Source of the DNA: Lepidodermella squamata
Taxonomy: Eukaryota; Animalia; Gastrotricha
DNA length: 64,000 nucleotides
NCBI GenBank assembly: GCA_047495785.1
Contig: JBLDXI010000004.1
Coordinates: 1,860,001 to 1,924,000, forward strand
Reading direction: 5' to 3'
The position numbers and the translations under genes are program-made. The notes below the pieces were generated by a model. It saw only the letters and a program-made list of their open reading frames with translations, searched no databases and was not told the origin of the DNA. Positions 1-64,000 of this stretch are shown in pieces (position 1 is the stretch's first letter; every line of letters starts with the position of its first letter).

Positions 1-233
1 AAACGCCGGTTTCAGGTCGCCGCGGAAATCACCGTTCAAGCACTCGAAACGTTTCCGTAGATGTTTCTGCATACAGGAATCTAACTAACCGGACGCGAGG
101 ACATGATTTCTCCCCGCTAGTGGAGTGCTTCCTGTATTTATACAATCCTCCGCCTTCAACAACCGTCTCTCTATATCTATAAGTTGCAATAAACAGCAGG
201 CGATGGATTTTGCTAGCTAGCGCCCACCCGAGC

Positions 234-1785
234 ATGTCAGTGCCGATGAATGCAAGCGTGCTGCAGGGCGGATCGTGGATAGTCGCCGATCTGCCAGACA
301 ATGGGTTTGATGGACCAAGGCCGTATTTCGTGGGGTGGGCGCATGATCTGAGAACTCGGTCAATGGCAGATCGCCTGCCTTATACGATCGTAAGCGGCGT
401 ATTATCAATTGTTGCCATTATCGCTAGCCTGGCGAATGTCGCCGTTTATTACCGGCGCAACGTGAATCGAGACTTTTTGCTACTGAACGGCATCGCCTCC
501 TTAAGGAACATATGCTATGTTGCAACCTGGATGGGTTCGTTGCTGGTAACTCTGGCAACAGGTTACTGGGAGGCGAGCGACGCCGCCTGCCAGCTCACTT
601 TTTGGCTCATTTCCTTCACCGGCAGTTACGGCTTGCTTCTCAATCTGCACATCAGCTACGAGCGACGTGTTTGCGTCACCTCGAGCAGCATACATCGATC
701 TAACCCTCTCAAGGTACCTATGAACTACTTAGTAAGATAAAGAAGGGCACACGCAGTATTAATTATCTAGCACTATGCAAGGGGAAGAAATTGAAACCCG
801 AAAAACAACCACAGGGAGCCCTTTGGTCTATAAATTGGGTAATAAAATACCCCATAGTTCGGGAATCCCATTCGGGAATTCCACCTTGGCCTGCCAAACT
901 GGGGAGTACGATAGCCCCATCCTACCCCGTATCTTAATTCGAAGAAATAATAGCCAGTTTCTCTCAATGAGACCTACGCCAATAAAAACGGCCCGTATCG
1001 GGTTTGTTGAGCAACTTCCTTTATTATCTGTTTGATTGTCTGTTTCTTGTCGTGCGTCTCCGATGTGGCAAGTCCTACACTGCCTTGAAGGAAACCTTGT
1101 CTACTAACTGTTGATGATATTTTCACACAGCTGGTTGTGAATGGTTGTGGTCGTGATGGCATCGGGGATGGCCATCTGTAGCGCGCTGTCTTGTGTCATC
1201 ATGTCCTTCGCCCCGTTTCCAGTGATGAGCGTTCAACAGCTGGGGCTAATGGACAGCAGCAGCAGCAGCAATACGAATCCTGTACGCATATGCGGGTTTT
1301 TCGTCAGCCGCCTCGCCGGACCAGTCGACAGCCTCATCGTCGGAGTAGGACTTTTCATGTTCTATTCCCAGGCAGCTTGCTCAGGCTTGGCGTACAACTA
1401 TTGGAAGGTTTTCAGAACTATTCGATCTGCTCGTTTGCGACTGCGAGGCATCACTTCAATGGAAGACAATTGGTACAAGAAGGAGACTTTCATCGCCAAA
1501 CAGTCGCTCGCTGCTTTCCTCGTCTACTTCGCGTGCCATGTGCCGCTGACAGCGCACTTTTTCATGTCTCTTTTCTACCGCGAAGTTGGCCCTAGCCACG
1601 CAAGTGGAGACCTGCTCAAGTACGGCCAAATCTGCTTATTACTTGAGATGGTTCTTTCGGTCTTCATTAGGACACTGAAGCCAGGATTCTACGATCGCTA
1701 TCCAGCAATGATCACCCGATTCGGCGCAACGTGTCGCGCAATCAGTCTGCTGAAAGCAGCTCGACTACGCATCAGCCCATCTTAA
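234..1785 (+). pseudogene. 7TM class A GPCR family paralog A; two exons; probable frameshift at the start of exon 2
   Basis: Exon 1 234-713 (donor AAG|gtacct), acceptor tttcacacag| at 1130. The homologous frame of exon 2 (1141-1785) is offset 10 nt from the acceptor by TGGTTGTG-AA-TGGTTGTG, with an in-frame TGA at 1138-1140. Motifs DNGFDGPRPYFVGW, ISYERR, AYNYWKVF, FIAKQS, LKPGF are present. The family's second intron is absent. Confidence 0.7.
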
Positions 1786-2769
1786 AATATCCACTTGAAT
1801 GAAAAATGAGCTCATATTATGAGCATTTCGATAAACTTCGTGCTGCACTGGAACATGTTCACGGTTTTCTGTTGACTGATTGATCGATAGACTGAATTAC
1901 AAAAATTCAAGTGCCAAATCAGAAATAATTTGTTTACTTAATAGGGTCGCCACTAAAATTCAAGCGAAATGGAATTAGATTAACCTATTCCCACCAGCGC
2001 AGTAATTTGTATTTGATAAATTTGTTGATGAAACGTCGGTAATCAATCTTTGCATTGCTTCGTCACAACATTCTGTACTTCATTTACATGCTTCCATTTG
2101 GTTCTGGTCATGATCCTCCAGAGCGGCATCAGTCGCCTGGTCGACATCCAGTTCTTCGCCGCTTCCGCCATCGTTGAGTCACTAGGACAAGTTTCTCGAG
2201 AATTTGCGACAAGGTTCACTCTTGAAATGGAGATCATTTTCCTGACCATTCTTAATCGATTAATCCTTAATCCAAACAGCAGGCGAGAATGTTCCTAGTT
2301 CCTAGATTTTTTACTATATTTTATGTACTTTCGCCCAAACTGTCGTTGACACCCTCGCTTTGCGCAAATTTTTCGCTGAAAATAGCTAAAAAGTTTACAC
2401 AGCATTTACGTGCTGCGGAAACTACTTTAGGAAATTCAAAAATCTGAACATGTCGATAGGCTCGAGGAATTTCTCACGATTCTCGAGCGGTTCCGAGTAT
2501 TAGAGTGTTGTAGTCCTAATAGCACAAATTTTTTAAATTAATGGCCTAGTTTTAATGTGAGACAATTCTTCCTAAAATATGACACTAACAACAAAATGTC
2601 TTAAATTTTCATCCGCTATTTTGACTTATCAAATTTCGATTTTAAATTTTATTTTTTCAAAAATTTTCTCACTCCTTTTTCTCGGGGAAAATTATCTAAA
2701 TATTTAAATAATATTCACAGCAACCTAAAAGCAAGGTACCAGGCACCCATAGGCCCCCATAGACGTAAA

Positions 2770-3085
2770 GACTTTCCTAATTTATGACGCTCGCTCGCTA
2801 GCCCTGTATGTTGAATCTGGTATAAAAGCGGCTGTTGTAAACGAGGGAATTTGTAGAGATCTTCTCACGATATTCTCCCCTCGAATTAATCGCTATAAAT
2901 GGCTAAAATGGGCAGTCTACTTTAAACAGCATTTAGGTGCTCCGGAGGAATAATAAGAATTAGCCATGTTTCGTTTTGTTCCCAAAGCAGCGAATCGTAA
3001 ACAATGTCTTAATTAATAACGCCCATACTAGGCCCTGCATGTTAAATCTGGTATCAACGCGGCTGTTGATGACGAGAGAAAATTT
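2770..3085. repeat. Diverged direct repeat, period about 230 bp
   Basis: gccctgtatgttgaatctggtataaaagcggctgttg (~2801) versus gccctgcatgttaaatctggtatcaacgcggctgttg (~3032); cagcattta.gtgct.cgga also occurs at ~2400 and ~2927. Confidence 0.6.
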
Positions 3086-3252
3086 AAAGCAAGCAGCAAG
3101 CAATGTTTTTTTATTCGATCAAAAGAAATAAACTAGCACCGGCCACGGGTGGGCTATGGGCGCGTCCCGGAATATTTTCGAATAACACAATAAATACAGA
3201 ATATCATATACAGATATAAGAATTTTTAAAGCATAATTTGCATTTGTTTCAG

Positions 3253-3984
3253 CTGCTGATTCTCGCCGCCTGTTCGTTCGTCATTTGCGCAGTTGCTAAT
3301 GTAATATTTACGTTCGCACCGTTGCCGATAATGGCCCACCAGCGGCTGGTGGTCGACGGCATCAACAACAACACAGCCATCGACTTGTGCGGCGTGTTCC
3401 CGTATCGCTTCGTCGGCTCCTCGGACGTTCTCGTCCTGATACTCGTTGTTTTCTGCATCATCATCCAAGCAACAACGTTTGGTTTAGCTTTCAACTACTG
3501 GTAAGCAATTCCTGAGCAGTATTGTAAAGTGTAAATCTCATTTGTTAATCGAATATTCGGTTGAAGGAAACTGTTCTCTCTAATTCGGTCTGTTCGATTG
3601 GGCTGGCGTTCGAAGCTGCAATGTTCCGATCGAGAGGCGCTGTGGTATCAGCGCGAGTTGTTCTTCGCTAAACAATCTGTCGCTGCTGTCCTCGTGTACA
3701 ACGTGTGCCAACTGCCCATGGCTGTTCACATTGCTTTGCAGCTGGGCTACGCTGAGATTGGGCCTCGATTTGCGACAGGCGACTTGACCAAGTACAGCCA
3801 CGCGGTTATCATGTTCGAGATCGCAGCTTCAGCTATAGTTCGCATGCTAAAACCGTCGAACCGCGTGGCCATTGCAACGCCATTAAGTGCGACTAAAACA
3901 ATGGAAACAACGGGTGGCGCAAAGGATCGGCACAACACGAAGACTGTGACTTCGGTCAAAGTCATTCGGATTAGACCAAAGTAG
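3253..3984 (+). pseudogene. GPCR paralog B; 5'-truncated (exons 2 and 3 only)
   Basis: Exon 2 3253-3500 (tttcag|...TG|gtaagc), exon 3 3567-3984 (acceptor aag). Very similar to paralog I including intron 2. No exon-1 homology (DRGFNGSRPY...ERR) found between 1786 and 3252. Confidence 0.8.
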
Positions 3985-4528
3985 CAACAGCTTGCCAAAT
4001 GTTTTCGCTATTATTTTTGATGACTTGCAGAGACTTGTAGACTTGTATGCCTTGAAAAGTGATTTTCTGATTAAAACGAATAAGAAAATGGAAAATCCGC
4101 GCATACGCGTCATGTTCGTGTCGAAATTATAGCGGAGCGTAAAAGAATGCTTGTAAATTTATATTGGAAAATATTTTCAGTTCCAACATCAACAGCAACA
4201 GCGACATGATTAAATTATTTAATCTCGAATATCAAAGTAATTCAGCCCGGATGCAAATCAAAACTGTCATTTCTATCATTTTATCCTCAAGTTTGCCGGA
4301 TATGACTAGCGCCCATATGTTGTGCGTGCCCCTTGCTGTTTGATACAGTGTCAAAAAGACTTGTTAGTGTGAAATTCTTGGTTAGCAGGATACTTGAGTA
4401 GACAGGTGTCTAATTTGTATAGAATCATTTCCGAACGGAATCGACATGCTGAGAGCTTTCCGAACAGCCGATCCTCATTCACAGGTTCAATAATGATTTT
4501 TTCATTTCAGTGTGAAACAAACTGAAAA

Positions 4529-6025
4529 ATGACAAAAAATGTGTCTATCTTCACTGCGACGGCCTCTCTGATGCCATTCACGAGCTCGTGGATTCTGGCT
4601 GATTTGCCGGACCGCGGTTTCAATGGATCGAGGCCGTACTTTATCGGGTGGATGCACGACCTGAGCGCCACATCGATTGAGCAACGACTGCCCTACTCCC
4701 TGTCCGTTGTGATAATCGCAGTTCTCGGAAGTCTAGCCAGCATAGCAAATGTCGCAATCTACTACCGCCGCAATGTCAAACGCGATTTCCTCATGCTATG
4801 TTCAATTGTGGCAGTTAGAAACGTCGTGTGGTCTATCACGTGGTCCTTTGCAGTTCTAGTGCCATTGAAGACCGGCTTCTGGGAGGCAGAGCCCGCGGCT
4901 TGTGATGTTGTTTTCTGGATCATTGCAGGGCTGGGCGCTTTCGGTTGTTACGCGAACATGCTCATCAGCTACGAGAGACGGCAGTGTGTTTGCTCGATGG
5001 CCCTGTACCGACCGAGCTCATTGAAAGTAAGTAAACTATTATTTAGGTGTGGTTTTTATAATATTCGAAGAAATGAGATATCATCAAGGCGGGAAGTATA
5101 GGAAATTGGAAAGCTTCTGAGGAATTCCACAACCGGCTACAAATTCTTTTTTTTCAGCTCATGCTCCTCGCGGCTGGGTTCTTGCTATTCTGTTGCGGAT
5201 GGGCGGCAGTTTACACCTTTGCGCCGTACCAGTCGCTCACTGTCCAGCGATTAGTTATCAACGGCATCAACAACAACACGGCTGTCTCGCTATGTGGCTC
5301 GTTCGGTTATAGGTTCATCGGTGAATCGGACACTGTTGTGCTGATCATGGCGTACTATCTCTTTGCAGTGCAAGCATCTTCTCTCGGATTGGCTTACAAC
5401 TATTGGTGAGTTAACGCGTGAAGACCTTGGTAAAGACGTGTTACTTTTAATTGCAAACAAACGCGTTCACTCGAACTATTCTGAAAGCAAAATTTTGAAA
5501 AAAAGATCAAAAATTTGCGTTCACACCTTCAAGGTTCAAGGAATATTTCGCATGGTGAATGTATCACACGACCTAGTTTCAATGTTAACATATTTTCGCT
5601 TCAGGAGAATGTTCGCTCACATTAGAGCGGTTCGCCTCAGATGGCGCGATCAGGTGTCGAATACTCTTCAATCGAAAATCAGAGACAAGTGGCGACAGCG
5701 TGAAGTTTTCATCGCAAAACAGTCGATCGCTGCTTTCTTGGTGTACAGCGCATTCCATCTGCCGTTGGCTGTTCACTTCGCCCTTCAGCTAGGCTACGTT
5801 GAAATCGGGCCGCGATTTGCCTCTGGAATCCTCAACGAATGCGGCGCCATTTGCCTGCTTATCGAAATGGTTGTGTCTTCGGTGATCAAATCGGTGAAGC
5901 CAGGCTTCTCGCGCAACTTGCCGTGGTCACGTCGCAACAACCAGGTGACTGCCTCCGTCAAGACGCCATGTAGTAGTCCGTGTACCAATCGGAAATCACC
6001 GGCGACTATAAGAAAACTAATTTGA
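4529..6025 (+). CDS. GPCR paralog C, copy 1 (388 aa)
   Basis: Exons 4529-5026, 5158-5405, 5605-6025; GT-AG introns; open joined frame with seven hydrophobic segments and family motifs. Confidence 0.9.
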
Positions 6026-6934
6026 ATATTGGCGAAACAAAAGAGAACGCACGGAACAGATCGGCCTCTATCTTATTTTGGTTGGTGGTGGGTTTTTACT
6101 GGAAAGAAAACGGTAGATTTGGTGTCTTCCCTTCTAATAAGCCTCTATACTTGACAAGGTTTCATGATTGTCCCAGGCTGATCGTTGACCCCATTGTCTT
6201 TGTTTGCAATGAGCTCCCTAGACTGAAAAAACTAAAAATTCAATGTAAAAGCTCAATGTAGCGAGTCTTTAATAGATCATAAGTGAATTCATAATAATAA
6301 ATTATCTCCTTTCAATCAATCTGCATTATTGCAGAGGAAAGCATTTCTTTTAGCTCATTCACTTGTCACTAGCGTTTCTGAATTGATGTCTCGGCTCCAT
6401 CAGTGGACTCGGATAGGTTTGCGTAACATATTTGACTGAGATCGACCACATGTATCAGCCTACGAAATCGAGGTTTTTGCTGAATCTAAATAGCTAAATA
6501 GCTAAGTGTTATCCTAGTTTCTGATGGCACTTACGGCGGCACTTATCGTGATTCGTGATCCCATACAAGGGGGACTCTGGAATCGTTTCAATGACACCTC
6601 ACCACCGACATCCGTTCATTATTAGGAAGCGAAGCTCTAGCCGGAAAACACAACTCATCCTAAGCCTGCACAGTTCAATCTCACCGCCGCATATTTCCTA
6701 CCATAGCTGAGGTGGGAAAGTGGCGCGCGTTCTCACCCTTCGTTCTCTATCTGCTGCCGAAATTGAGCACCCTTGCTTGCGGCGTATTCTTGTCCCGCTA
6801 ATCATAGTACACAGGCGGGGAATTTGTGGGGTAGAAAAAAGCTGACGAAAGCTTGAAAGCATCCGTCCGGTAGGGATAAGCAGATGAAACTGCTCGCGCT
6901 AGCCGCATTACCCAGAGACCAGAGACGCGGCATC

Positions 6935-7127
6935 ATGAACAACAGCACGGTAGCGAGCGAAGCCACCAGCAGCAGCAGTCCTGCTGCTGGGCGGGGTCTG
7001 GATCGGGGCTGATATCGAAGACCGCGGCTTCAATGGCTCACCGCCGTACTTCATCGGCTACTTCCACGACCTGAGCAGACCCTCAATCGAAGGTCGACTG
7101 CCCTACACGCTGACCGCACAGCTGTAG
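6935..7127 (+). pseudogene. GPCR paralog D exon-1 fragment, copy 1
   Basis: ATG AAC AAC AGC (MNNST) is out of frame with AVLLLGGVWIGADIEDRGFNGSPPYFIGYFHDLSRPSIEGRLPYTLT; homology ends ~7115, stop at 7125-7127. Confidence 0.85.
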
Positions 7128-8330
7128 CTGCTTGACGAGCAAAAATAACCTGATAACGCTTAAGATGTCTTCGCGCTAAAAATCAGCCATCTTTAAACAA
7201 GGACAGCTGATTGTTCATTTCTACTATTTAACCCAAGTTTTTGATAGCATTCTCAGTCCTTCTCATTTCCAAGGTCAACTTCACTTGAATTAAACTGACA
7301 AATGCGGTACATTTTGAACAAATGAACAAATGAAATTGAAGGGACTATAAAAAATAAATACTAGAAATCGAAATGCTAAAAATCAAAATTAAACGAAAAT
7401 TAAGAATAATAAAAAACATGAATAATTTCCAGTTTTCCCACAAAGATCTATTTCTTGAAAACAGCCATTTGAAGCCCGGGATCATTGAAATAGCTGCTCA
7501 AATGAGTTAATTTTTGATTATTATTTTGACTAATTATTTTGATTATTTTGAAGTATTTTCATAATTTTCATAATTGATATATCAGCTTAGCGGCATCTTT
7601 GATCACTTGCCGAGCGGGGTTTTAACTCTATAACTGCCAAATATAGACTGCGAGATCCGATATTTGGATCCAAATCCCAAATCCTGGCTCTGTGAAAATT
7701 TCTTTTATTTCAGATCAGCGATGCTTCGTAGAGCAAATCGCCTGCCGGTAAAACAAAATAAAGGCCATTGCCCGGCGGTTTTGTTGACACCAATTTCGGG
7801 GCCAAAGCAGACATCAAGGAATGTACAGAAATCAACTTGAAAAACCAGTGATATTTCGATTGCTGCGCAATAATATGTGGGTCTAATTGCCATTCTTTGG
7901 TCTGATTTTTGGCTCTAGTCCAAAATTTTGACGTTATTTCACAGTCATTATCGAAGATTTGCTCAGACCGAATTTCGAATTTAGCAATGGCCCACACTAA
8001 TGCCCTACGAAGCATCGTTGATCCGAAATAAAAGACATCGTCATGGACGCCTAAGGGGAGCATGTTACTATACGCGATAAGCTAGATCTCGTGGCGAAAT
8101 CCGTTTTTCGAAATTCGATCTACAACATGTTGTATAAAGTTCCATCACAGGAGAGGAATTGTAGCGCACGCGAATGTTGAATTAAGTCCACAATAAAATG
8201 GACTTCAGACATCATGCGTTTGATCTGTTTTTGTTTTATCATTGCGAGTTTTCGGCATTTTACGCTTATACAGACTAAGATGAACAGCATTTACAGTGCA
8301 AAATTGGTGATATGATCCAACTTAAATGTA

Positions 8331-8366
8331 CTAATCCACCTAAACCACCTAATCCACCTAATCCGC
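8331..8366. repeat. 9-bp tandem repeat (CTAATCCAC) x4
   Basis: ctaatccac ctaaaccac ctaatccac ctaatccgc; duplicated at 40277-40312. Confidence 0.7.
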
Positions 8367-9183
8367 TGAATCTGCCGAATAGCATAGCTTTGAAGAGCTA
8401 GTTTTTTCGCTGGGTCGCGACAAATTGAACCCTTAAGACACAATGAGAACAGCCCTTTAGCCACACAGAGACCTTTCTGTGAGAGGTTAGACGGGATTGC
8501 TTCGAATCGATTCATTGGGTTCGTAATAGGGTATATCGACCTATATAACACAGCTTCTAACGGTTTTGAAGTAAAAATCATTTCCATTTATTTTCATTTT
8601 TGATGCCAATCTTCCCTGGCAACTGCCGAAATTCATATCACAAAACTTGAGATTATGATGTAAAACAATGTATGGGTATGTATTCAGAATTAGCTGATCG
8701 TCCTATGAGTCACCGCCAACCGCCACTAAATCTGGCAGATGAGTCATAAAAATGTTTGTGAAATTTGTACTTTTTACTTCCAAAAGTCATCCAAAATCGT
8801 TAAAATGTTCTTGAAAGCGCTGGCTAACTTTGAAAATTTGAAAAATTACTTATTTTTCACGCTATTTAAAGTCCACGAAATTGCGACCCCCAGCCTAATA
8901 GACGAGTTATTTGTAAATTCTGGGTATGCCATCATGATCTCCATGAAAAGTTGGGCTAGAGGTTATTTGTTATTTGGACGGTCATGGAACTGGCTGCCTT
9001 GTGTACCTGCGTAAGCCCGAATAACGCCAACCTTACCGCTTTATTCAAATCAATTCTGAAATGGAGAATGCACATAAAAATCGGGGCTATTCCGAAAAAT
9101 TGAATAATTTGCCTAATAAAGTTAATTTATGATGAATGATTGAAAAAATAAATGCATTATTGAATAGGATGTGTTGATCAATT

Positions 9184-10497
9184 TTATTCAAGGACTGTTG
9201 AGACGATTGTAGCCGTTCTAGCTGTTGCTTTGATGCTCGCCAAGTTAATCCGAATAGGCCGCAATGTACGACCGCGCTGTGGAAAAAGCTTCCTTCCTAC
9301 GAAAGGCAGTCGCTGCGAAAATCCGGGTTTCGCCATTTTCACAAAGCACGAAAAGACCATTTCAGCAACTACGCAGATGTTGCCGTACTTGAACAAGTCG
9401 CCGCTGGCGTAGTTCGGTCCCCAGTTCCAGTAGTCGAGCTGTAGCACAAAATGCACAGCCGTAGGCAGGTGGAACGCATTGAACACGAGCACAGCGGCTA
9501 TAGATTGCTTTGCGAAAAACACCTGCCGCTGCCGCCACCGGGTCTCCATAGACACTGTACGCTGCGTTGAACGCCATCTGATGCGAGCGGCCCGAATTTG
9601 AGCGAACATTTTCCTGTATATTGACCGAAACATAGGAAAAACTTAGAGAAAACACAAGTACGAAATTAGCGGCAAACCAATAGTTGTAGCTGAGGCCGAA
9701 AGAAGATAGTTGAACCACCACTAGGTAGTAAAGCAGAACAGCCACAGCAGTGTCCGAAGAACGGATGAATTTGTAGTTGAACGCCCCACACAGCGGAATG
9801 GCTGAGTTGTTGTTCACTCCGGCAATTATGATTTCTTGATAGCCGAGCGTTTGATACGGCTCGATGATGAACGCGATCGGGTAACAGCCACCCAACGCGA
9901 ACAGCACTACAGCCATTATCATCAGCTGATAATAAGGGATTTGTTTTCTAGAATTTGCAAAATCAATTCCAGCAAATGACCTGTTACCTTTGCCCTGTTC
10001 GAGCGGTATAACGATGTCGAGGTGATGCACATGCGGCGTTCGTAGCTGATGAGCCAGTTGAGAACACAGCCGAACGTGCCAACTGTGCACGTGATCCAGA
10101 ACACGCCTGAGCAGGCAGCGCGACCAGCCTCCCAAAACCCGGTCGGCAGGGTGACTAGGAAACAGAATGACAAATTGATGGCCCAGACAATGTTGCGAAC
10201 AGCCGTCATTACGCTGAGCATTAGGAAATCGCCATTGACGTTGCTCTGGTAGTACGAAACAACGTTTGTAATGCTGGCGATGATGCCAAGGAGAGATAAA
10301 ATAACCGCAGTTATGCTGTAGTGCAGTCGATCGTGAACGCTCTCAGCTGCCAAATCGTGGAACCAGCCGATGAAATACGGCCTCGAGCCGTTGAAACCGC
10401 GATCCGGGATGTTGGCCATAATCCAAGCCCCGCCGGGCATCACAACAGCCATATTATTGCTACTTGAATGCGTCAAATTTGACATGTTACGCGACAT
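9184..10497 (-). CDS. GPCR paralog E, copy 1 (about 395 aa; inverted relative to the array)
   Basis: Minus-strand exons 10497-9988, 9925-9678, 9613-9184; same intron positions and phases as the plus-strand genes; open joined frame. The start could be a nearby downstream ATG. Confidence 0.9.
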
Positions 10498-11701
10498 TTA
10501 AGTAGAAAAGTAATTTCAGACGCGAATTTGAGTTGGTGAGTTTTATCACCGTGCTTCTCTCGTTTCTAAAAGCTTCCTGTGTCAACTACTACTAATGTGT
10601 TCGATGCTAGCTGAATCTACTGGGATTGATGCCACTCAACTACGCACCCCGCTTCAGCGTGCGAAGTAGAACTTTTGAGCTAGGGATACTTCGGTCATTC
10701 CTTCAGCATATAGTCCAAAAAAATATCCGTACCGTACTCCCAGTCTCCCCGCTACTTCTCTCTCTGCCCCGCTTAGTTCCGTGCGAGGCGCTTGGGGTTT
10801 TCAGATACAAATCTGTATTTTTGCACTAATTCTTCACTGCTACGTCAAAATTTACTAGAACACATTCGGTTCAGTATATCTGATTCTAGTTAAATAAAAT
10901 AACAGAAGCAACAATTAGTCTGGCATCGAGTAATCTGAGATTTTCGCGATTTTTAACCACAAGAATATAGGAAGCTCAACAATTAAAGAGTTCTTTCACT
11001 TAGCTGACGCTCATCAGTGCTCCGAGTACGGGCGGTAAGGGGGGTAAACAAACCCGAAAATTTCTGAAAAACGTAAGGGTCCCCCCTTTTGATTTGCAAA
11101 TTTCGGGCTCAAAATGCTCGATTTACCCCCCTCAGAGCTGGACCTAGTCGGATCGCTGATGCTCATCAATCATCAATTCGAATCTTCATTTCGGCATGCC
11201 TTAGTGTCTGCGAGCAACTGGCGACGTGCTGTTCTTTCTTCGAAAGCGAGAGTGGATCGTCGTTTTCAGCTTCTCCAGGCAGTGGCAGCGCGATGGCGGC
11301 GGTCTCACTCAAATTCGCGCTCTGGAATTTGGATCGGATTCAGATCTGCTCGATTTCGCGGCATTTGAACAATTTAAATGGCATCAGGTTAGTGCTCCCA
11401 TTTCAACCTAAATGGATAAGCCTCTTCAACGACACTTCGGCGTCTTTCCTATCTTTTCACTTGGATGCAGTCTCCGCAGGTTTTAATTTTGAAAATTCAA
11501 AATTTTCCATGAAAAGTGGATGAGAATCAATAGTAAGAATCCGAGAATCGCCCTTTCAAATCAACCCACTTTTTGCTTTCCGCAGGAAAGGATTATACAA
11601 CATACGCCGCACTTCATAATAATTCAAAATCTGATCAAATCTGATTTTTCTGATCTAACTCTAACACCTTATTCTATCTGTCGCACAACTCAAAATAATT
11701 A

Positions 11702-11817
11702 CAGGGCGTTCGCGTAATAATACTCTGGGTGAGCTAAAAATAGCTACAAAAAAGCTCAAATGAATGCAAAAAGTAGCAAAGCTATTTTTAGAAGAGTATT
11801 ATTACGCGAACACCCTG
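11702..11817. mobile_element. Tc1/mariner-type MITE, 116 bp, copy 1
   Basis: TA|CAGGGCGTTCGCGTAATAATACTCT ... AGAGTATTATTACGCGAACACCCTG|TA: 25-bp TIR with one mismatch, TA flanks, internal inverted AAAAATAGCT/AGCTATTTTT. Confidence 0.85.
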
Positions 11818-13490
11818 TATATTGTATTAATTGGTTCGAAGTTAGCGGCCTGCGTGCCCTTTTGAAACCACGAATCTTTTGTATCGATTTTTTATACCTA
11901 AGAATATTTTTCGAAATAAAGATAATAATAATAATAATAATAATTTTCAAAAATGTTTGGATTCAAAGCCGCGAATAGTTTTTGATGGATTGTAGTATAA
12001 TAAGCGTACGTTTCAAGCGTTAAGCGATTTTATCGACATTCACAACAAACCAAGTCAACTTATGATGCATGAATCAGGTCACCTAATTCAAAAAGGAACA
12101 TGCAGCTGGTATTCTACATTAAAAATTCTACAATTCTAAAATAAAAAAATGAGCTTTTATATGAGGGCTCCATTCGATAGGTTGGCGTACACGCCCTCAT
12201 CGATTCACGACGTGACAAATGATCGCATTAGCCCTAAATGACAAACGATATTATTTGGGTCCAGGCCGGTAACCAAATTATTGCAAGTGATCTTACATAA
12301 GGCAGCGAAAGATGTCTTCGCACTCAGCCGGGGTAAAAGCTGACATCACATTTACAGCTGCTAAGCAACGCCCAACGCTACGGCGAGCGAACTCTTGCCG
12401 CAGAACTCGATATTGCTAAATATATCGAATACATCGCTCATTTAACGGCTACAGACAAAATCGCGACAGAACTGGAAAAACGCTGCCCAGCGTGGCATAT
12501 CAGACAGCTACTAAAGCCCGACTACCGCCTCCGATTCGACACCAGAGATTGGCTGATCATTGAATAAACGACATAAAAACGATCAAAACAAACACTAAAC
12601 ATCAACCATGATCTCTTGTTTATAAGCTTTACATTATACACACTGTCTACTTACACAAAAATTTTATATCTATGAAATGTTATTGTACCCCCTGAATCAT
12701 CGTGGCATCAAGTTATCGCGCCGAGAGCGCTGCGAGGCGTATGGCTGAAAAATAAAATCTCGATATGCCAAGCACTGGAGAGCGCGAGGAGCAAGGGGAG
12801 GGAAGGGGGGGGGGGGGAGCAGGCAAAAGCAGAAACGTCCTTATAAAACCACAGGGGGGACCCTTTGGTCGTAAAATTGGGCCCCGAAAATACCCCCTAG
12901 TTCGAGGATCCTACTTCGCGCACTGGCTTGACCTGAATGAAGCAAGAAAATAGCAACTTGGGCAATAAAACTGTAATAGCGCGGTGCGTGAATGTTTGTT
13001 TCGTGTATCTGAACTCGCCGCAGTCGATTTACTCATCTTCGACTCGTTCCGATTAGTAAATCCCGGCATTCCGTCAGATACAGACTTTTTTCGCGTTCAA
13101 TATCATGCAATTAGAATATTAACTTACGCCATTATCGTATTCCAGCTATATCATTCGGCGTTTGAATTATAGTTATAGTTATAATTTGCATAATTATAAT
13201 TTCCCTCGCAATTCCCCACAATTATAATTAGGTTATAATTAGCAAATAGTTGTAATTTGCTGTGAATCTAGCGGCTCTGCCCATTTATCGAAACTACTAT
13301 CTCTCGCCTACAATTACCGGATGACTCTAAAATTGTATATATATATCCGCCTATTCCTTCTACCTAATCTTGACTAATCTTGACTAACTATATCGGCAAT
13401 ATTAATAAAAATGTGAATAAAAATTACTCTGAGCATCACTCTGGAAAAAACTACCTCATTCTTCTAAAACGCCGCACGAACAACGTCACG

Positions 13491-13748
13491 ATGTACCAGG
13501 CTGTATCGGCCCAGTTGAAGCCAGCAGCTGCAGTCGTGTTGCCAGGCGGGGCTTGGATCTTGGATCTCAGCTGATATCGAGGACCGCGGCTTCAACGGCT
13601 CGAGGCCGTATCTCATCGGTTTTTATCACGACCTGAGCAGACAGTCGATCGGCGAACGGCTTCCCTACCCGCTGACCGTAGTCATACTGGCCGTGTTGGC
13701 GGTCGCAGCCAGCATCGCCAACTTAGCCGTCTATTACAGACGCGGGGT
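13491..13748 (+). pseudogene. GPCR paralog F exon-1 fragment, copy 1
   Basis: MYQAVSAQLKPAAAVVLPGGAWI, then a 7-bp duplication (cttggatcttggatct, 13552-13567) shifts the frame; homology resumes as ADIEDRGFNGSRPYLIGFYHDL...ASIANLAVYYRRG and stops ~13748. Confidence 0.85.
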
Positions 13749-15070
13749 AGCCTTCACGCGTTGGTTAGTTTACTAACTGACAGCCACTTGAGAGACATTT
13801 TCAGGTTCGGTCTCGGTATGCAAGTGGCCGTCATCTCTTGCCTTGTCGGGGCCCCTGTGCTTAAGATGTTCACAACATCGAACTAAATGGAGATGGGTGA
13901 GTGGAGGCAACACAGGACGGGAGCAATCCTATCTGACTCACCTTCCGGCGTTTCTACCTGTTCCTCACGTCTCAAGAGGAACAGTCCAACAACACGGCAG
14001 CCTGCAGAAATAGGTTTTGCATTCGTGAGTGAATTTTGGTATTCAAGGATGATAAGGATGATAAATAAGGACATTAGGCTGAGCCGCAGGAAAGACTAGT
14101 TTTGATTTCCAGATTGTTCTTGTGATGCAATTTTGGCGTCACTAATCACTATGCTTTGAAACACTGAATGAAATGCCACTACACCTTTCCTGTCCCAAAT
14201 CTCAACTTGTCCTGCAATTATATGCTGTTTTGCCTAACATTGTCAAGCTGCCCCCTGTTGGGCGTATGAGCTTTCAAATGAATAAATAAATAAACTACCA
14301 ATGAATCAAAATAATAAAACAGTTATGAAGGAATTTTCGCAGCATCATTTCTCGAAATGTTTATATACCAATTGTTACAGCAAATCAGCAAGGAATATCG
14401 GTAATTAAAAATTCGAAATGTGATTTTTCGAATCAAGTAGCAAAATAAGCTGGGAAATACAAATGCTGCGTTGAAAACGACCTTGATTAGGCTATCCCTT
14501 TTCCTGTACACGTCCTTTCACATCCGCTTGGAATCATGAGCTTGGATTTGCGGCTTGAGTTTACACGGGAGCCAGCAACGCCACACAACAAAAGGCGCAG
14601 TGATCATACGCTTATCGTTCTCGCATAGTGACGCCGAAATTGCGTCGCAATAAAAAATCTAACAATAGAGCAGCCCGCAGGAATAAGTCTTACTGGCTGA
14701 ATTTTTGTATTCGAGTATGGTGTGGTAAATGAGGACAGCAGGCGAAAAATGAGCCAGTTTTGCTGCAAGAACGACGAGTTTTGATTTTCTGATTTTTCTT
14801 GAGACGCAATTTAGGCGTCACAATGCGTGCATACCGAGAAAGAATGCATGACGCTCGTCCGGAGGGGCGGATGCCGCCCACGGGAAGCTTCCCGGCATTT
14901 CAAATAACGTACCAGCGGAGTTCAAAACATTAACCGGGAAAATGAGATGATGCATTAATTAATGTAAATCTCGGGAGGACAATCCGAGCGGAAACGTGGA
15001 GATGAAACGCTTCATCAAAAACACTCAGAAAATCATCTGTCTACAGCATTTTCACGCATCGCACTTCAAT

Positions 15071-16813
15071 ATGTCGAACGTCACGATGACAGCTTCTTTG
15101 ATTCCGTTCACGAGATCGTGGATTCTTGCGGATTTACCCGACCGTGGCTTCAATGGTTCGCGGCCGTACTTTATCGGATGGCTGCACGACTTGAGCAGTC
15201 AATCGATTGAAGACCGTCTCCCGTACACCCTAGCCATCGTGATGATGAGCATTCTTGGAAGTCTAGCCAGTTTGGCGAATATCGTAATCTACTACCGCCG
15301 CAACGTGAAACGAGACTTTTTAATGCTGTGCTCCATTGTGGCTGTTAGAAACGTTGTGTGGTGTGCCAACTGGTCCTACGCCGTGTTGGTGCCTTTGCGA
15401 ACTGGCTTCTGGGAGGCAGGCCCAGCAGAGTGCTCGGCTGCTTTCACAATCCTGGCTGTCTTAGGCGGGTTCGGCTGTTTCGCAAACATGCTCATCAGCT
15501 ACGAGAGACGGCTGTGTGTCTGCTCGATGTCCTTTCACCGGCCAAGCTCAGTAAAAGTAAGTCAAGGAATAAAAATTGTCCTCAGCTAGCTATCAAACGC
15601 ACTGTTAAATGACGATTGACGTACAGCAAGACTATGTGGCATATTTTCATATTTTTTTTTTAAATGACGTATCATCTCGAGAAATTTCCTATACCGGAGC
15701 ACATTAAGGTCCTAGATAAGCCGCTCTGCTACGCGGAACAATAATTTTGACCTCCTGTGCATTTCCGGTTATGAAACTCAGCAAAAATAGTGTATATGTT
15801 TCCTTTCTATTATTCATACATCAATTCAAACATGGTTTAACATTAGGTAGATGATAATGTAATTTCTAAAAATCCTATTCTAGCTCATGTCCCTCTCAGC
15901 TGGTCTCTTGCTGATCTGCTGCGGCGTCGCAGTGATTTTAAACTTCGCGCCATATCAATCGCAAGCCCTAGAACGATTGGTCATCGATGGCATCAACAAC
16001 AATACCGCTGTGCCGTTGTGTGGCTCTTTCCAATACAGGTTCATCGGCGAGTCGGACACCGCAGTCCTCAATGTGGCGTACTTCTTCATCGCAGTGCAAA
16101 CATCTTCCCTCGGATTGGCCTACAATTACTGGTGAGTCATTTCACTGGCAACTGGTGAGCAAATCACTGCAACTTAGACGAATTATCTTTTGTTGGCCCG
16201 GTCCATAAATTTGGGCCGAATTAATGCACGATAGTTTATTAAGAAAATGATATGTAGCCTCCAGCGTAGCACTCATATAGTCAAAGTTTCAAGTAGCTAA
16301 CTGCACCTTCAGAATCTAGAAAGTAGAATTAGAATTAAGTCCTTTCCACAATTGCCCTTCACGAAAAGGTTAAACTATGTAACACTGCATCGTGATTTTA
16401 GGAAGATGTTCGCCCAGATACGATCTGTTCGCCTCGGATGGCAAGATCACCAGTCGAATGTTGAAAAGTCGAAAATCCAGGAAAACTGGCGGCAACGTGA
16501 AGTTTTCTTCGCCAAGCAGTCAATCGCTGCATTCGTGGCCTACAACGCAGCCCACCTACCGCTGGCTGTACATTTCGCCTTTCAGCTAGGCTACGTCGAT
16601 CTCGGGCCGCGATTTGCCTCTGGCAACCTCATGAAGTACGGCATCGTGTGCGTGCTCATCGAGATGGTCGTGTCTTCGGTGATCAAATCGCTGAAGCCTG
16701 GCTTCACGCGCAACCTGCCGTGGTCGCGCCGAAACAACTTGGTGACTGTCCACGTGGTTCAAACTAGTCCGTGTATTACTCGCAAAACACCGACCATTGT
16801 AAAAAACTGTTGA
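15071..16813 (+). CDS. GPCR paralog G, copy 1 (381 aa)
   Basis: Exons 15071-15556, 15884-16131, 16402-16813; open joined frame. Confidence 0.9.
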
Positions 16814-17986
16814 TTATATTTTGGTGCAAAATGTTCACGAGAAACTTGCCGTGTTCGCGCCGCAGTACCCAGGTGAGTGATGCCGTCACGGTCCGTGTGC
16901 TAGTCTAAAATCTGTAAACAAATGATGTTCCGAGTCTAAAACAAATGTTGGCTGATTTGTTGAAACGTGAAACTAGGTGAAGAGGAAATAAATAACAATA
17001 ATAATTTAGTTTATGATCATAAAAATCGTGCATGATCCTGTCTTTCCGAATAATAAAAACTCTATTGCTATCTTACTATTTCTTAACGAGCTGGCATTTA
17101 ATAACGTTTGAGCGTATTTTTCTAATAAGACAATACAAAATACAAATCATAAATGTAGATGGTTCTCAAACTATCCTCTCGCTCCCGATCAAAAGTTGTG
17201 GCTAGCAAATGGTCTTTCTGAGCCCTGAACTGGCCTCTTGCAATAGTAAAATGAAGCCTTACCGGCCGCGAATACCGGTAAAAAAGAAAAACGTAGAAAC
17301 AATTATTTCCCAGAATATTCCCGAGTACCGCAGCGGATGGTAGGGATCATTCGAACAAGTTCACTCGGCCCGTGTCTCGGCACTCCGAAGACCCGGCCAA
17401 AGGCAAAAGGCTCGGTACACCATATGACGATTTCCATCATCCTTACCAGTTCTGCGGTCCTAGTACGTTTGATGGTGAAATAACCTGGTCGATTTCAAGA
17501 AATGGCTTTCAAAAAAATCAAATTTTGCATGTAAGTGTGCTATCCAAGGTTGTCGAACAATTCGGCAAATAAAATTAAGGATAAATTCATTAATTTTTTG
17601 TTTCAATGTAGCATCGTGAGTGTGCACTCCGATCACTACGTTCTCTATGCTTAAAACAATTCAGATGTTATGTGAAATGTGGATGAAGCGTCGATATCTA
17701 GGCCAAATAAGCCCGACAAATATGTCATATTAATCAGTTTTTATGTGTACCAATATATGTAGCAGAGCCGACATATAGCGATACAGAAAATGGCGGATTG
17801 ACACGTTTTTTTACTTCCGCTTCTGACTCGTAATTCGATCCCATATGTGGCGTAGAATCAAAGCTGGGATACTGTGGCTGAGCTCGAACGGAAGCCGGTA
17901 AAGCATCATCCACCCATTCAGGAGTGGACGCAGGGCTCATGGGAAGTTATAGACAATCCCTTCAGTAACATTGAAGCCATTCAGAA

Positions 17987-19469
17987 ATGACGAATGCTTC
18001 AGCGTCCTTGATCCCGTTCACAAGCTCGTGGATTCTCGCCGATTTGCCTGACCGTGGCTTCAATGGCTCGAGGCCATACTTCATCGGCTGGTTCCACGAC
18101 TTGAGCGCTCAATCGATCGAAGACCGGCTCCCGTACACGCTAACTGTTTTAATAATGGCGATTCTCGGAAGTCTGGCCAGCATCGCGAACGTCGTAATCT
18201 ACCACCGCCGCAATGTTAAAAGAGACTTTCTGATGCTGTGCTCTCTGGTTGCGATTAGGAATGTTTTGTGGTGCGCAAACTGGTCCTACGCTGTGCTGGT
18301 ACCTTTGAGGACCGGCTTCTGGGAGGCAGGCGCGGCAGCTTGCTCTGCTGTTTACTGGAACACGGCTACACTAGGCGGCTTGGGCTGTTTCGCGAACATG
18401 CTCATCAGTTACGAGAGGCGGCTGTGCGCATGCTCAACATCGATATACCGCTCAAGTGCATTGAAAGTAAGCTCATCAAACCATCTAGTTTTGCTAGACC
18501 GTTCGTTGTTTCTTTACGCGTTTAACAACCGAAATAACAGTCTGACTACGTCCCACGTAAGACTGTCTTCCTTACTACACTTCTAAATTGACATGATTTT
18601 GATAAAGAAAAGATCGTAGAGTAAAATTAGAGTTTATGTGTTTGCTGCAGTGTATAGTCCGAAAATTCTGGCTCACCCATAGATCGATACTAAACTTTAA
18701 ACTTGATTGAACAGCTTCTTCTGCTAGCTGGTGGGTTCTTGTTACTATGCGGCGGCTGTGCGGTTGTATTCGTATTCGAGCCATACGAAGCGCTGTCCTA
18801 TCAACGCCTAATCATCGATGGGATAGCGAACAACACGGCTGTGCCTTTATGTGGGTCTTTCGAATACAAATTCATCGGCGAGGCAGATACTGTCGTGCTG
18901 ATCATGGCGTACTACCTCTTCGCAGTTCAAGCTTCGTCTGTCGGCCTGGCCTACAACTACTGGTAGGTTTCGCAGTGTTGATATCAGTTTTCTATCAGCC
19001 GGTCGTAATTTACAGGAGAATGTTTGCCCAAATCCGAGCTGTGCGCTTGAGATGGCGAGAGACGTCGACTATCGAGGAGAAATGGCAAAAGCGTGAAGTT
19101 TTCATCGCCAAGCAGTCAATCGCTGCTTTCTTAGTGTACAACGCATTCCACCTACCACTGGCTGTTCATTTCGCTCTTCAGCTAGGCTACGTCGATCTCG
19201 GGCCGCGATTCGCATCCGGCAACCTCATGAAGTACGGTCACGTGTGTTTGCTGGTCGAGATGGTCGTTTCATCAGTCATCAGATCGCTGAAGCCAGGCTT
19301 CACGCGCAGTTTGCTGTGTCTTGGCTACTCCCGTCGCGTCAAAATTGCGCCGTCCAGTGGCAATAACAGTAGCACTGGTCAGACCGCAGCGGCGGTGGTT
19401 CAGGCACACGCTACCCGTGAACAGGATTGGTTTAAAAGGATCAAAGTGCTGATATTCGGTCGAAAGTGA
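17987..19469 (+). CDS. GPCR paralog H, copy 1 (393 aa)
   Basis: Exons 17987-18466, 18715-18962, 19016-19469; open joined frame. Confidence 0.9.
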
Positions 19470-19947
19470 GGTCGAAGAGTTGCCTAAGTGATGGTTGACA
19501 TTTAAAAATTGGTTCAAGTTTAAGCTGGGCAATCATATCCAGGCCAGTTTGACATTATCTATGAAACAGTTGTGCAAATGGTTTCACTGCGATGCTCGAT
19601 TTCGCGGCATTTGAACAATTTAAATGGCATCAGGTTAGTGCTCCCATTTCAACCTAAATGGATAAGCCTCTTCAACGACACTTCGGCGTCTTTCCTATCT
19701 TTTCACTTGGATGCAGTCTCCGCAGGTTTTAATTTTGAAAATTCAAAATTTTCCATGAAAAGTGGATGAGAATCAATAGTAAGAATCCGAGAATCGCCCT
19801 TTCAAATCAACCCACTTTTTGCTTTCCGCAGGAAAGGATTATACAACATACGCCGCACTTCATAATAATTCAAAATCTGATCAAATCTGATTTTTCTGAT
19901 CTAACTCTAACACCTTATTCTATCTGTCGCACAACTCAAAATAATTA

Positions 19948-20063
19948 CAGGGCGTTCGCGTAATAATACTCTGGGTGAGCTAAAAATAGCTACAAAAAAG
20001 CTCAAATGAATGCAAAAAGTAGCAAAGCTATTTTTAGAAGAGTATTATTACGCGAACACCCTG
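19948..20063. mobile_element. Tc1/mariner-type MITE, copy 2 (carried by the 8.2-kb duplication)
   Basis: Same sequence and flanks as 11702-11817. Confidence 0.85.
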
Positions 20064-21740
20064 TATATTGTATTAATTGGTTCGAAGTTAGCGGCCTGCG
20101 TGCCCTTTTGAAACCACGAATCTTTTGTATCGATTTTTTATACCTAAGAATATTTTTCGAAATAAAGATAATAATAATAATAATAATAATAATTTTCAAA
20201 AATGTTTGGATTCAAAGCCGCGAATAGTTTTTGATGGATTGTAGTATAATAAGCGTACGTTTCAAGCGTTAAGCGATTTTATCGACATTCACAACAAACC
20301 AAGTCAACTTATGATGCATGAATCAGGTCACCTAATTCAAAAAGGAACATGCAGCTGGTATTCTACATTAAAAATTCTACAATTCTAAAATAAAAAAATG
20401 AGCTTTTATATGAGGGCTCCATTCGATAGGTTGGCGTACACGCCCTCATCGATTCACGACGTGACAAATGATCGCATTAGCCCTAAATGACAAACGATAT
20501 TATTTGGGTCCAGGCCGGTAACCAAATTATTGCAAGTGATCTTACATAAGGCAGCGAAAGATGTCTTCGCACTCAGCCGGGGTAAAAGCTGACATCACAT
20601 TTACAGCTGCTAAGCAACGCCCAACGCTACGGCGAGCGAACTCTTGCCGCAGAACTCGATATTGCTAAATATATCGAATACATCGCTCATTTAACGGCTA
20701 CAGACAAAATCGCGACAGAACTGGAAAAACGCTGCCCAGCGTGGCATATCAGACAGCTACTAAAGCCCGACTACCGCCTCCGATTCGACACCAGAGATTG
20801 GCTGATCATTGAATAAACGACATAAAAACGATCAAAACAAACACTAAACATCAACCATGATCTCTTGTTTATAAGCTTTACATTATACACACTGTCTACT
20901 TACACAAAAATTTTATATCTATGAAATGTTATTGTACCCCCTGAATCATCGTGGCATCAAGTTATCGCGCCGAGAGCGCTGCGAGGCGTATGGCTGAAAA
21001 ATAAAATCTCGATATGCCAAGCACTGGAGAGCGCGAGGAGCAAGGGGAGGGAAGGGGGGGGGGGGGGAGCAGGCAAAAGCAGAAACGTCCTTATAAAACC
21101 ACAGGGGGGACCCTTTGGTCGTAAAATTGGGCCCCGAAAATACCCCCTAGTTCGAGGATCCTACTTCGCGCACTGGCTTGACCTGAATGAAGCAAGAAAA
21201 TAGCAACTTGGGCAATAAAACTGTAATAGCGCGGTGCGTGAATGTTTGTTTCGTGTATCTGAACTCGCCGCAGTCGATTTACTCATCTTCGACTCGTTCC
21301 GATTAGTAAATCCCGGCATTCCGTCAGATACAGACTTTTTTCGCGTTCAATATCATGCAATTAGAATATTAACTTACGCCATTATCGTATTCCAGCTATA
21401 TCATTCGGCGTTTGAATTATAGTTATAGTTATAATTTGCATAATTATAATTTCCCTCGCAATTCCCCACAATTATAATTAGGTTATAATTAGCAAATAGT
21501 TGTAATTTGCTGTGAATCTAGCGGCTCTGCCCATTTATCGAAACTACTATCTCTCGCCTACAATTACCGGATGACTCTAAAATTGTATATATATATCCGC
21601 CTATTCCTTCTACCTAATCTTGACTAATCTTGACTAACTATATCGGCAATATTAATAAAAATGTGAATAAAAATTACTCTGAGCATCACTCTGGAAAAAA
21701 CTACCTCATTCTTCTAAAACGCCGCACGAACAACGTCACG

Positions 21741-21998
21741 ATGTACCAGGCTGTATCGGCCCAGTTGAAGCCAGCAGCTGCAGTCGTGTTGCCAGGCGGG
21801 GCTTGGATCTTGGATCTCAGCTGATATCGAGGACCGCGGCTTCAACGGCTCGAGGCCGTATCTCATCGGTTTTTATCACGACCTGAGCAGACAGTCGATC
21901 GGCGAACGGCTTCCCTACCCGCTGACCGTAGTCATACTGGCCGTGTTGGCGGTCGCAGCCAGCATCGCCAACTTAGCCGTCTATTACAGACGCGGGGT
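21741..21998 (+). pseudogene. GPCR paralog F fragment, copy 2
   Basis: Same sequence and 7-bp frameshift as 13491-13748 (offset 8250). Confidence 0.85.
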
Positions 21999-23311
21999 AG
22001 CCTTCACGCGTTGGTTAGTTTACTAACTGACAGCCACTTGAGAGACATTTTCAGGTTCGGTCTCGGTATGCAAGTGGCCGTCATCTCTTGCCTTGTCGGG
22101 GCCCCTGTGCTTAAGATGTTCACAACATCGAACTAAATGGAGATGGGTGAGTGGAGGCAACACAGGACGGGAGCAATCCTATCTGACTCACCTTCCGGCG
22201 TTTCTACCTGTTCCTCACGTCTCAAGAGGAACAGTCCAACAACACGGCAGCCTGCAGAAATAGGTTTTGCATTCGTGAGTGAATTTTGGTATTCAAGGAT
22301 GATAAGGATGATAAATAAGGACATTAGGCTGAGCCGCAGGAAAGACTAGTTTTGATTTCCAGATTGTTCTTGTGATGCAATTTTGGCGTCACTAATCACT
22401 ATGCTTTGAAACACTGAATGAAATGCCACTACACCTTTCCTGTCCCAAATCTCAACTTGTCCTGCAATTATATGCTGTTTTGCCTAACATTGTCAAGCTG
22501 CCCCCTGTTGGGCGTATGAGCTTTAAATAAATAAACTACCAATGAATCAAAATAATAAAACAGTTATGAAGGAATTTTCGCAGCATCATTTCTCGAAATG
22601 TTTATATACCAATTGTTACAGCAAATCAGCAAGGAATATCGGTAATTAAAAATTCGAAATGTGATTTTTCGAATCAAGTAGCAAAATAAGCTGGGAAATA
22701 CAAATGCTGCGTTGAAAACGACCTTGATTAGGCTATCCCTTTTCCTGTACACGTCCTTTCACATCCGCTTGGAATCATGAGCTTGGATTTGCGGCTTGAG
22801 TTTACACGGGAGCCAGCAACGCCACACAACAAAAGGCGCAGTGATCATACGCTTATCGTTCTCGCATAGTGACGCCGAAATTGCGTCGCAATAAAAAATC
22901 TAACAATAGAGCAGCCCGCAGGAATAAGTCTTACTGGCTGAATTTTTGTATTCGAGTATGGTGTGGTAAATGAGGACAGCAGGCGAAAAATGAGCCAGTT
23001 TTGCTGCAAGAACGACGAGTTTTGATTTTCTGATTTTTCTTGAGACGCAATTTAGGCGTCACAATGCGTGCATACCGAGAAAGAATGCATGACGCTCGTC
23101 CGGAGGGGCGGATGCCGCCCACGGGAAGCTTCCCGGCATTTCAAATAACGTACCAGCGGAGTTCAAAACATTAACCGGGAAAATGAGATGATGCATTAAT
23201 TAATGTAAATCTCGGGAGGACAATCCGAGCGGAAACGTGGAGATGAAACGCTTCATCAAAAACACTCAGAAAATCATCTGTCTACAGCATTTTCACGCAT
23301 CGCACTTCAAT

Positions 23312-25054
23312 ATGTCGAACGTCACGATGACAGCTTCTTTGATTCCGTTCACGAGATCGTGGATTCTTGCGGATTTACCCGACCGTGGCTTCAATGGTTC
23401 GCGGCCGTACTTTATCGGATGGCTGCACGACTTGAGCAGTCAATCGATTGAAGACCGTCTCCCGTACACCCTAGCCATCGTGATGATGAGCATTCTTGGA
23501 AGTCTAGCCAGTTTGGCGAATATCGTAATCTACTACCGCCGCAACGTGAAACGAGACTTTTTAATGCTGTGCTCCATTGTGGCTGTTAGAAACGTTGTGT
23601 GGTGTGCCAACTGGTCCTACGCCGTGTTGGTGCCTTTGCGAACTGGCTTCTGGGAGGCAGGCCCAGCAGAGTGCTCGGCTGCTTTCACAATCCTGGCTGT
23701 CTTAGGCGGGTTCGGCTGTTTCGCAAACATGCTCATCAGCTACGAGAGACGGCTGTGTGTCTGCTCGATGTCCTTTCACCGGCCAAGCTCAGTAAAAGTA
23801 AGTCAAGGAATAAAAATTGTCCTCAGCTAGCTATCAAACGCACTGTTAAATGACGATTGACGTACAGCAAGACTATGTGGCATATTTTCATATTTTTTTT
23901 TTAAATGACGTATCATCTCGAGAAATTTCCTATACCGGAGCACATTAAGGTCCTAGATAAGCCGCTCTGCTACGCGGAACAATAATTTTGACCTCCTGTG
24001 CATTTCCGGTTATGAAACTCAGCAAAAATAGTGTATATGTTTCCTTTCTATTATTCATACATCAATTCAAACATGGTTTAACATTAGGTAGATGATAATG
24101 TAATTTCTAAAAATCCTATTCTAGCTCATGTCCCTCTCAGCTGGTCTCTTGCTGATCTGCTGCGGCGTCGCAGTGATTTTAAACTTCGCGCCATATCAAT
24201 CGCAAGCCCTAGAACGATTGGTCATCGATGGCATCAACAACAATACCGCTGTGCCGTTGTGTGGCTCTTTCCAATACAGGTTCATCGGCGAGTCGGACAC
24301 CGCAGTCCTCAATGTGGCGTACTTCTTCATCGCAGTGCAAACATCTTCCCTCGGATTGGCCTACAATTACTGGTGAGTCATTTCACTGGCAACTGGTGAG
24401 CAAATCACTGCAACTTAGACGAATTATCTTTTGTTGGCCCGGTCCATAAATTTGGGCCGAATTAATGCACGATAGTTTATTAAGAAAATGATATGTAGCC
24501 TCCAGCGTAGCACTCATATAGTCAAAGTTTCAAGTAGCTAACTGCACCTTCAGAATCTAGAAAGTAGAATTAGAATTAAGTCCTTTCCACAATTGCCCTT
24601 CACGAAAAGGTTAAACTATGTAACACTGCATCGTGATTTTAGGAAGATGTTCGCCCAGATACGATCTGTTCGCCTCGGATGGCAAGATCACCAGTCGAAT
24701 GTTGAAAAGTCGAAAATCCAGGAAAACTGGCGGCAACGTGAAGTTTTCTTCGCCAAGCAGTCAATCGCTGCATTCGTGGCCTACAACGCAGCCCACCTAC
24801 CGCTGGCTGTACATTTCGCCTTTCAGCTAGGCTACGTCGATCTCGGGCCGCGATTTGCCTCTGGCAACCTCATGAAGTACGGCATCGTGTGCGTGCTCAT
24901 CGAGATGGTCGTGTCTTCGGTGATCAAATCGCTGAAGCCTGGCTTCACGCGCAACCTGCCGTGGTCGCGCCGAAACAACTTGGTGACTGTCCACGTGGTT
25001 CAAACTAGTCCGTGTATTACTCGCAAAACACCGACCATTGTAAAAAACTGTTGA
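23312..25054 (+). CDS. GPCR paralog G, copy 2
   Basis: Exons 23312-23797, 24125-24372, 24643-25054; ORF translations identical to copy 1 (offset 8241). Confidence 0.9.
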
Positions 25055-26227
25055 TTATATTTTGGTGCAAAATGTTCACGAGAAACTTGCCGTGTTCGCG
25101 CCGCAGTACCCAGGTGAGTGATGCCGTCACGGTCCGTGTGCTAGTCTAAAATCTGTAAACAAATGATGTTCCGAGTCTAAAACAAATGTTGGCTGATTTG
25201 TTGAAACGTGAAACTAGGTGAAGAGGAAATAAATAACAATAATAATTTAGTTTATGATCATAAAAATCGTGCATGATCCTGTCTTTCCGAATAATAAAAA
25301 CTCTATTGCTATCTTACTATTTCTTAACGAGCTGGCATTTAATAACGTTTGAGCGTATTTTTCTAATAAGACAATACAAAATACAAATCATAAATGTAGA
25401 TGGTTCTCAAACTATCCTCTCGCTCCCGATCAAAAGTTGTGGCTAGCAAATGGTCTTTCTGAGCCCTGAACTGGCCTCTTGCAATAGTAAAATGAAGCCT
25501 TACCGGCCGCGAATACCGGTAAAAAAGAAAAACGTAGAAACAATTATTTCCCAGAATATTCCCGAGTACCGCAGCGGATGGTAGGGATCATTCGAACAAG
25601 TTCACTCGGCCCGTGTCTCGGCACTCCGAAGACCCGGCCAAAGGCAAAAGGCTCGGTACACCATATGACGATTTCCATCATCCTTACCAGTTCTGCGGTC
25701 CTAGTACGTTTGATGGTGAAATAACCTGGTCGATTTCAAGAAATGGCTTTCAAAAAAATCAAATTTTGCATGTAAGTGTGCTATCCAAGGTTGTCGAACA
25801 ATTCGGCAAATAAAATTAAGGATAAATTCATTAATTTTTTGTTTCAATGTAGCATCGTGAGTGTGCACTCCGATCACTACGTTCTCTATGCTTAAAACAA
25901 TTCAGATGTTATGTGAAATGTGGATGAAGCGTCGATATCTAGGCCAAATAAGCCCGACAAATATGTCATATTAATCAGTTTTTATGTGTACCAATATATG
26001 TAGCAGAGCCGACATATAGCGATACAGAAAATGGCGGATTGACACGTTTTTTTACTTCCGCTTCTGACTCGTAATTCGATCCCATATGTGGCGTAGAATC
26101 AAAGCTGGGATACTGTGGCTGAGCTCGAACGGAAGCCGGTAAAGCATCATCCACCCATTCAGGAGTGGACGCAGGGCTCATGGGAAGTTATAGACAATCC
26201 CTTCAGTAACATTGAAGCCATTCAGAA

Positions 26228-27710
26228 ATGACGAATGCTTCAGCGTCCTTGATCCCGTTCACAAGCTCGTGGATTCTCGCCGATTTGCCTGACCGTGGCT
26301 TCAATGGCTCGAGGCCATACTTCATCGGCTGGTTCCACGACTTGAGCGCTCAATCGATCGAAGACCGGCTCCCGTACACGCTAACTGTTTTAATAATGGC
26401 GATTCTCGGAAGTCTGGCCAGCATCGCGAACGTCGTAATCTACCACCGCCGCAATGTTAAAAGAGACTTTCTGATGCTGTGCTCTCTGGTTGCGATTAGG
26501 AATGTTTTGTGGTGCGCAAACTGGTCCTACGCTGTGCTGGTACCTTTGAGGACCGGCTTCTGGGAGGCAGGCGCGGCAGCTTGCTCTGCTGTTTACTGGA
26601 ACACGGCTACACTAGGCGGCTTGGGCTGTTTCGCGAACATGCTCATCAGTTACGAGAGGCGGCTGTGCGCATGCTCAACATCGATATACCGCTCAAGTGC
26701 ATTGAAAGTAAGCTCATCAAACCATCTAGTTTTGCTAGACCGTTCGTTGTTTCTTTACGCGTTTAACAACCGAAATAACAGTCTGACTACGTCCCACGTA
26801 AGACTGTCTTCCTTACTACACTTCTAAATTGACATGATTTTGATAAAGAAAAGATCGTAGAGTAAAATTAGAGTTTATGTGTTTGCTGCAGTGTATAGTC
26901 CGAAAATTCTGGCTCACCCATAGATCGATACTAAACTTTAAACTTGATTGAACAGCTTCTTCTGCTAGCTGGTGGGTTCTTGTTACTATGCGGCGGCTGT
27001 GCGGTTGTATTCGTATTCGAGCCATACGAAGCGCTGTCCTATCAACGCCTAATCATCGATGGGATAGCGAACAACACGGCTGTGCCTTTATGTGGGTCTT
27101 TCGAATACAAATTCATCGGCGAGGCAGATACTGTCGTGCTGATCATGGCGTACTACCTCTTCGCAGTTCAAGCTTCGTCTGTCGGCCTGGCCTACAACTA
27201 CTGGTAGGTTTCGCAGTGTTGATATCAGTTTTCTATCAGCCGGTCGTAATTTACAGGAGAATGTTTGCCCAAATCCGAGCTGTGCGCTTGAGATGGCGAG
27301 AGACGTCGACTATCGAGGAGAAATGGCAAAAGCGTGAAGTTTTCATCGCCAAGCAGTCAATCGCTGCTTTCTTAGTGTACAACGCATTCCACCTACCACT
27401 GGCTGTTCATTTCGCTCTTCAGCTAGGCTACGTCGATCTCGGGCCGCGATTCGCATCCGGCAACCTCATGAAGTACGGTCACGTGTGTTTGCTGGTCGAG
27501 ATGGTCGTTTCATCAGTCATCAGATCGCTGAAGCCAGGCTTCACGCGCAGTTTGCTGTGTCTTGGCTACTCCCGTCGCGTCAAAATTGCGCCGTCCAGTG
27601 GCAATAACAGTAGCACTGGTCAGACCGCAGCGGCGGTGGTTCAGGCACACGCTACCCGTGAACAGGATTGGTTTAAAAGGATCAAAGTGCTGATATTCGG
27701 TCGAAAGTGA
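26228..27710 (+). CDS. GPCR paralog H, copy 2
   Basis: Exons 26228-26707, 26956-27203, 27257-27710; ORF translations identical to copy 1. Confidence 0.9.
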
Positions 27711-28479
27711 GGTCGAAGAGTTGCCTAAGTGATGGTTGACATTTAAAAATTGGTTCAAGTTTAAGCTGGGCAATCATATCCAGGCCAGTTTGACATTATC
27801 TATGAAACAGTTGTGCAAATGGTTTCACATCCCTGCGGTTGCATTTTGTATTTGTCATCATGAAATGTCAATAGTAAGGTAGAGTAATATATACCATTTT
27901 TTAACTTGAATTTTGCCTATAATGTTTTCACCGATTTGTTACCATAAAAGAACTTGAGAGTGTGCATATTCTACATTCTAAATAGTAAATAGTCTATTCT
28001 ACATATGTCGGCTTGGCGCTTGGATGGTTCATGCTTTATGTACTAATTTTTAACTATTATGTCTCAGCGTTTAGTGTTGAAAACGAAAAAGTAGATCTCA
28101 AGAACTGTCGGGTACAAGAACGTGATAGTCGTTTTAATGACATCACGCAACCCAAGTCCGTGCACCGCGCATGCGTGAAAACAACAGCTCCATCCGAGCT
28201 CAATCGGAAAACACTTTGATACTCATCGTTTCCCTGTCTACTTGAACAGGCCTAAACGCTTCGAGCAAGCATTGTCGTGGAAATGCCCAACCTTAGCCGT
28301 TGCTTCCGAAATGAAGCAAGCAGCAAGCATGATTGCTCGGGATGAATACCTGTTCCGTTAATCATTAATCGAACACGCGTAGGTGGGGCGGATGTAACCT
28401 GACGAAAGCATTGAGAGCATCCGGCCGGCTGATGCGGACGAATCGACACTAGCACTTTGTATTTTTCAGACGCCATACA

Positions 28480-29830
28480 ATGAACGGGAGCACACTTCAT
28501 CCGGCAGCTCAATCGAAGCCGGCAGTAGCAGTTTTGCTGCCAGGCGGAGCTTGGATTGCGGCCGATATCGCAGACCGCGGCTTCAACGGCTCGCGGCCGT
28601 ACCTCGTCGGCTTTTTCCACGACTTGAGCAGGCCCTCGATCGAAGATCGACTGCCGTATACACTGACCATAGTCATAGTTGCTGTCTTAGCGATCGCAGC
28701 CAGCATCGCTAACTTGGTGGTCTACTACAAACGCGGCGTCAACAGCAGTTTCATCATGCTGTGCTGCTTAATCGCCTTTCGCAATATTATCTGCGCCCTG
28801 AATTGTTGCATCAGCTTTCTGATCACTCTGCCAACAGGCTACTGGGAAGCCAGCCCGGCATCTTGTTCCATCGTATTCTGGATAACAGGCACGGTCGGGG
28901 CTTTCGGTAGTTTTGTCAACTGTCTCATCAGCTACGAACGGCGTCTCTGTGTCACTTCAACCAGCATGTATCGGACCAGCTCCACCAAAGTAAGAATAAT
29001 CCAAACAGCGGTCGACGGGTCTATTGAGCTAGATGTCTTCGAAATAGATTTTTCCGACTTCGTGTGTCCCCCTTTTAATCGAGTATCATCATAAATGTGC
29101 ATTCTTTTCAGCTTTTGATTCTGGCCGCCGGCTCTTTCGTCTTTTGCGGAATTTGTTTTGGACTATTCACGTTCGCACCGTTGCCGATAATGGCCCACCA
29201 GCGGCTGGTGGTCGATGGCATCAACAACAACACAGCCATCGATTTGTGCGGCGTGTTCCCGTACCGCTTCGTCGGCTCCTCTGATACTAGCGTCCTACTG
29301 CTTATTGTTTTTTTTATTGTCATCCAAGCGACAACTTTTGGTTTAGCCCTCAACTACTGGTAAGCACTTCCCCAGCAGTTTTGAGATTCTCATTTGTTCA
29401 TCGAATATTCGATTGCAGGAAAGTGTTCTCTCAAATTCGGTCTGTTCGTTTGGGCTGGCGTTCGAAGCTGCAAGGTTCCGATCGAGAGGCGCTGTGGTAT
29501 CAGCGCGAGTTGTTCTTCGCTAAACAATCCGTCGCAGCTGTCCTCGTGTACAACGTGTGCCAATTGCCGATGGCTGTTCATCTGGCGATGCAGATTGGCT
29601 ATGCAGAAATCGGACCTCGTTTCCTGACCGGCGACTACACCAAGTACGGCCATGCAGTTATCTTGTTCGAGATCGCAGCTTCAGCTGTCGTCCGTAGTTT
29701 GAAACCGTCGAATCGCGTCACAGTTGTTATGCCTCCAAGTGCGAACCGTACAACGAAAACAGTAGTTGACACTCAAGATGATCGGCAGAATACAACAACT
29801 TTCAATTTGACCAAGGTTTTAAAGCGGTGA
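28480..29830 (+). CDS. GPCR paralog I, copy 1 (389 aa)
   Basis: Exons 28480-28989, 29112-29359, 29419-29830; open joined frame. Confidence 0.9.
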
Positions 29831-30505
29831 AAGCGTATGAATTAGCAGGAAAAATAAATAAAATGAATTCCTGGAATAATTCTCGAGTTATTTATCTGTA
29901 AAATGAAGTAGCAAATGAGACGCGAAATCCGAATGTTGCAAGCTAGCCGGCAATGCATCATCCAAGAATGATAAGGCCGAAGAATTGATCGGAAGTAAAC
30001 AAATCAAAACTAGACTAGTCGCGTAGCGAAATGCTGCGAAATGCCCATTCTGCGTTGAAAATGACCTTGACTAGGCCGTCGACTAGGCGCTAGGCCATCC
30101 CATTTCTAGGACACGTCATTGCCCATCCGTCTCTGTGACATCCGATTGAAATCATCAGCTGGGAACAACAACCCATAACACAGCAAATCACGCAGTGGAA
30201 ATGAATCACATACGCTGATCATTCACATGCGTACCGAGGAAGAAAGCATGCAGCACAAAAGTAACAATCTACAGACGGCCGACGCCCACGGTGATGCTCA
30301 CCGGCATTTCAAATAACGTACCAGGGGTTCAACACATTAAAGCTGGGAAAATCCGATAAGTACATTGCAAAAATGAGCTAAATATCTTCCGCATCAGCAA
30401 AATCCGAGCGGAAACGAGGAGATGAAGCGCTTCATAAAAAACACTTAGAAAATCACCCGTATAGATGAGCATTTACATTTTTGAAACTTTAATTAAAGTG
30501 AAAAA

Positions 30506-32572
30506 ATGTCGAACATCACAATAGCGGCGGCGTCTCTGATGCCATTTACAAGCTCTTGGCTTCTTGCTGATCTGCCCGACCGCGGTTTCAATGGCTCGAG
30601 GCCGTATTTCATCGGCTGGCTGCACGACCTGAGCGCCCAATCAATCGAAGACCGACTGCCATACACGCTAACTATAGTGATTCTGGCGATTCTTAGTAGC
30701 CTAGCCAGTATTGCTAACATCGTAATCTACTACCGCCGCAATGTTAAACGAGACTTTTTGATACTGTCCTCTTTTGTGGTTGTTAGAAACGTCCTGTGGT
30801 GTGCCAACTGGTGCTACGTTGTGCTGGTGCCGCTGAGAACTGGCTTCTGGGAGGCAGGTCCAGCTGCGTGCTCCACAGCTTTCACGATAATGGCTGTCTT
30901 AGGCGGGTTCGGCTGTTTCGCAAACATGCTCATCAGCTACGAGAGACGGCTGTGCGTTTGCTCCGTGTCTCTTCACCGGCCAAGCTCAGTAAAAGTAAGT
31001 CAACGAATGAAAATCATCCTCTGTTATCGAGCGTTCAGCAGGACTATTTTGCATATTTGCATAATTTTTATCCCCAACACGTTAAGGATAGGCCGCTCTG
31101 CTATGCAGAACAACAATTATGACAAGTATGATTCCAGTGCATTTCCGCCAGTGACTTTGATTTGATTTGATTGGATTTATTGAGGAAATCACAGGTCTCT
31201 GTAAATCAATCATTTCAAGTCAAATCCCAAAAAGTCGATAGTAAATCAATCAAATCAAATCATCAAGCCCGTTTAAATCAAATCAAATCAAATCTTTCGC
31301 ATATGGAAACATGAGTATCATGGTAAATTTCTGGGGGTTCTTTCAAATTTCAAGCTTGGTTTTGGTTGAATGAGTATGAAAGGGGATGAATAGCTCCGGG
31401 CTTTAGAAAACAGCTGTTTTCAAGGCAAATGTAAGTTCTCATGTTTAGTAACAGGGGGAGATCCGAGAGTTCTGATTTGTATAAATTAGCAGTAAATCAA
31501 GTGGGCTGAATTTAAATCAAATCAAATCATCCTGAAACTTTCTAAATCAAATCATCAAAAAATGGCCTAAATCAAATCAAATCACAATCAAATCAAATCA
31601 AATCAAAGTCTCTGATTTCCGCATTTAAAGTTCATAAAGTAATGCAAAATTTTATAAAATTATTGAAATGGGTAAACGTTAACATTTCAATCGTATGCTA
31701 TTCTAGCTCATGTCCCTCTCAGCTGGTCTCTTGCTGATCTGCTGCGGAATTGCAGTGATTCTCAACTTCGCGCCATATCAATCGCAAGCCCTCGAACGGT
31801 TGGTCATCGACGGCATCAACAACAATACCGCTGTGCCGCTGTGTGGCTCCTTCAACAACAGGTTTATCGGTGATGCAGACACGGCAGTCCTCAATGTGGC
31901 GTACTTTTTCATCGCAGTGCAAACATCTTCCCTCGGATTGGCTTACAACTACTGGTCAGTCATTTCACTATCAAAGTTGACGGATTGTTTTTTTATTGGC
32001 CCGGCCCTTGAATTTGGATCGAATTTCGAAGAATTTATAAAGGATCAGCTATTTAACGTTTCCCGCGTACAGTTAAATCTTCCAGTAGCTACCCGCCTTC
32101 ACTCTCAGAACAATAATGCAGTAGAATTTAGTCTATGCGTGTTTTTAGGAAGATGTTTGCTCATATACGAGCTGTTCGTCTCGGATGGCAAGATAACCAA
32201 TCGAATACCTTAAAATCGAAAATCCAAGAGAACTGGCGGCAGCGTGAAGTTTTCATCGCCAAGCAGTCAATCGCTGCATTCGTGGTGTACAATGCGTTCC
32301 ATCTCCCGTTGGCTGTTCATTTCGCCCTTCAGATAGGCTACGTCGATCTCGGGCCGCGATTCGCCTCTGGCAACTTCATGAAGTTCGGCATCATGTGCGA
32401 GCTTTTCGAAATAGTCGTTTCGTCGGTTATCAAATCGCTGAAGCCTGGCTTCACGCGCAACCTGCCGTGGTCGCGCCGCAATAATAAAGTGAATGCTCTA
32501 GCCACGGTCCGTGTGCTCGTCGCAAATCGCCAGCCGCCACCCGTCAGCAACTGTGAAAAATTAAGATTTTGA
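30506..32572 (+). CDS. GPCR paralog J, copy 1 (386 aa); MITE in intron 1
   Basis: Exons 30506-30994, 31707-31954 (donor gtcagt), 32149-32572; closest to paralog G. Confidence 0.88.
31149..31614. mobile_element. hAT-type MITE (466 bp) rich in ATTTG/CAAAT repeats, in intron 1 of J copy 1
   Basis: TIR CAGTGACTTTGATTTGATTTGATT / reverse complement CAGAGACTTTGATTTGATTTGATT; perfect 8-bp TSD ATTTCCGC at 31141-31148 and 31615-31622; the homologous intron of G has an empty site (gtgcatttccgg, ~15757-15768). Confidence 0.9.
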
Positions 32573-33079
32573 ATGAAGGTGAAACGTGAACTTTAGCTGA
32601 CGAGGATACAAATAACAATAAAATAATAGAAATAGAAATATTTCCTTGGACAATTTGCCAGCGCTGGCGTTTATTTATTGAAGTTAACGCCATTGAACTT
32701 TATTGATGATTGATAATTAAGGAACACAGGAGAGTGTAAACCCAGCTGGATATATCGCGTGTCGCGTGCAAATTTGACATTTGAAAACTGATTGAGATAC
32801 GCATTTTTGTAATTCGAATCCCGTAAAATAAAATGCCTTGCCAGACATTTTAAACTGTACGCATCGACCTTGCACTTCGAAAAGTATTTCAGGAGCCACA
32901 GGCTGGAAAGAGGAAGAACATTGAAGACAAACCGTTAATCGAACCACCTGCGATTTCCTCGACCGCCCATCACGAATATTGATTTGACGCAGGCAAACTT
33001 CCGGCGGCTTGAAATCCTAAAATCTTTCACCGAAAGGTTAAGCGATTGCAGTTGTTAGAAAATTAATGTTATTGAGCCA

Positions 33080-34333
33080 ATGCCGCACAATAATTCAACG
33101 TCGGCTATTGTGATGCCAGGTGGCGGCTGGGTAATGGCGTACATCGAAGATCGCGGCTTCGACAGCCCGAGGCCGTACTTCATCGGTTGGTTCCACGATT
33201 TGAGCACGAAATCAGTCGCAGATCGACTGGCATACACAGTGGCTATAGTAGCCATCTGCATCCTCGGAACCATCGCCAGCGTAGCCAACATCGTGGTTTA
33301 CTACCGCAGAAACGTCAAACGAAATTTCTTGGTCCTGAACGGGCTTCTCGTCGCAAGAAATGTCATCTGGGCTATCAATTGGTCATGCGCAATGCTTGCC
33401 ACCCTGCAGACTGGCTATTGGGACGTTGGACCGGCAGCGTGTGCCGTAGTTTGGTGGATCGCAACAGCTATCGGTCCATTCGGCTGTTTTCTCAATCTCA
33501 TCATTAGTTACGAACGAAGAATGTGCGTTAGCTCGAAGACTCTCTACCGATCGAGCAGCCGCAAGGTAATAGGCGACTCGATTCCGAGTCAGTAGTATTG
33601 CAGCTTTCTAGTGAAATTTCATTGGATTATTTTGAAATCAAGAAACTAAAGGTTTACTTAATTTTTCAGCTGATTTTGATGACTCTGGGCTGTTTCGTCT
33701 TCTGCGCGGTTTGCACGAGCACCTATGTGATTGCCCCTCTTAAAGCGTATGGCTATCAGCAACTCGTGATTGGAAACCAATCGACCCCAGCTGTTGGACT
33801 ATGCGGTTCATTCGACTACAAATTGGTGGGAGATGCTGATACACTGGTTATTGTCCTCATCTACCTTTTGTTCGCTGTTAATGTGTCATCGATCGGCCTA
33901 GCTTTCAACTACTGGTTAGATATTTGTAACCGTCACGTTTTCCGGTTTGTCATTCCTATTTTGTATATACAGGAAAATGTTTTCGCAAGTCAGGGCGATT
34001 CGGTTGGCTTGGAGATCGCAAGGAACCGGCGGAACGTCGCCTATGCGGAATGACTGGCGGAAGCGAGAGGTTTTCATCGCGAAACAGTCCATTGTCGGCG
34101 TTGTGCTGTACACTGCCTTTCATATGCCTCTCGCTATTAGTGTCATTCTGCAGCTTGGCTACACTAGTATTGGGCCGCAGTACGCCAGCGCGAATCTCAA
34201 CAAATATTCGAGCGTTTGTGCAGCGCTGGAAATGGTTGTCTCCTCGATCGTCAAGTCACTAAAGCCGGGATTCACAATAACGCAAGTGTTAGCACGGAGA
34301 AATACAACCAAAGTTGAAGCTAGTGGACTCTAG
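33080..34333 (+). CDS. GPCR paralog K, copy 1 (363 aa)
   Basis: Exons 33080-33565, 33670-33914 (245 nt), 33973-34333; open joined frame. Confidence 0.9.
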
Positions 34334-34635
34334 AAAATAGAAGAAACGTGATTGAAAATGATTTCGTAAAACTATCAGCCTGCCTGAAATGCAACGGGAC
34401 AATATTCTTCCCGAACTCACAGACATTTTCCGACCAGGGTCCTGGGATGTTTACGAAGCGATATTTCACCAGAATTAGCTATAAGAATCGATTATGCCCT
34501 AGAATAGATCAAATATAGTCGAGGCGGAAGGAGATGTTTACGGTGAGAACATTAAAAGCTTCCTGTCCGTTTCATCATGCATCTAAAGCTGACCTGATCT
34601 TGCGCCGCAGTTTCAAGATCCTATCAAAGATATAC

Positions 34636-35930
34636 ATGAACGATACGCTCGAGGTTCGAGCATCGGCTCAGTCGAAGCCAGCAGCAATATTGCTGCCAGG
34701 CGGAGCTTGGATCTCGGCCGATATCGAAGACCGTGGCTTCAATGGCTCGCGACCGTACTTCATCGGTTGGTTCCACGACCTGAGCAGGCCCTCAATCGAA
34801 GATCGACTGCCGTATACGTTGTCTATTGTCATACTAGCCGTTATCGGGATCGCAGCCAGCATTGCTAACATAGTGGTCTACCACAGGCGCAGAGTTGGTA
34901 GCAGTTTTATCATCTTATGCTGCATGGTCACTGTTCGCAACATCATCTGCGCCGTGAATTGCTGCGTCAGTATGCTAGTCACTTTACCAACTGGTTACTG
35001 GGAAGCCGGCCCAACTGCTTGTTCGATCGTGTTCTGGATATCAGGCGCAGTCGGAGCTTTCGGCTGTTTCGTCAACTTTCTCATCAGCTGTGAACGGCGC
35101 CTTTGCGTTACTTCGACTATCGTGTATCAAACCAGCTCCACCAAAGTAAGTTCAAGCCATAAATCATACATGTTCGCAATGATGAAAATATGTCTCAAGA
35201 TATTGCTTCTAGCTTCGGGTTCGTTTGTCTTTTGCGCCGTTTCAACTATCATATTTTCCTTCACCCCCTTGCCGCTCATGGTGCACCAGCGGCTGGTCGT
35301 CGAAGGTATCAACAACAACACAGCCATCGATCTGTGCGGGTGGTTCCCGTACCGCTTTGTCGGTTCTTCCGATTCAATCGTCCTAGTTCTAATTTTCTAC
35401 CTGGTAATTGTCCAAACCACAACGTTTGGCTTGGCTCTGAATTATTGGTGAGCTTGTCGTAGAAAACTTAACCATTCCAAGTAAAATTCTGATTACTATA
35501 AAGGAAAATATTCTCAGAGATTCGCTTGGTCCGGCTTCGTTGGCGCTCGCAACAAATCGGGGCTCCAACAACGGATCGGGAAGCGCAGTGGTACCAGCGC
35601 GAGTTGTTCATCGCCAAACAGTCAATTGCTGCTGTTCTCGTGTACAACGTGTTCCAAATGCCGCTTGCTGTTCACATTGCCATGCAGATGGGCTACGCTG
35701 AGATCGGGCCTCGATTTGCGACCGGCGACTTCAACAAGTACAGCCACGCGGTTATCATGTTCGAGATCGCAGCTTCAGCTATAGTTCGCATGCTAAAACC
35801 GTCGAACCGCGTGGCCATTGCAACGCCATTAAGTGCGACTAAAACAATGAAAACAACGGGTGGCGCAAAGGATCGGCACAACACGAAGACTGTGACTTCG
35901 GTCAAAGTCACTCGGATTAGACCAAAGTAA
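34636..35930 (+). CDS. Hybrid GPCR L/B (394 aa): paralog L up to the start of TM7, paralog B for the rest of TM7 and the C-tail
   Basis: Exons 34636-35145, 35200-35447, 35504-35930. Matches L copy 2 through 35746 and B (3789-3984) from 35735. Confidence 0.85.
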
Positions 35931-36474
35931 CAACAGCTTGCCCAATGTTTTCGCTATTATTTTTGATGACTTGTAGAGACTTGTAGACTTGTATGCCTTG
36001 AAAAGTGATTTTCTGATTAAAACGAATAAGAAAATGGAAAATCCGCGCATACGCGTCATGTTCGTGTCGAAATTATAGCGGAGCGTAAAAGAATGCTTGT
36101 AAATTTATATTGGAAAATATTTTCAGTTCCAACATCAACAGCAACAGCGACATGATTAAATTATTTAATCTCGAATATCAAAGTAATTCAGCCCGGATGC
36201 AAATCAAAACTGTCATTTCTATCATTTTATCCTCAAGTTTGCCGGATATGACTAGCGCCCATATGTTGTACGTGCCCCTTGCTGTTTGATACAGTGTCAA
36301 AAAGACTTGTTAGTGTGAAATTCTTGGTTAGCAGGATACTTGAGTAGACAGGTGTCTAATTTGTATAGAATCATTTCCGAACGGAATCGACATGCTGAGA
36401 GCTTTCCGAACAGCCGATCCTCATTCACAGGTTCAATAATGATTTTTTCATTTCAGTGTGAAACAAACTGAAAA

Positions 36475-37971
36475 ATGACAAAAAATGTGTCTATCTTCAC
36501 TGCGACGGCCTCTCTGATGCCATTCACGAGCTCGTGGATTCTGGCTGATTTGCCGGACCGCGGTTTCAATGGATCGAGGCCGTACTTTATCGGGTGGATG
36601 CACGACCTGAGCGCCACATCGATTGAGCAACGACTGCCCTACTCCCTGTCCGTTGTGATAATCGCAGTTCTCGGAAGTCTAGCCAGCATAGCAAATGTCG
36701 CAATCTACTACCGCCGCAATGTCAAACGCGATTTCCTCATGCTATGTTCAATTGTGGCAGTTAGAAACGTCGTGTGGTCTATCACGTGGTCCTTTGCAGT
36801 TCTAGTGCCATTGAAGACCGGCTTCTGGGAGGCAGAGCCCGCGGCTTGTGATGTTGTTTTCTGGATCATTGCAGGGCTGGGCGCTTTCGGTTGTTACGCG
36901 AACATGCTCATCAGCTACGAGAGACGGCAGTGTGTTTGCTCGATGGCCCTGTACCGACCGAGCTCATTGAAAGTAAGTAAACTATTATTTAGGTGTGGTT
37001 TTTATAATATTCGAAGAAATGAGATATCATCAAGGCGGGAAGTATAGGAAATTGGAAAGCTTCTGAGGAATTCCACAACCGGCTACAAATTCTTTTTTTT
37101 CAGCTCATGCTCCTCGCGGCTGGGTTCTTGCTATTCTGTTGCGGATGGGCGGCAGTTTACACCTTTGCGCCGTACCAGTCGCTCACTGTCCAGCGATTAG
37201 TTATCAACGGCATCAACAACAACACGGCTGTCTCGCTATGTGGCTCGTTCGGTTATAGGTTCATCGGTGAATCGGACACTGTTGTGCTGATCATGGCGTA
37301 CTATCTCTTTGCAGTGCAAGCATCTTCTCTCGGATTGGCTTACAACTATTGGTGAGTTAACGCGTGAAGACCTTGGTAAAGACGTGTTACTTTTAATTGC
37401 AAACAAACGCGTTCACTCGAACTATTCTGAAAGCAAAATTTTGAAAAAAAGATCAAAAATTTGCGTTCACACCTTCAAGGTTCAAGGAATATTTCGCATG
37501 GTGAATGTATCACACGACCTAGTTTCAATGTTAACATATTTTCGCTTCAGGAGAATGTTCGCTCACATTAGAGCGGTTCGCCTCAGATGGCGCGATCAGG
37601 TGTCGAATACTCTTCAATCGAAAATCAGAGACAAGTGGCGACAGCGTGAAGTTTTCATCGCAAAACAGTCGATCGCTGCTTTCTTGGTGTACAGCGCATT
37701 CCATCTGCCGTTGGCTGTTCACTTCGCCCTTCAGCTAGGCTACGTTGAAATCGGGCCGCGATTTGCCTCTGGAATCCTCAACGAATGCGGCGCCATTTGC
37801 CTGCTTATCGAAATGGTTGTGTCTTCGGTGATCAAATCGGTGAAGCCAGGCTTCTCGCGCAACTTGCCGTGGTCACGTCGCAACAACCAGGTGACTGCCT
37901 CCGTCAAGACGCCATGTAGTAGTCCGTGTACCAATCGGAAATCACCGGCGACTATAAGAAAACTAATTTGA
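36475..37971 (+). CDS. GPCR paralog C, copy 2
   Basis: Exons 36475-36972, 37104-37351, 37551-37971 (offset 31946); ORF translations identical to copy 1. Confidence 0.9.
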
Positions 37972-38880
37972 ATATTGGCGAAACAAAAGAGAACGCACGG
38001 AACAGATCGGCCTCTATCTTATTTTGGTTGGTGGTGGGTTTTTACTGGAAAGAAAACGGTAGATTTGGTGTCTTCCCTTCTAATAAGCCTCTATACTTGA
38101 CAAGGTTTCATGATTGTCCCAGGCTGATCGTTGACCCCATTGTCTTTGTTTGCAATGAGCTCCCTAGACTGAAAAAACTAAAAATTCAATGTAAAAGCTC
38201 AATGTAGCGAGTCTTTAATAGATCATAAGTGAATTCATAATAATAAATTATCTCCTTTCAATCAATCTGCATTATTGCAGAGGAAAGCATTTCTTTTAGC
38301 TCATTCACTTGTCACTAGCGTTTCTGAATTGATGTCTCGGCTCCATCAGTGGACTCGGATAGGTTTGCGTAACATATTTGACTGAGATCGACCACATGTA
38401 TCAGCCTACGAAATCGAGGTTTTTGCTGAATCTAAATAGCTAAATAGCTAAGTGTTATCCTAGTTTCTGATGGCACTTACGGCGGCACTTATCGTGATTC
38501 GTGATCCCATACAAGGGGGACTCTGGAATCGTTTCAATGACACCTCACCACCGACATCCGTTCATTATTAGGAAGCGAAGCTCTAGCCGGAAAACACAAC
38601 TCATCCTAAGCCTGCACAGTTCAATCTCACCGCCGCATATTTCCTACCATAGCTGAGGTGGGAAAGTGGCGCGCGTTCTCACCCTTCGTTCTCTATCTGC
38701 TGCCGAAATTGAGCACCCTTGCTTGCGGCGTATTCTTGTCCCGCTAATCATAGTACACAGGCGGGGAATTTGTGGGGTAGAAAAAAGCTGACGAAAGCTT
38801 GAAAGCATCCGTCCGGTAGGGATAAGCAGATGAAACTGCTCGCGCTAGCCGCATTACCCAGAGACCAGAGACGCGGCATC

Positions 38881-39073
38881 ATGAACAACAGCACGGTAGC
38901 GAGCGAAGCCACCAGCAGCAGCAGTCCTGCTGCTGGGCGGGGTCTGGATCGGGGCTGATATCGAAGACCGCGGCTTCAATGGCTCACCGCCGTACTTCAT
39001 CGGCTACTTCCACGACCTGAGCAGACCCTCAATCGAAGGTCGACTGCCCTACACGCTGACCGCACAGCTGTAG
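38881..39073 (+). pseudogene. GPCR paralog D fragment, copy 2
   Basis: Same sequence as 6935-7127. Confidence 0.85.
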
Positions 39074-41129
39074 CTGCTTGACGAGCAAAAATAACCTGAT
39101 AACGCTTAAGATGTCTTCGCGCTAAAAATCAGCCATCTTTAAACAAGGACAGCTGATTGTTCATTTCTACTATTTAACCCAAGTTTTTGATAGCATTCTC
39201 AGTCCTTCTCATTTCCAAGGTCAACTTCACTTGAATTAAACTGACAAATGCGGTACATTTTGAACAAATGAACAAATGAAATTGAAGGGACTATAAAAAA
39301 TAAATACTAGAAATCGAAATGCTAAAAATCAAAATTAAACGAAAATTAAGAATAATAAAAAACATGAATAATTTCCAGTTTTCCCACAAAGATCTATTTC
39401 TTGAAAACAGCCATTTGAAGCCCGGGATCATTGAAATAGCTGCTCAAATGAGTTAATTTTTGATTATTATTTTGACTAATTATTTTGATTATTTTGAAGT
39501 ATTTTCATAATTTTCATAATTGATATATCAGCTTAGCGGCATCTTTGATCACTTGCCGAGCGGGGTTTTAACTCTATAACTGCCAAATATAGACTGCGAG
39601 ATCCGATATTTGGATCCAAATCCCAAATCCTGGCTCTGTGAAAATTTCTTTTATTTCAGATCAGCGATGCTTCGTAGAGCAAATCGCCTGCCGGTAAAAC
39701 AAAATAAAGGCCATTGCCCGGCGGTTTTGTTGACACCAATTTCGGGGCCAAAGCAGACATCAAGGAATGTACAGAAATCAACTTGAAAAACCAGTGATAT
39801 TTCGATTGCTGCGCAATAATATGTGGGTCTAATTGCCATTCTTTGGTCTGATTTTTGGCTCTAGTCCAAAATTTTGACGTTATTTCACAGTCATTATCGA
39901 AGATTTGTTCAGACCGAATTTCGAATTTAGCAATGGCCCACACTAATGCCCTACGAAGCATCGTTGATCCGAAATAAAAGACATCGTCATGGACGCCTAA
40001 GGGGAGCATGTTACTATACGCGATAAGCTAGATCTCGTGGCGAAATCCGTTTTTCGAAATTCGATCTACAACATGTTGTATAAAGTTCCATCACAGGAGA
40101 GGAATTGTAGCGCACGCGAATGTTGAATTAAGTCCACAATAAAATGGACTTCAGACATCATGCGTTTGATCTGTTTTTGTTTTATCATTGCGAGTTTTCG
40201 GCATTTTACGCTTATACAGACTAAGATGAACAGCATTTACAGTGCAAAATTGGTGATATGATCCAACTTAAATGTACTAATCCACCTAAACCACCTAATC
40301 CACCTAATCCGCTGAATCTGCCGAATAGCATAGCTTTGAAGAGCTAGTTTTTTCGCTGGGTCGCGACAAATTGAACCCTTAAGACACAATGAGAACAGCC
40401 CTTTAGCCACACAGAGACCTTTCTGTGAGAGGTTAGACGGGATTGCTTCGAATCGATTCATTGGGTTCGTAATAGGGTATATCGACCTATATAACACAGC
40501 TTCTAACGGTTTTGAAGTAAAAATCATTTCCATTTATTTTCATTTTTGATGCCAATCTTCCCTGGCAACTGCCGAAATTCATATCACAAAACTTGAGATT
40601 ATGATGTAAAACAATGTATGGGTATGTATTCAGAATTAGCTGATCGTCCTATGAGTCACCGCCAACCGCCACTAAATCTGGCAGATGAGTCATAAAAATG
40701 TTTGTGAAATTTGTACTTTTTACTTCCAAAAGTCATCCAAAATCGTTAAAATGTTCTTGAAAGCGCTGGCTAACTTTGAAAATTTGAAAAATTACTTATT
40801 TTTCACGCTATTTAAAGTCCACGAAATTGCGACCCCCAGCCTAATAGACGAGTTATTTGTAAATTCTGGGTATGCCATCATGATCTCCATGAAAAGTTGG
40901 GCTAGAGGTTATTTGTTATTTGGACGGTCATGGAACTGGCTGCCTTGTGTACCTGCGTAAGCCCGAATAACGCCAACCTTACCGCTTTATTCAAATCAAT
41001 TCTGAAATGGAGAATGCACATAAAAATCGGGGCTATTCCGAAAAATTGAATAATTTGCCTAATAAAGTTAATTTATGATGAATGATTGAAAAAATAAATG
41101 CATTATTGAATAGGATGTGTTGATCAATT

Positions 41130-42443
41130 TTATTCAAGGACTGTTGAGACGATTGTAGCCGTTCTAGCTGTTGCTTTGATGCTCGCCAAGTTAATCCGAA
41201 TAGGCCGCAATGTACGACCGCGCTGTGGAAAAAGCTTCCTTCCTACGAAAGGCAGTCGCTGCGAAAATCCGGGTTTCGCCATTTTCACAAAGCACGAAAA
41301 GACCATTTCAGCAACTACGCAGATGTTGCCGTACTTGAACAAGTCGCCGCTGGCGTAGTTCGGTCCCCAGTTCCAGTAGTCGAGCTGTAGCACAAAATGC
41401 ACAGCCGTAGGCAGGTGGAACGCATTGAACACGAGCACAGCGGCTATAGATTGCTTTGCGAAAAACACCTGCCGCTGCCGCCACCGGGTCTCCATAGACA
41501 CTGTACGCTGCGTTGAACGCCATCTGATGCGAGCGGCCCGAATTTGAGCGAACATTTTCCTGTATATTGACCGAAACATAGGAAAAACTTAGAGAAAACA
41601 CAAGTACGAAATTAGCGGCAAACCAATAGTTGTAGCTGAGGCCGAAAGAAGATAGTTGAACCACCACTAGGTAGTAAAGCAGAACAGCCACAGCAGTGTC
41701 CGAAGAACGGATGAATTTGTAGTTGAACGCCCCACACAGCGGAATGGCTGAGTTGTTGTTCACTCCGGCAATTATGATTTCTTGATAGCCGAGCGTTTGA
41801 TACGGCTCGATGATGAACGCGATCGGGTAACAGCCACCCAACGCGAACAGCACTACAGCCATTATCATCAGCTGATAATAAGGGATTTGTTTTCTAGAAT
41901 TTGCAAAATCAATTCCAGCAAATGACCTGTTACCTTTGCCCTGTTCGAGCGGTATAACGATGTCGAGGTGATGCACATGCGGCGTTCGTAGCTGATGAGC
42001 CAGTTGAGAACACAGCCGAACGTGCCAACTGTGCACGTGATCCAGAACACGCCTGAGCAGGCAGCGCGACCAGCCTCCCAAAACCCGGTCGGCAGGGTGA
42101 CTAGGAAACAGAATGACAAATTGATGGCCCAGACAATGTTGCGAACAGCCGTCATTACGCTGAGCATTAGGAAATCGCCATTGACGTTGCTCTGGTAGTA
42201 CGAAACAACGTTTGTAATGCTGGCGATGATGCCAAGGAGAGATAAAATAACCGCAGTTATGCTGTAGTGCAGTCGATCGTGAACGCTCTCAGCTGCCAAA
42301 TCGTGGAACCAGCCGATGAAATACGGCCTCGAGCCGTTGAAACCGCGATCCGGGATGTTGGCCATAATCCAAGCCCCGCCGGGCATCACAACAGCCATAT
42401 TATTGCTACTTGAATGCGTCAAATTTGACATGTTACGCGACAT
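41130..42443 (-). CDS. GPCR paralog E, copy 2
   Basis: Minus-strand exons 42443-41934, 41871-41624, 41559-41130; ORF translations identical to copy 1. Confidence 0.9.
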
Positions 42444-43647
42444 TTAAGTAGAAAAGTAATTTCAGACGCGAATTTGAGTTGGTGAGTTTTATCACCGTGC
42501 TTCTCTCGTTTCTAAAAGCTTCCTGTGTCAACTACTACTAATGTGTTCGATGCTAGCTGAATCTACTGGGATTGATGCCACTCAACTACGCACCCCGCTT
42601 CAGCGTGCGAAGTAGAACTTTTGAGCTAGGGATACTTCGGTCATTCCTTCAGCATATAGTCCAAAAAAATATCCGTACCGTACTCCCAGTCTCCCCGCTA
42701 CTTCTCTCTCTGCCCCGCTTAGTTCCGTGCGAGGCGCTTGGGGTTTTCAGATACAAATCTGTATTTTTGCACTAATTCTTCACTGCTACGTCAAAATTTA
42801 CTAGAACACATTCGGTTCAGTATATCTGATTCTAGTTAAATAAAATAACAGAAGCAACAATTAGTCTGGCATCGAGTAATCTGAGATTTTCGCGATTTTT
42901 AACCACAAGAATATAGGAAGCTCAACAATTAAAGAGTTCTTTCACTTAGCTGACGCTCATCAGTGCTCCGAGTACGGGCGGTAAGGGGGGTAAACAAACC
43001 CGAAAATTTCTGAAAAACGTAAGGGTCCCCCCTTTTGATTTGCAAATTTCGGGCTCAAAATGCTCGATTTACCCCCCTCAGAGCTGGACCTAGTCGGATC
43101 GCTGATGCTCATCAATCATCAATTCGAATCTTCATTTCGGCATGCCTTAGTGTCTGCGAGCAACTGGCGACGTGCTGTTCTTTCTTCGAAAGCGAGAGTG
43201 GATCGTCGTTTTCAGCTTCTCCAGGCAGTGGCAGCGCGATGGCGGCGGTCTCACTCAAATTCGCGCTCTGGAATTTGGATCGGATTCAGATCTGCTCGAT
43301 TTCGCGGCATTTGAACAATTTAAATGGCATCAGGTTAGTGCTCCCATTTCAACCTAAATGGATAAGCCTCTTCAACGACACTTCGGCGTCTTTCCTATCT
43401 TTTCACTTGGATGCAGTCTCCGCAGGTTTTAATTTTGAAAATTCAAAATTTTCCATGAAAAGTGGATGAGAATCAATAGTAAGAATCCGAGAATCGCCCT
43501 TTCAAATCAACCCACTTTTTGCTTTCCGCAGGAAAGGATTATACAACATACGCCGCACTTCATAATAATTCAAAATCTGATCAAATCTGATTTTTCTGAT
43601 CTAACTCTAACACCTTATTCTATCTGTCGCACAACTCAAAATAATTA

Positions 43648-43763
43648 CAGGGCGTTCGCGTAATAATACTCTGGGTGAGCTAAAAATAGCTACAAAAAAG
43701 CTCAAATGAATGCAAAAAGTAGCAAAGCTATTTTTAGAAGAGTATTATTACGCGAACACCCTG
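43648..43763. mobile_element. Tc1/mariner-type MITE, copy 3
   Basis: Same sequence and flanks as 11702-11817. Confidence 0.85.
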
Positions 43764-45440
43764 TATATTGTATTAATTGGTTCGAAGTTAGCGGCCTGCG
43801 TGCCCTTTTGAAACCACGAATCTTTTGTATCGATTTTTTATACCTAAGAATATTTTTCGAAATAAAGATAATAATAATAATAATAATAATAATTTTCAAA
43901 AATGTTTGGATTCAAAGCCGCGAATAGTTTTTGATGGATTGTAGTATAATAAGCGTACGTTTCAAGCGTTAAGCGATTTTATCGACATTCACAACAAACC
44001 AAGTCAACTTATGATGCATGAATCAGGTCACCTAATTCAAAAAGGAACATGCAGCTGGTATTCTACATTAAAAATTCTACAATTCTAAAATAAAAAAATG
44101 AGCTTTTATATGAGGGCTCCATTCGATAGGTTGGCGTACACGCCCTCATCGATTCACGACGTGACAAATGATCGCATTAGCCCTAAATGACAAACGATAT
44201 TATTTGGGTCCAGGCCGGTAACCAAATTATTGCAAGTGATCTTACATAAGGCAGCGAAAGATGTCTTCGCACTCAGCCGGGGTAAAAGCTGACATCACAT
44301 TTACAGCTGCTAAGCAACGCCCAACGCTACGGCGAGCGAACTCTTGCCGCAGAACTCGATATTGCTAAATATATCGAATACATCGCTCATTTAACGGCTA
44401 CAGACAAAATCGCGACAGAACTGGAAAAACGCTGCCCAGCGTGGCATATCAGACAGCTACTAAAGCCCGACTACCGCCTCCGATTCGACACCAGAGATTG
44501 GCTGATCATTGAATAAACGACATAAAAACGATCAAAACAAACACTAAACATCAACCATGATCTCTTGTTTATAAGCTTTACATTATACACACTGTCTACT
44601 TACACAAAAATTTTATATCTATGAAATGTTATTGTACCCCCTGAATCATCGTGGCATCAAGTTATCGCGCCGAGAGCGCTGCGAGGCGTATGGCTGAAAA
44701 ATAAAATCTCGATATGCCAAGCACTGGAGAGCGCGAGGAGCAAGGGGAGGGAAGGGGGGGGGGGGGGAGCAGGCAAAAGCAGAAACGTCCTTATAAAACC
44801 ACAGGGGGGACCCTTTGGTCGTAAAATTGGGCCCCGAAAATACCCCCTAGTTCGAGGATCCTACTTCGCGCACTGGCTTGACCTGAATGAAGCAAGAAAA
44901 TAGCAACTTGGGCAATAAAACTGTAATAGCGCGGTGCGTGAATGTTTGTTTCGTGTATCTGAACTCGCCGCAGTCGATTTACTCATCTTCGACTCGTTCC
45001 GATTAGTAAATCCCGGCATTCCGTCAGATACAGACTTTTTTCGCGTTCAATATCATGCAATTAGAATATTAACTTACGCCATTATCGTATTCCAGCTATA
45101 GCATTCGGCGTTTGAATTATAGTTATAGTTATAATTTGCATAATTATAATTTCCCTCGCAATTCCCCACAATTATAATTAGGTTATAATTAGCAAATAGT
45201 TGTAATTTGCTGTGAATCTAGCGGCTCTGCCCATTTATCGAAACTACTATCTCTCGCCTACAATTACCGGATGACTCTAAAATTGTATATATATATCCGC
45301 CTATTCCTTCTACCTAATCTTGACTAATCTTGACTAACTATATCGGCAATATTAATAAAAATGTGAATAAAAATTACTCTGAGCATCACTCTGGAAAAAA
45401 CTACCTCATTCTTCTAAAACGCCGCACGAACAACGTCACG

Positions 45441-45698
45441 ATGTACCAGGCTGTATCGGCCCAGTTGAAGCCAGCAGCTGCAGTCGTGTTGCCAGGCGGG
45501 GCTTGGATCTTGGATCTCAGCTGATATCGAGGACCGCGGCTTCAACGGCTCGAGGCCGTATCTCATCGGTTTTTATCACGACCTGAGCAGACAGTCGATC
45601 GGCGAACGGCTTCCCTACCCGCTGACCGTAGTCATACTGGCCGTGTTGGCGGTCGCAGCCAGCATCGCCAACTTAGCCGTCTATTACAGACGCGGGGT
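45441..45698 (+). pseudogene. GPCR paralog F fragment, copy 3
   Basis: Same sequence and frameshift as 13491-13748 (offset 31950). Confidence 0.85.
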
Positions 45699-47020
45699 AG
45701 CCTTCACGCGTTGGTTAGTTTACTAACTGACAGCCACTTGAGAGACATTTTCAGGTTCGGTCTCGGTATGCAAGTGGCCGTCATCTCTTGCCTTGTCGGG
45801 GCCCCTGTGCTTAAGATGTTCACAACATCGAACTAAATGGAGATGGGTGAGTGGAGGCAACACAGGACGGGAGCAATCCTATCTGACTCACCTTCCGGCG
45901 TTTCTACCTGTTCCTCACGTCTCAAGAGGAACAGTCCAACAACACGGCAGCCTGCAGAAATAGGTTTTGCATTCGTGAGTGAATTTTGGTATTCAAGGAT
46001 GATAAGGATGATAAATAAGGACATTAGGCTGAGCCGCAGGAAAGACTAGTTTTGATTTCCAGATTGTTCTTGTGATGCAATTTTGGCGTCACTAATCACT
46101 ATGCTTTGAAACACTGAATGAAATGCCACTACACCTTTCCTGTCCCAAATCTCAACTTGTCCTGCAATTATATGCTGTTTTGCCTAACATTGTCAAGCTG
46201 CCCCCTGTTGGGCGTATGAGCTTTCAAATGAATAAATAAATAAACTACCAATGAATCAAAATAATAAAACAGTTATGAAGGAATTTTCGCAGCATCATTT
46301 CTCGAAATGTTTATATACCAATTGTTACAGCAAATCAGCAAGGAATATCGGTAATTAAAAATTCGAAATGTGATTTTTCAAATCAAGTAGCAAAATAAGC
46401 TGGGAAATACAAATGCTGCGTTGAAAACGACCTTGATTAGGCTATCCCTTTTCCTGTACACGTCCTTTCACATCCGCTTGGAATCATGAGCTTGGATTTG
46501 CGGCTTGAGTTTACACGGGAGCCAGCAACGCCACACAACAAAAGGCGCAGTGATCATACGCTTATCGTTCTCGCATAGTGACGCCGAAATTGCGTCGCAA
46601 TAAAAAATCTAACAATAGAGCAGCCCGCAGGAATAAGTCTTACTGGCTGAATTTTTGTATTCGAGTATGGTGTGGTAAATGAGGACAGCAGGCGAAAAAT
46701 GAGCCAGTTTTGCTGCAAGAACGACGAGTTTTGATTTTCTGATTTTTCTTGAGACGCAATTTAGGCGTCACAATGCGTGCATACCGAGAAAGAATGCATG
46801 ACGCTCGTCCGGAGGGGCGGATGCCGCCCACGGGAAGCTTCCCGGCATTTCAAATAACGTACCAGCGGAGTTCAAAACATTAACCGGGAAAATGAGATGA
46901 TGCATTAATTAATGTAAATCTCGGGAGGACAATCCGAGCGGAAACGTGGAGATGAAACGCTTCATCAAAAACACTCAGAAAATCATCTGTCTACAGCATT
47001 TTCACGCATCGCACTTCAAT

Positions 47021-48763
47021 ATGTCGAACGTCACGATGACAGCTTCTTTGATTCCGTTCACGAGATCGTGGATTCTTGCGGATTTACCCGACCGTGGCTT
47101 CAATGGTTCGCGGCCGTACTTTATCGGATGGCTGCACGACTTGAGCAGTCAATCGATTGAAGACCGTCTCCCGTACACCCTAGCCATCGTGATGATGAGC
47201 ATTCTTGGAAGTCTAGCCAGTTTGGCGAATATCGTAATCTACTACCGCCGCAACGTGAAACGAGACTTTTTAATGCTGTGCTCCATTGTGGCTGTTAGAA
47301 ACGTTGTGTGGTGTGCCAACTGGTCCTACGCCGTGTTGGTGCCTTTGCGAACTGGCTTCTGGGAGGCAGGCCCAGCAGAGTGCTCGGCTGCTTTCACAAT
47401 CCTGGCTGTCTTAGGCGGGTTCGGCTGTTTCGCAAACATGCTCATCAGCTACGAGAGACGGCTGTGTGTCTGCTCGATGTCCTTTCACCGGCCAAGCTCA
47501 GTAAAAGTAAGTCAAGGAATAAAAATTGTCCTCAGCTAGCTATCAAACGCACTGTTAAATGACGATTGACGTACAGCAAGACTATGTGGCATATTTTCAT
47601 ATTTTTTTTTTAAATGACGTATCATCTCGAGAAATTTCCTATACCGGAGCACATTAAGGTCCTAGATAAGCCGCTCTGCTACGCGGAACAATAATTTTGA
47701 CCTCCTGTGCATTTCCGGTTATGAAACTCAGCAAAAATAGTGTATATGTTTCCTTTCTATTATTCATACATCAATTCAAACATGGTTTAACATTAGGTAG
47801 ATGATAATGTAATTTCTAAAAATCCTATTCTAGCTCATGTCCCTCTCAGCTGGTCTCTTGCTGATCTGCTGCGGCGTCGCAGTGATTTTAAACTTCGCGC
47901 CATATCAATCGCAAGCCCTAGAACGATTGGTCATCGATGGCATCAACAACAATACCGCTGTGCCGTTGTGTGGCTCTTTCCAATACAGGTTCATCGGCGA
48001 GTCGGACACCGCAGTCCTCAATGTGGCGTACTTCTTCATCGCAGTGCAAACATCTTCCCTCGGATTGGCCTACAATTACTGGTGAGTCATTTCACTGGCA
48101 ACTGGTGAGCAAATCACTGCAACTTAGACGAATTATCTTTTGTTGGCCCGGTCCATAAATTTGGGCCGAATTAATGCACGATAGTTTATTAAGAAAATGA
48201 TATGTAGCCTCCAGCGTAGCACTCATATAGTCAAAGTTTCAAGTAGCTAACTGCACCTTCAGAATCTAGAAAGTAGAATTAGAATTAAGTCCTTTCCACA
48301 ATTGCCCTTCACGAAAAGGTTAAACTATGTAACACTGCATCGTGATTTTAGGAAGATGTTCGCCCAGATACGATCTGTTCGCCTCGGATGGCAAGATCAC
48401 CAGTCGAATGTTGAAAAGTCGAAAATCCAGGAAAACTGGCGGCAACGTGAAGTTTTCTTCGCCAAGCAGTCAATCGCTGCATTCGTGGCCTACAACGCAG
48501 CCCACCTACCGCTGGCTGTACATTTCGCCTTTCAGCTAGGCTACGTCGATCTCGGGCCGCGATTTGCCTCTGGCAACCTCATGAAGTACGGCATCGTGTG
48601 CGTGCTCATCGAGATGGTCGTGTCTTCGGTGATCAAATCGCTGAAGCCTGGCTTCACGCGCAACCTGCCGTGGTCGCGCCGAAACAACTTGGTGACTGTC
48701 CACGTGGTTCAAACTAGTCCGTGTATTACTCGCAAAACACCGACCATTGTAAAAAACTGTTGA
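47021..48763 (+). CDS. GPCR paralog G, copy 3
   Basis: Exons 47021-47506, 47834-48081, 48352-48763. Confidence 0.9.
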
Positions 48764-49936
48764 TTATATTTTGGTGCAAAATGTTCACGAGAAACTTGCC
48801 GTGTTCGCGCCGCAGTACCCAGGTGAGTGATGCCGTCACGGTCCGTGTGCTAGTCTAAAATCTGTAAACAAATGATGTTCCGAGTCTAAAACAAATGTTG
48901 GCTGATTTGTTGAAACGTGAAACTAGGTGAAGAGGAAATAAATAACAATAATAATTTAGTTTATGATCATAAAAATCGTGCATGATCCTGTCTTTCCGAA
49001 TAATAAAAACTCTATTGCTATCTTACTATTTCTTAACGAGCTGGCATTTAATAACGTTTGAGCGTATTTTTCTAATAAGACAATACAAAATACAAATCAT
49101 AAATGTAGATGGTTCTCAAACTATCCTCTCGCTCCCGATCAAAAGTTGTGGCTAGCAAATGGTCTTTCTGAGCCCTGAACTGGCCTCTTGCAATAGTAAA
49201 ATGAAGCCTTACCGGCCGCGAATACCGGTAAAAAAGAAAAACGTAGAAACAATTATTTCCCAGAATATTCCCGAGTACCGCAGCGGATGGTAGGGATCAT
49301 TCGAACAAGTTCACTCGGCCCGTGTCTCGGCACTCCGAAGACCCGGCCAAAGGCAAAAGGCTCGGTACACCATATGACGATTTCCATCATCCTTACCAGT
49401 TCTGCGGTCCTAGTACGTTTGATGGTGAAATAACCTGGTCGATTTCAAGAAATGGCTTTCAAAAAAATCAAATTTTGCATGTAAGTGTGCTATCCAAGGT
49501 TGTCGAACAATTCGGCAAATAAAATTAAGGATAAATTCATTAATTTTTTGTTTCAATGTAGCATCGTGAGTGTGCACTCCGATCACTACGTTCTCTATGC
49601 TTAAAACAATTCAGATGTTATGTGAAATGTGGATGAAGCGTCGATATCTAGGCCAAATAAGCCCGACAAATATGTCATATTAATCAGTTTTTATGTGTAC
49701 CAATATATGTAGCAGAGCCGACATATAGCGATACAGAAAATGGCGGATTGACACGTTTTTTTACTTCCGCTTCTGACTCGTAATTCGATCCCATATGTGG
49801 CGTAGAATCAAAGCTGGGATACTGTGGCTGAGCTCGAACGGAAGCCGGTAAAGCATCATCCACCCATTCAGGAGTGGACGCAGGGCTCATGGGAAGTTAT
49901 AGACAATCCCTTCAGTAACATTGAAGCCATTCAGAA

Positions 49937-51419
49937 ATGACGAATGCTTCAGCGTCCTTGATCCCGTTCACAAGCTCGTGGATTCTCGCCGATTTGCCTG
50001 ACCGTGGCTTCAATGGCTCGAGGCCATACTTCATCGGCTGGTTCCACGACTTGAGCGCTCAATCGATCGAAGACCGGCTCCCGTACACGCTAACTGTTTT
50101 AATAATGGCGATTCTCGGAAGTCTGGCCAGCATCGCGAACGTCGTAATCTACCACCGCCGCAATGTTAAAAGAGACTTTCTGATGCTGTGCTCTCTGGTT
50201 GCGATTAGGAATGTTTTGTGGTGCGCAAACTGGTCCTACGCTGTGCTGGTACCTTTGAGGACCGGCTTCTGGGAGGCAGGCGCGGCAGCTTGCTCTGCTG
50301 TTTACTGGAACACGGCTACACTAGGCGGCTTGGGCTGTTTCGCGAACATGCTCATCAGTTACGAGAGGCGGCTGTGCGCATGCTCAACATCGATATACCG
50401 CTCAAGTGCATTGAAAGTAAGCTCATCAAACCATCTAGTTTTGCTAGACCGTTCGTTGTTTCTTTACGCGTTTAACAACCGAAATAACAGTCTGACTACG
50501 TCCCACGTAAGACTGTCTTCCTTACTACACTTCTAAATTGACATGATTTTGATAAAGAAAAGATCGTAGAGTAAAATTAGAGTTTATGTGTTTGCTGCAG
50601 TGTATAGTCCGAAAATTCTGGCTCACCCATAGATCGATACTAAACTTTAAACTTGATTGAACAGCTTCTTCTGCTAGCTGGTGGGTTCTTGTTACTATGC
50701 GGCGGCTGTGCGGTTGTATTCGTATTCGAGCCATACGAAGCGCTGTCCTATCAACGCCTAATCATCGATGGGATAGCGAACAACACGGCTGTGCCTTTAT
50801 GTGGGTCTTTCGAATACAAATTCATCGGCGAGGCAGATACTGTCGTGCTGATCATGGCGTACTACCTCTTCGCAGTTCAAGCTTCGTCTGTCGGCCTGGC
50901 CTACAACTACTGGTAGGTTTCGCAGTGTTGATATCAGTTTTCTATCAGCCGGTCGTAATTTACAGGAGAATGTTTGCCCAAATCCGAGCTGTGCGCTTGA
51001 GATGGCGAGAGACGTCGACTATCGAGGAGAAATGGCAAAAGCGTGAAGTTTTCATCGCCAAGCAGTCAATCGCTGCTTTCTTAGTGTACAACGCATTCCA
51101 CCTACCACTGGCTGTTCATTTCGCTCTTCAGCTAGGCTACGTCGATCTCGGGCCGCGATTCGCATCCGGCAACCTCATGAAGTACGGTCACGTGTGTTTG
51201 CTGGTCGAGATGGTCGTTTCATCAGTCATCAGATCGCTGAAGCCAGGCTTCACGCGCAGTTTGCTGTGTCTTGGCTACTCCCGTCGCGTCAAAATTGCGC
51301 CGTCCAGTGGCAATAACAGTAGCACTGGTCAGACCGCAGCGGCGGTGGTTCAGGCACACGCTACCCGTGAACAGGATTGGTTTAAAAGGATCAAAGTGCT
51401 GATATTCGGTCGAAAGTGA
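49937..51419 (+). CDS. GPCR paralog H, copy 3
   Basis: Exons 49937-50416, 50665-50912, 50966-51419. Confidence 0.9.
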
Positions 51420-52188
51420 GGTCGAAGAGTTGCCTAAGTGATGGTTGACATTTAAAAATTGGTTCAAGTTTAAGCTGGGCAATCATATCCAGGCCAGTTT
51501 GACATTATCTATGAAACAGTTGTGCAAATGGTTTCACATCCCTGCGGTTGCATTTTGTATTTGTCATCATGAAATGTCAATAGTAAGGTAGAGTAATATA
51601 TACCATTTTTTAACTTGAATTTTGCCTATAATGTTTTCACCGATTTGTTACCATAAAAGAACTTGAGAGTGTGCATATTCTACATTCTAAATAGTAAATA
51701 GTCTATTCTACATATGTCGGCTTGGCGCTTGGATGGTTCATGCTTTATGTACTAATTTTTAACTATTATGTCTCAGCGTTTAGTGTTGAAAACGAAAAAG
51801 TAGATCTCAAGAACTGTCGGGTACAAGAACGTGATAGTCGTTTTAATGACATCACGCAACCCAAGTCCGTGCACCGCGCATGCGTGAAAACAACAGCTCC
51901 ATCCGAGCTCAATCGGAAAACACTTTGATACTCATCGTTTCCCTGTCTACTTGAACAGGCCTAAACGCTTCGAGCAAGCATTGTCGTGGAAATGCCCAAC
52001 CTTAGCCGTTGCTTCCGAAATGAAGCAAGCAGCAAGCATGATTGCTCGGGATGAATACCTGTTCCGTTAATCATTAATCGAACACGCGTAGGTGGGGCGG
52101 ATGTAACCTGACGAAAGCATTGAGAGCATCCGGCCGGCTGATGCGGACGAATCGACACTAGCACTTTGTATTTTTCAGACGCCATACA

Positions 52189-53539
52189 ATGAACGGGAGC
52201 ACACTTCATCCGGCAGCTCAATCGAAGCCGGCAGTAGCAGTTTTGCTGCCAGGCGGAGCTTGGATTGCGGCCGATATCGCAGACCGCGGCTTCAACGGCT
52301 CGCGGCCGTACCTCGTCGGCTTTTTCCACGACTTGAGCAGGCCCTCGATCGAAGATCGACTGCCGTATACACTGACCATAGTCATAGTTGCTGTCTTAGC
52401 GATCGCAGCCAGCATCGCTAACTTGGTGGTCTACTACAAACGCGGCGTCAACAGCAGTTTCATCATGCTGTGCTGCTTAATCGCCTTTCGCAATATTATC
52501 TGCGCCCTGAATTGTTGCATCAGCTTGCTGATCACTCTGCCAACAGGCTACTGGGAAGCCAGCCCGGCATCTTGTTCCATCGTATTCTGGATAACAGGCA
52601 CGGTCGGGGCTTTCGGTAGTTTTGTCAACTGTCTCATCAGCTACGAACGGCGTCTCTGTGTCACTTCAACCAGCATGTATCGGACCAGCTCCACCAAAGT
52701 AAGAATAATCCAAACAGCGGTCGACGGGTCTATTGAGCTAGATGTCTTCGAAATAGATTTTTCCGACTTCGTGTGTCCCCCTTTTAATCGAGTATCATCA
52801 TAAATGTGCATTCTTTTCAGCTTTTGATTCTGGCCGCCGGCTCTTTCGTCTTTTGCGGAATTTGTTTTGGACTATTCACGTTCGCACCGTTGCCGATAAT
52901 GGCCCACCAGCGGCTGGTGGTCGATGGCATCAACAACAACACAGCCATCGATTTGTGCGGCGTGTTCCCGTACCGCTTCGTCGGCTCCTCTGATACTAGC
53001 GTCCTACTGCTTATTGTTTTTTTTATTGTCATCCAAGCGACAACTTTTGGTTTAGCCCTCAACTACTGGTAAGCACTTCCCCAGCAGTTTTGAGATTCTC
53101 ATTTGTTCATCGAATATTCGATTGCAGGAAAGTGTTCTCTCAAATTCGGTCTGTTCGTTTGGGCTGGCGTTCGAAGCTGCAAGGTTCCGATCGAGAGGCG
53201 CTGTGGTATCAGCGCGAGTTGTTCTTCGCTAAACAATCCGTCGCAGCTGTCCTCGTGTACAACGTGTGCCAATTGCCGATGGCTGTTCATCTGGCGATGC
53301 AGATTGGCTATGCAGAAATCGGACCTCGTTTCCTGACCGGCGACTACACCAAGTACGGCCATGCAGTTATCTTGTTCGAGATCGCAGCTTCAGCTGTCGT
53401 CCGTAGTTTGAAACCGTCGAATCGCGTCACAGTTGTTATGCCTCCAAGTGCGAACCGTACAACGAAAACAGTAGTTGACACTCAAGATGATCGGCAGAAT
53501 ACAACAACTTTCAATTTGACCAAGGTTTTAAAGCGGTGA
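52189..53539 (+). CDS. GPCR paralog I, copy 2
   Basis: Exons 52189-52698, 52821-53068, 53128-53539; one visible substitution versus copy 1 (CISFLI to CISLLI). Confidence 0.9.
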
Positions 53540-54216
53540 AAGCGTATGAATTAGCAGGAAAAATAAATAAAATGAATTCCTGGAATAATTCTCGAGTTAT
53601 TTATCTGTAAAATGAAGTAGCAAATGAGACGCGAAATCCGAATGTTGCAAGCTAGCCGGCAATGCATCATCCAAGAATGATAAGGCCGAAGAATTGATCG
53701 GAAGTAAACAAATCAAAACTAGACTAGTCGCGTAGCGAAATGCTGCGAAATGCCCATTCTGCGTTGAAAATGACCTTGACTAGGCCGTCGACTAGGCGCT
53801 AGGCCATCCCATTTCTAGGACACGTCATTGCGCATCCGTCTCTGTGACATCCGATTGAAATCATCAGCTGGGAACAACAACCCATAACACAGCAAATCAC
53901 GCAGTGGAAATGAATCACATACGCTGATCATTCACATGCGTACCGAGGAAGAAAGCATGCAGCACAAAAGTAACAATCTACAGACGGCCGACGCCCACGG
54001 TGATGCTCACCGGCATTTCAAATAACGTACCAGCACGGTTCAAAACATTAAAGCTGGGAAAATCCGATAAGTACATTGCAAAAATGAGCTAAATATCTTC
54101 CGCATCAGCAAAATCCGAGCGGAAACGAGGAGATGAAGCGCTTCATAAAAAACACTTAGAAAATCACCCGTATAGATGAGCATTTACATTTTTGAAACTT
54201 TAATTAAAGTGAAAAA

Positions 54217-56283
54217 ATGTCGAACATCACAATAGCGGCGGCGTCTCTGATGCCATTTACAAGCTCTTGGCTTCTTGCTGATCTGCCCGACCGCGGTTTC
54301 AATGGCTCGAGGCCGTATTTCATCGGCTGGCTGCACGACCTGAGCGCCCAATCAATCGAAGACCGACTGCCATACACGCTAACTATAGTGATTCTGGCGA
54401 TTCTTAGTAGCCTAGCCAGTATTGCTAACATCGTAATCTACTACCGCCGCAATGTTAAACGAGACTTTTTGATACTGTCCTCTTTTGTGGTTGTTAGAAA
54501 CGTCCTGTGGTGTGCCAACTGGTGCTACGTTGTGCTGGTGCCGCTGAGAACTGGCTTCTGGGAGGCAGGTCCAGCTGCGTGCTCCACAGCTTTCACGATA
54601 ATGGCTGTCTTAGGCGGGTTCGGCTGTTTCGCAAACATGCTCATCAGCTACGAGAGACGGCTGTGCGTTTGCTCCGTGTCTCTTCACCGGCCAAGCTCAG
54701 TAAAAGTAAGTCAACGAATGAAAATCATCCTCTGTTATCGAGCGTTCAGCAGGACTATTTTGCATATTTGCATAATTTTTATCCCCAACACGTTAAGGAT
54801 AGGCCGCTCTGCTATGCAGAACAACAATTATGACAAGTATGATTCCAGTGGATTTCCGCCAGTGACTTTGATTTGATTTGATTGGATTTATTGAGGAAAT
54901 CACAGGTCTCTGTAAATCAATCATTTCAAGTCAAATCCCAAAAAGTCGATAGTAAATCAATCAAATCAAATCATCAAGCCCGTTTAAATCAAATCAAATC
55001 AAATCTTTCGCATATGGAAACATGAGTATCATGGTAAATTTCTGGGGGTTCTTTCAAATTTCAAGCTTGGTTTTGGTTGAATGAGTATGAAAGGGGATGA
55101 ATAGCTCCGGGCTTTAGAAAACAGCTGTTTTCAAGGCAAATGTAAGTTCTCATGTTTAGTAACAGGGGGAGATCCGAGAGTTCTGATTTGTATAAATTAG
55201 CAGTAAATCAAGTGGGCTGAATTTAAATCAAATCAAATCATCCTGAAACTTTCTAAATCAAATCATCAAAAAATGGCCTAAATCAAATCAAATCACAATC
55301 AAATCAAATCAAATCAAAGTCTCTGATTTCCGCATTTAAAGTTCATAAAGTAATGCAAAATTTTATAAAATTATTGAAATGGGTAAACGTTAACATTTCA
55401 ATCGTATGCTATTCTAGCTCATGTCCCTCTCAGCTGGTCTCTTGCTGATCTGCTGCGGAATTGCAGTGATTCTCAACTTCGCGCCATATCAATCGCAAGC
55501 CCTCGAACGGTTGGTCATCGACGGCATCAACAACAATACCGCTGTGCCGCTGTGTGGCTCCTTCAACAACAGGTTTATCGGTGATGCAGACACGGCAGTC
55601 CTCAATGTGGCGTACTTTTTCATCGCAGTGCAAACATCTTCCCTCGGATTGGCTTACAACTACTGGTCAGTCATTTCACTATCAAAGTTGACGGATTGTT
55701 TTTTTATTGGCCCGGCCCTTGAATTTGGATCGAATTTCGAAGAATTTATAAAGGATCAGCTATTTAACGTTTCCCGCGTACAGTTAAATCTTCCAGTAGC
55801 TACCCGCCTTCACTCTCAGAACAATAATGCAGTAGAATTTAGTCTATGCGTGTTTTTAGGAAGATGTTTGCTCATATACGAGCTGTTCGTCTCGGATGGC
55901 AAGATAACCAATCGAATACCTTAAAATCGAAAATCCAAGAGAACTGGCGGCAGCGTGAAGTTTTCATCGCCAAGCAGTCAATCGCTGCATTCGTGGTGTA
56001 CAATGCGTTCCATCTCCCGTTGGCTGTTCATTTCGCCCTTCAGATAGGCTACGTCGATCTCGGGCCGCGATTCGCCTCTGGCAACTTCATGAAGTTCGGC
56101 ATCATGTGCGAGCTTTTCGAAATAGTCGTTTCGTCGGTTATCAAATCGCTGAAGCCTGGCTTCACGCGCAACCTGCCGTGGTCGCGCCGCAATAATAAAG
56201 TGAATGCTCTAGCCACGGTCCGTGTGCTCGTCGCAAATCGCCAGCCGCCACCCGTCAGCAACTGTGAAAAATTAAGATTTTGA
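54217..56283 (+). CDS. GPCR paralog J, copy 2
   Basis: Exons 54217-54705, 55418-55665, 55860-56283 (offset 23711). Confidence 0.88.
54860..55325. mobile_element. hAT-type MITE in intron 1 of J copy 2
   Basis: Same TIRs and ATTTCCGC TSD as 31149-31614. Confidence 0.9.
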
Positions 56284-56790
56284 ATGAAGGTGAAACGTGA
56301 ACTTTAGCTGACGAGGATACAAATAACAATAAAATAATAGAAATAGAAATATTTCCTTGGACAATTTGCCAGCGCTGGCGTTTATTTATTGAAGTTAACG
56401 CCATTGAACTTTATTGATGATTGATAATTAAGGAACACAGGAGAGTGTAAACCCAGCTGGATATATCGCGTGTCGCGTGCAAATTTGACATTTGAAAACT
56501 GATTGAGATACGCATTTTTGTAATTCGAATCCCGTAAAATAAAATGCCTTGCCAGACATTTTAAACTGTACGCATCGACCTTGCACTTCGAAAAGTATTT
56601 CAGGAGCCACAGGCTGGAAAGAGGAAGAACATTGAAGACAAACCGTTAATCGAACCACCTGCGATTTCCTCGACCGCCCATCACGAATATTGATTTGACG
56701 CAGGCAAACTTCCGGCGGCTTGAAATCCTAAAATCTTTCACCGAAAGGTTAAGCGATTGCAGTTGTTAGAAAATTAATGTTATTGAGCCA

Positions 56791-58044
56791 ATGCCGCACA
56801 ATAATTCAACGTCGGCTATTGTGATGCCAGGTGGCGGCTGGGTAATGGCGTACATCGAAGATCGCGGCTTCGACAGCCCGAGGCCGTACTTCATCGGTTG
56901 GTTCCACGATTTGAGCACGAAATCAGTCGCAGATCGACTGGCATACACAGTGGCTATAGTAGCCATCTGCATCCTCGGAACCATCGCCAGCGTAGCCAAC
57001 ATCGTGGTTTACTACCGCAGAAACGTCAAACGAAATTTCTTGGTCCTGAACGGGCTTCTCGTCGCAAGAAATGTCATCTGGGCTATCAATTGGTCATGCG
57101 CAATGCTTGCCACCCTGCAGACTGGCTATTGGGACGTTGGACCGGCAGCGTGTGCCGTAGTTTGGTGGATCGCAACAGCTATCGGTCCATTCGGCTGTTT
57201 TCTCAATCTCATCATTAGTTACGAACGAAGAATGTGCGTTAGCTCGAAGACTCTCTACCGATCGAGCAGCCGCAAGGTAATAGGCGACTCGATTCCGAGT
57301 CAGTAGTATTGCAGCTTTCTAGTGAAATTTCATTGGATTATTTTGAAATCAAGAAACTAAAGGTTTACTTAATTTTTCAGCTGATTTTGATGACTCTGGG
57401 CTGTTTCGTCTTCTGCGCGGTTTGCACGAGCACCTATGTGATTGCCCCTCTTAAAGCGTATGGCTATCAGCAACTCGTGATTGGAAACCAATCGACCCCA
57501 GCTGTTGGACTATGCGGTTCATTCGACTACAAATTGGTGGGAGATGCTGATACACTGGTTATTGTCCTCATCTACCTTTTGTTCGCTGTTAATGTGTCAT
57601 CGATCGGCCTAGCTTTCAACTACTGGTTAGATATTTGTAACCGTCACGTTTTCCGGTTTGTCATTCCTATTTTGTATATACAGGAAAATGTTTTCGCAAG
57701 TCAGGGCGATTCGGTTGGCTTGGAGATCGCAAGGAACCGGCGGAACGTCGCCTATGCGGAATGACTGGCGGAAGCGAGAGGTTTTCATCGCGAAACAGTC
57801 CATTGTCGGCGTTGTGCTGTACACTGCCTTTCATATGCCTCTCGCTATTAGTGTCATTCTGCAGCTTGGCTACACTAGTATTGGGCCGCAGTACGCCAGC
57901 GCGAATCTCAACAAATATTCGAGCGTTTGTGCAGCGCTGGAAATGGTTGTCTCCTCGATCGTCAAGTCACTAAAGCCGGGATTCACAATGACGCAAGTGT
58001 TAGCACGGAGAAATACAACCAAAGTTGAAGCTAGTGGACTCTAG
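56791..58044 (+). CDS. GPCR paralog K, copy 2
   Basis: Exons 56791-57276, 57381-57625, 57684-58044; FTITQ to FTMTQ versus copy 1. Confidence 0.9.
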
Positions 58045-58346
58045 AAAATAGAAGAAACGTGATTGAAAATGATTTCGTAAAACTATCAGCCTGCCTGAAA
58101 TGCAACGGGACAATATTCTTCCCGAACTCACAGACATTTTCCGACCAGGGTCCTGGGATGTTTACGAAGCGATATTTCACCAGAATTAGCTATAAGAATC
58201 GATTATGCCCTAGAATAGATCAAATATAGTCGAGGCGGAAGGAGATGTTTACGGTGAGAACATTAAAAGCTTCCTGTCCGTTTCATCATGCATCTAAAGC
58301 TGACCTGATCTTGCGCCGCAGTTTCAAGATCCTATCAAAGATATAC

Positions 58347-59662
58347 ATGAACGATACGCTCGAGGTTCGAGCATCGGCTCAGTCGAAGCCAGCAGCAATA
58401 TTGCTGCCAGGCGGAGCTTGGATCTCGGCCGATATCGAAGACCGTGGCTTCAATGGCTCGCGACCGTACTTCATCGGTTGGTTCCACGACCTGAGCAGGC
58501 CCTCAATCGAAGATCGACTGCCGTATACGTTGTCTATTGTCATACTAGCCGTTATCGGGATCGCAGCCAGCATTGCTAACATAGTGGTCTACCACAGGCG
58601 CAGAGTTGGTAGCAGTTTTATCATCTTATGCTGCATGGTCACTGTTCGCAACATCATCTGCGCCGTGAATTGCTGCGTCAGTATGCTAGTCACTTTACCA
58701 ACTGGTTACTGGGAAGCCGGCCCAACTGCTTGTTCGATCGTGTTCTGGATATCAGGCGCAGTCGGAGCTTTCGGCTGTTTCGTCAACTTTCTCATCAGCT
58801 GTGAACGGCGCCTTTGCGTTACTTCGACTATCGTGTATCAAACCAGCTCCACCAAAGTAAGTTCAAGCCATAAATCATACATGTTCGCAATGATGAAAAT
58901 ATGTCTCAAGATATTGCTTCTAGCTTCGGGTTCGTTTGTCTTTTGCGCCGTTTCAACTATCATATTTTCCTTCACCCCCTTGCCGCTCATGGTGCACCAG
59001 CGGCTGGTCGTCGAAGGTATCAACAACAACACAGCCATCGATCTGTGCGGGTGGTTCCCGTACCGCTTTGTCGGTTCTTCCGATTCAATCGTCCTAGTTC
59101 TAATTTTCTACCTGGTAATTGTCCAAACCACAACGTTTGGCTTGGCTCTGAATTATTGGTGAGCTTGTCGTAGAAAACTTAACCATTCCAAGTAAAATTC
59201 TGATTACTATAAAGGAAAATATTCTCAGAGATTCGCTTGGTCCGGCTTCGTTGGCGCTCGCAACAAATCGGGGCTCCAACAACGGATCGGGAAGCGCAGT
59301 GGTACCAGCGCGAGTTGTTCATCGCCAAACAGTCAATTGCTGCTGTTCTCGTGTACAACGTGTTCCAAATGCCGCTTGCTGTTCACATTGCCATGCAGAT
59401 GGGCTACGCTGAGATCGGGCCTCGATTTGCGACCGGCGACTTCAACAAGTACAGCCAAGTGTGTGTCATGATTGAAATAACTGCATCGGCCATAGTTCGC
59501 ATGCTGAAACCCAGGCTATCAACAAATCGCGTCAGCAATGATAGTAAACTCGCTCTCAACGGGAATCATCGAAAGACGCATCGACAAGGGCGGGCAAGCG
59601 CGATTCTGCGGCAAATTTCACGATGGATTCGAAACATTGACCCGGCTGTAATTTATCAGTGA
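58347..59662 (+). CDS. GPCR paralog L, parental form (401 aa)
   Basis: Exons 58347-58856, 58911-59158, 59215-59662; own TM7 and C-tail (SQVCVMIEITAS...PAVIYQ); AATAAA just after the stop. Confidence 0.85.
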
Positions 59663-60478
59663 TTGAGAATAAAAGCGGAATGAAGTTTCATACATGTATA
59701 TCAGGCATATCGCATATCCTAATTACATCCTAGAAGCTGTGAAAAGAAACGGTCGATATCAATGTTAGCTGTGCGACTCAAGCTCGGAAGCCGGAAATTG
59801 CTGTAGCAGGAAGCTATCTAACGAAGCTGTCGGGGATCCTGCAGGGTTTTCGTATTTCTTTGTACATGCTTTGTATATAAATCGTGATATGTGATAGATA
59901 GAAAAATCAGCCACTAGGTTTCAGTCTTGCTTATCATGAGGCGGCTATCTAGCTACTTCAACTTCGCAAAAGGTACGCTTGCACTACCGCGCAATATCCG
60001 AACAACTGGTCATGATAACAGCACTCGCTGAAAACCGCCTGCAGTATATCCGCCTGATCTCGAAATTTTGAAATGACGTAATTTTGGGCTGTTGGGCGGC
60101 GGTTAGATCAAGGCTGGGACACATCAAAGACAGCGGTTTCGACGCTCCCAGGCGCTAGGTCATAATTTCTTGAGGCCGTCGCCGCCATTGCCGACATTAC
60201 TATGCTCTGCGTGATGTCCTTAGGGTAATAGCTGGCCATGTGCCAGCATGAGCCAATTCCTTACATCCTATATGTCATTTTGTCAATTTGTCAACGCACC
60301 AATGATTCATCGACCACCAGAATTGTACGTTCTGCTGATGTGCTCACAGATCGATAATTTCAAGAAACGGAGGTATTTTCACGAAGGCGTTGAAAGCTTC
60401 CGTTCTGCTGAGATATATGCAGTGAGAGGTGGCATCGCTATTCGCATTCTCAATAATTTTTTTTCAAGACAAAGGGGA

Positions 60479-61268
60479 ATGAACGACACACTAAAAGCTC
60501 AGTCGAAGCCAACAGCAGTTGCGCTGCCAGGCGGGGCTTGGATCTCGGCCGATATCGAAGACCGTGGCTTCAACGGCTCGCGGCCGTACTTCATCGGCTG
60601 GTTCCACGACCGGGGTGAACAACAATTCCGCCGTGCCATTGTGCGGCTCATTCAACTACAAATTCATTCGATCTTCAGACACAACAGTGGCTATTCTGCT
60701 GTACTACCTAGTGGTGGTTCAACTGTCCTCTTGCGGCCTCTCCTACAACTACTGGTTTGTCACTTCGTACTTTGATAGTTGTTTTTTTTCATTCGATCTA
60801 TGCAGGAAAATTTTCGCTCAAATTCGGGCTGTTCGCCTTGGATGGCGGTCGACGCAGCGTAGCATGCAGGCCGTGGCCATGGAGACTCAGTGGCGGCAGC
60901 GGGAAGTGTTTTTTGCGAAGCAATCTATAGCCGCTGTGCTCGTGTACAACACATTCCACCTGCCCATGGCCGTGCATTTAGTGTTCCAGCTCGACTACTG
61001 GAACTGGGGCCCGAGCTTCGCTAGCGGTGACCTGCTCAAGTACAGCAACATTTGCACAGTTGCAGAAATGGTCTTCTCGTGCTTTGTCAAAATGGTGAAA
61101 CCCGGATTCTCGCAGCGAATGCCTTCCATCGGAAGGAAGCTTCTGCAGCATCGGGGTCTTCGACAGCGACCGACTCGGATTAGCGTGGCTAGCACCAATA
61201 AGGCAGCAGCAGCTACGGCTACATTTGCCGTAACAACTCGAGAGTCCTTGAATACCAGCAATTATTGA
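60479..61268 (+). pseudogene. GPCR paralog M; deletion/fusion pseudogene
   Basis: MNDTLKAQSKP...GWFHD (L-like exon 1) is joined out of frame at ~60610 to GVNNNSAVPLCG (mid exon 2, E-like), so TM1-TM4 are missing; intron 60755-60805; exon 3 60806-61268. Confidence 0.85.
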
Positions 61269-61749
61269 AAACATGTCAAGAAATCCACAATTTATCATTT
61301 GACATATTTTTGATAATTACAGATAGAATATTTCATCTTTTCAGTTAAAAAACTCTCACTAGGATAGACTTTGAAGAAGAATGATTCTAGGCGCAAATCA
61401 AATAGATAAATAGCTTGAAATACTACGGAATACGTTAGCTAATGCCATTTTTACTAGCTGTCTCGACTCTAAGCTAGCCAACTGTTTAACTCTCATACAA
61501 CCAAGTGATTGTTCAACGTTATGACATTGACGCAAAAAAGTCACTGATGCCACCATCCCCTCTTAGCACCAGTACTTAGCATACAGTAAGCGTCAAAGCG
61601 TTTCCAACTGTGAAGATGAGAAATTCTAGCCTTCTACCCAAAAGACGCTGATTTTACATTCATATCCTTGCGTTATCTATTATATATTATATGCGTGATA
61701 AATGAAATGTATATGTCGTTGGCAATAGTGAAATATTCGCCATTAGCGA

Positions 61750-62338
61750 CAGGGTTGGGTTTTATAGTTTATACAGATATTTCAAATTTCGGATCTGTTT
61801 AAACAGGTATATACAGATAATGTAAAAATGATCATTTTGTTCCAAGCTACATCTCGTCAACCGTATCTCTAGTTGAATTTTAAGTTGCACCGCGTGATTC
61901 TGCCCGAAAAACTGCATAGTTTGACGTATTACTCGACTATTTACTCAATCAGAAAGAAATAATGAAGAGGGTGCAATAAAGTAATGAAATAATTTAAAAA
62001 ATTCAATTATTTCCCAGCACTTCCACGCTGAATACCACAGCATTCCACGCCCAGTATCGATTATCGATCATCGGTTATTGGTGATCAATCAACTGACTGA
62101 TTGACATTAGCTCAGCAATTTTCGATTGTTTCTTGATAGCTTAGAGCTTATATCTACAATCGGCTAATTCATAAGCATATCTTAGGGAACCCTGATCTAT
62201 ATTTTTTTTCCTCCGATATGCCATTTATGTAAAATCGTGGTATAAACCCTGTTTTTTTCAAATTTTTCGGACCTGTTTAAACAGTATGTTCAAACATAAG
62301 TACTGTATAAAAAGATTGTTTAAACAGCCCCAACCCTG
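61750..62338. mobile_element. hAT-type MITE (589 bp)
   Basis: TIR CAGGGTTGGG / CCCAACCCTG; flanks ATTAGCGA (61742-61749) and AATAGCGA (62339-62346), a 7/8 TSD match; repeated subterminal palindrome TGTTTAAACA. Confidence 0.75.
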
Positions 62339-62536
62339 AATAGCGAATTGGATTACTCCATGACGAAATGTCACCATAGCCGTACCCTATCGTGAAATAA
62401 GTAAAGTGTTCCGCCTTACGGCGAAAAGCCTACTTCCTTCACACTGTGCGGCACCGACACAATTCAGGGTGAATAAAAAGGATAAATTTTATTTCACAAT
62501 TTTTTACATTTGCGGGGAAATGAATAATTCGCTGGC

Positions 62537-63412
62537 TCAACATGCTGGCCTCGCTCGAATTGCTCCCCGGAATCTCAGTAAATCGGCCGCAACGGTTCTG
62601 TTATTGTAAATCGCCAAATCAAGAGCTGCCTTGCCATCTTTATCTTTCACATCCTTAATTGCACATCTGTCCAGCAACAGTCGAACTGCTTCTACTTGCC
62701 TCATCCAAGACGCATACATCAATGCCGTCTGGCCATTGTCAGCCTTGGCCTCGATGGCAGCCCCGCGATAAAGTAGCAGTTCAACTACTTCCACTAGCCC
62801 ATTCAAAGCCGCAAAAATCAACGCCGTCGCGCCACCGTTAGCCTTGGCATCGATGGCAGACCCGCGATCCAGCAGCAGACGAATTACTTCGACACGCCCA
62901 TTTGCAGCCGCCCTTATCAACGCCGTCCTGCCAAGGCTTTCCTTGGCCTCGATAGTAGCGTTGCGATCCAGTAACAGCCGAACTACCTCCGCGTGTCCAT
63001 TATTAGCCGCAAAGATCAACGCTGTCATGTCATCAGTATTCTTGGCCTCGATGGCAGCGATGCGATGAAGCAGCAATCGAACTACTTCTACGTACCCATT
63101 CGAAGCCGCAAAAATCAACGCCGTCATGCTACCACGCTCCGCCCTCGAATTCACATCAGCTCCACGACCGACGAACAGCTGAACAATTTTCAATCGCTTG
63201 TCTGATTGTGTCCCTTTGCACGTAACGCTGTGCAGCAGGCTGCCATTTTTCAGGTTATAGTAAAGTGCGCAGTCAAACTCCCTTGGGTTGCACCAGTTCG
63301 GGTCGAATTTACCGCCCGTAGATTCGTCGATCTCCGCGACGAGCTGCCGCACCTGCGTGACATCTCTCGCCTCAACTGTTACATTCCACAACTGCTCGTA
63401 CACTTCAAGAAC
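62537..63412 (-). CDS. Ankyrin-repeat protein, last exon (about 7 repeats); 5' exon(s) undefined
   Basis: 33-aa repeats TALIFAAxNGxxEVVRLLLxRGAxIEAK. The listed ORF starts at GTG; three codons upstream is tttag|GTT, a likely splice acceptor (63413-63414) that is also an in-frame TAG, so the true start must lie in an upstream exon. Confidence 0.85.
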   Translation of the reverse strand, partial: VLEVYEQLWNVTVEARDVTQVRQLVAEIDESTGGKFDPNWCNPREFDCALYYNLKNGSLLHSVTCKGTQSDKRLKIVQLFVGRGADVNSRAERGSMTALIFAASNGYVEVVRLLLHRIAAIEAKNTDDMTALIFAANNGHAEVVRLLLDRNATIEAKESLGRTALIRAAANGRVEVIRLLLDRGSAIDAKANGGATALIFAALNGLVEVVELLLYRGAAIEAKADNGQTALMYASWMRQVEAVRLLLDRCAIKDVKDKDGKAALDLAIYNNRTVAADLLRFRGAIRARPAC

Positions 63413-64000
63413 CTAAATTTGAGAAGACATCGGAAAGTTTAGTGAAATTGAGCACATCGGACCCTTCGTTTTCTAACCTAATTAAAATTACAGAAATAAA
63501 GCAGAAGTCTCAGAAACTTCGGGCTCTGGTGTCAGTACAATTGAAAACCCCAAATACGGAATCTAAAACTCGAAAAGTACATTTGGATACCAAAATCGCG
63601 TTGCTGAACCTAATGTCACGAGCCGTCTCGAAAATTCGCTCTTCTTTTTGGCATAACAGTTTCAGAGTTGCAGTCTTTTGCCTTCAGGGACAAAAGGAAA
63701 GGCCTCAGATCGCTGGCATCTTGATTTACTAAAAATGACTGGGAAGCCCTTACTCTGATTTCGTATTTGATTATGACACAGTGTTCCGTATTATCCTACG
63801 ATAGGTTGATGTTCATGGAAAACTTACAGGTCGTCGCTGCCTCGAGACGCAAGAGCCAGGCTGGGACCAGGTTGCGTTTGAGAGGCACGATATGACCGAA
63901 TTTCCACGACAGGGTAGGAAAATAATTTTTTTTCCCCAATCCCACTTTTTTGAGGGTCTCCATTTCCCCACAAAAAGTGCCTTTTTCGCCGAGAAACTGT

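Follow-up and report, generated by a model that had tools for sequence, protein, structure and literature searches.

What kind of receptor is encoded by the tandem array in a 64-kb genomic stretch from the gastrotrich Lepidodermella squamata (hereafter the window), and what might such receptors detect? Our preferred reading, to which we give a probability of about one half, is that an old and unnamed class A subfamily was expanded in tandem and then doubled by block duplication, with the detection of environmental or pheromonal chemicals as its most likely role. A literature search found no paper on molecular chemoreception in gastrotrichs, and the large lophotrochozoan survey omits them; because gastrotrich chemoreception is undescribed at the molecular level, the eight receptor genes described here are testable candidates.

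Locus inventory and probable recent block duplications

Tblastn searches of the 64-kb window with exon peptides located 26 loci at 234-61268, 18 intact and eight broken (L1, L2, two copies of B, three of D, and K), and GT-AG splicing gave 18 models, each with three exons and an open frame of 363-401 aa. Both approaches bear out the counts of a first-pass annotation (26 loci, 18 intact, 8 dead, 13 distinct paralogs). Because half of the loci stem from near-identical block duplications, the 18 intact models collapse to eight genes, with 11 different protein sequences, and the distinct loci number 13 (8 intact genes and 5 dead). Intron 1 (phase 0, where ICL2 ends) and intron 2 (phase 2, within a Trp codon after TM5) are common to the models, and splicing confirmed these shared positions, which had been noted earlier, except in L1, which lacks intron 2. 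Exon 2, previously described as fixed at 248 nt, has this length in 16 of the 18 intact models, with 245 nt in I1 and I2. Comparison with Rfam returned zero matches.

All loci lie on the plus strand except C1 and C2. L1 (234-1785; exons 234-713 and 1131-1785) is the most divergent paralogue and died recently; a short tandem duplication where exon 2 begins has shifted its frame, and it contains no other stops. An intact reading of L1 was rejected, as an in-frame stop immediately precedes 1141 and an in-frame acceptor is lacking; segment 1141-1782 matches 7tm_1 at E 6e-5. L2 (3253-3984; exons 3253-3500 and 3567-3984) is 5′-truncated and G-like, and no remnant of exon 1 was found upstream. B1 (6935-7118; J/G-like) and D1 (13491-13749; G/J-like) are dead 5′ fragments with frameshifts, copied as B2 (38881-39064) and as D2 (21741-21999) and D3 (45441-45699). 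K (60479-61268) is a dead, out-of-frame fusion missing TM1-TM4, in which a J-like N-terminus (92% nucleotide identity to J2) runs into the stretch of a C-like gene that covers ECL2-TM7.

The intact genes comprise A1 (4529-6025, 388 aa; exons 4529-5026, 5158-5405 and 5605-6025), C1 (9184-10497, minus strand, 395 aa; exons 10497-9988, 9925-9678 and 9613-9184), E1 (15071-16813, 381 aa), F1 (17987-19469, 393 aa), G1 (28480-29830, 389 aa), H1 (30506-32572, 386 aa), I1 (33080-34333, 363 aa) and the non-hybrid J2 (58347-59662, 401 aa), together with J1 (34636-35930, 394 aa), an intact hybrid that follows J to mid-TM7 and L2 thereafter. The coding sequences of A2 (36475-37971), C2 (41130-42443, minus strand), E2 (23312-25054), E3 (47021-48763), F2 (26228-27710), F3 (49937-51419) and H2 (54217-56283) are identical to those of A1, C1, E1, F1 and H1, respectively by letter; G2 (52189-53539) and I2 (56791-58044) each differ by one amino acid from G1 and I1.

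Blocks of 24-32 kb are duplicated at ~99.8% identity in an a-b-b-c-a-b-c layout, and two very recent block duplications, the source of 13 of the 26 loci, would have doubled an older array of eight working and five dead loci. The junction (b/b′) of the 8.2-kb tandem duplication lies at 19588-19592, with 5 extra bases between arms 11347-19587 and 19593-27828. The crossover of the large duplication maps to 35735-35746, 12 bases identical between J2 and L2 in a locally 83% identical region, and the switch falls inside an exon. Unequal crossover between paralogous exons probably produced one block duplication together with the hybrid receptor J1, an event of which the array would be a snapshot. The birth and death of genes in a tandem array, as first proposed, stands, but array size and pace of turnover had been overstated, the paralogues being old and the block copies recent.

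It is unlikely that assembly or amplification falsely doubled the array from 13 to 26 loci, an error that would bear on copy number only and not on the family. The block copies are 99.8% identical, with most coding copies free of any difference, and the published L. squamata assembly derives from multiple-displacement-amplified DNA, which is prone to chimeras (PMC11660948); however, at the large junction the sequence changes cleanly, within 12 identical bases, from one 83%-identical paralogue to the other, the small junction carries its 5 added bases, and an assembler would presumably need spanning reads to join on such a short overlap. The copies also differ by 0.05-0.1%, a 9-nt indel included, and the assembly was published with 83x coverage and without any detected chimeric contig (PMC11660948). 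Because this divergence greatly exceeds the published consensus error of 1.6e-6 and falls far short of the heterozygosity of about 3% (PMC11660948), the copies are not errors, and a reading as two alleles is ruled out by their similarity. From their sequences, the block duplications look real.

Class A features and an altered core

Judged by sequence features, the proteins are divergent class A (rhodopsin-like) GPCRs of an unnamed branch, and the original class A assignment holds. They show seven hydropathy peaks, basic intracellular loops (positive-inside) and conserved sequons in the N-terminus and ECL2. Matches to 7tm_1 are collinear and weak (E 6e-5 for TM4-7 and 0.01-0.05 for the TM1-3 exons, all below the cut-off), and collinear profile matches span TM2-TM7 with exact C3.25 to R3.50 spacing. 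C3.25, the ECL2 Cys, ERR (a DRY variant), Y5.58 and P6.50 are invariant, and E6.30 is also kept; of the hallmarks first listed, the TM3 Cys, the ERR of ISYERR, the ECL2 Cys, the TM5 Tyr and the TM6 Pro are constant across the family. The TM1 Asn, listed with them, is invariant as well, but its position is probably 1.53, with Ser at 1.50. A PDB search with the exon-1 profile returned mainly class A receptors (EP4 at E 0.003, FFA4 and muscarinic), exons 2 and 3 searched against PDB sequences produced no significant match, and the named Atlas neighbours are all in the GPCR_A clan. Exon-wise structure predictions from single sequences and shallow alignments were too weak to establish the fold (pLDDT 49 and 66), and fold searches returned generic helical bundles.

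The sole match among 1.84 billion representatives was a distant relative, P0001 (L001), on an ENA metagenome contig from sample SAMN13674978, which scores 32.2 bits against 7tm_1 (cut-off 30.5) and E 2e-13 against the family HMM and is placed, with a very long branch, outside all of the window's paralogues. Like the array, P0001 has the N-terminal W-x-x-A-x-x-x-D-R-G, N2.50, I-S-x-E-R-R, ECL2 C-G-x-F-x-Y-R-F, R-E-x-x-x-A-K, a helix 8 P-G-aromatic motif and the phase-2 intron in the Trp codon after TM5, but it is only ~26-29% identical, lacks intron 1 and has a long ICL3, and it is more canonical in keeping N1.50, S3.39, N7.45 and P7.50. Because this relative with the same intron 2 occurs in another organism, the term lineage-specific, applied in the first-pass annotation, needs care. 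Queries of 5.8 billion proteins with the J1 exon 1-2 read-through and the C-terminal half, in searches that detect only proteins of similar length sharing short words, gave no match; a homologue search from P0001, with the same restriction, yielded no further relative, and two scans of metagenomes for patterns from exons 1 and 3 yielded none. That the array encodes some other seven-helix membrane protein family resembling GPCRs by chance is highly improbable: every exon in the window falls short of the Pfam cut-off and fold searches gave no significant GPCR match, but the TM2-TM7 collinearity, the exact TM3 spacing and the bridging P0001, above the 7tm_1 cut-off, argue against it.

Several residues that are common in class A, though not obligatory (N1.50, D2.50, W4.50, P5.50, W6.48 and NPxxY), are replaced: the array has S1.50, N2.50, S/T5.50 and H/Q6.48, a TM4 core devoid of Trp, and S-S/A-x-x-K/R at 7.49-7.53 in place of NPxxY, with K/R7.53 replacing Tyr. 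The core further contains R2.49-N2.50, G3.39, an invariant N3.43, E7.45 and TM7 E-M-x-x-S. With D2.50, W4.50, P5.50, W6.48 and NPxxY gone, these receptors may not activate in the normal way. The G-protein face is the best conserved region (ICL3 and the start of TM6 are 76% identical between deep clades), and the retained R3.50, Y5.58, E6.30, K6.35, P6.50 and basic ICL3 suggest that the receptors would signal through G proteins. The Arg2.49-Glu7.45 pair is predicted to substitute for the usual sodium site.

Since none of the sodium site, the hydrophobic lock at 3.43 and NPxxY is retained, these could instead be receptors with atypical switching, whether constitutively active, G-protein-independent or ligand-scavenging. 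N3.43 is invariant here versus a hydrophobic 3.43 in 96% of class A, and L3.43N favours active CysLTR2 (10.1101/663153); N2.50, G3.39, H/Q6.48 and K/R7.53 in place of Tyr point the same way. We consider such switching decidedly improbable, given that R3.50, Y5.58, E6.30 and K6.35 are kept on the cytoplasmic face and that the motifs replaced here are missing from many divergent invertebrate receptors (PMC3261222, Table 3). A bolder claim, that this is the first chemoreceptor family of Gastrotricha and has an activation core that differs from those of described class A receptors, in which the Arg2.49-Glu7.45 ion pair, with support from N1.53, N2.50, N3.43 and H/Q6.48, replaces sodium and NPxxY and a conserved N-terminal hairpin caps the pocket, appears quite unlikely; if true, a built-in ion pair in place of allosteric sodium could be suited to fresh water with few ions. 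The polar substitutions that are invariant at the sodium-site positions amount to a natural experiment on how class A receptors activate.

Chemical detection or internal signalling

Purifying selection is strong on the eight intact paralogues, which are old: they show 43-84% protein identity, dN/dS of about 0.14 (range 0.09-0.22) and dS mostly >1. Extracellular parts are the most conserved (dN/dS 0.12; 17 of 38 N-terminal residues invariant), and dN/dS is 0.20 in the pocket versus 0.14 elsewhere. Pocket variability exceeds that of other TM positions (P 0.001) and is a trend against outer-half positions, the strict control (P 0.06-0.10). Positive selection was rejected, no region or site class lying above dN/dS 0.2, a comparison in which dS saturation limits power. 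Positions 3.32, 3.33, 3.37, 7.39 and 7.42 vary among paralogues, with differences in chemistry at 3.32 and 7.39.

The preferred reading predicts that an old class A subfamily expanded in tandem to give eight working paralogues and five dead loci, that the proteins reach the cell surface, as the conserved N-glycosylation sites of their N-terminus and ECL2 suggest, and that small ligands bind in the TM3/5/6/7 pocket beneath a conserved N-terminal and ECL2 cover, with the five variable positions setting differences in tuning. The even odds that we give a chemosensory role follow from genome layout, tandem clusters with pseudogenes being typical of chemoreceptors (PMC11526382, PMC11886862). Against such a role, the family is small here (8 genes) and its extracellular parts are the most conserved. 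It is possible, though clearly less probable, that the same receptors respond to cues from within the body, whether peptide, lipid, amine-like or related to host defence, and do so in the gonad, gut, epidermis or nervous system; ordinary drift of a gene family, with subfunctionalisation, would then account for the cluster. Planarian members of "chemoreceptor-like" lineage-specific families have functions in the gonad niche or show expression in testes and epithelia (PMC4862687). An internal role would also fit how strongly the N-terminus, ECL2 and ECL3 are conserved, the uniform purifying selection, the nearest solved structures, which are, weakly, lipid and peptide receptors, and the retention of a relative in a distant organism. 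However, dosage-sensitive endocrine receptors do not usually show such dead loci (5 of the 13 here) and such an unstable copy number, and the chemistry of ligand-contact positions 3.32 and 7.39 varies among paralogues.

Comparison with known receptor systems

Comparison with opsin, amine, OR, Sr and PROF1 receptors upheld the initial impression that the array belongs to no named family. Opsins were rejected by the lack of K7.43 (L, V, A or M at 7.43; the conserved TM7 Lys is at 7.36), aminergic receptors and TAARs by the lack of D3.32 (I, T, L, M, A or S), and vertebrate-type ORs by the absence of a 7tm_4 match, the two introns and E values of 0.11 and 1.8 for consensus OR structures. For nematode Sr/Srw receptors, no 7TM_GPCR_Sr* profile matched with an E limit of 1, or of 10 for exon 2. 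Nematode Sr families and srw resemble the array in introns, clusters, birth-and-death and a divergent class A-related 7TM fold, but the best Pfam model for the array is 7tm_1. The Atlas neighbours include Srw/Srx clusters, which have no discriminating power.

Flatworms are the sister phylum of gastrotrichs. Their PROF1/Srfb, Rho-L, -R and -D receptors are, like the array, highly diverged rhodopsin-like orphans with remnants of classical motifs (PMC3261222, PMC4862687), and no flatworm protein matched in the large searches. PROF1 genes are intronless, with a TM3 D-R/K/S motif and TM7 N/S-F/G-x-x-Y/F (PMC3261222); the array has introns, ERR and TM7 E-M-x-x-S and falls outside this definition. 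Aplysia AcCRa-c, which gave no sequence match to the array, are also rhodopsin-like, clustered and devoid of close orthologues elsewhere (PMC2700072), but are mostly single-exon and shown in sensory organs, whereas the array's genes have three exons.

Class A lineage-specific expansions are documented across 238 lophotrochozoan genomes, with Gastrotricha unsampled (2025, PMC11886862). By analogy, the array is an expansion of a well-described kind, already known in many invertebrates, and would not surprise a specialist in GPCR evolution, related phyla having hundreds of such expansions per genome. Both consist of tandem class A paralogues with full-length, truncated and pseudogene members and are candidate chemoreceptors on genomic grounds only. 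One-to-one orthologues are lacking for the lophotrochozoan expansions, and for the array the protein searches gave the single distant match P0001. The lophotrochozoan expansions generally keep DRY and NPxxY and have heterogeneous extracellular loops (PMC11886862), whereas the array has lost NPxxY and conserves its N-terminus and ECL2.

Structure and probable duplication history of the array

Six-frame ORF searches and tblastn with exon peptides located 26 loci of a single family between 234 and 61268, of which 18 can be spliced at GT-AG sites into open three-exon models of 363–401 residues. Intron 1 (phase 0) lies at the end of ICL2, and intron 2 (phase 2) interrupts a Trp codon following TM5. 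The eight dead loci are L1, which loses its frame where exon 2 begins, through a short tandem duplication, with no stops in the remainder; L2, in which exon 1 is absent; B (two copies) and D (three copies), which are 5′ fragments with frameshifts; and K, formed by a C-like end joined out of frame to a J-like start. Because tblastn and splicing return these same numbers, the locus counts of the first-pass annotation are correct. The exon 2 length of 248 nt that it described as fixed is 245 nt in I1 and I2 and holds in the other intact models, while the intron positions are shared as it had proposed, except that L1 has no intron 2. Pyrimidine-AG acceptor-like sites are found 8–25 nt upstream of the start codon in A (4529), F (17987), G (28480), I (33080) and L1 (234); these could be 5′ UTR introns or spliced-leader acceptors.

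Self-comparison of the window gives the layout L1 and L2, then blocks a b b c a b c, then K, each block being ~8 kb and its copies 99.8% identical. Coding sequences of the A, C, E, F and H copies show no differences, those of G and of I each differ by one base, and the array encodes 11 different proteins. Given this near identity of both blocks and coding copies, the array represents only 13 independent loci doubled by two recent events; the 13 distinct paralogs counted previously thus survive as loci, eight intact and five dead. The large duplication joint falls within exon 3 of the hybrid copy J1 (34636–35930, forward strand), where all informative sites resemble the non-hybrid J2 (58347–59662, forward strand) up to 35734 and L2 from 35747. 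Since this switch is confined to 12 bases shared by two paralogues whose local identity is 83%, the joint carries the signature of an unequal crossover yielding an intact hybrid. The b/b junction contains five additional bases. Copies of block a differ by 7 substitutions per 7.6 kb, those of block c by 6 substitutions and one indel per 7.9 kb, and those of block b by a few indels, one of 9 nt. Five of the seven substitutions separating a from its copy a′ sit within 300 nt of the crossover (3904–4028 versus 35850–35974), a cluster suggestive of a stretch of allelic origin or of repair errors introduced at the breakpoint.

The published assembly (122.8 Mb, 157 contigs, 43.3% GC, compared with 42–49% in the window) was built from multiple-displacement-amplified DNA (PMC11660948), and a chimeric origin of the duplications must therefore be weighed. 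Chimeric contigs were not detected at the published coverage of 83x (PMC11660948), however, and the differences among copies are far above the published error rate and far below the published heterozygosity of 3%, so that we regard the block duplications as likely to be real.

Several further elements are present in the window. A small TA-flanked element with 27-nt terminal inverted repeats (11698–11821, with copies in b′ and b″) resembles a Tc1/mariner-type MITE, and 43-nt inverted repeats spaced by 265 nt (7693–8043, copied in a′), which adjoin the end of fragment B, are possibly another small mobile element. Short non-coding stretches at 765–930 (L1 intron 1) and 12845–12915 (block b) appear similar by eye, a similarity that masked blastn did not confirm, and are possibly ends of a dispersed repeat. 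The right-hand limit of the array is marked by an ankyrin-repeat open frame on the reverse strand (62537–63403; Ank_2 E 4e-43), built of 99-nt units in tandem, which is probably the final exon of a larger gene.

Class A identity and an altered receptor core

Database searches and folds were run per exon or on natural open frames, with spliced models used for local counts and trees only. Hydropathy averaged over the family shows seven peaks, the loops on the intracellular side are basic, and the N-terminus and ECL2 keep N-glycosylation sequons. Pfam 7tm_1 was the best-matching profile, weak but correctly ordered across separately searched exons (E 6e-5 for TM4–7, 0.01–0.05 for TM1–3); the nematode Sr families, put forward earlier for the same comparison, were not matched at E up to 1. 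PDB matches of the exon-1 profile are mostly class A receptors (best EP4, E 0.003), and for each protein half, all Atlas neighbours that carry a name belong to the GPCR_A clan. Single-exon structure predictions were weak, and fold searches with them gave no informative matches. Among 1.84 billion representatives searched with the profile, a single match emerged, P0001 (E 1e-8), a protein encoded on a 1.9-kb contig from a metagenome assembly in ENA. P0001 clears the 7tm_1 cut-off and aligns with all three family exons, and a 55-nt intron interrupts its gene at precisely the same position and in the same phase as intron 2. This relative connects the family with class A, and its existence means that the family predates Lepidodermella squamata. 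Together these observations bear out the original class A assignment, and it is highly improbable that the array proteins are not GPCRs. The receptor gene on the metagenome contig (L001, 454–1877) is a two-exon class A gene of a small-intron eukaryote, split in two by gene callers, with a long, serine-rich ICL3 and truncated at the contig end.

Numbering was anchored on C3.25/R3.50, Y5.58 and P6.50 and on the P0001 and EP4 alignments. Cytoplasmic switch residues are retained (ERR, Y5.58, E6.30, K6.35 and P6.50), and the core is altered (S1.50, N1.53, R2.49, N2.50, G3.39, N3.43, H/Q6.48 and E7.45), with NPxxY absent. The TM1 Asn formerly cited as a class A hallmark is indeed invariant but is probably at 1.53, since in both alignments the canonical Asn falls on an invariant Ser; alternatively, it may occupy 1.50 with a short ICL1. 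Positions 2.49, 3.39, 6.48 and 7.45 line the allosteric sodium site (PMC6037435), and we infer that sodium may be replaced by an Arg2.49–Glu7.45 pair. In 96% of class A receptors a hydrophobic residue occupies position 3.43, and Asn at this position in CysLTR2 favours the active state (10.1101/663153). The best-conserved protein segment is an extracellular N-terminal motif (A1 residues 21–45, exon 1, in all paralogues), partly common to P0001 and predicted with low confidence to form a β-hairpin, which could act as a lid over the pocket.

Selection, proposed role and comparison with known expansions

The eight intact paralogues share 43–84% identity, their dS ranges from 0.5 up to saturation, and their dN/dS is 0.09–0.22; they are old and conserved and are not diverging fast, and the rapid turnover ascribed to the family does not extend to paralogue divergence. 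A tree groups C with K, E with H (and A), and G with L2 and J. Regional dN/dS is 0.20 for the pocket, 0.14 for other TM positions, 0.12 for extracellular and 0.14 for intracellular positions. The pocket has more different residues per position than other TM positions (P 0.001), an excess that is marginal against other outer-half positions (P 0.06–0.10), and variation is greatest at 3.32 and 7.39. This variability hints at differing ligand tuning and is not evidence of positive selection.

We favour, with a probability of about 0.5, a role for the array proteins as receptors that would sit at the surface, sense external chemicals and signal via G proteins, a small, old repertoire persisting while unequal crossover would alter its copy number. 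A response to internal signals is a weaker though serious contender, given that some receptors of planarian lineage-specific families belong to the gonad or to epithelia (PMC4862687); an atypical or constitutively active kind of receptor is unlikely.

Motif positions place the family outside the opsins and amine receptors, and the family likewise lacks the defining features of vertebrate ORs, nematode Sr families and flatworm PROF1, in agreement with the earlier statement that it fits no named family. A literature search found no paper on gastrotrich GPCRs. The array is real and the family unnamed, but the expansion suspected of being undescribed is of a kind already known: class A lineage-specific expansions were first demonstrated in Aplysia (PMC2700072) and have been catalogued across 238 lophotrochozoan genomes (PMC11886862), and the gastrotrich array would work alike, sharing their tandem layout and their mix of full-length, truncated and dead copies.
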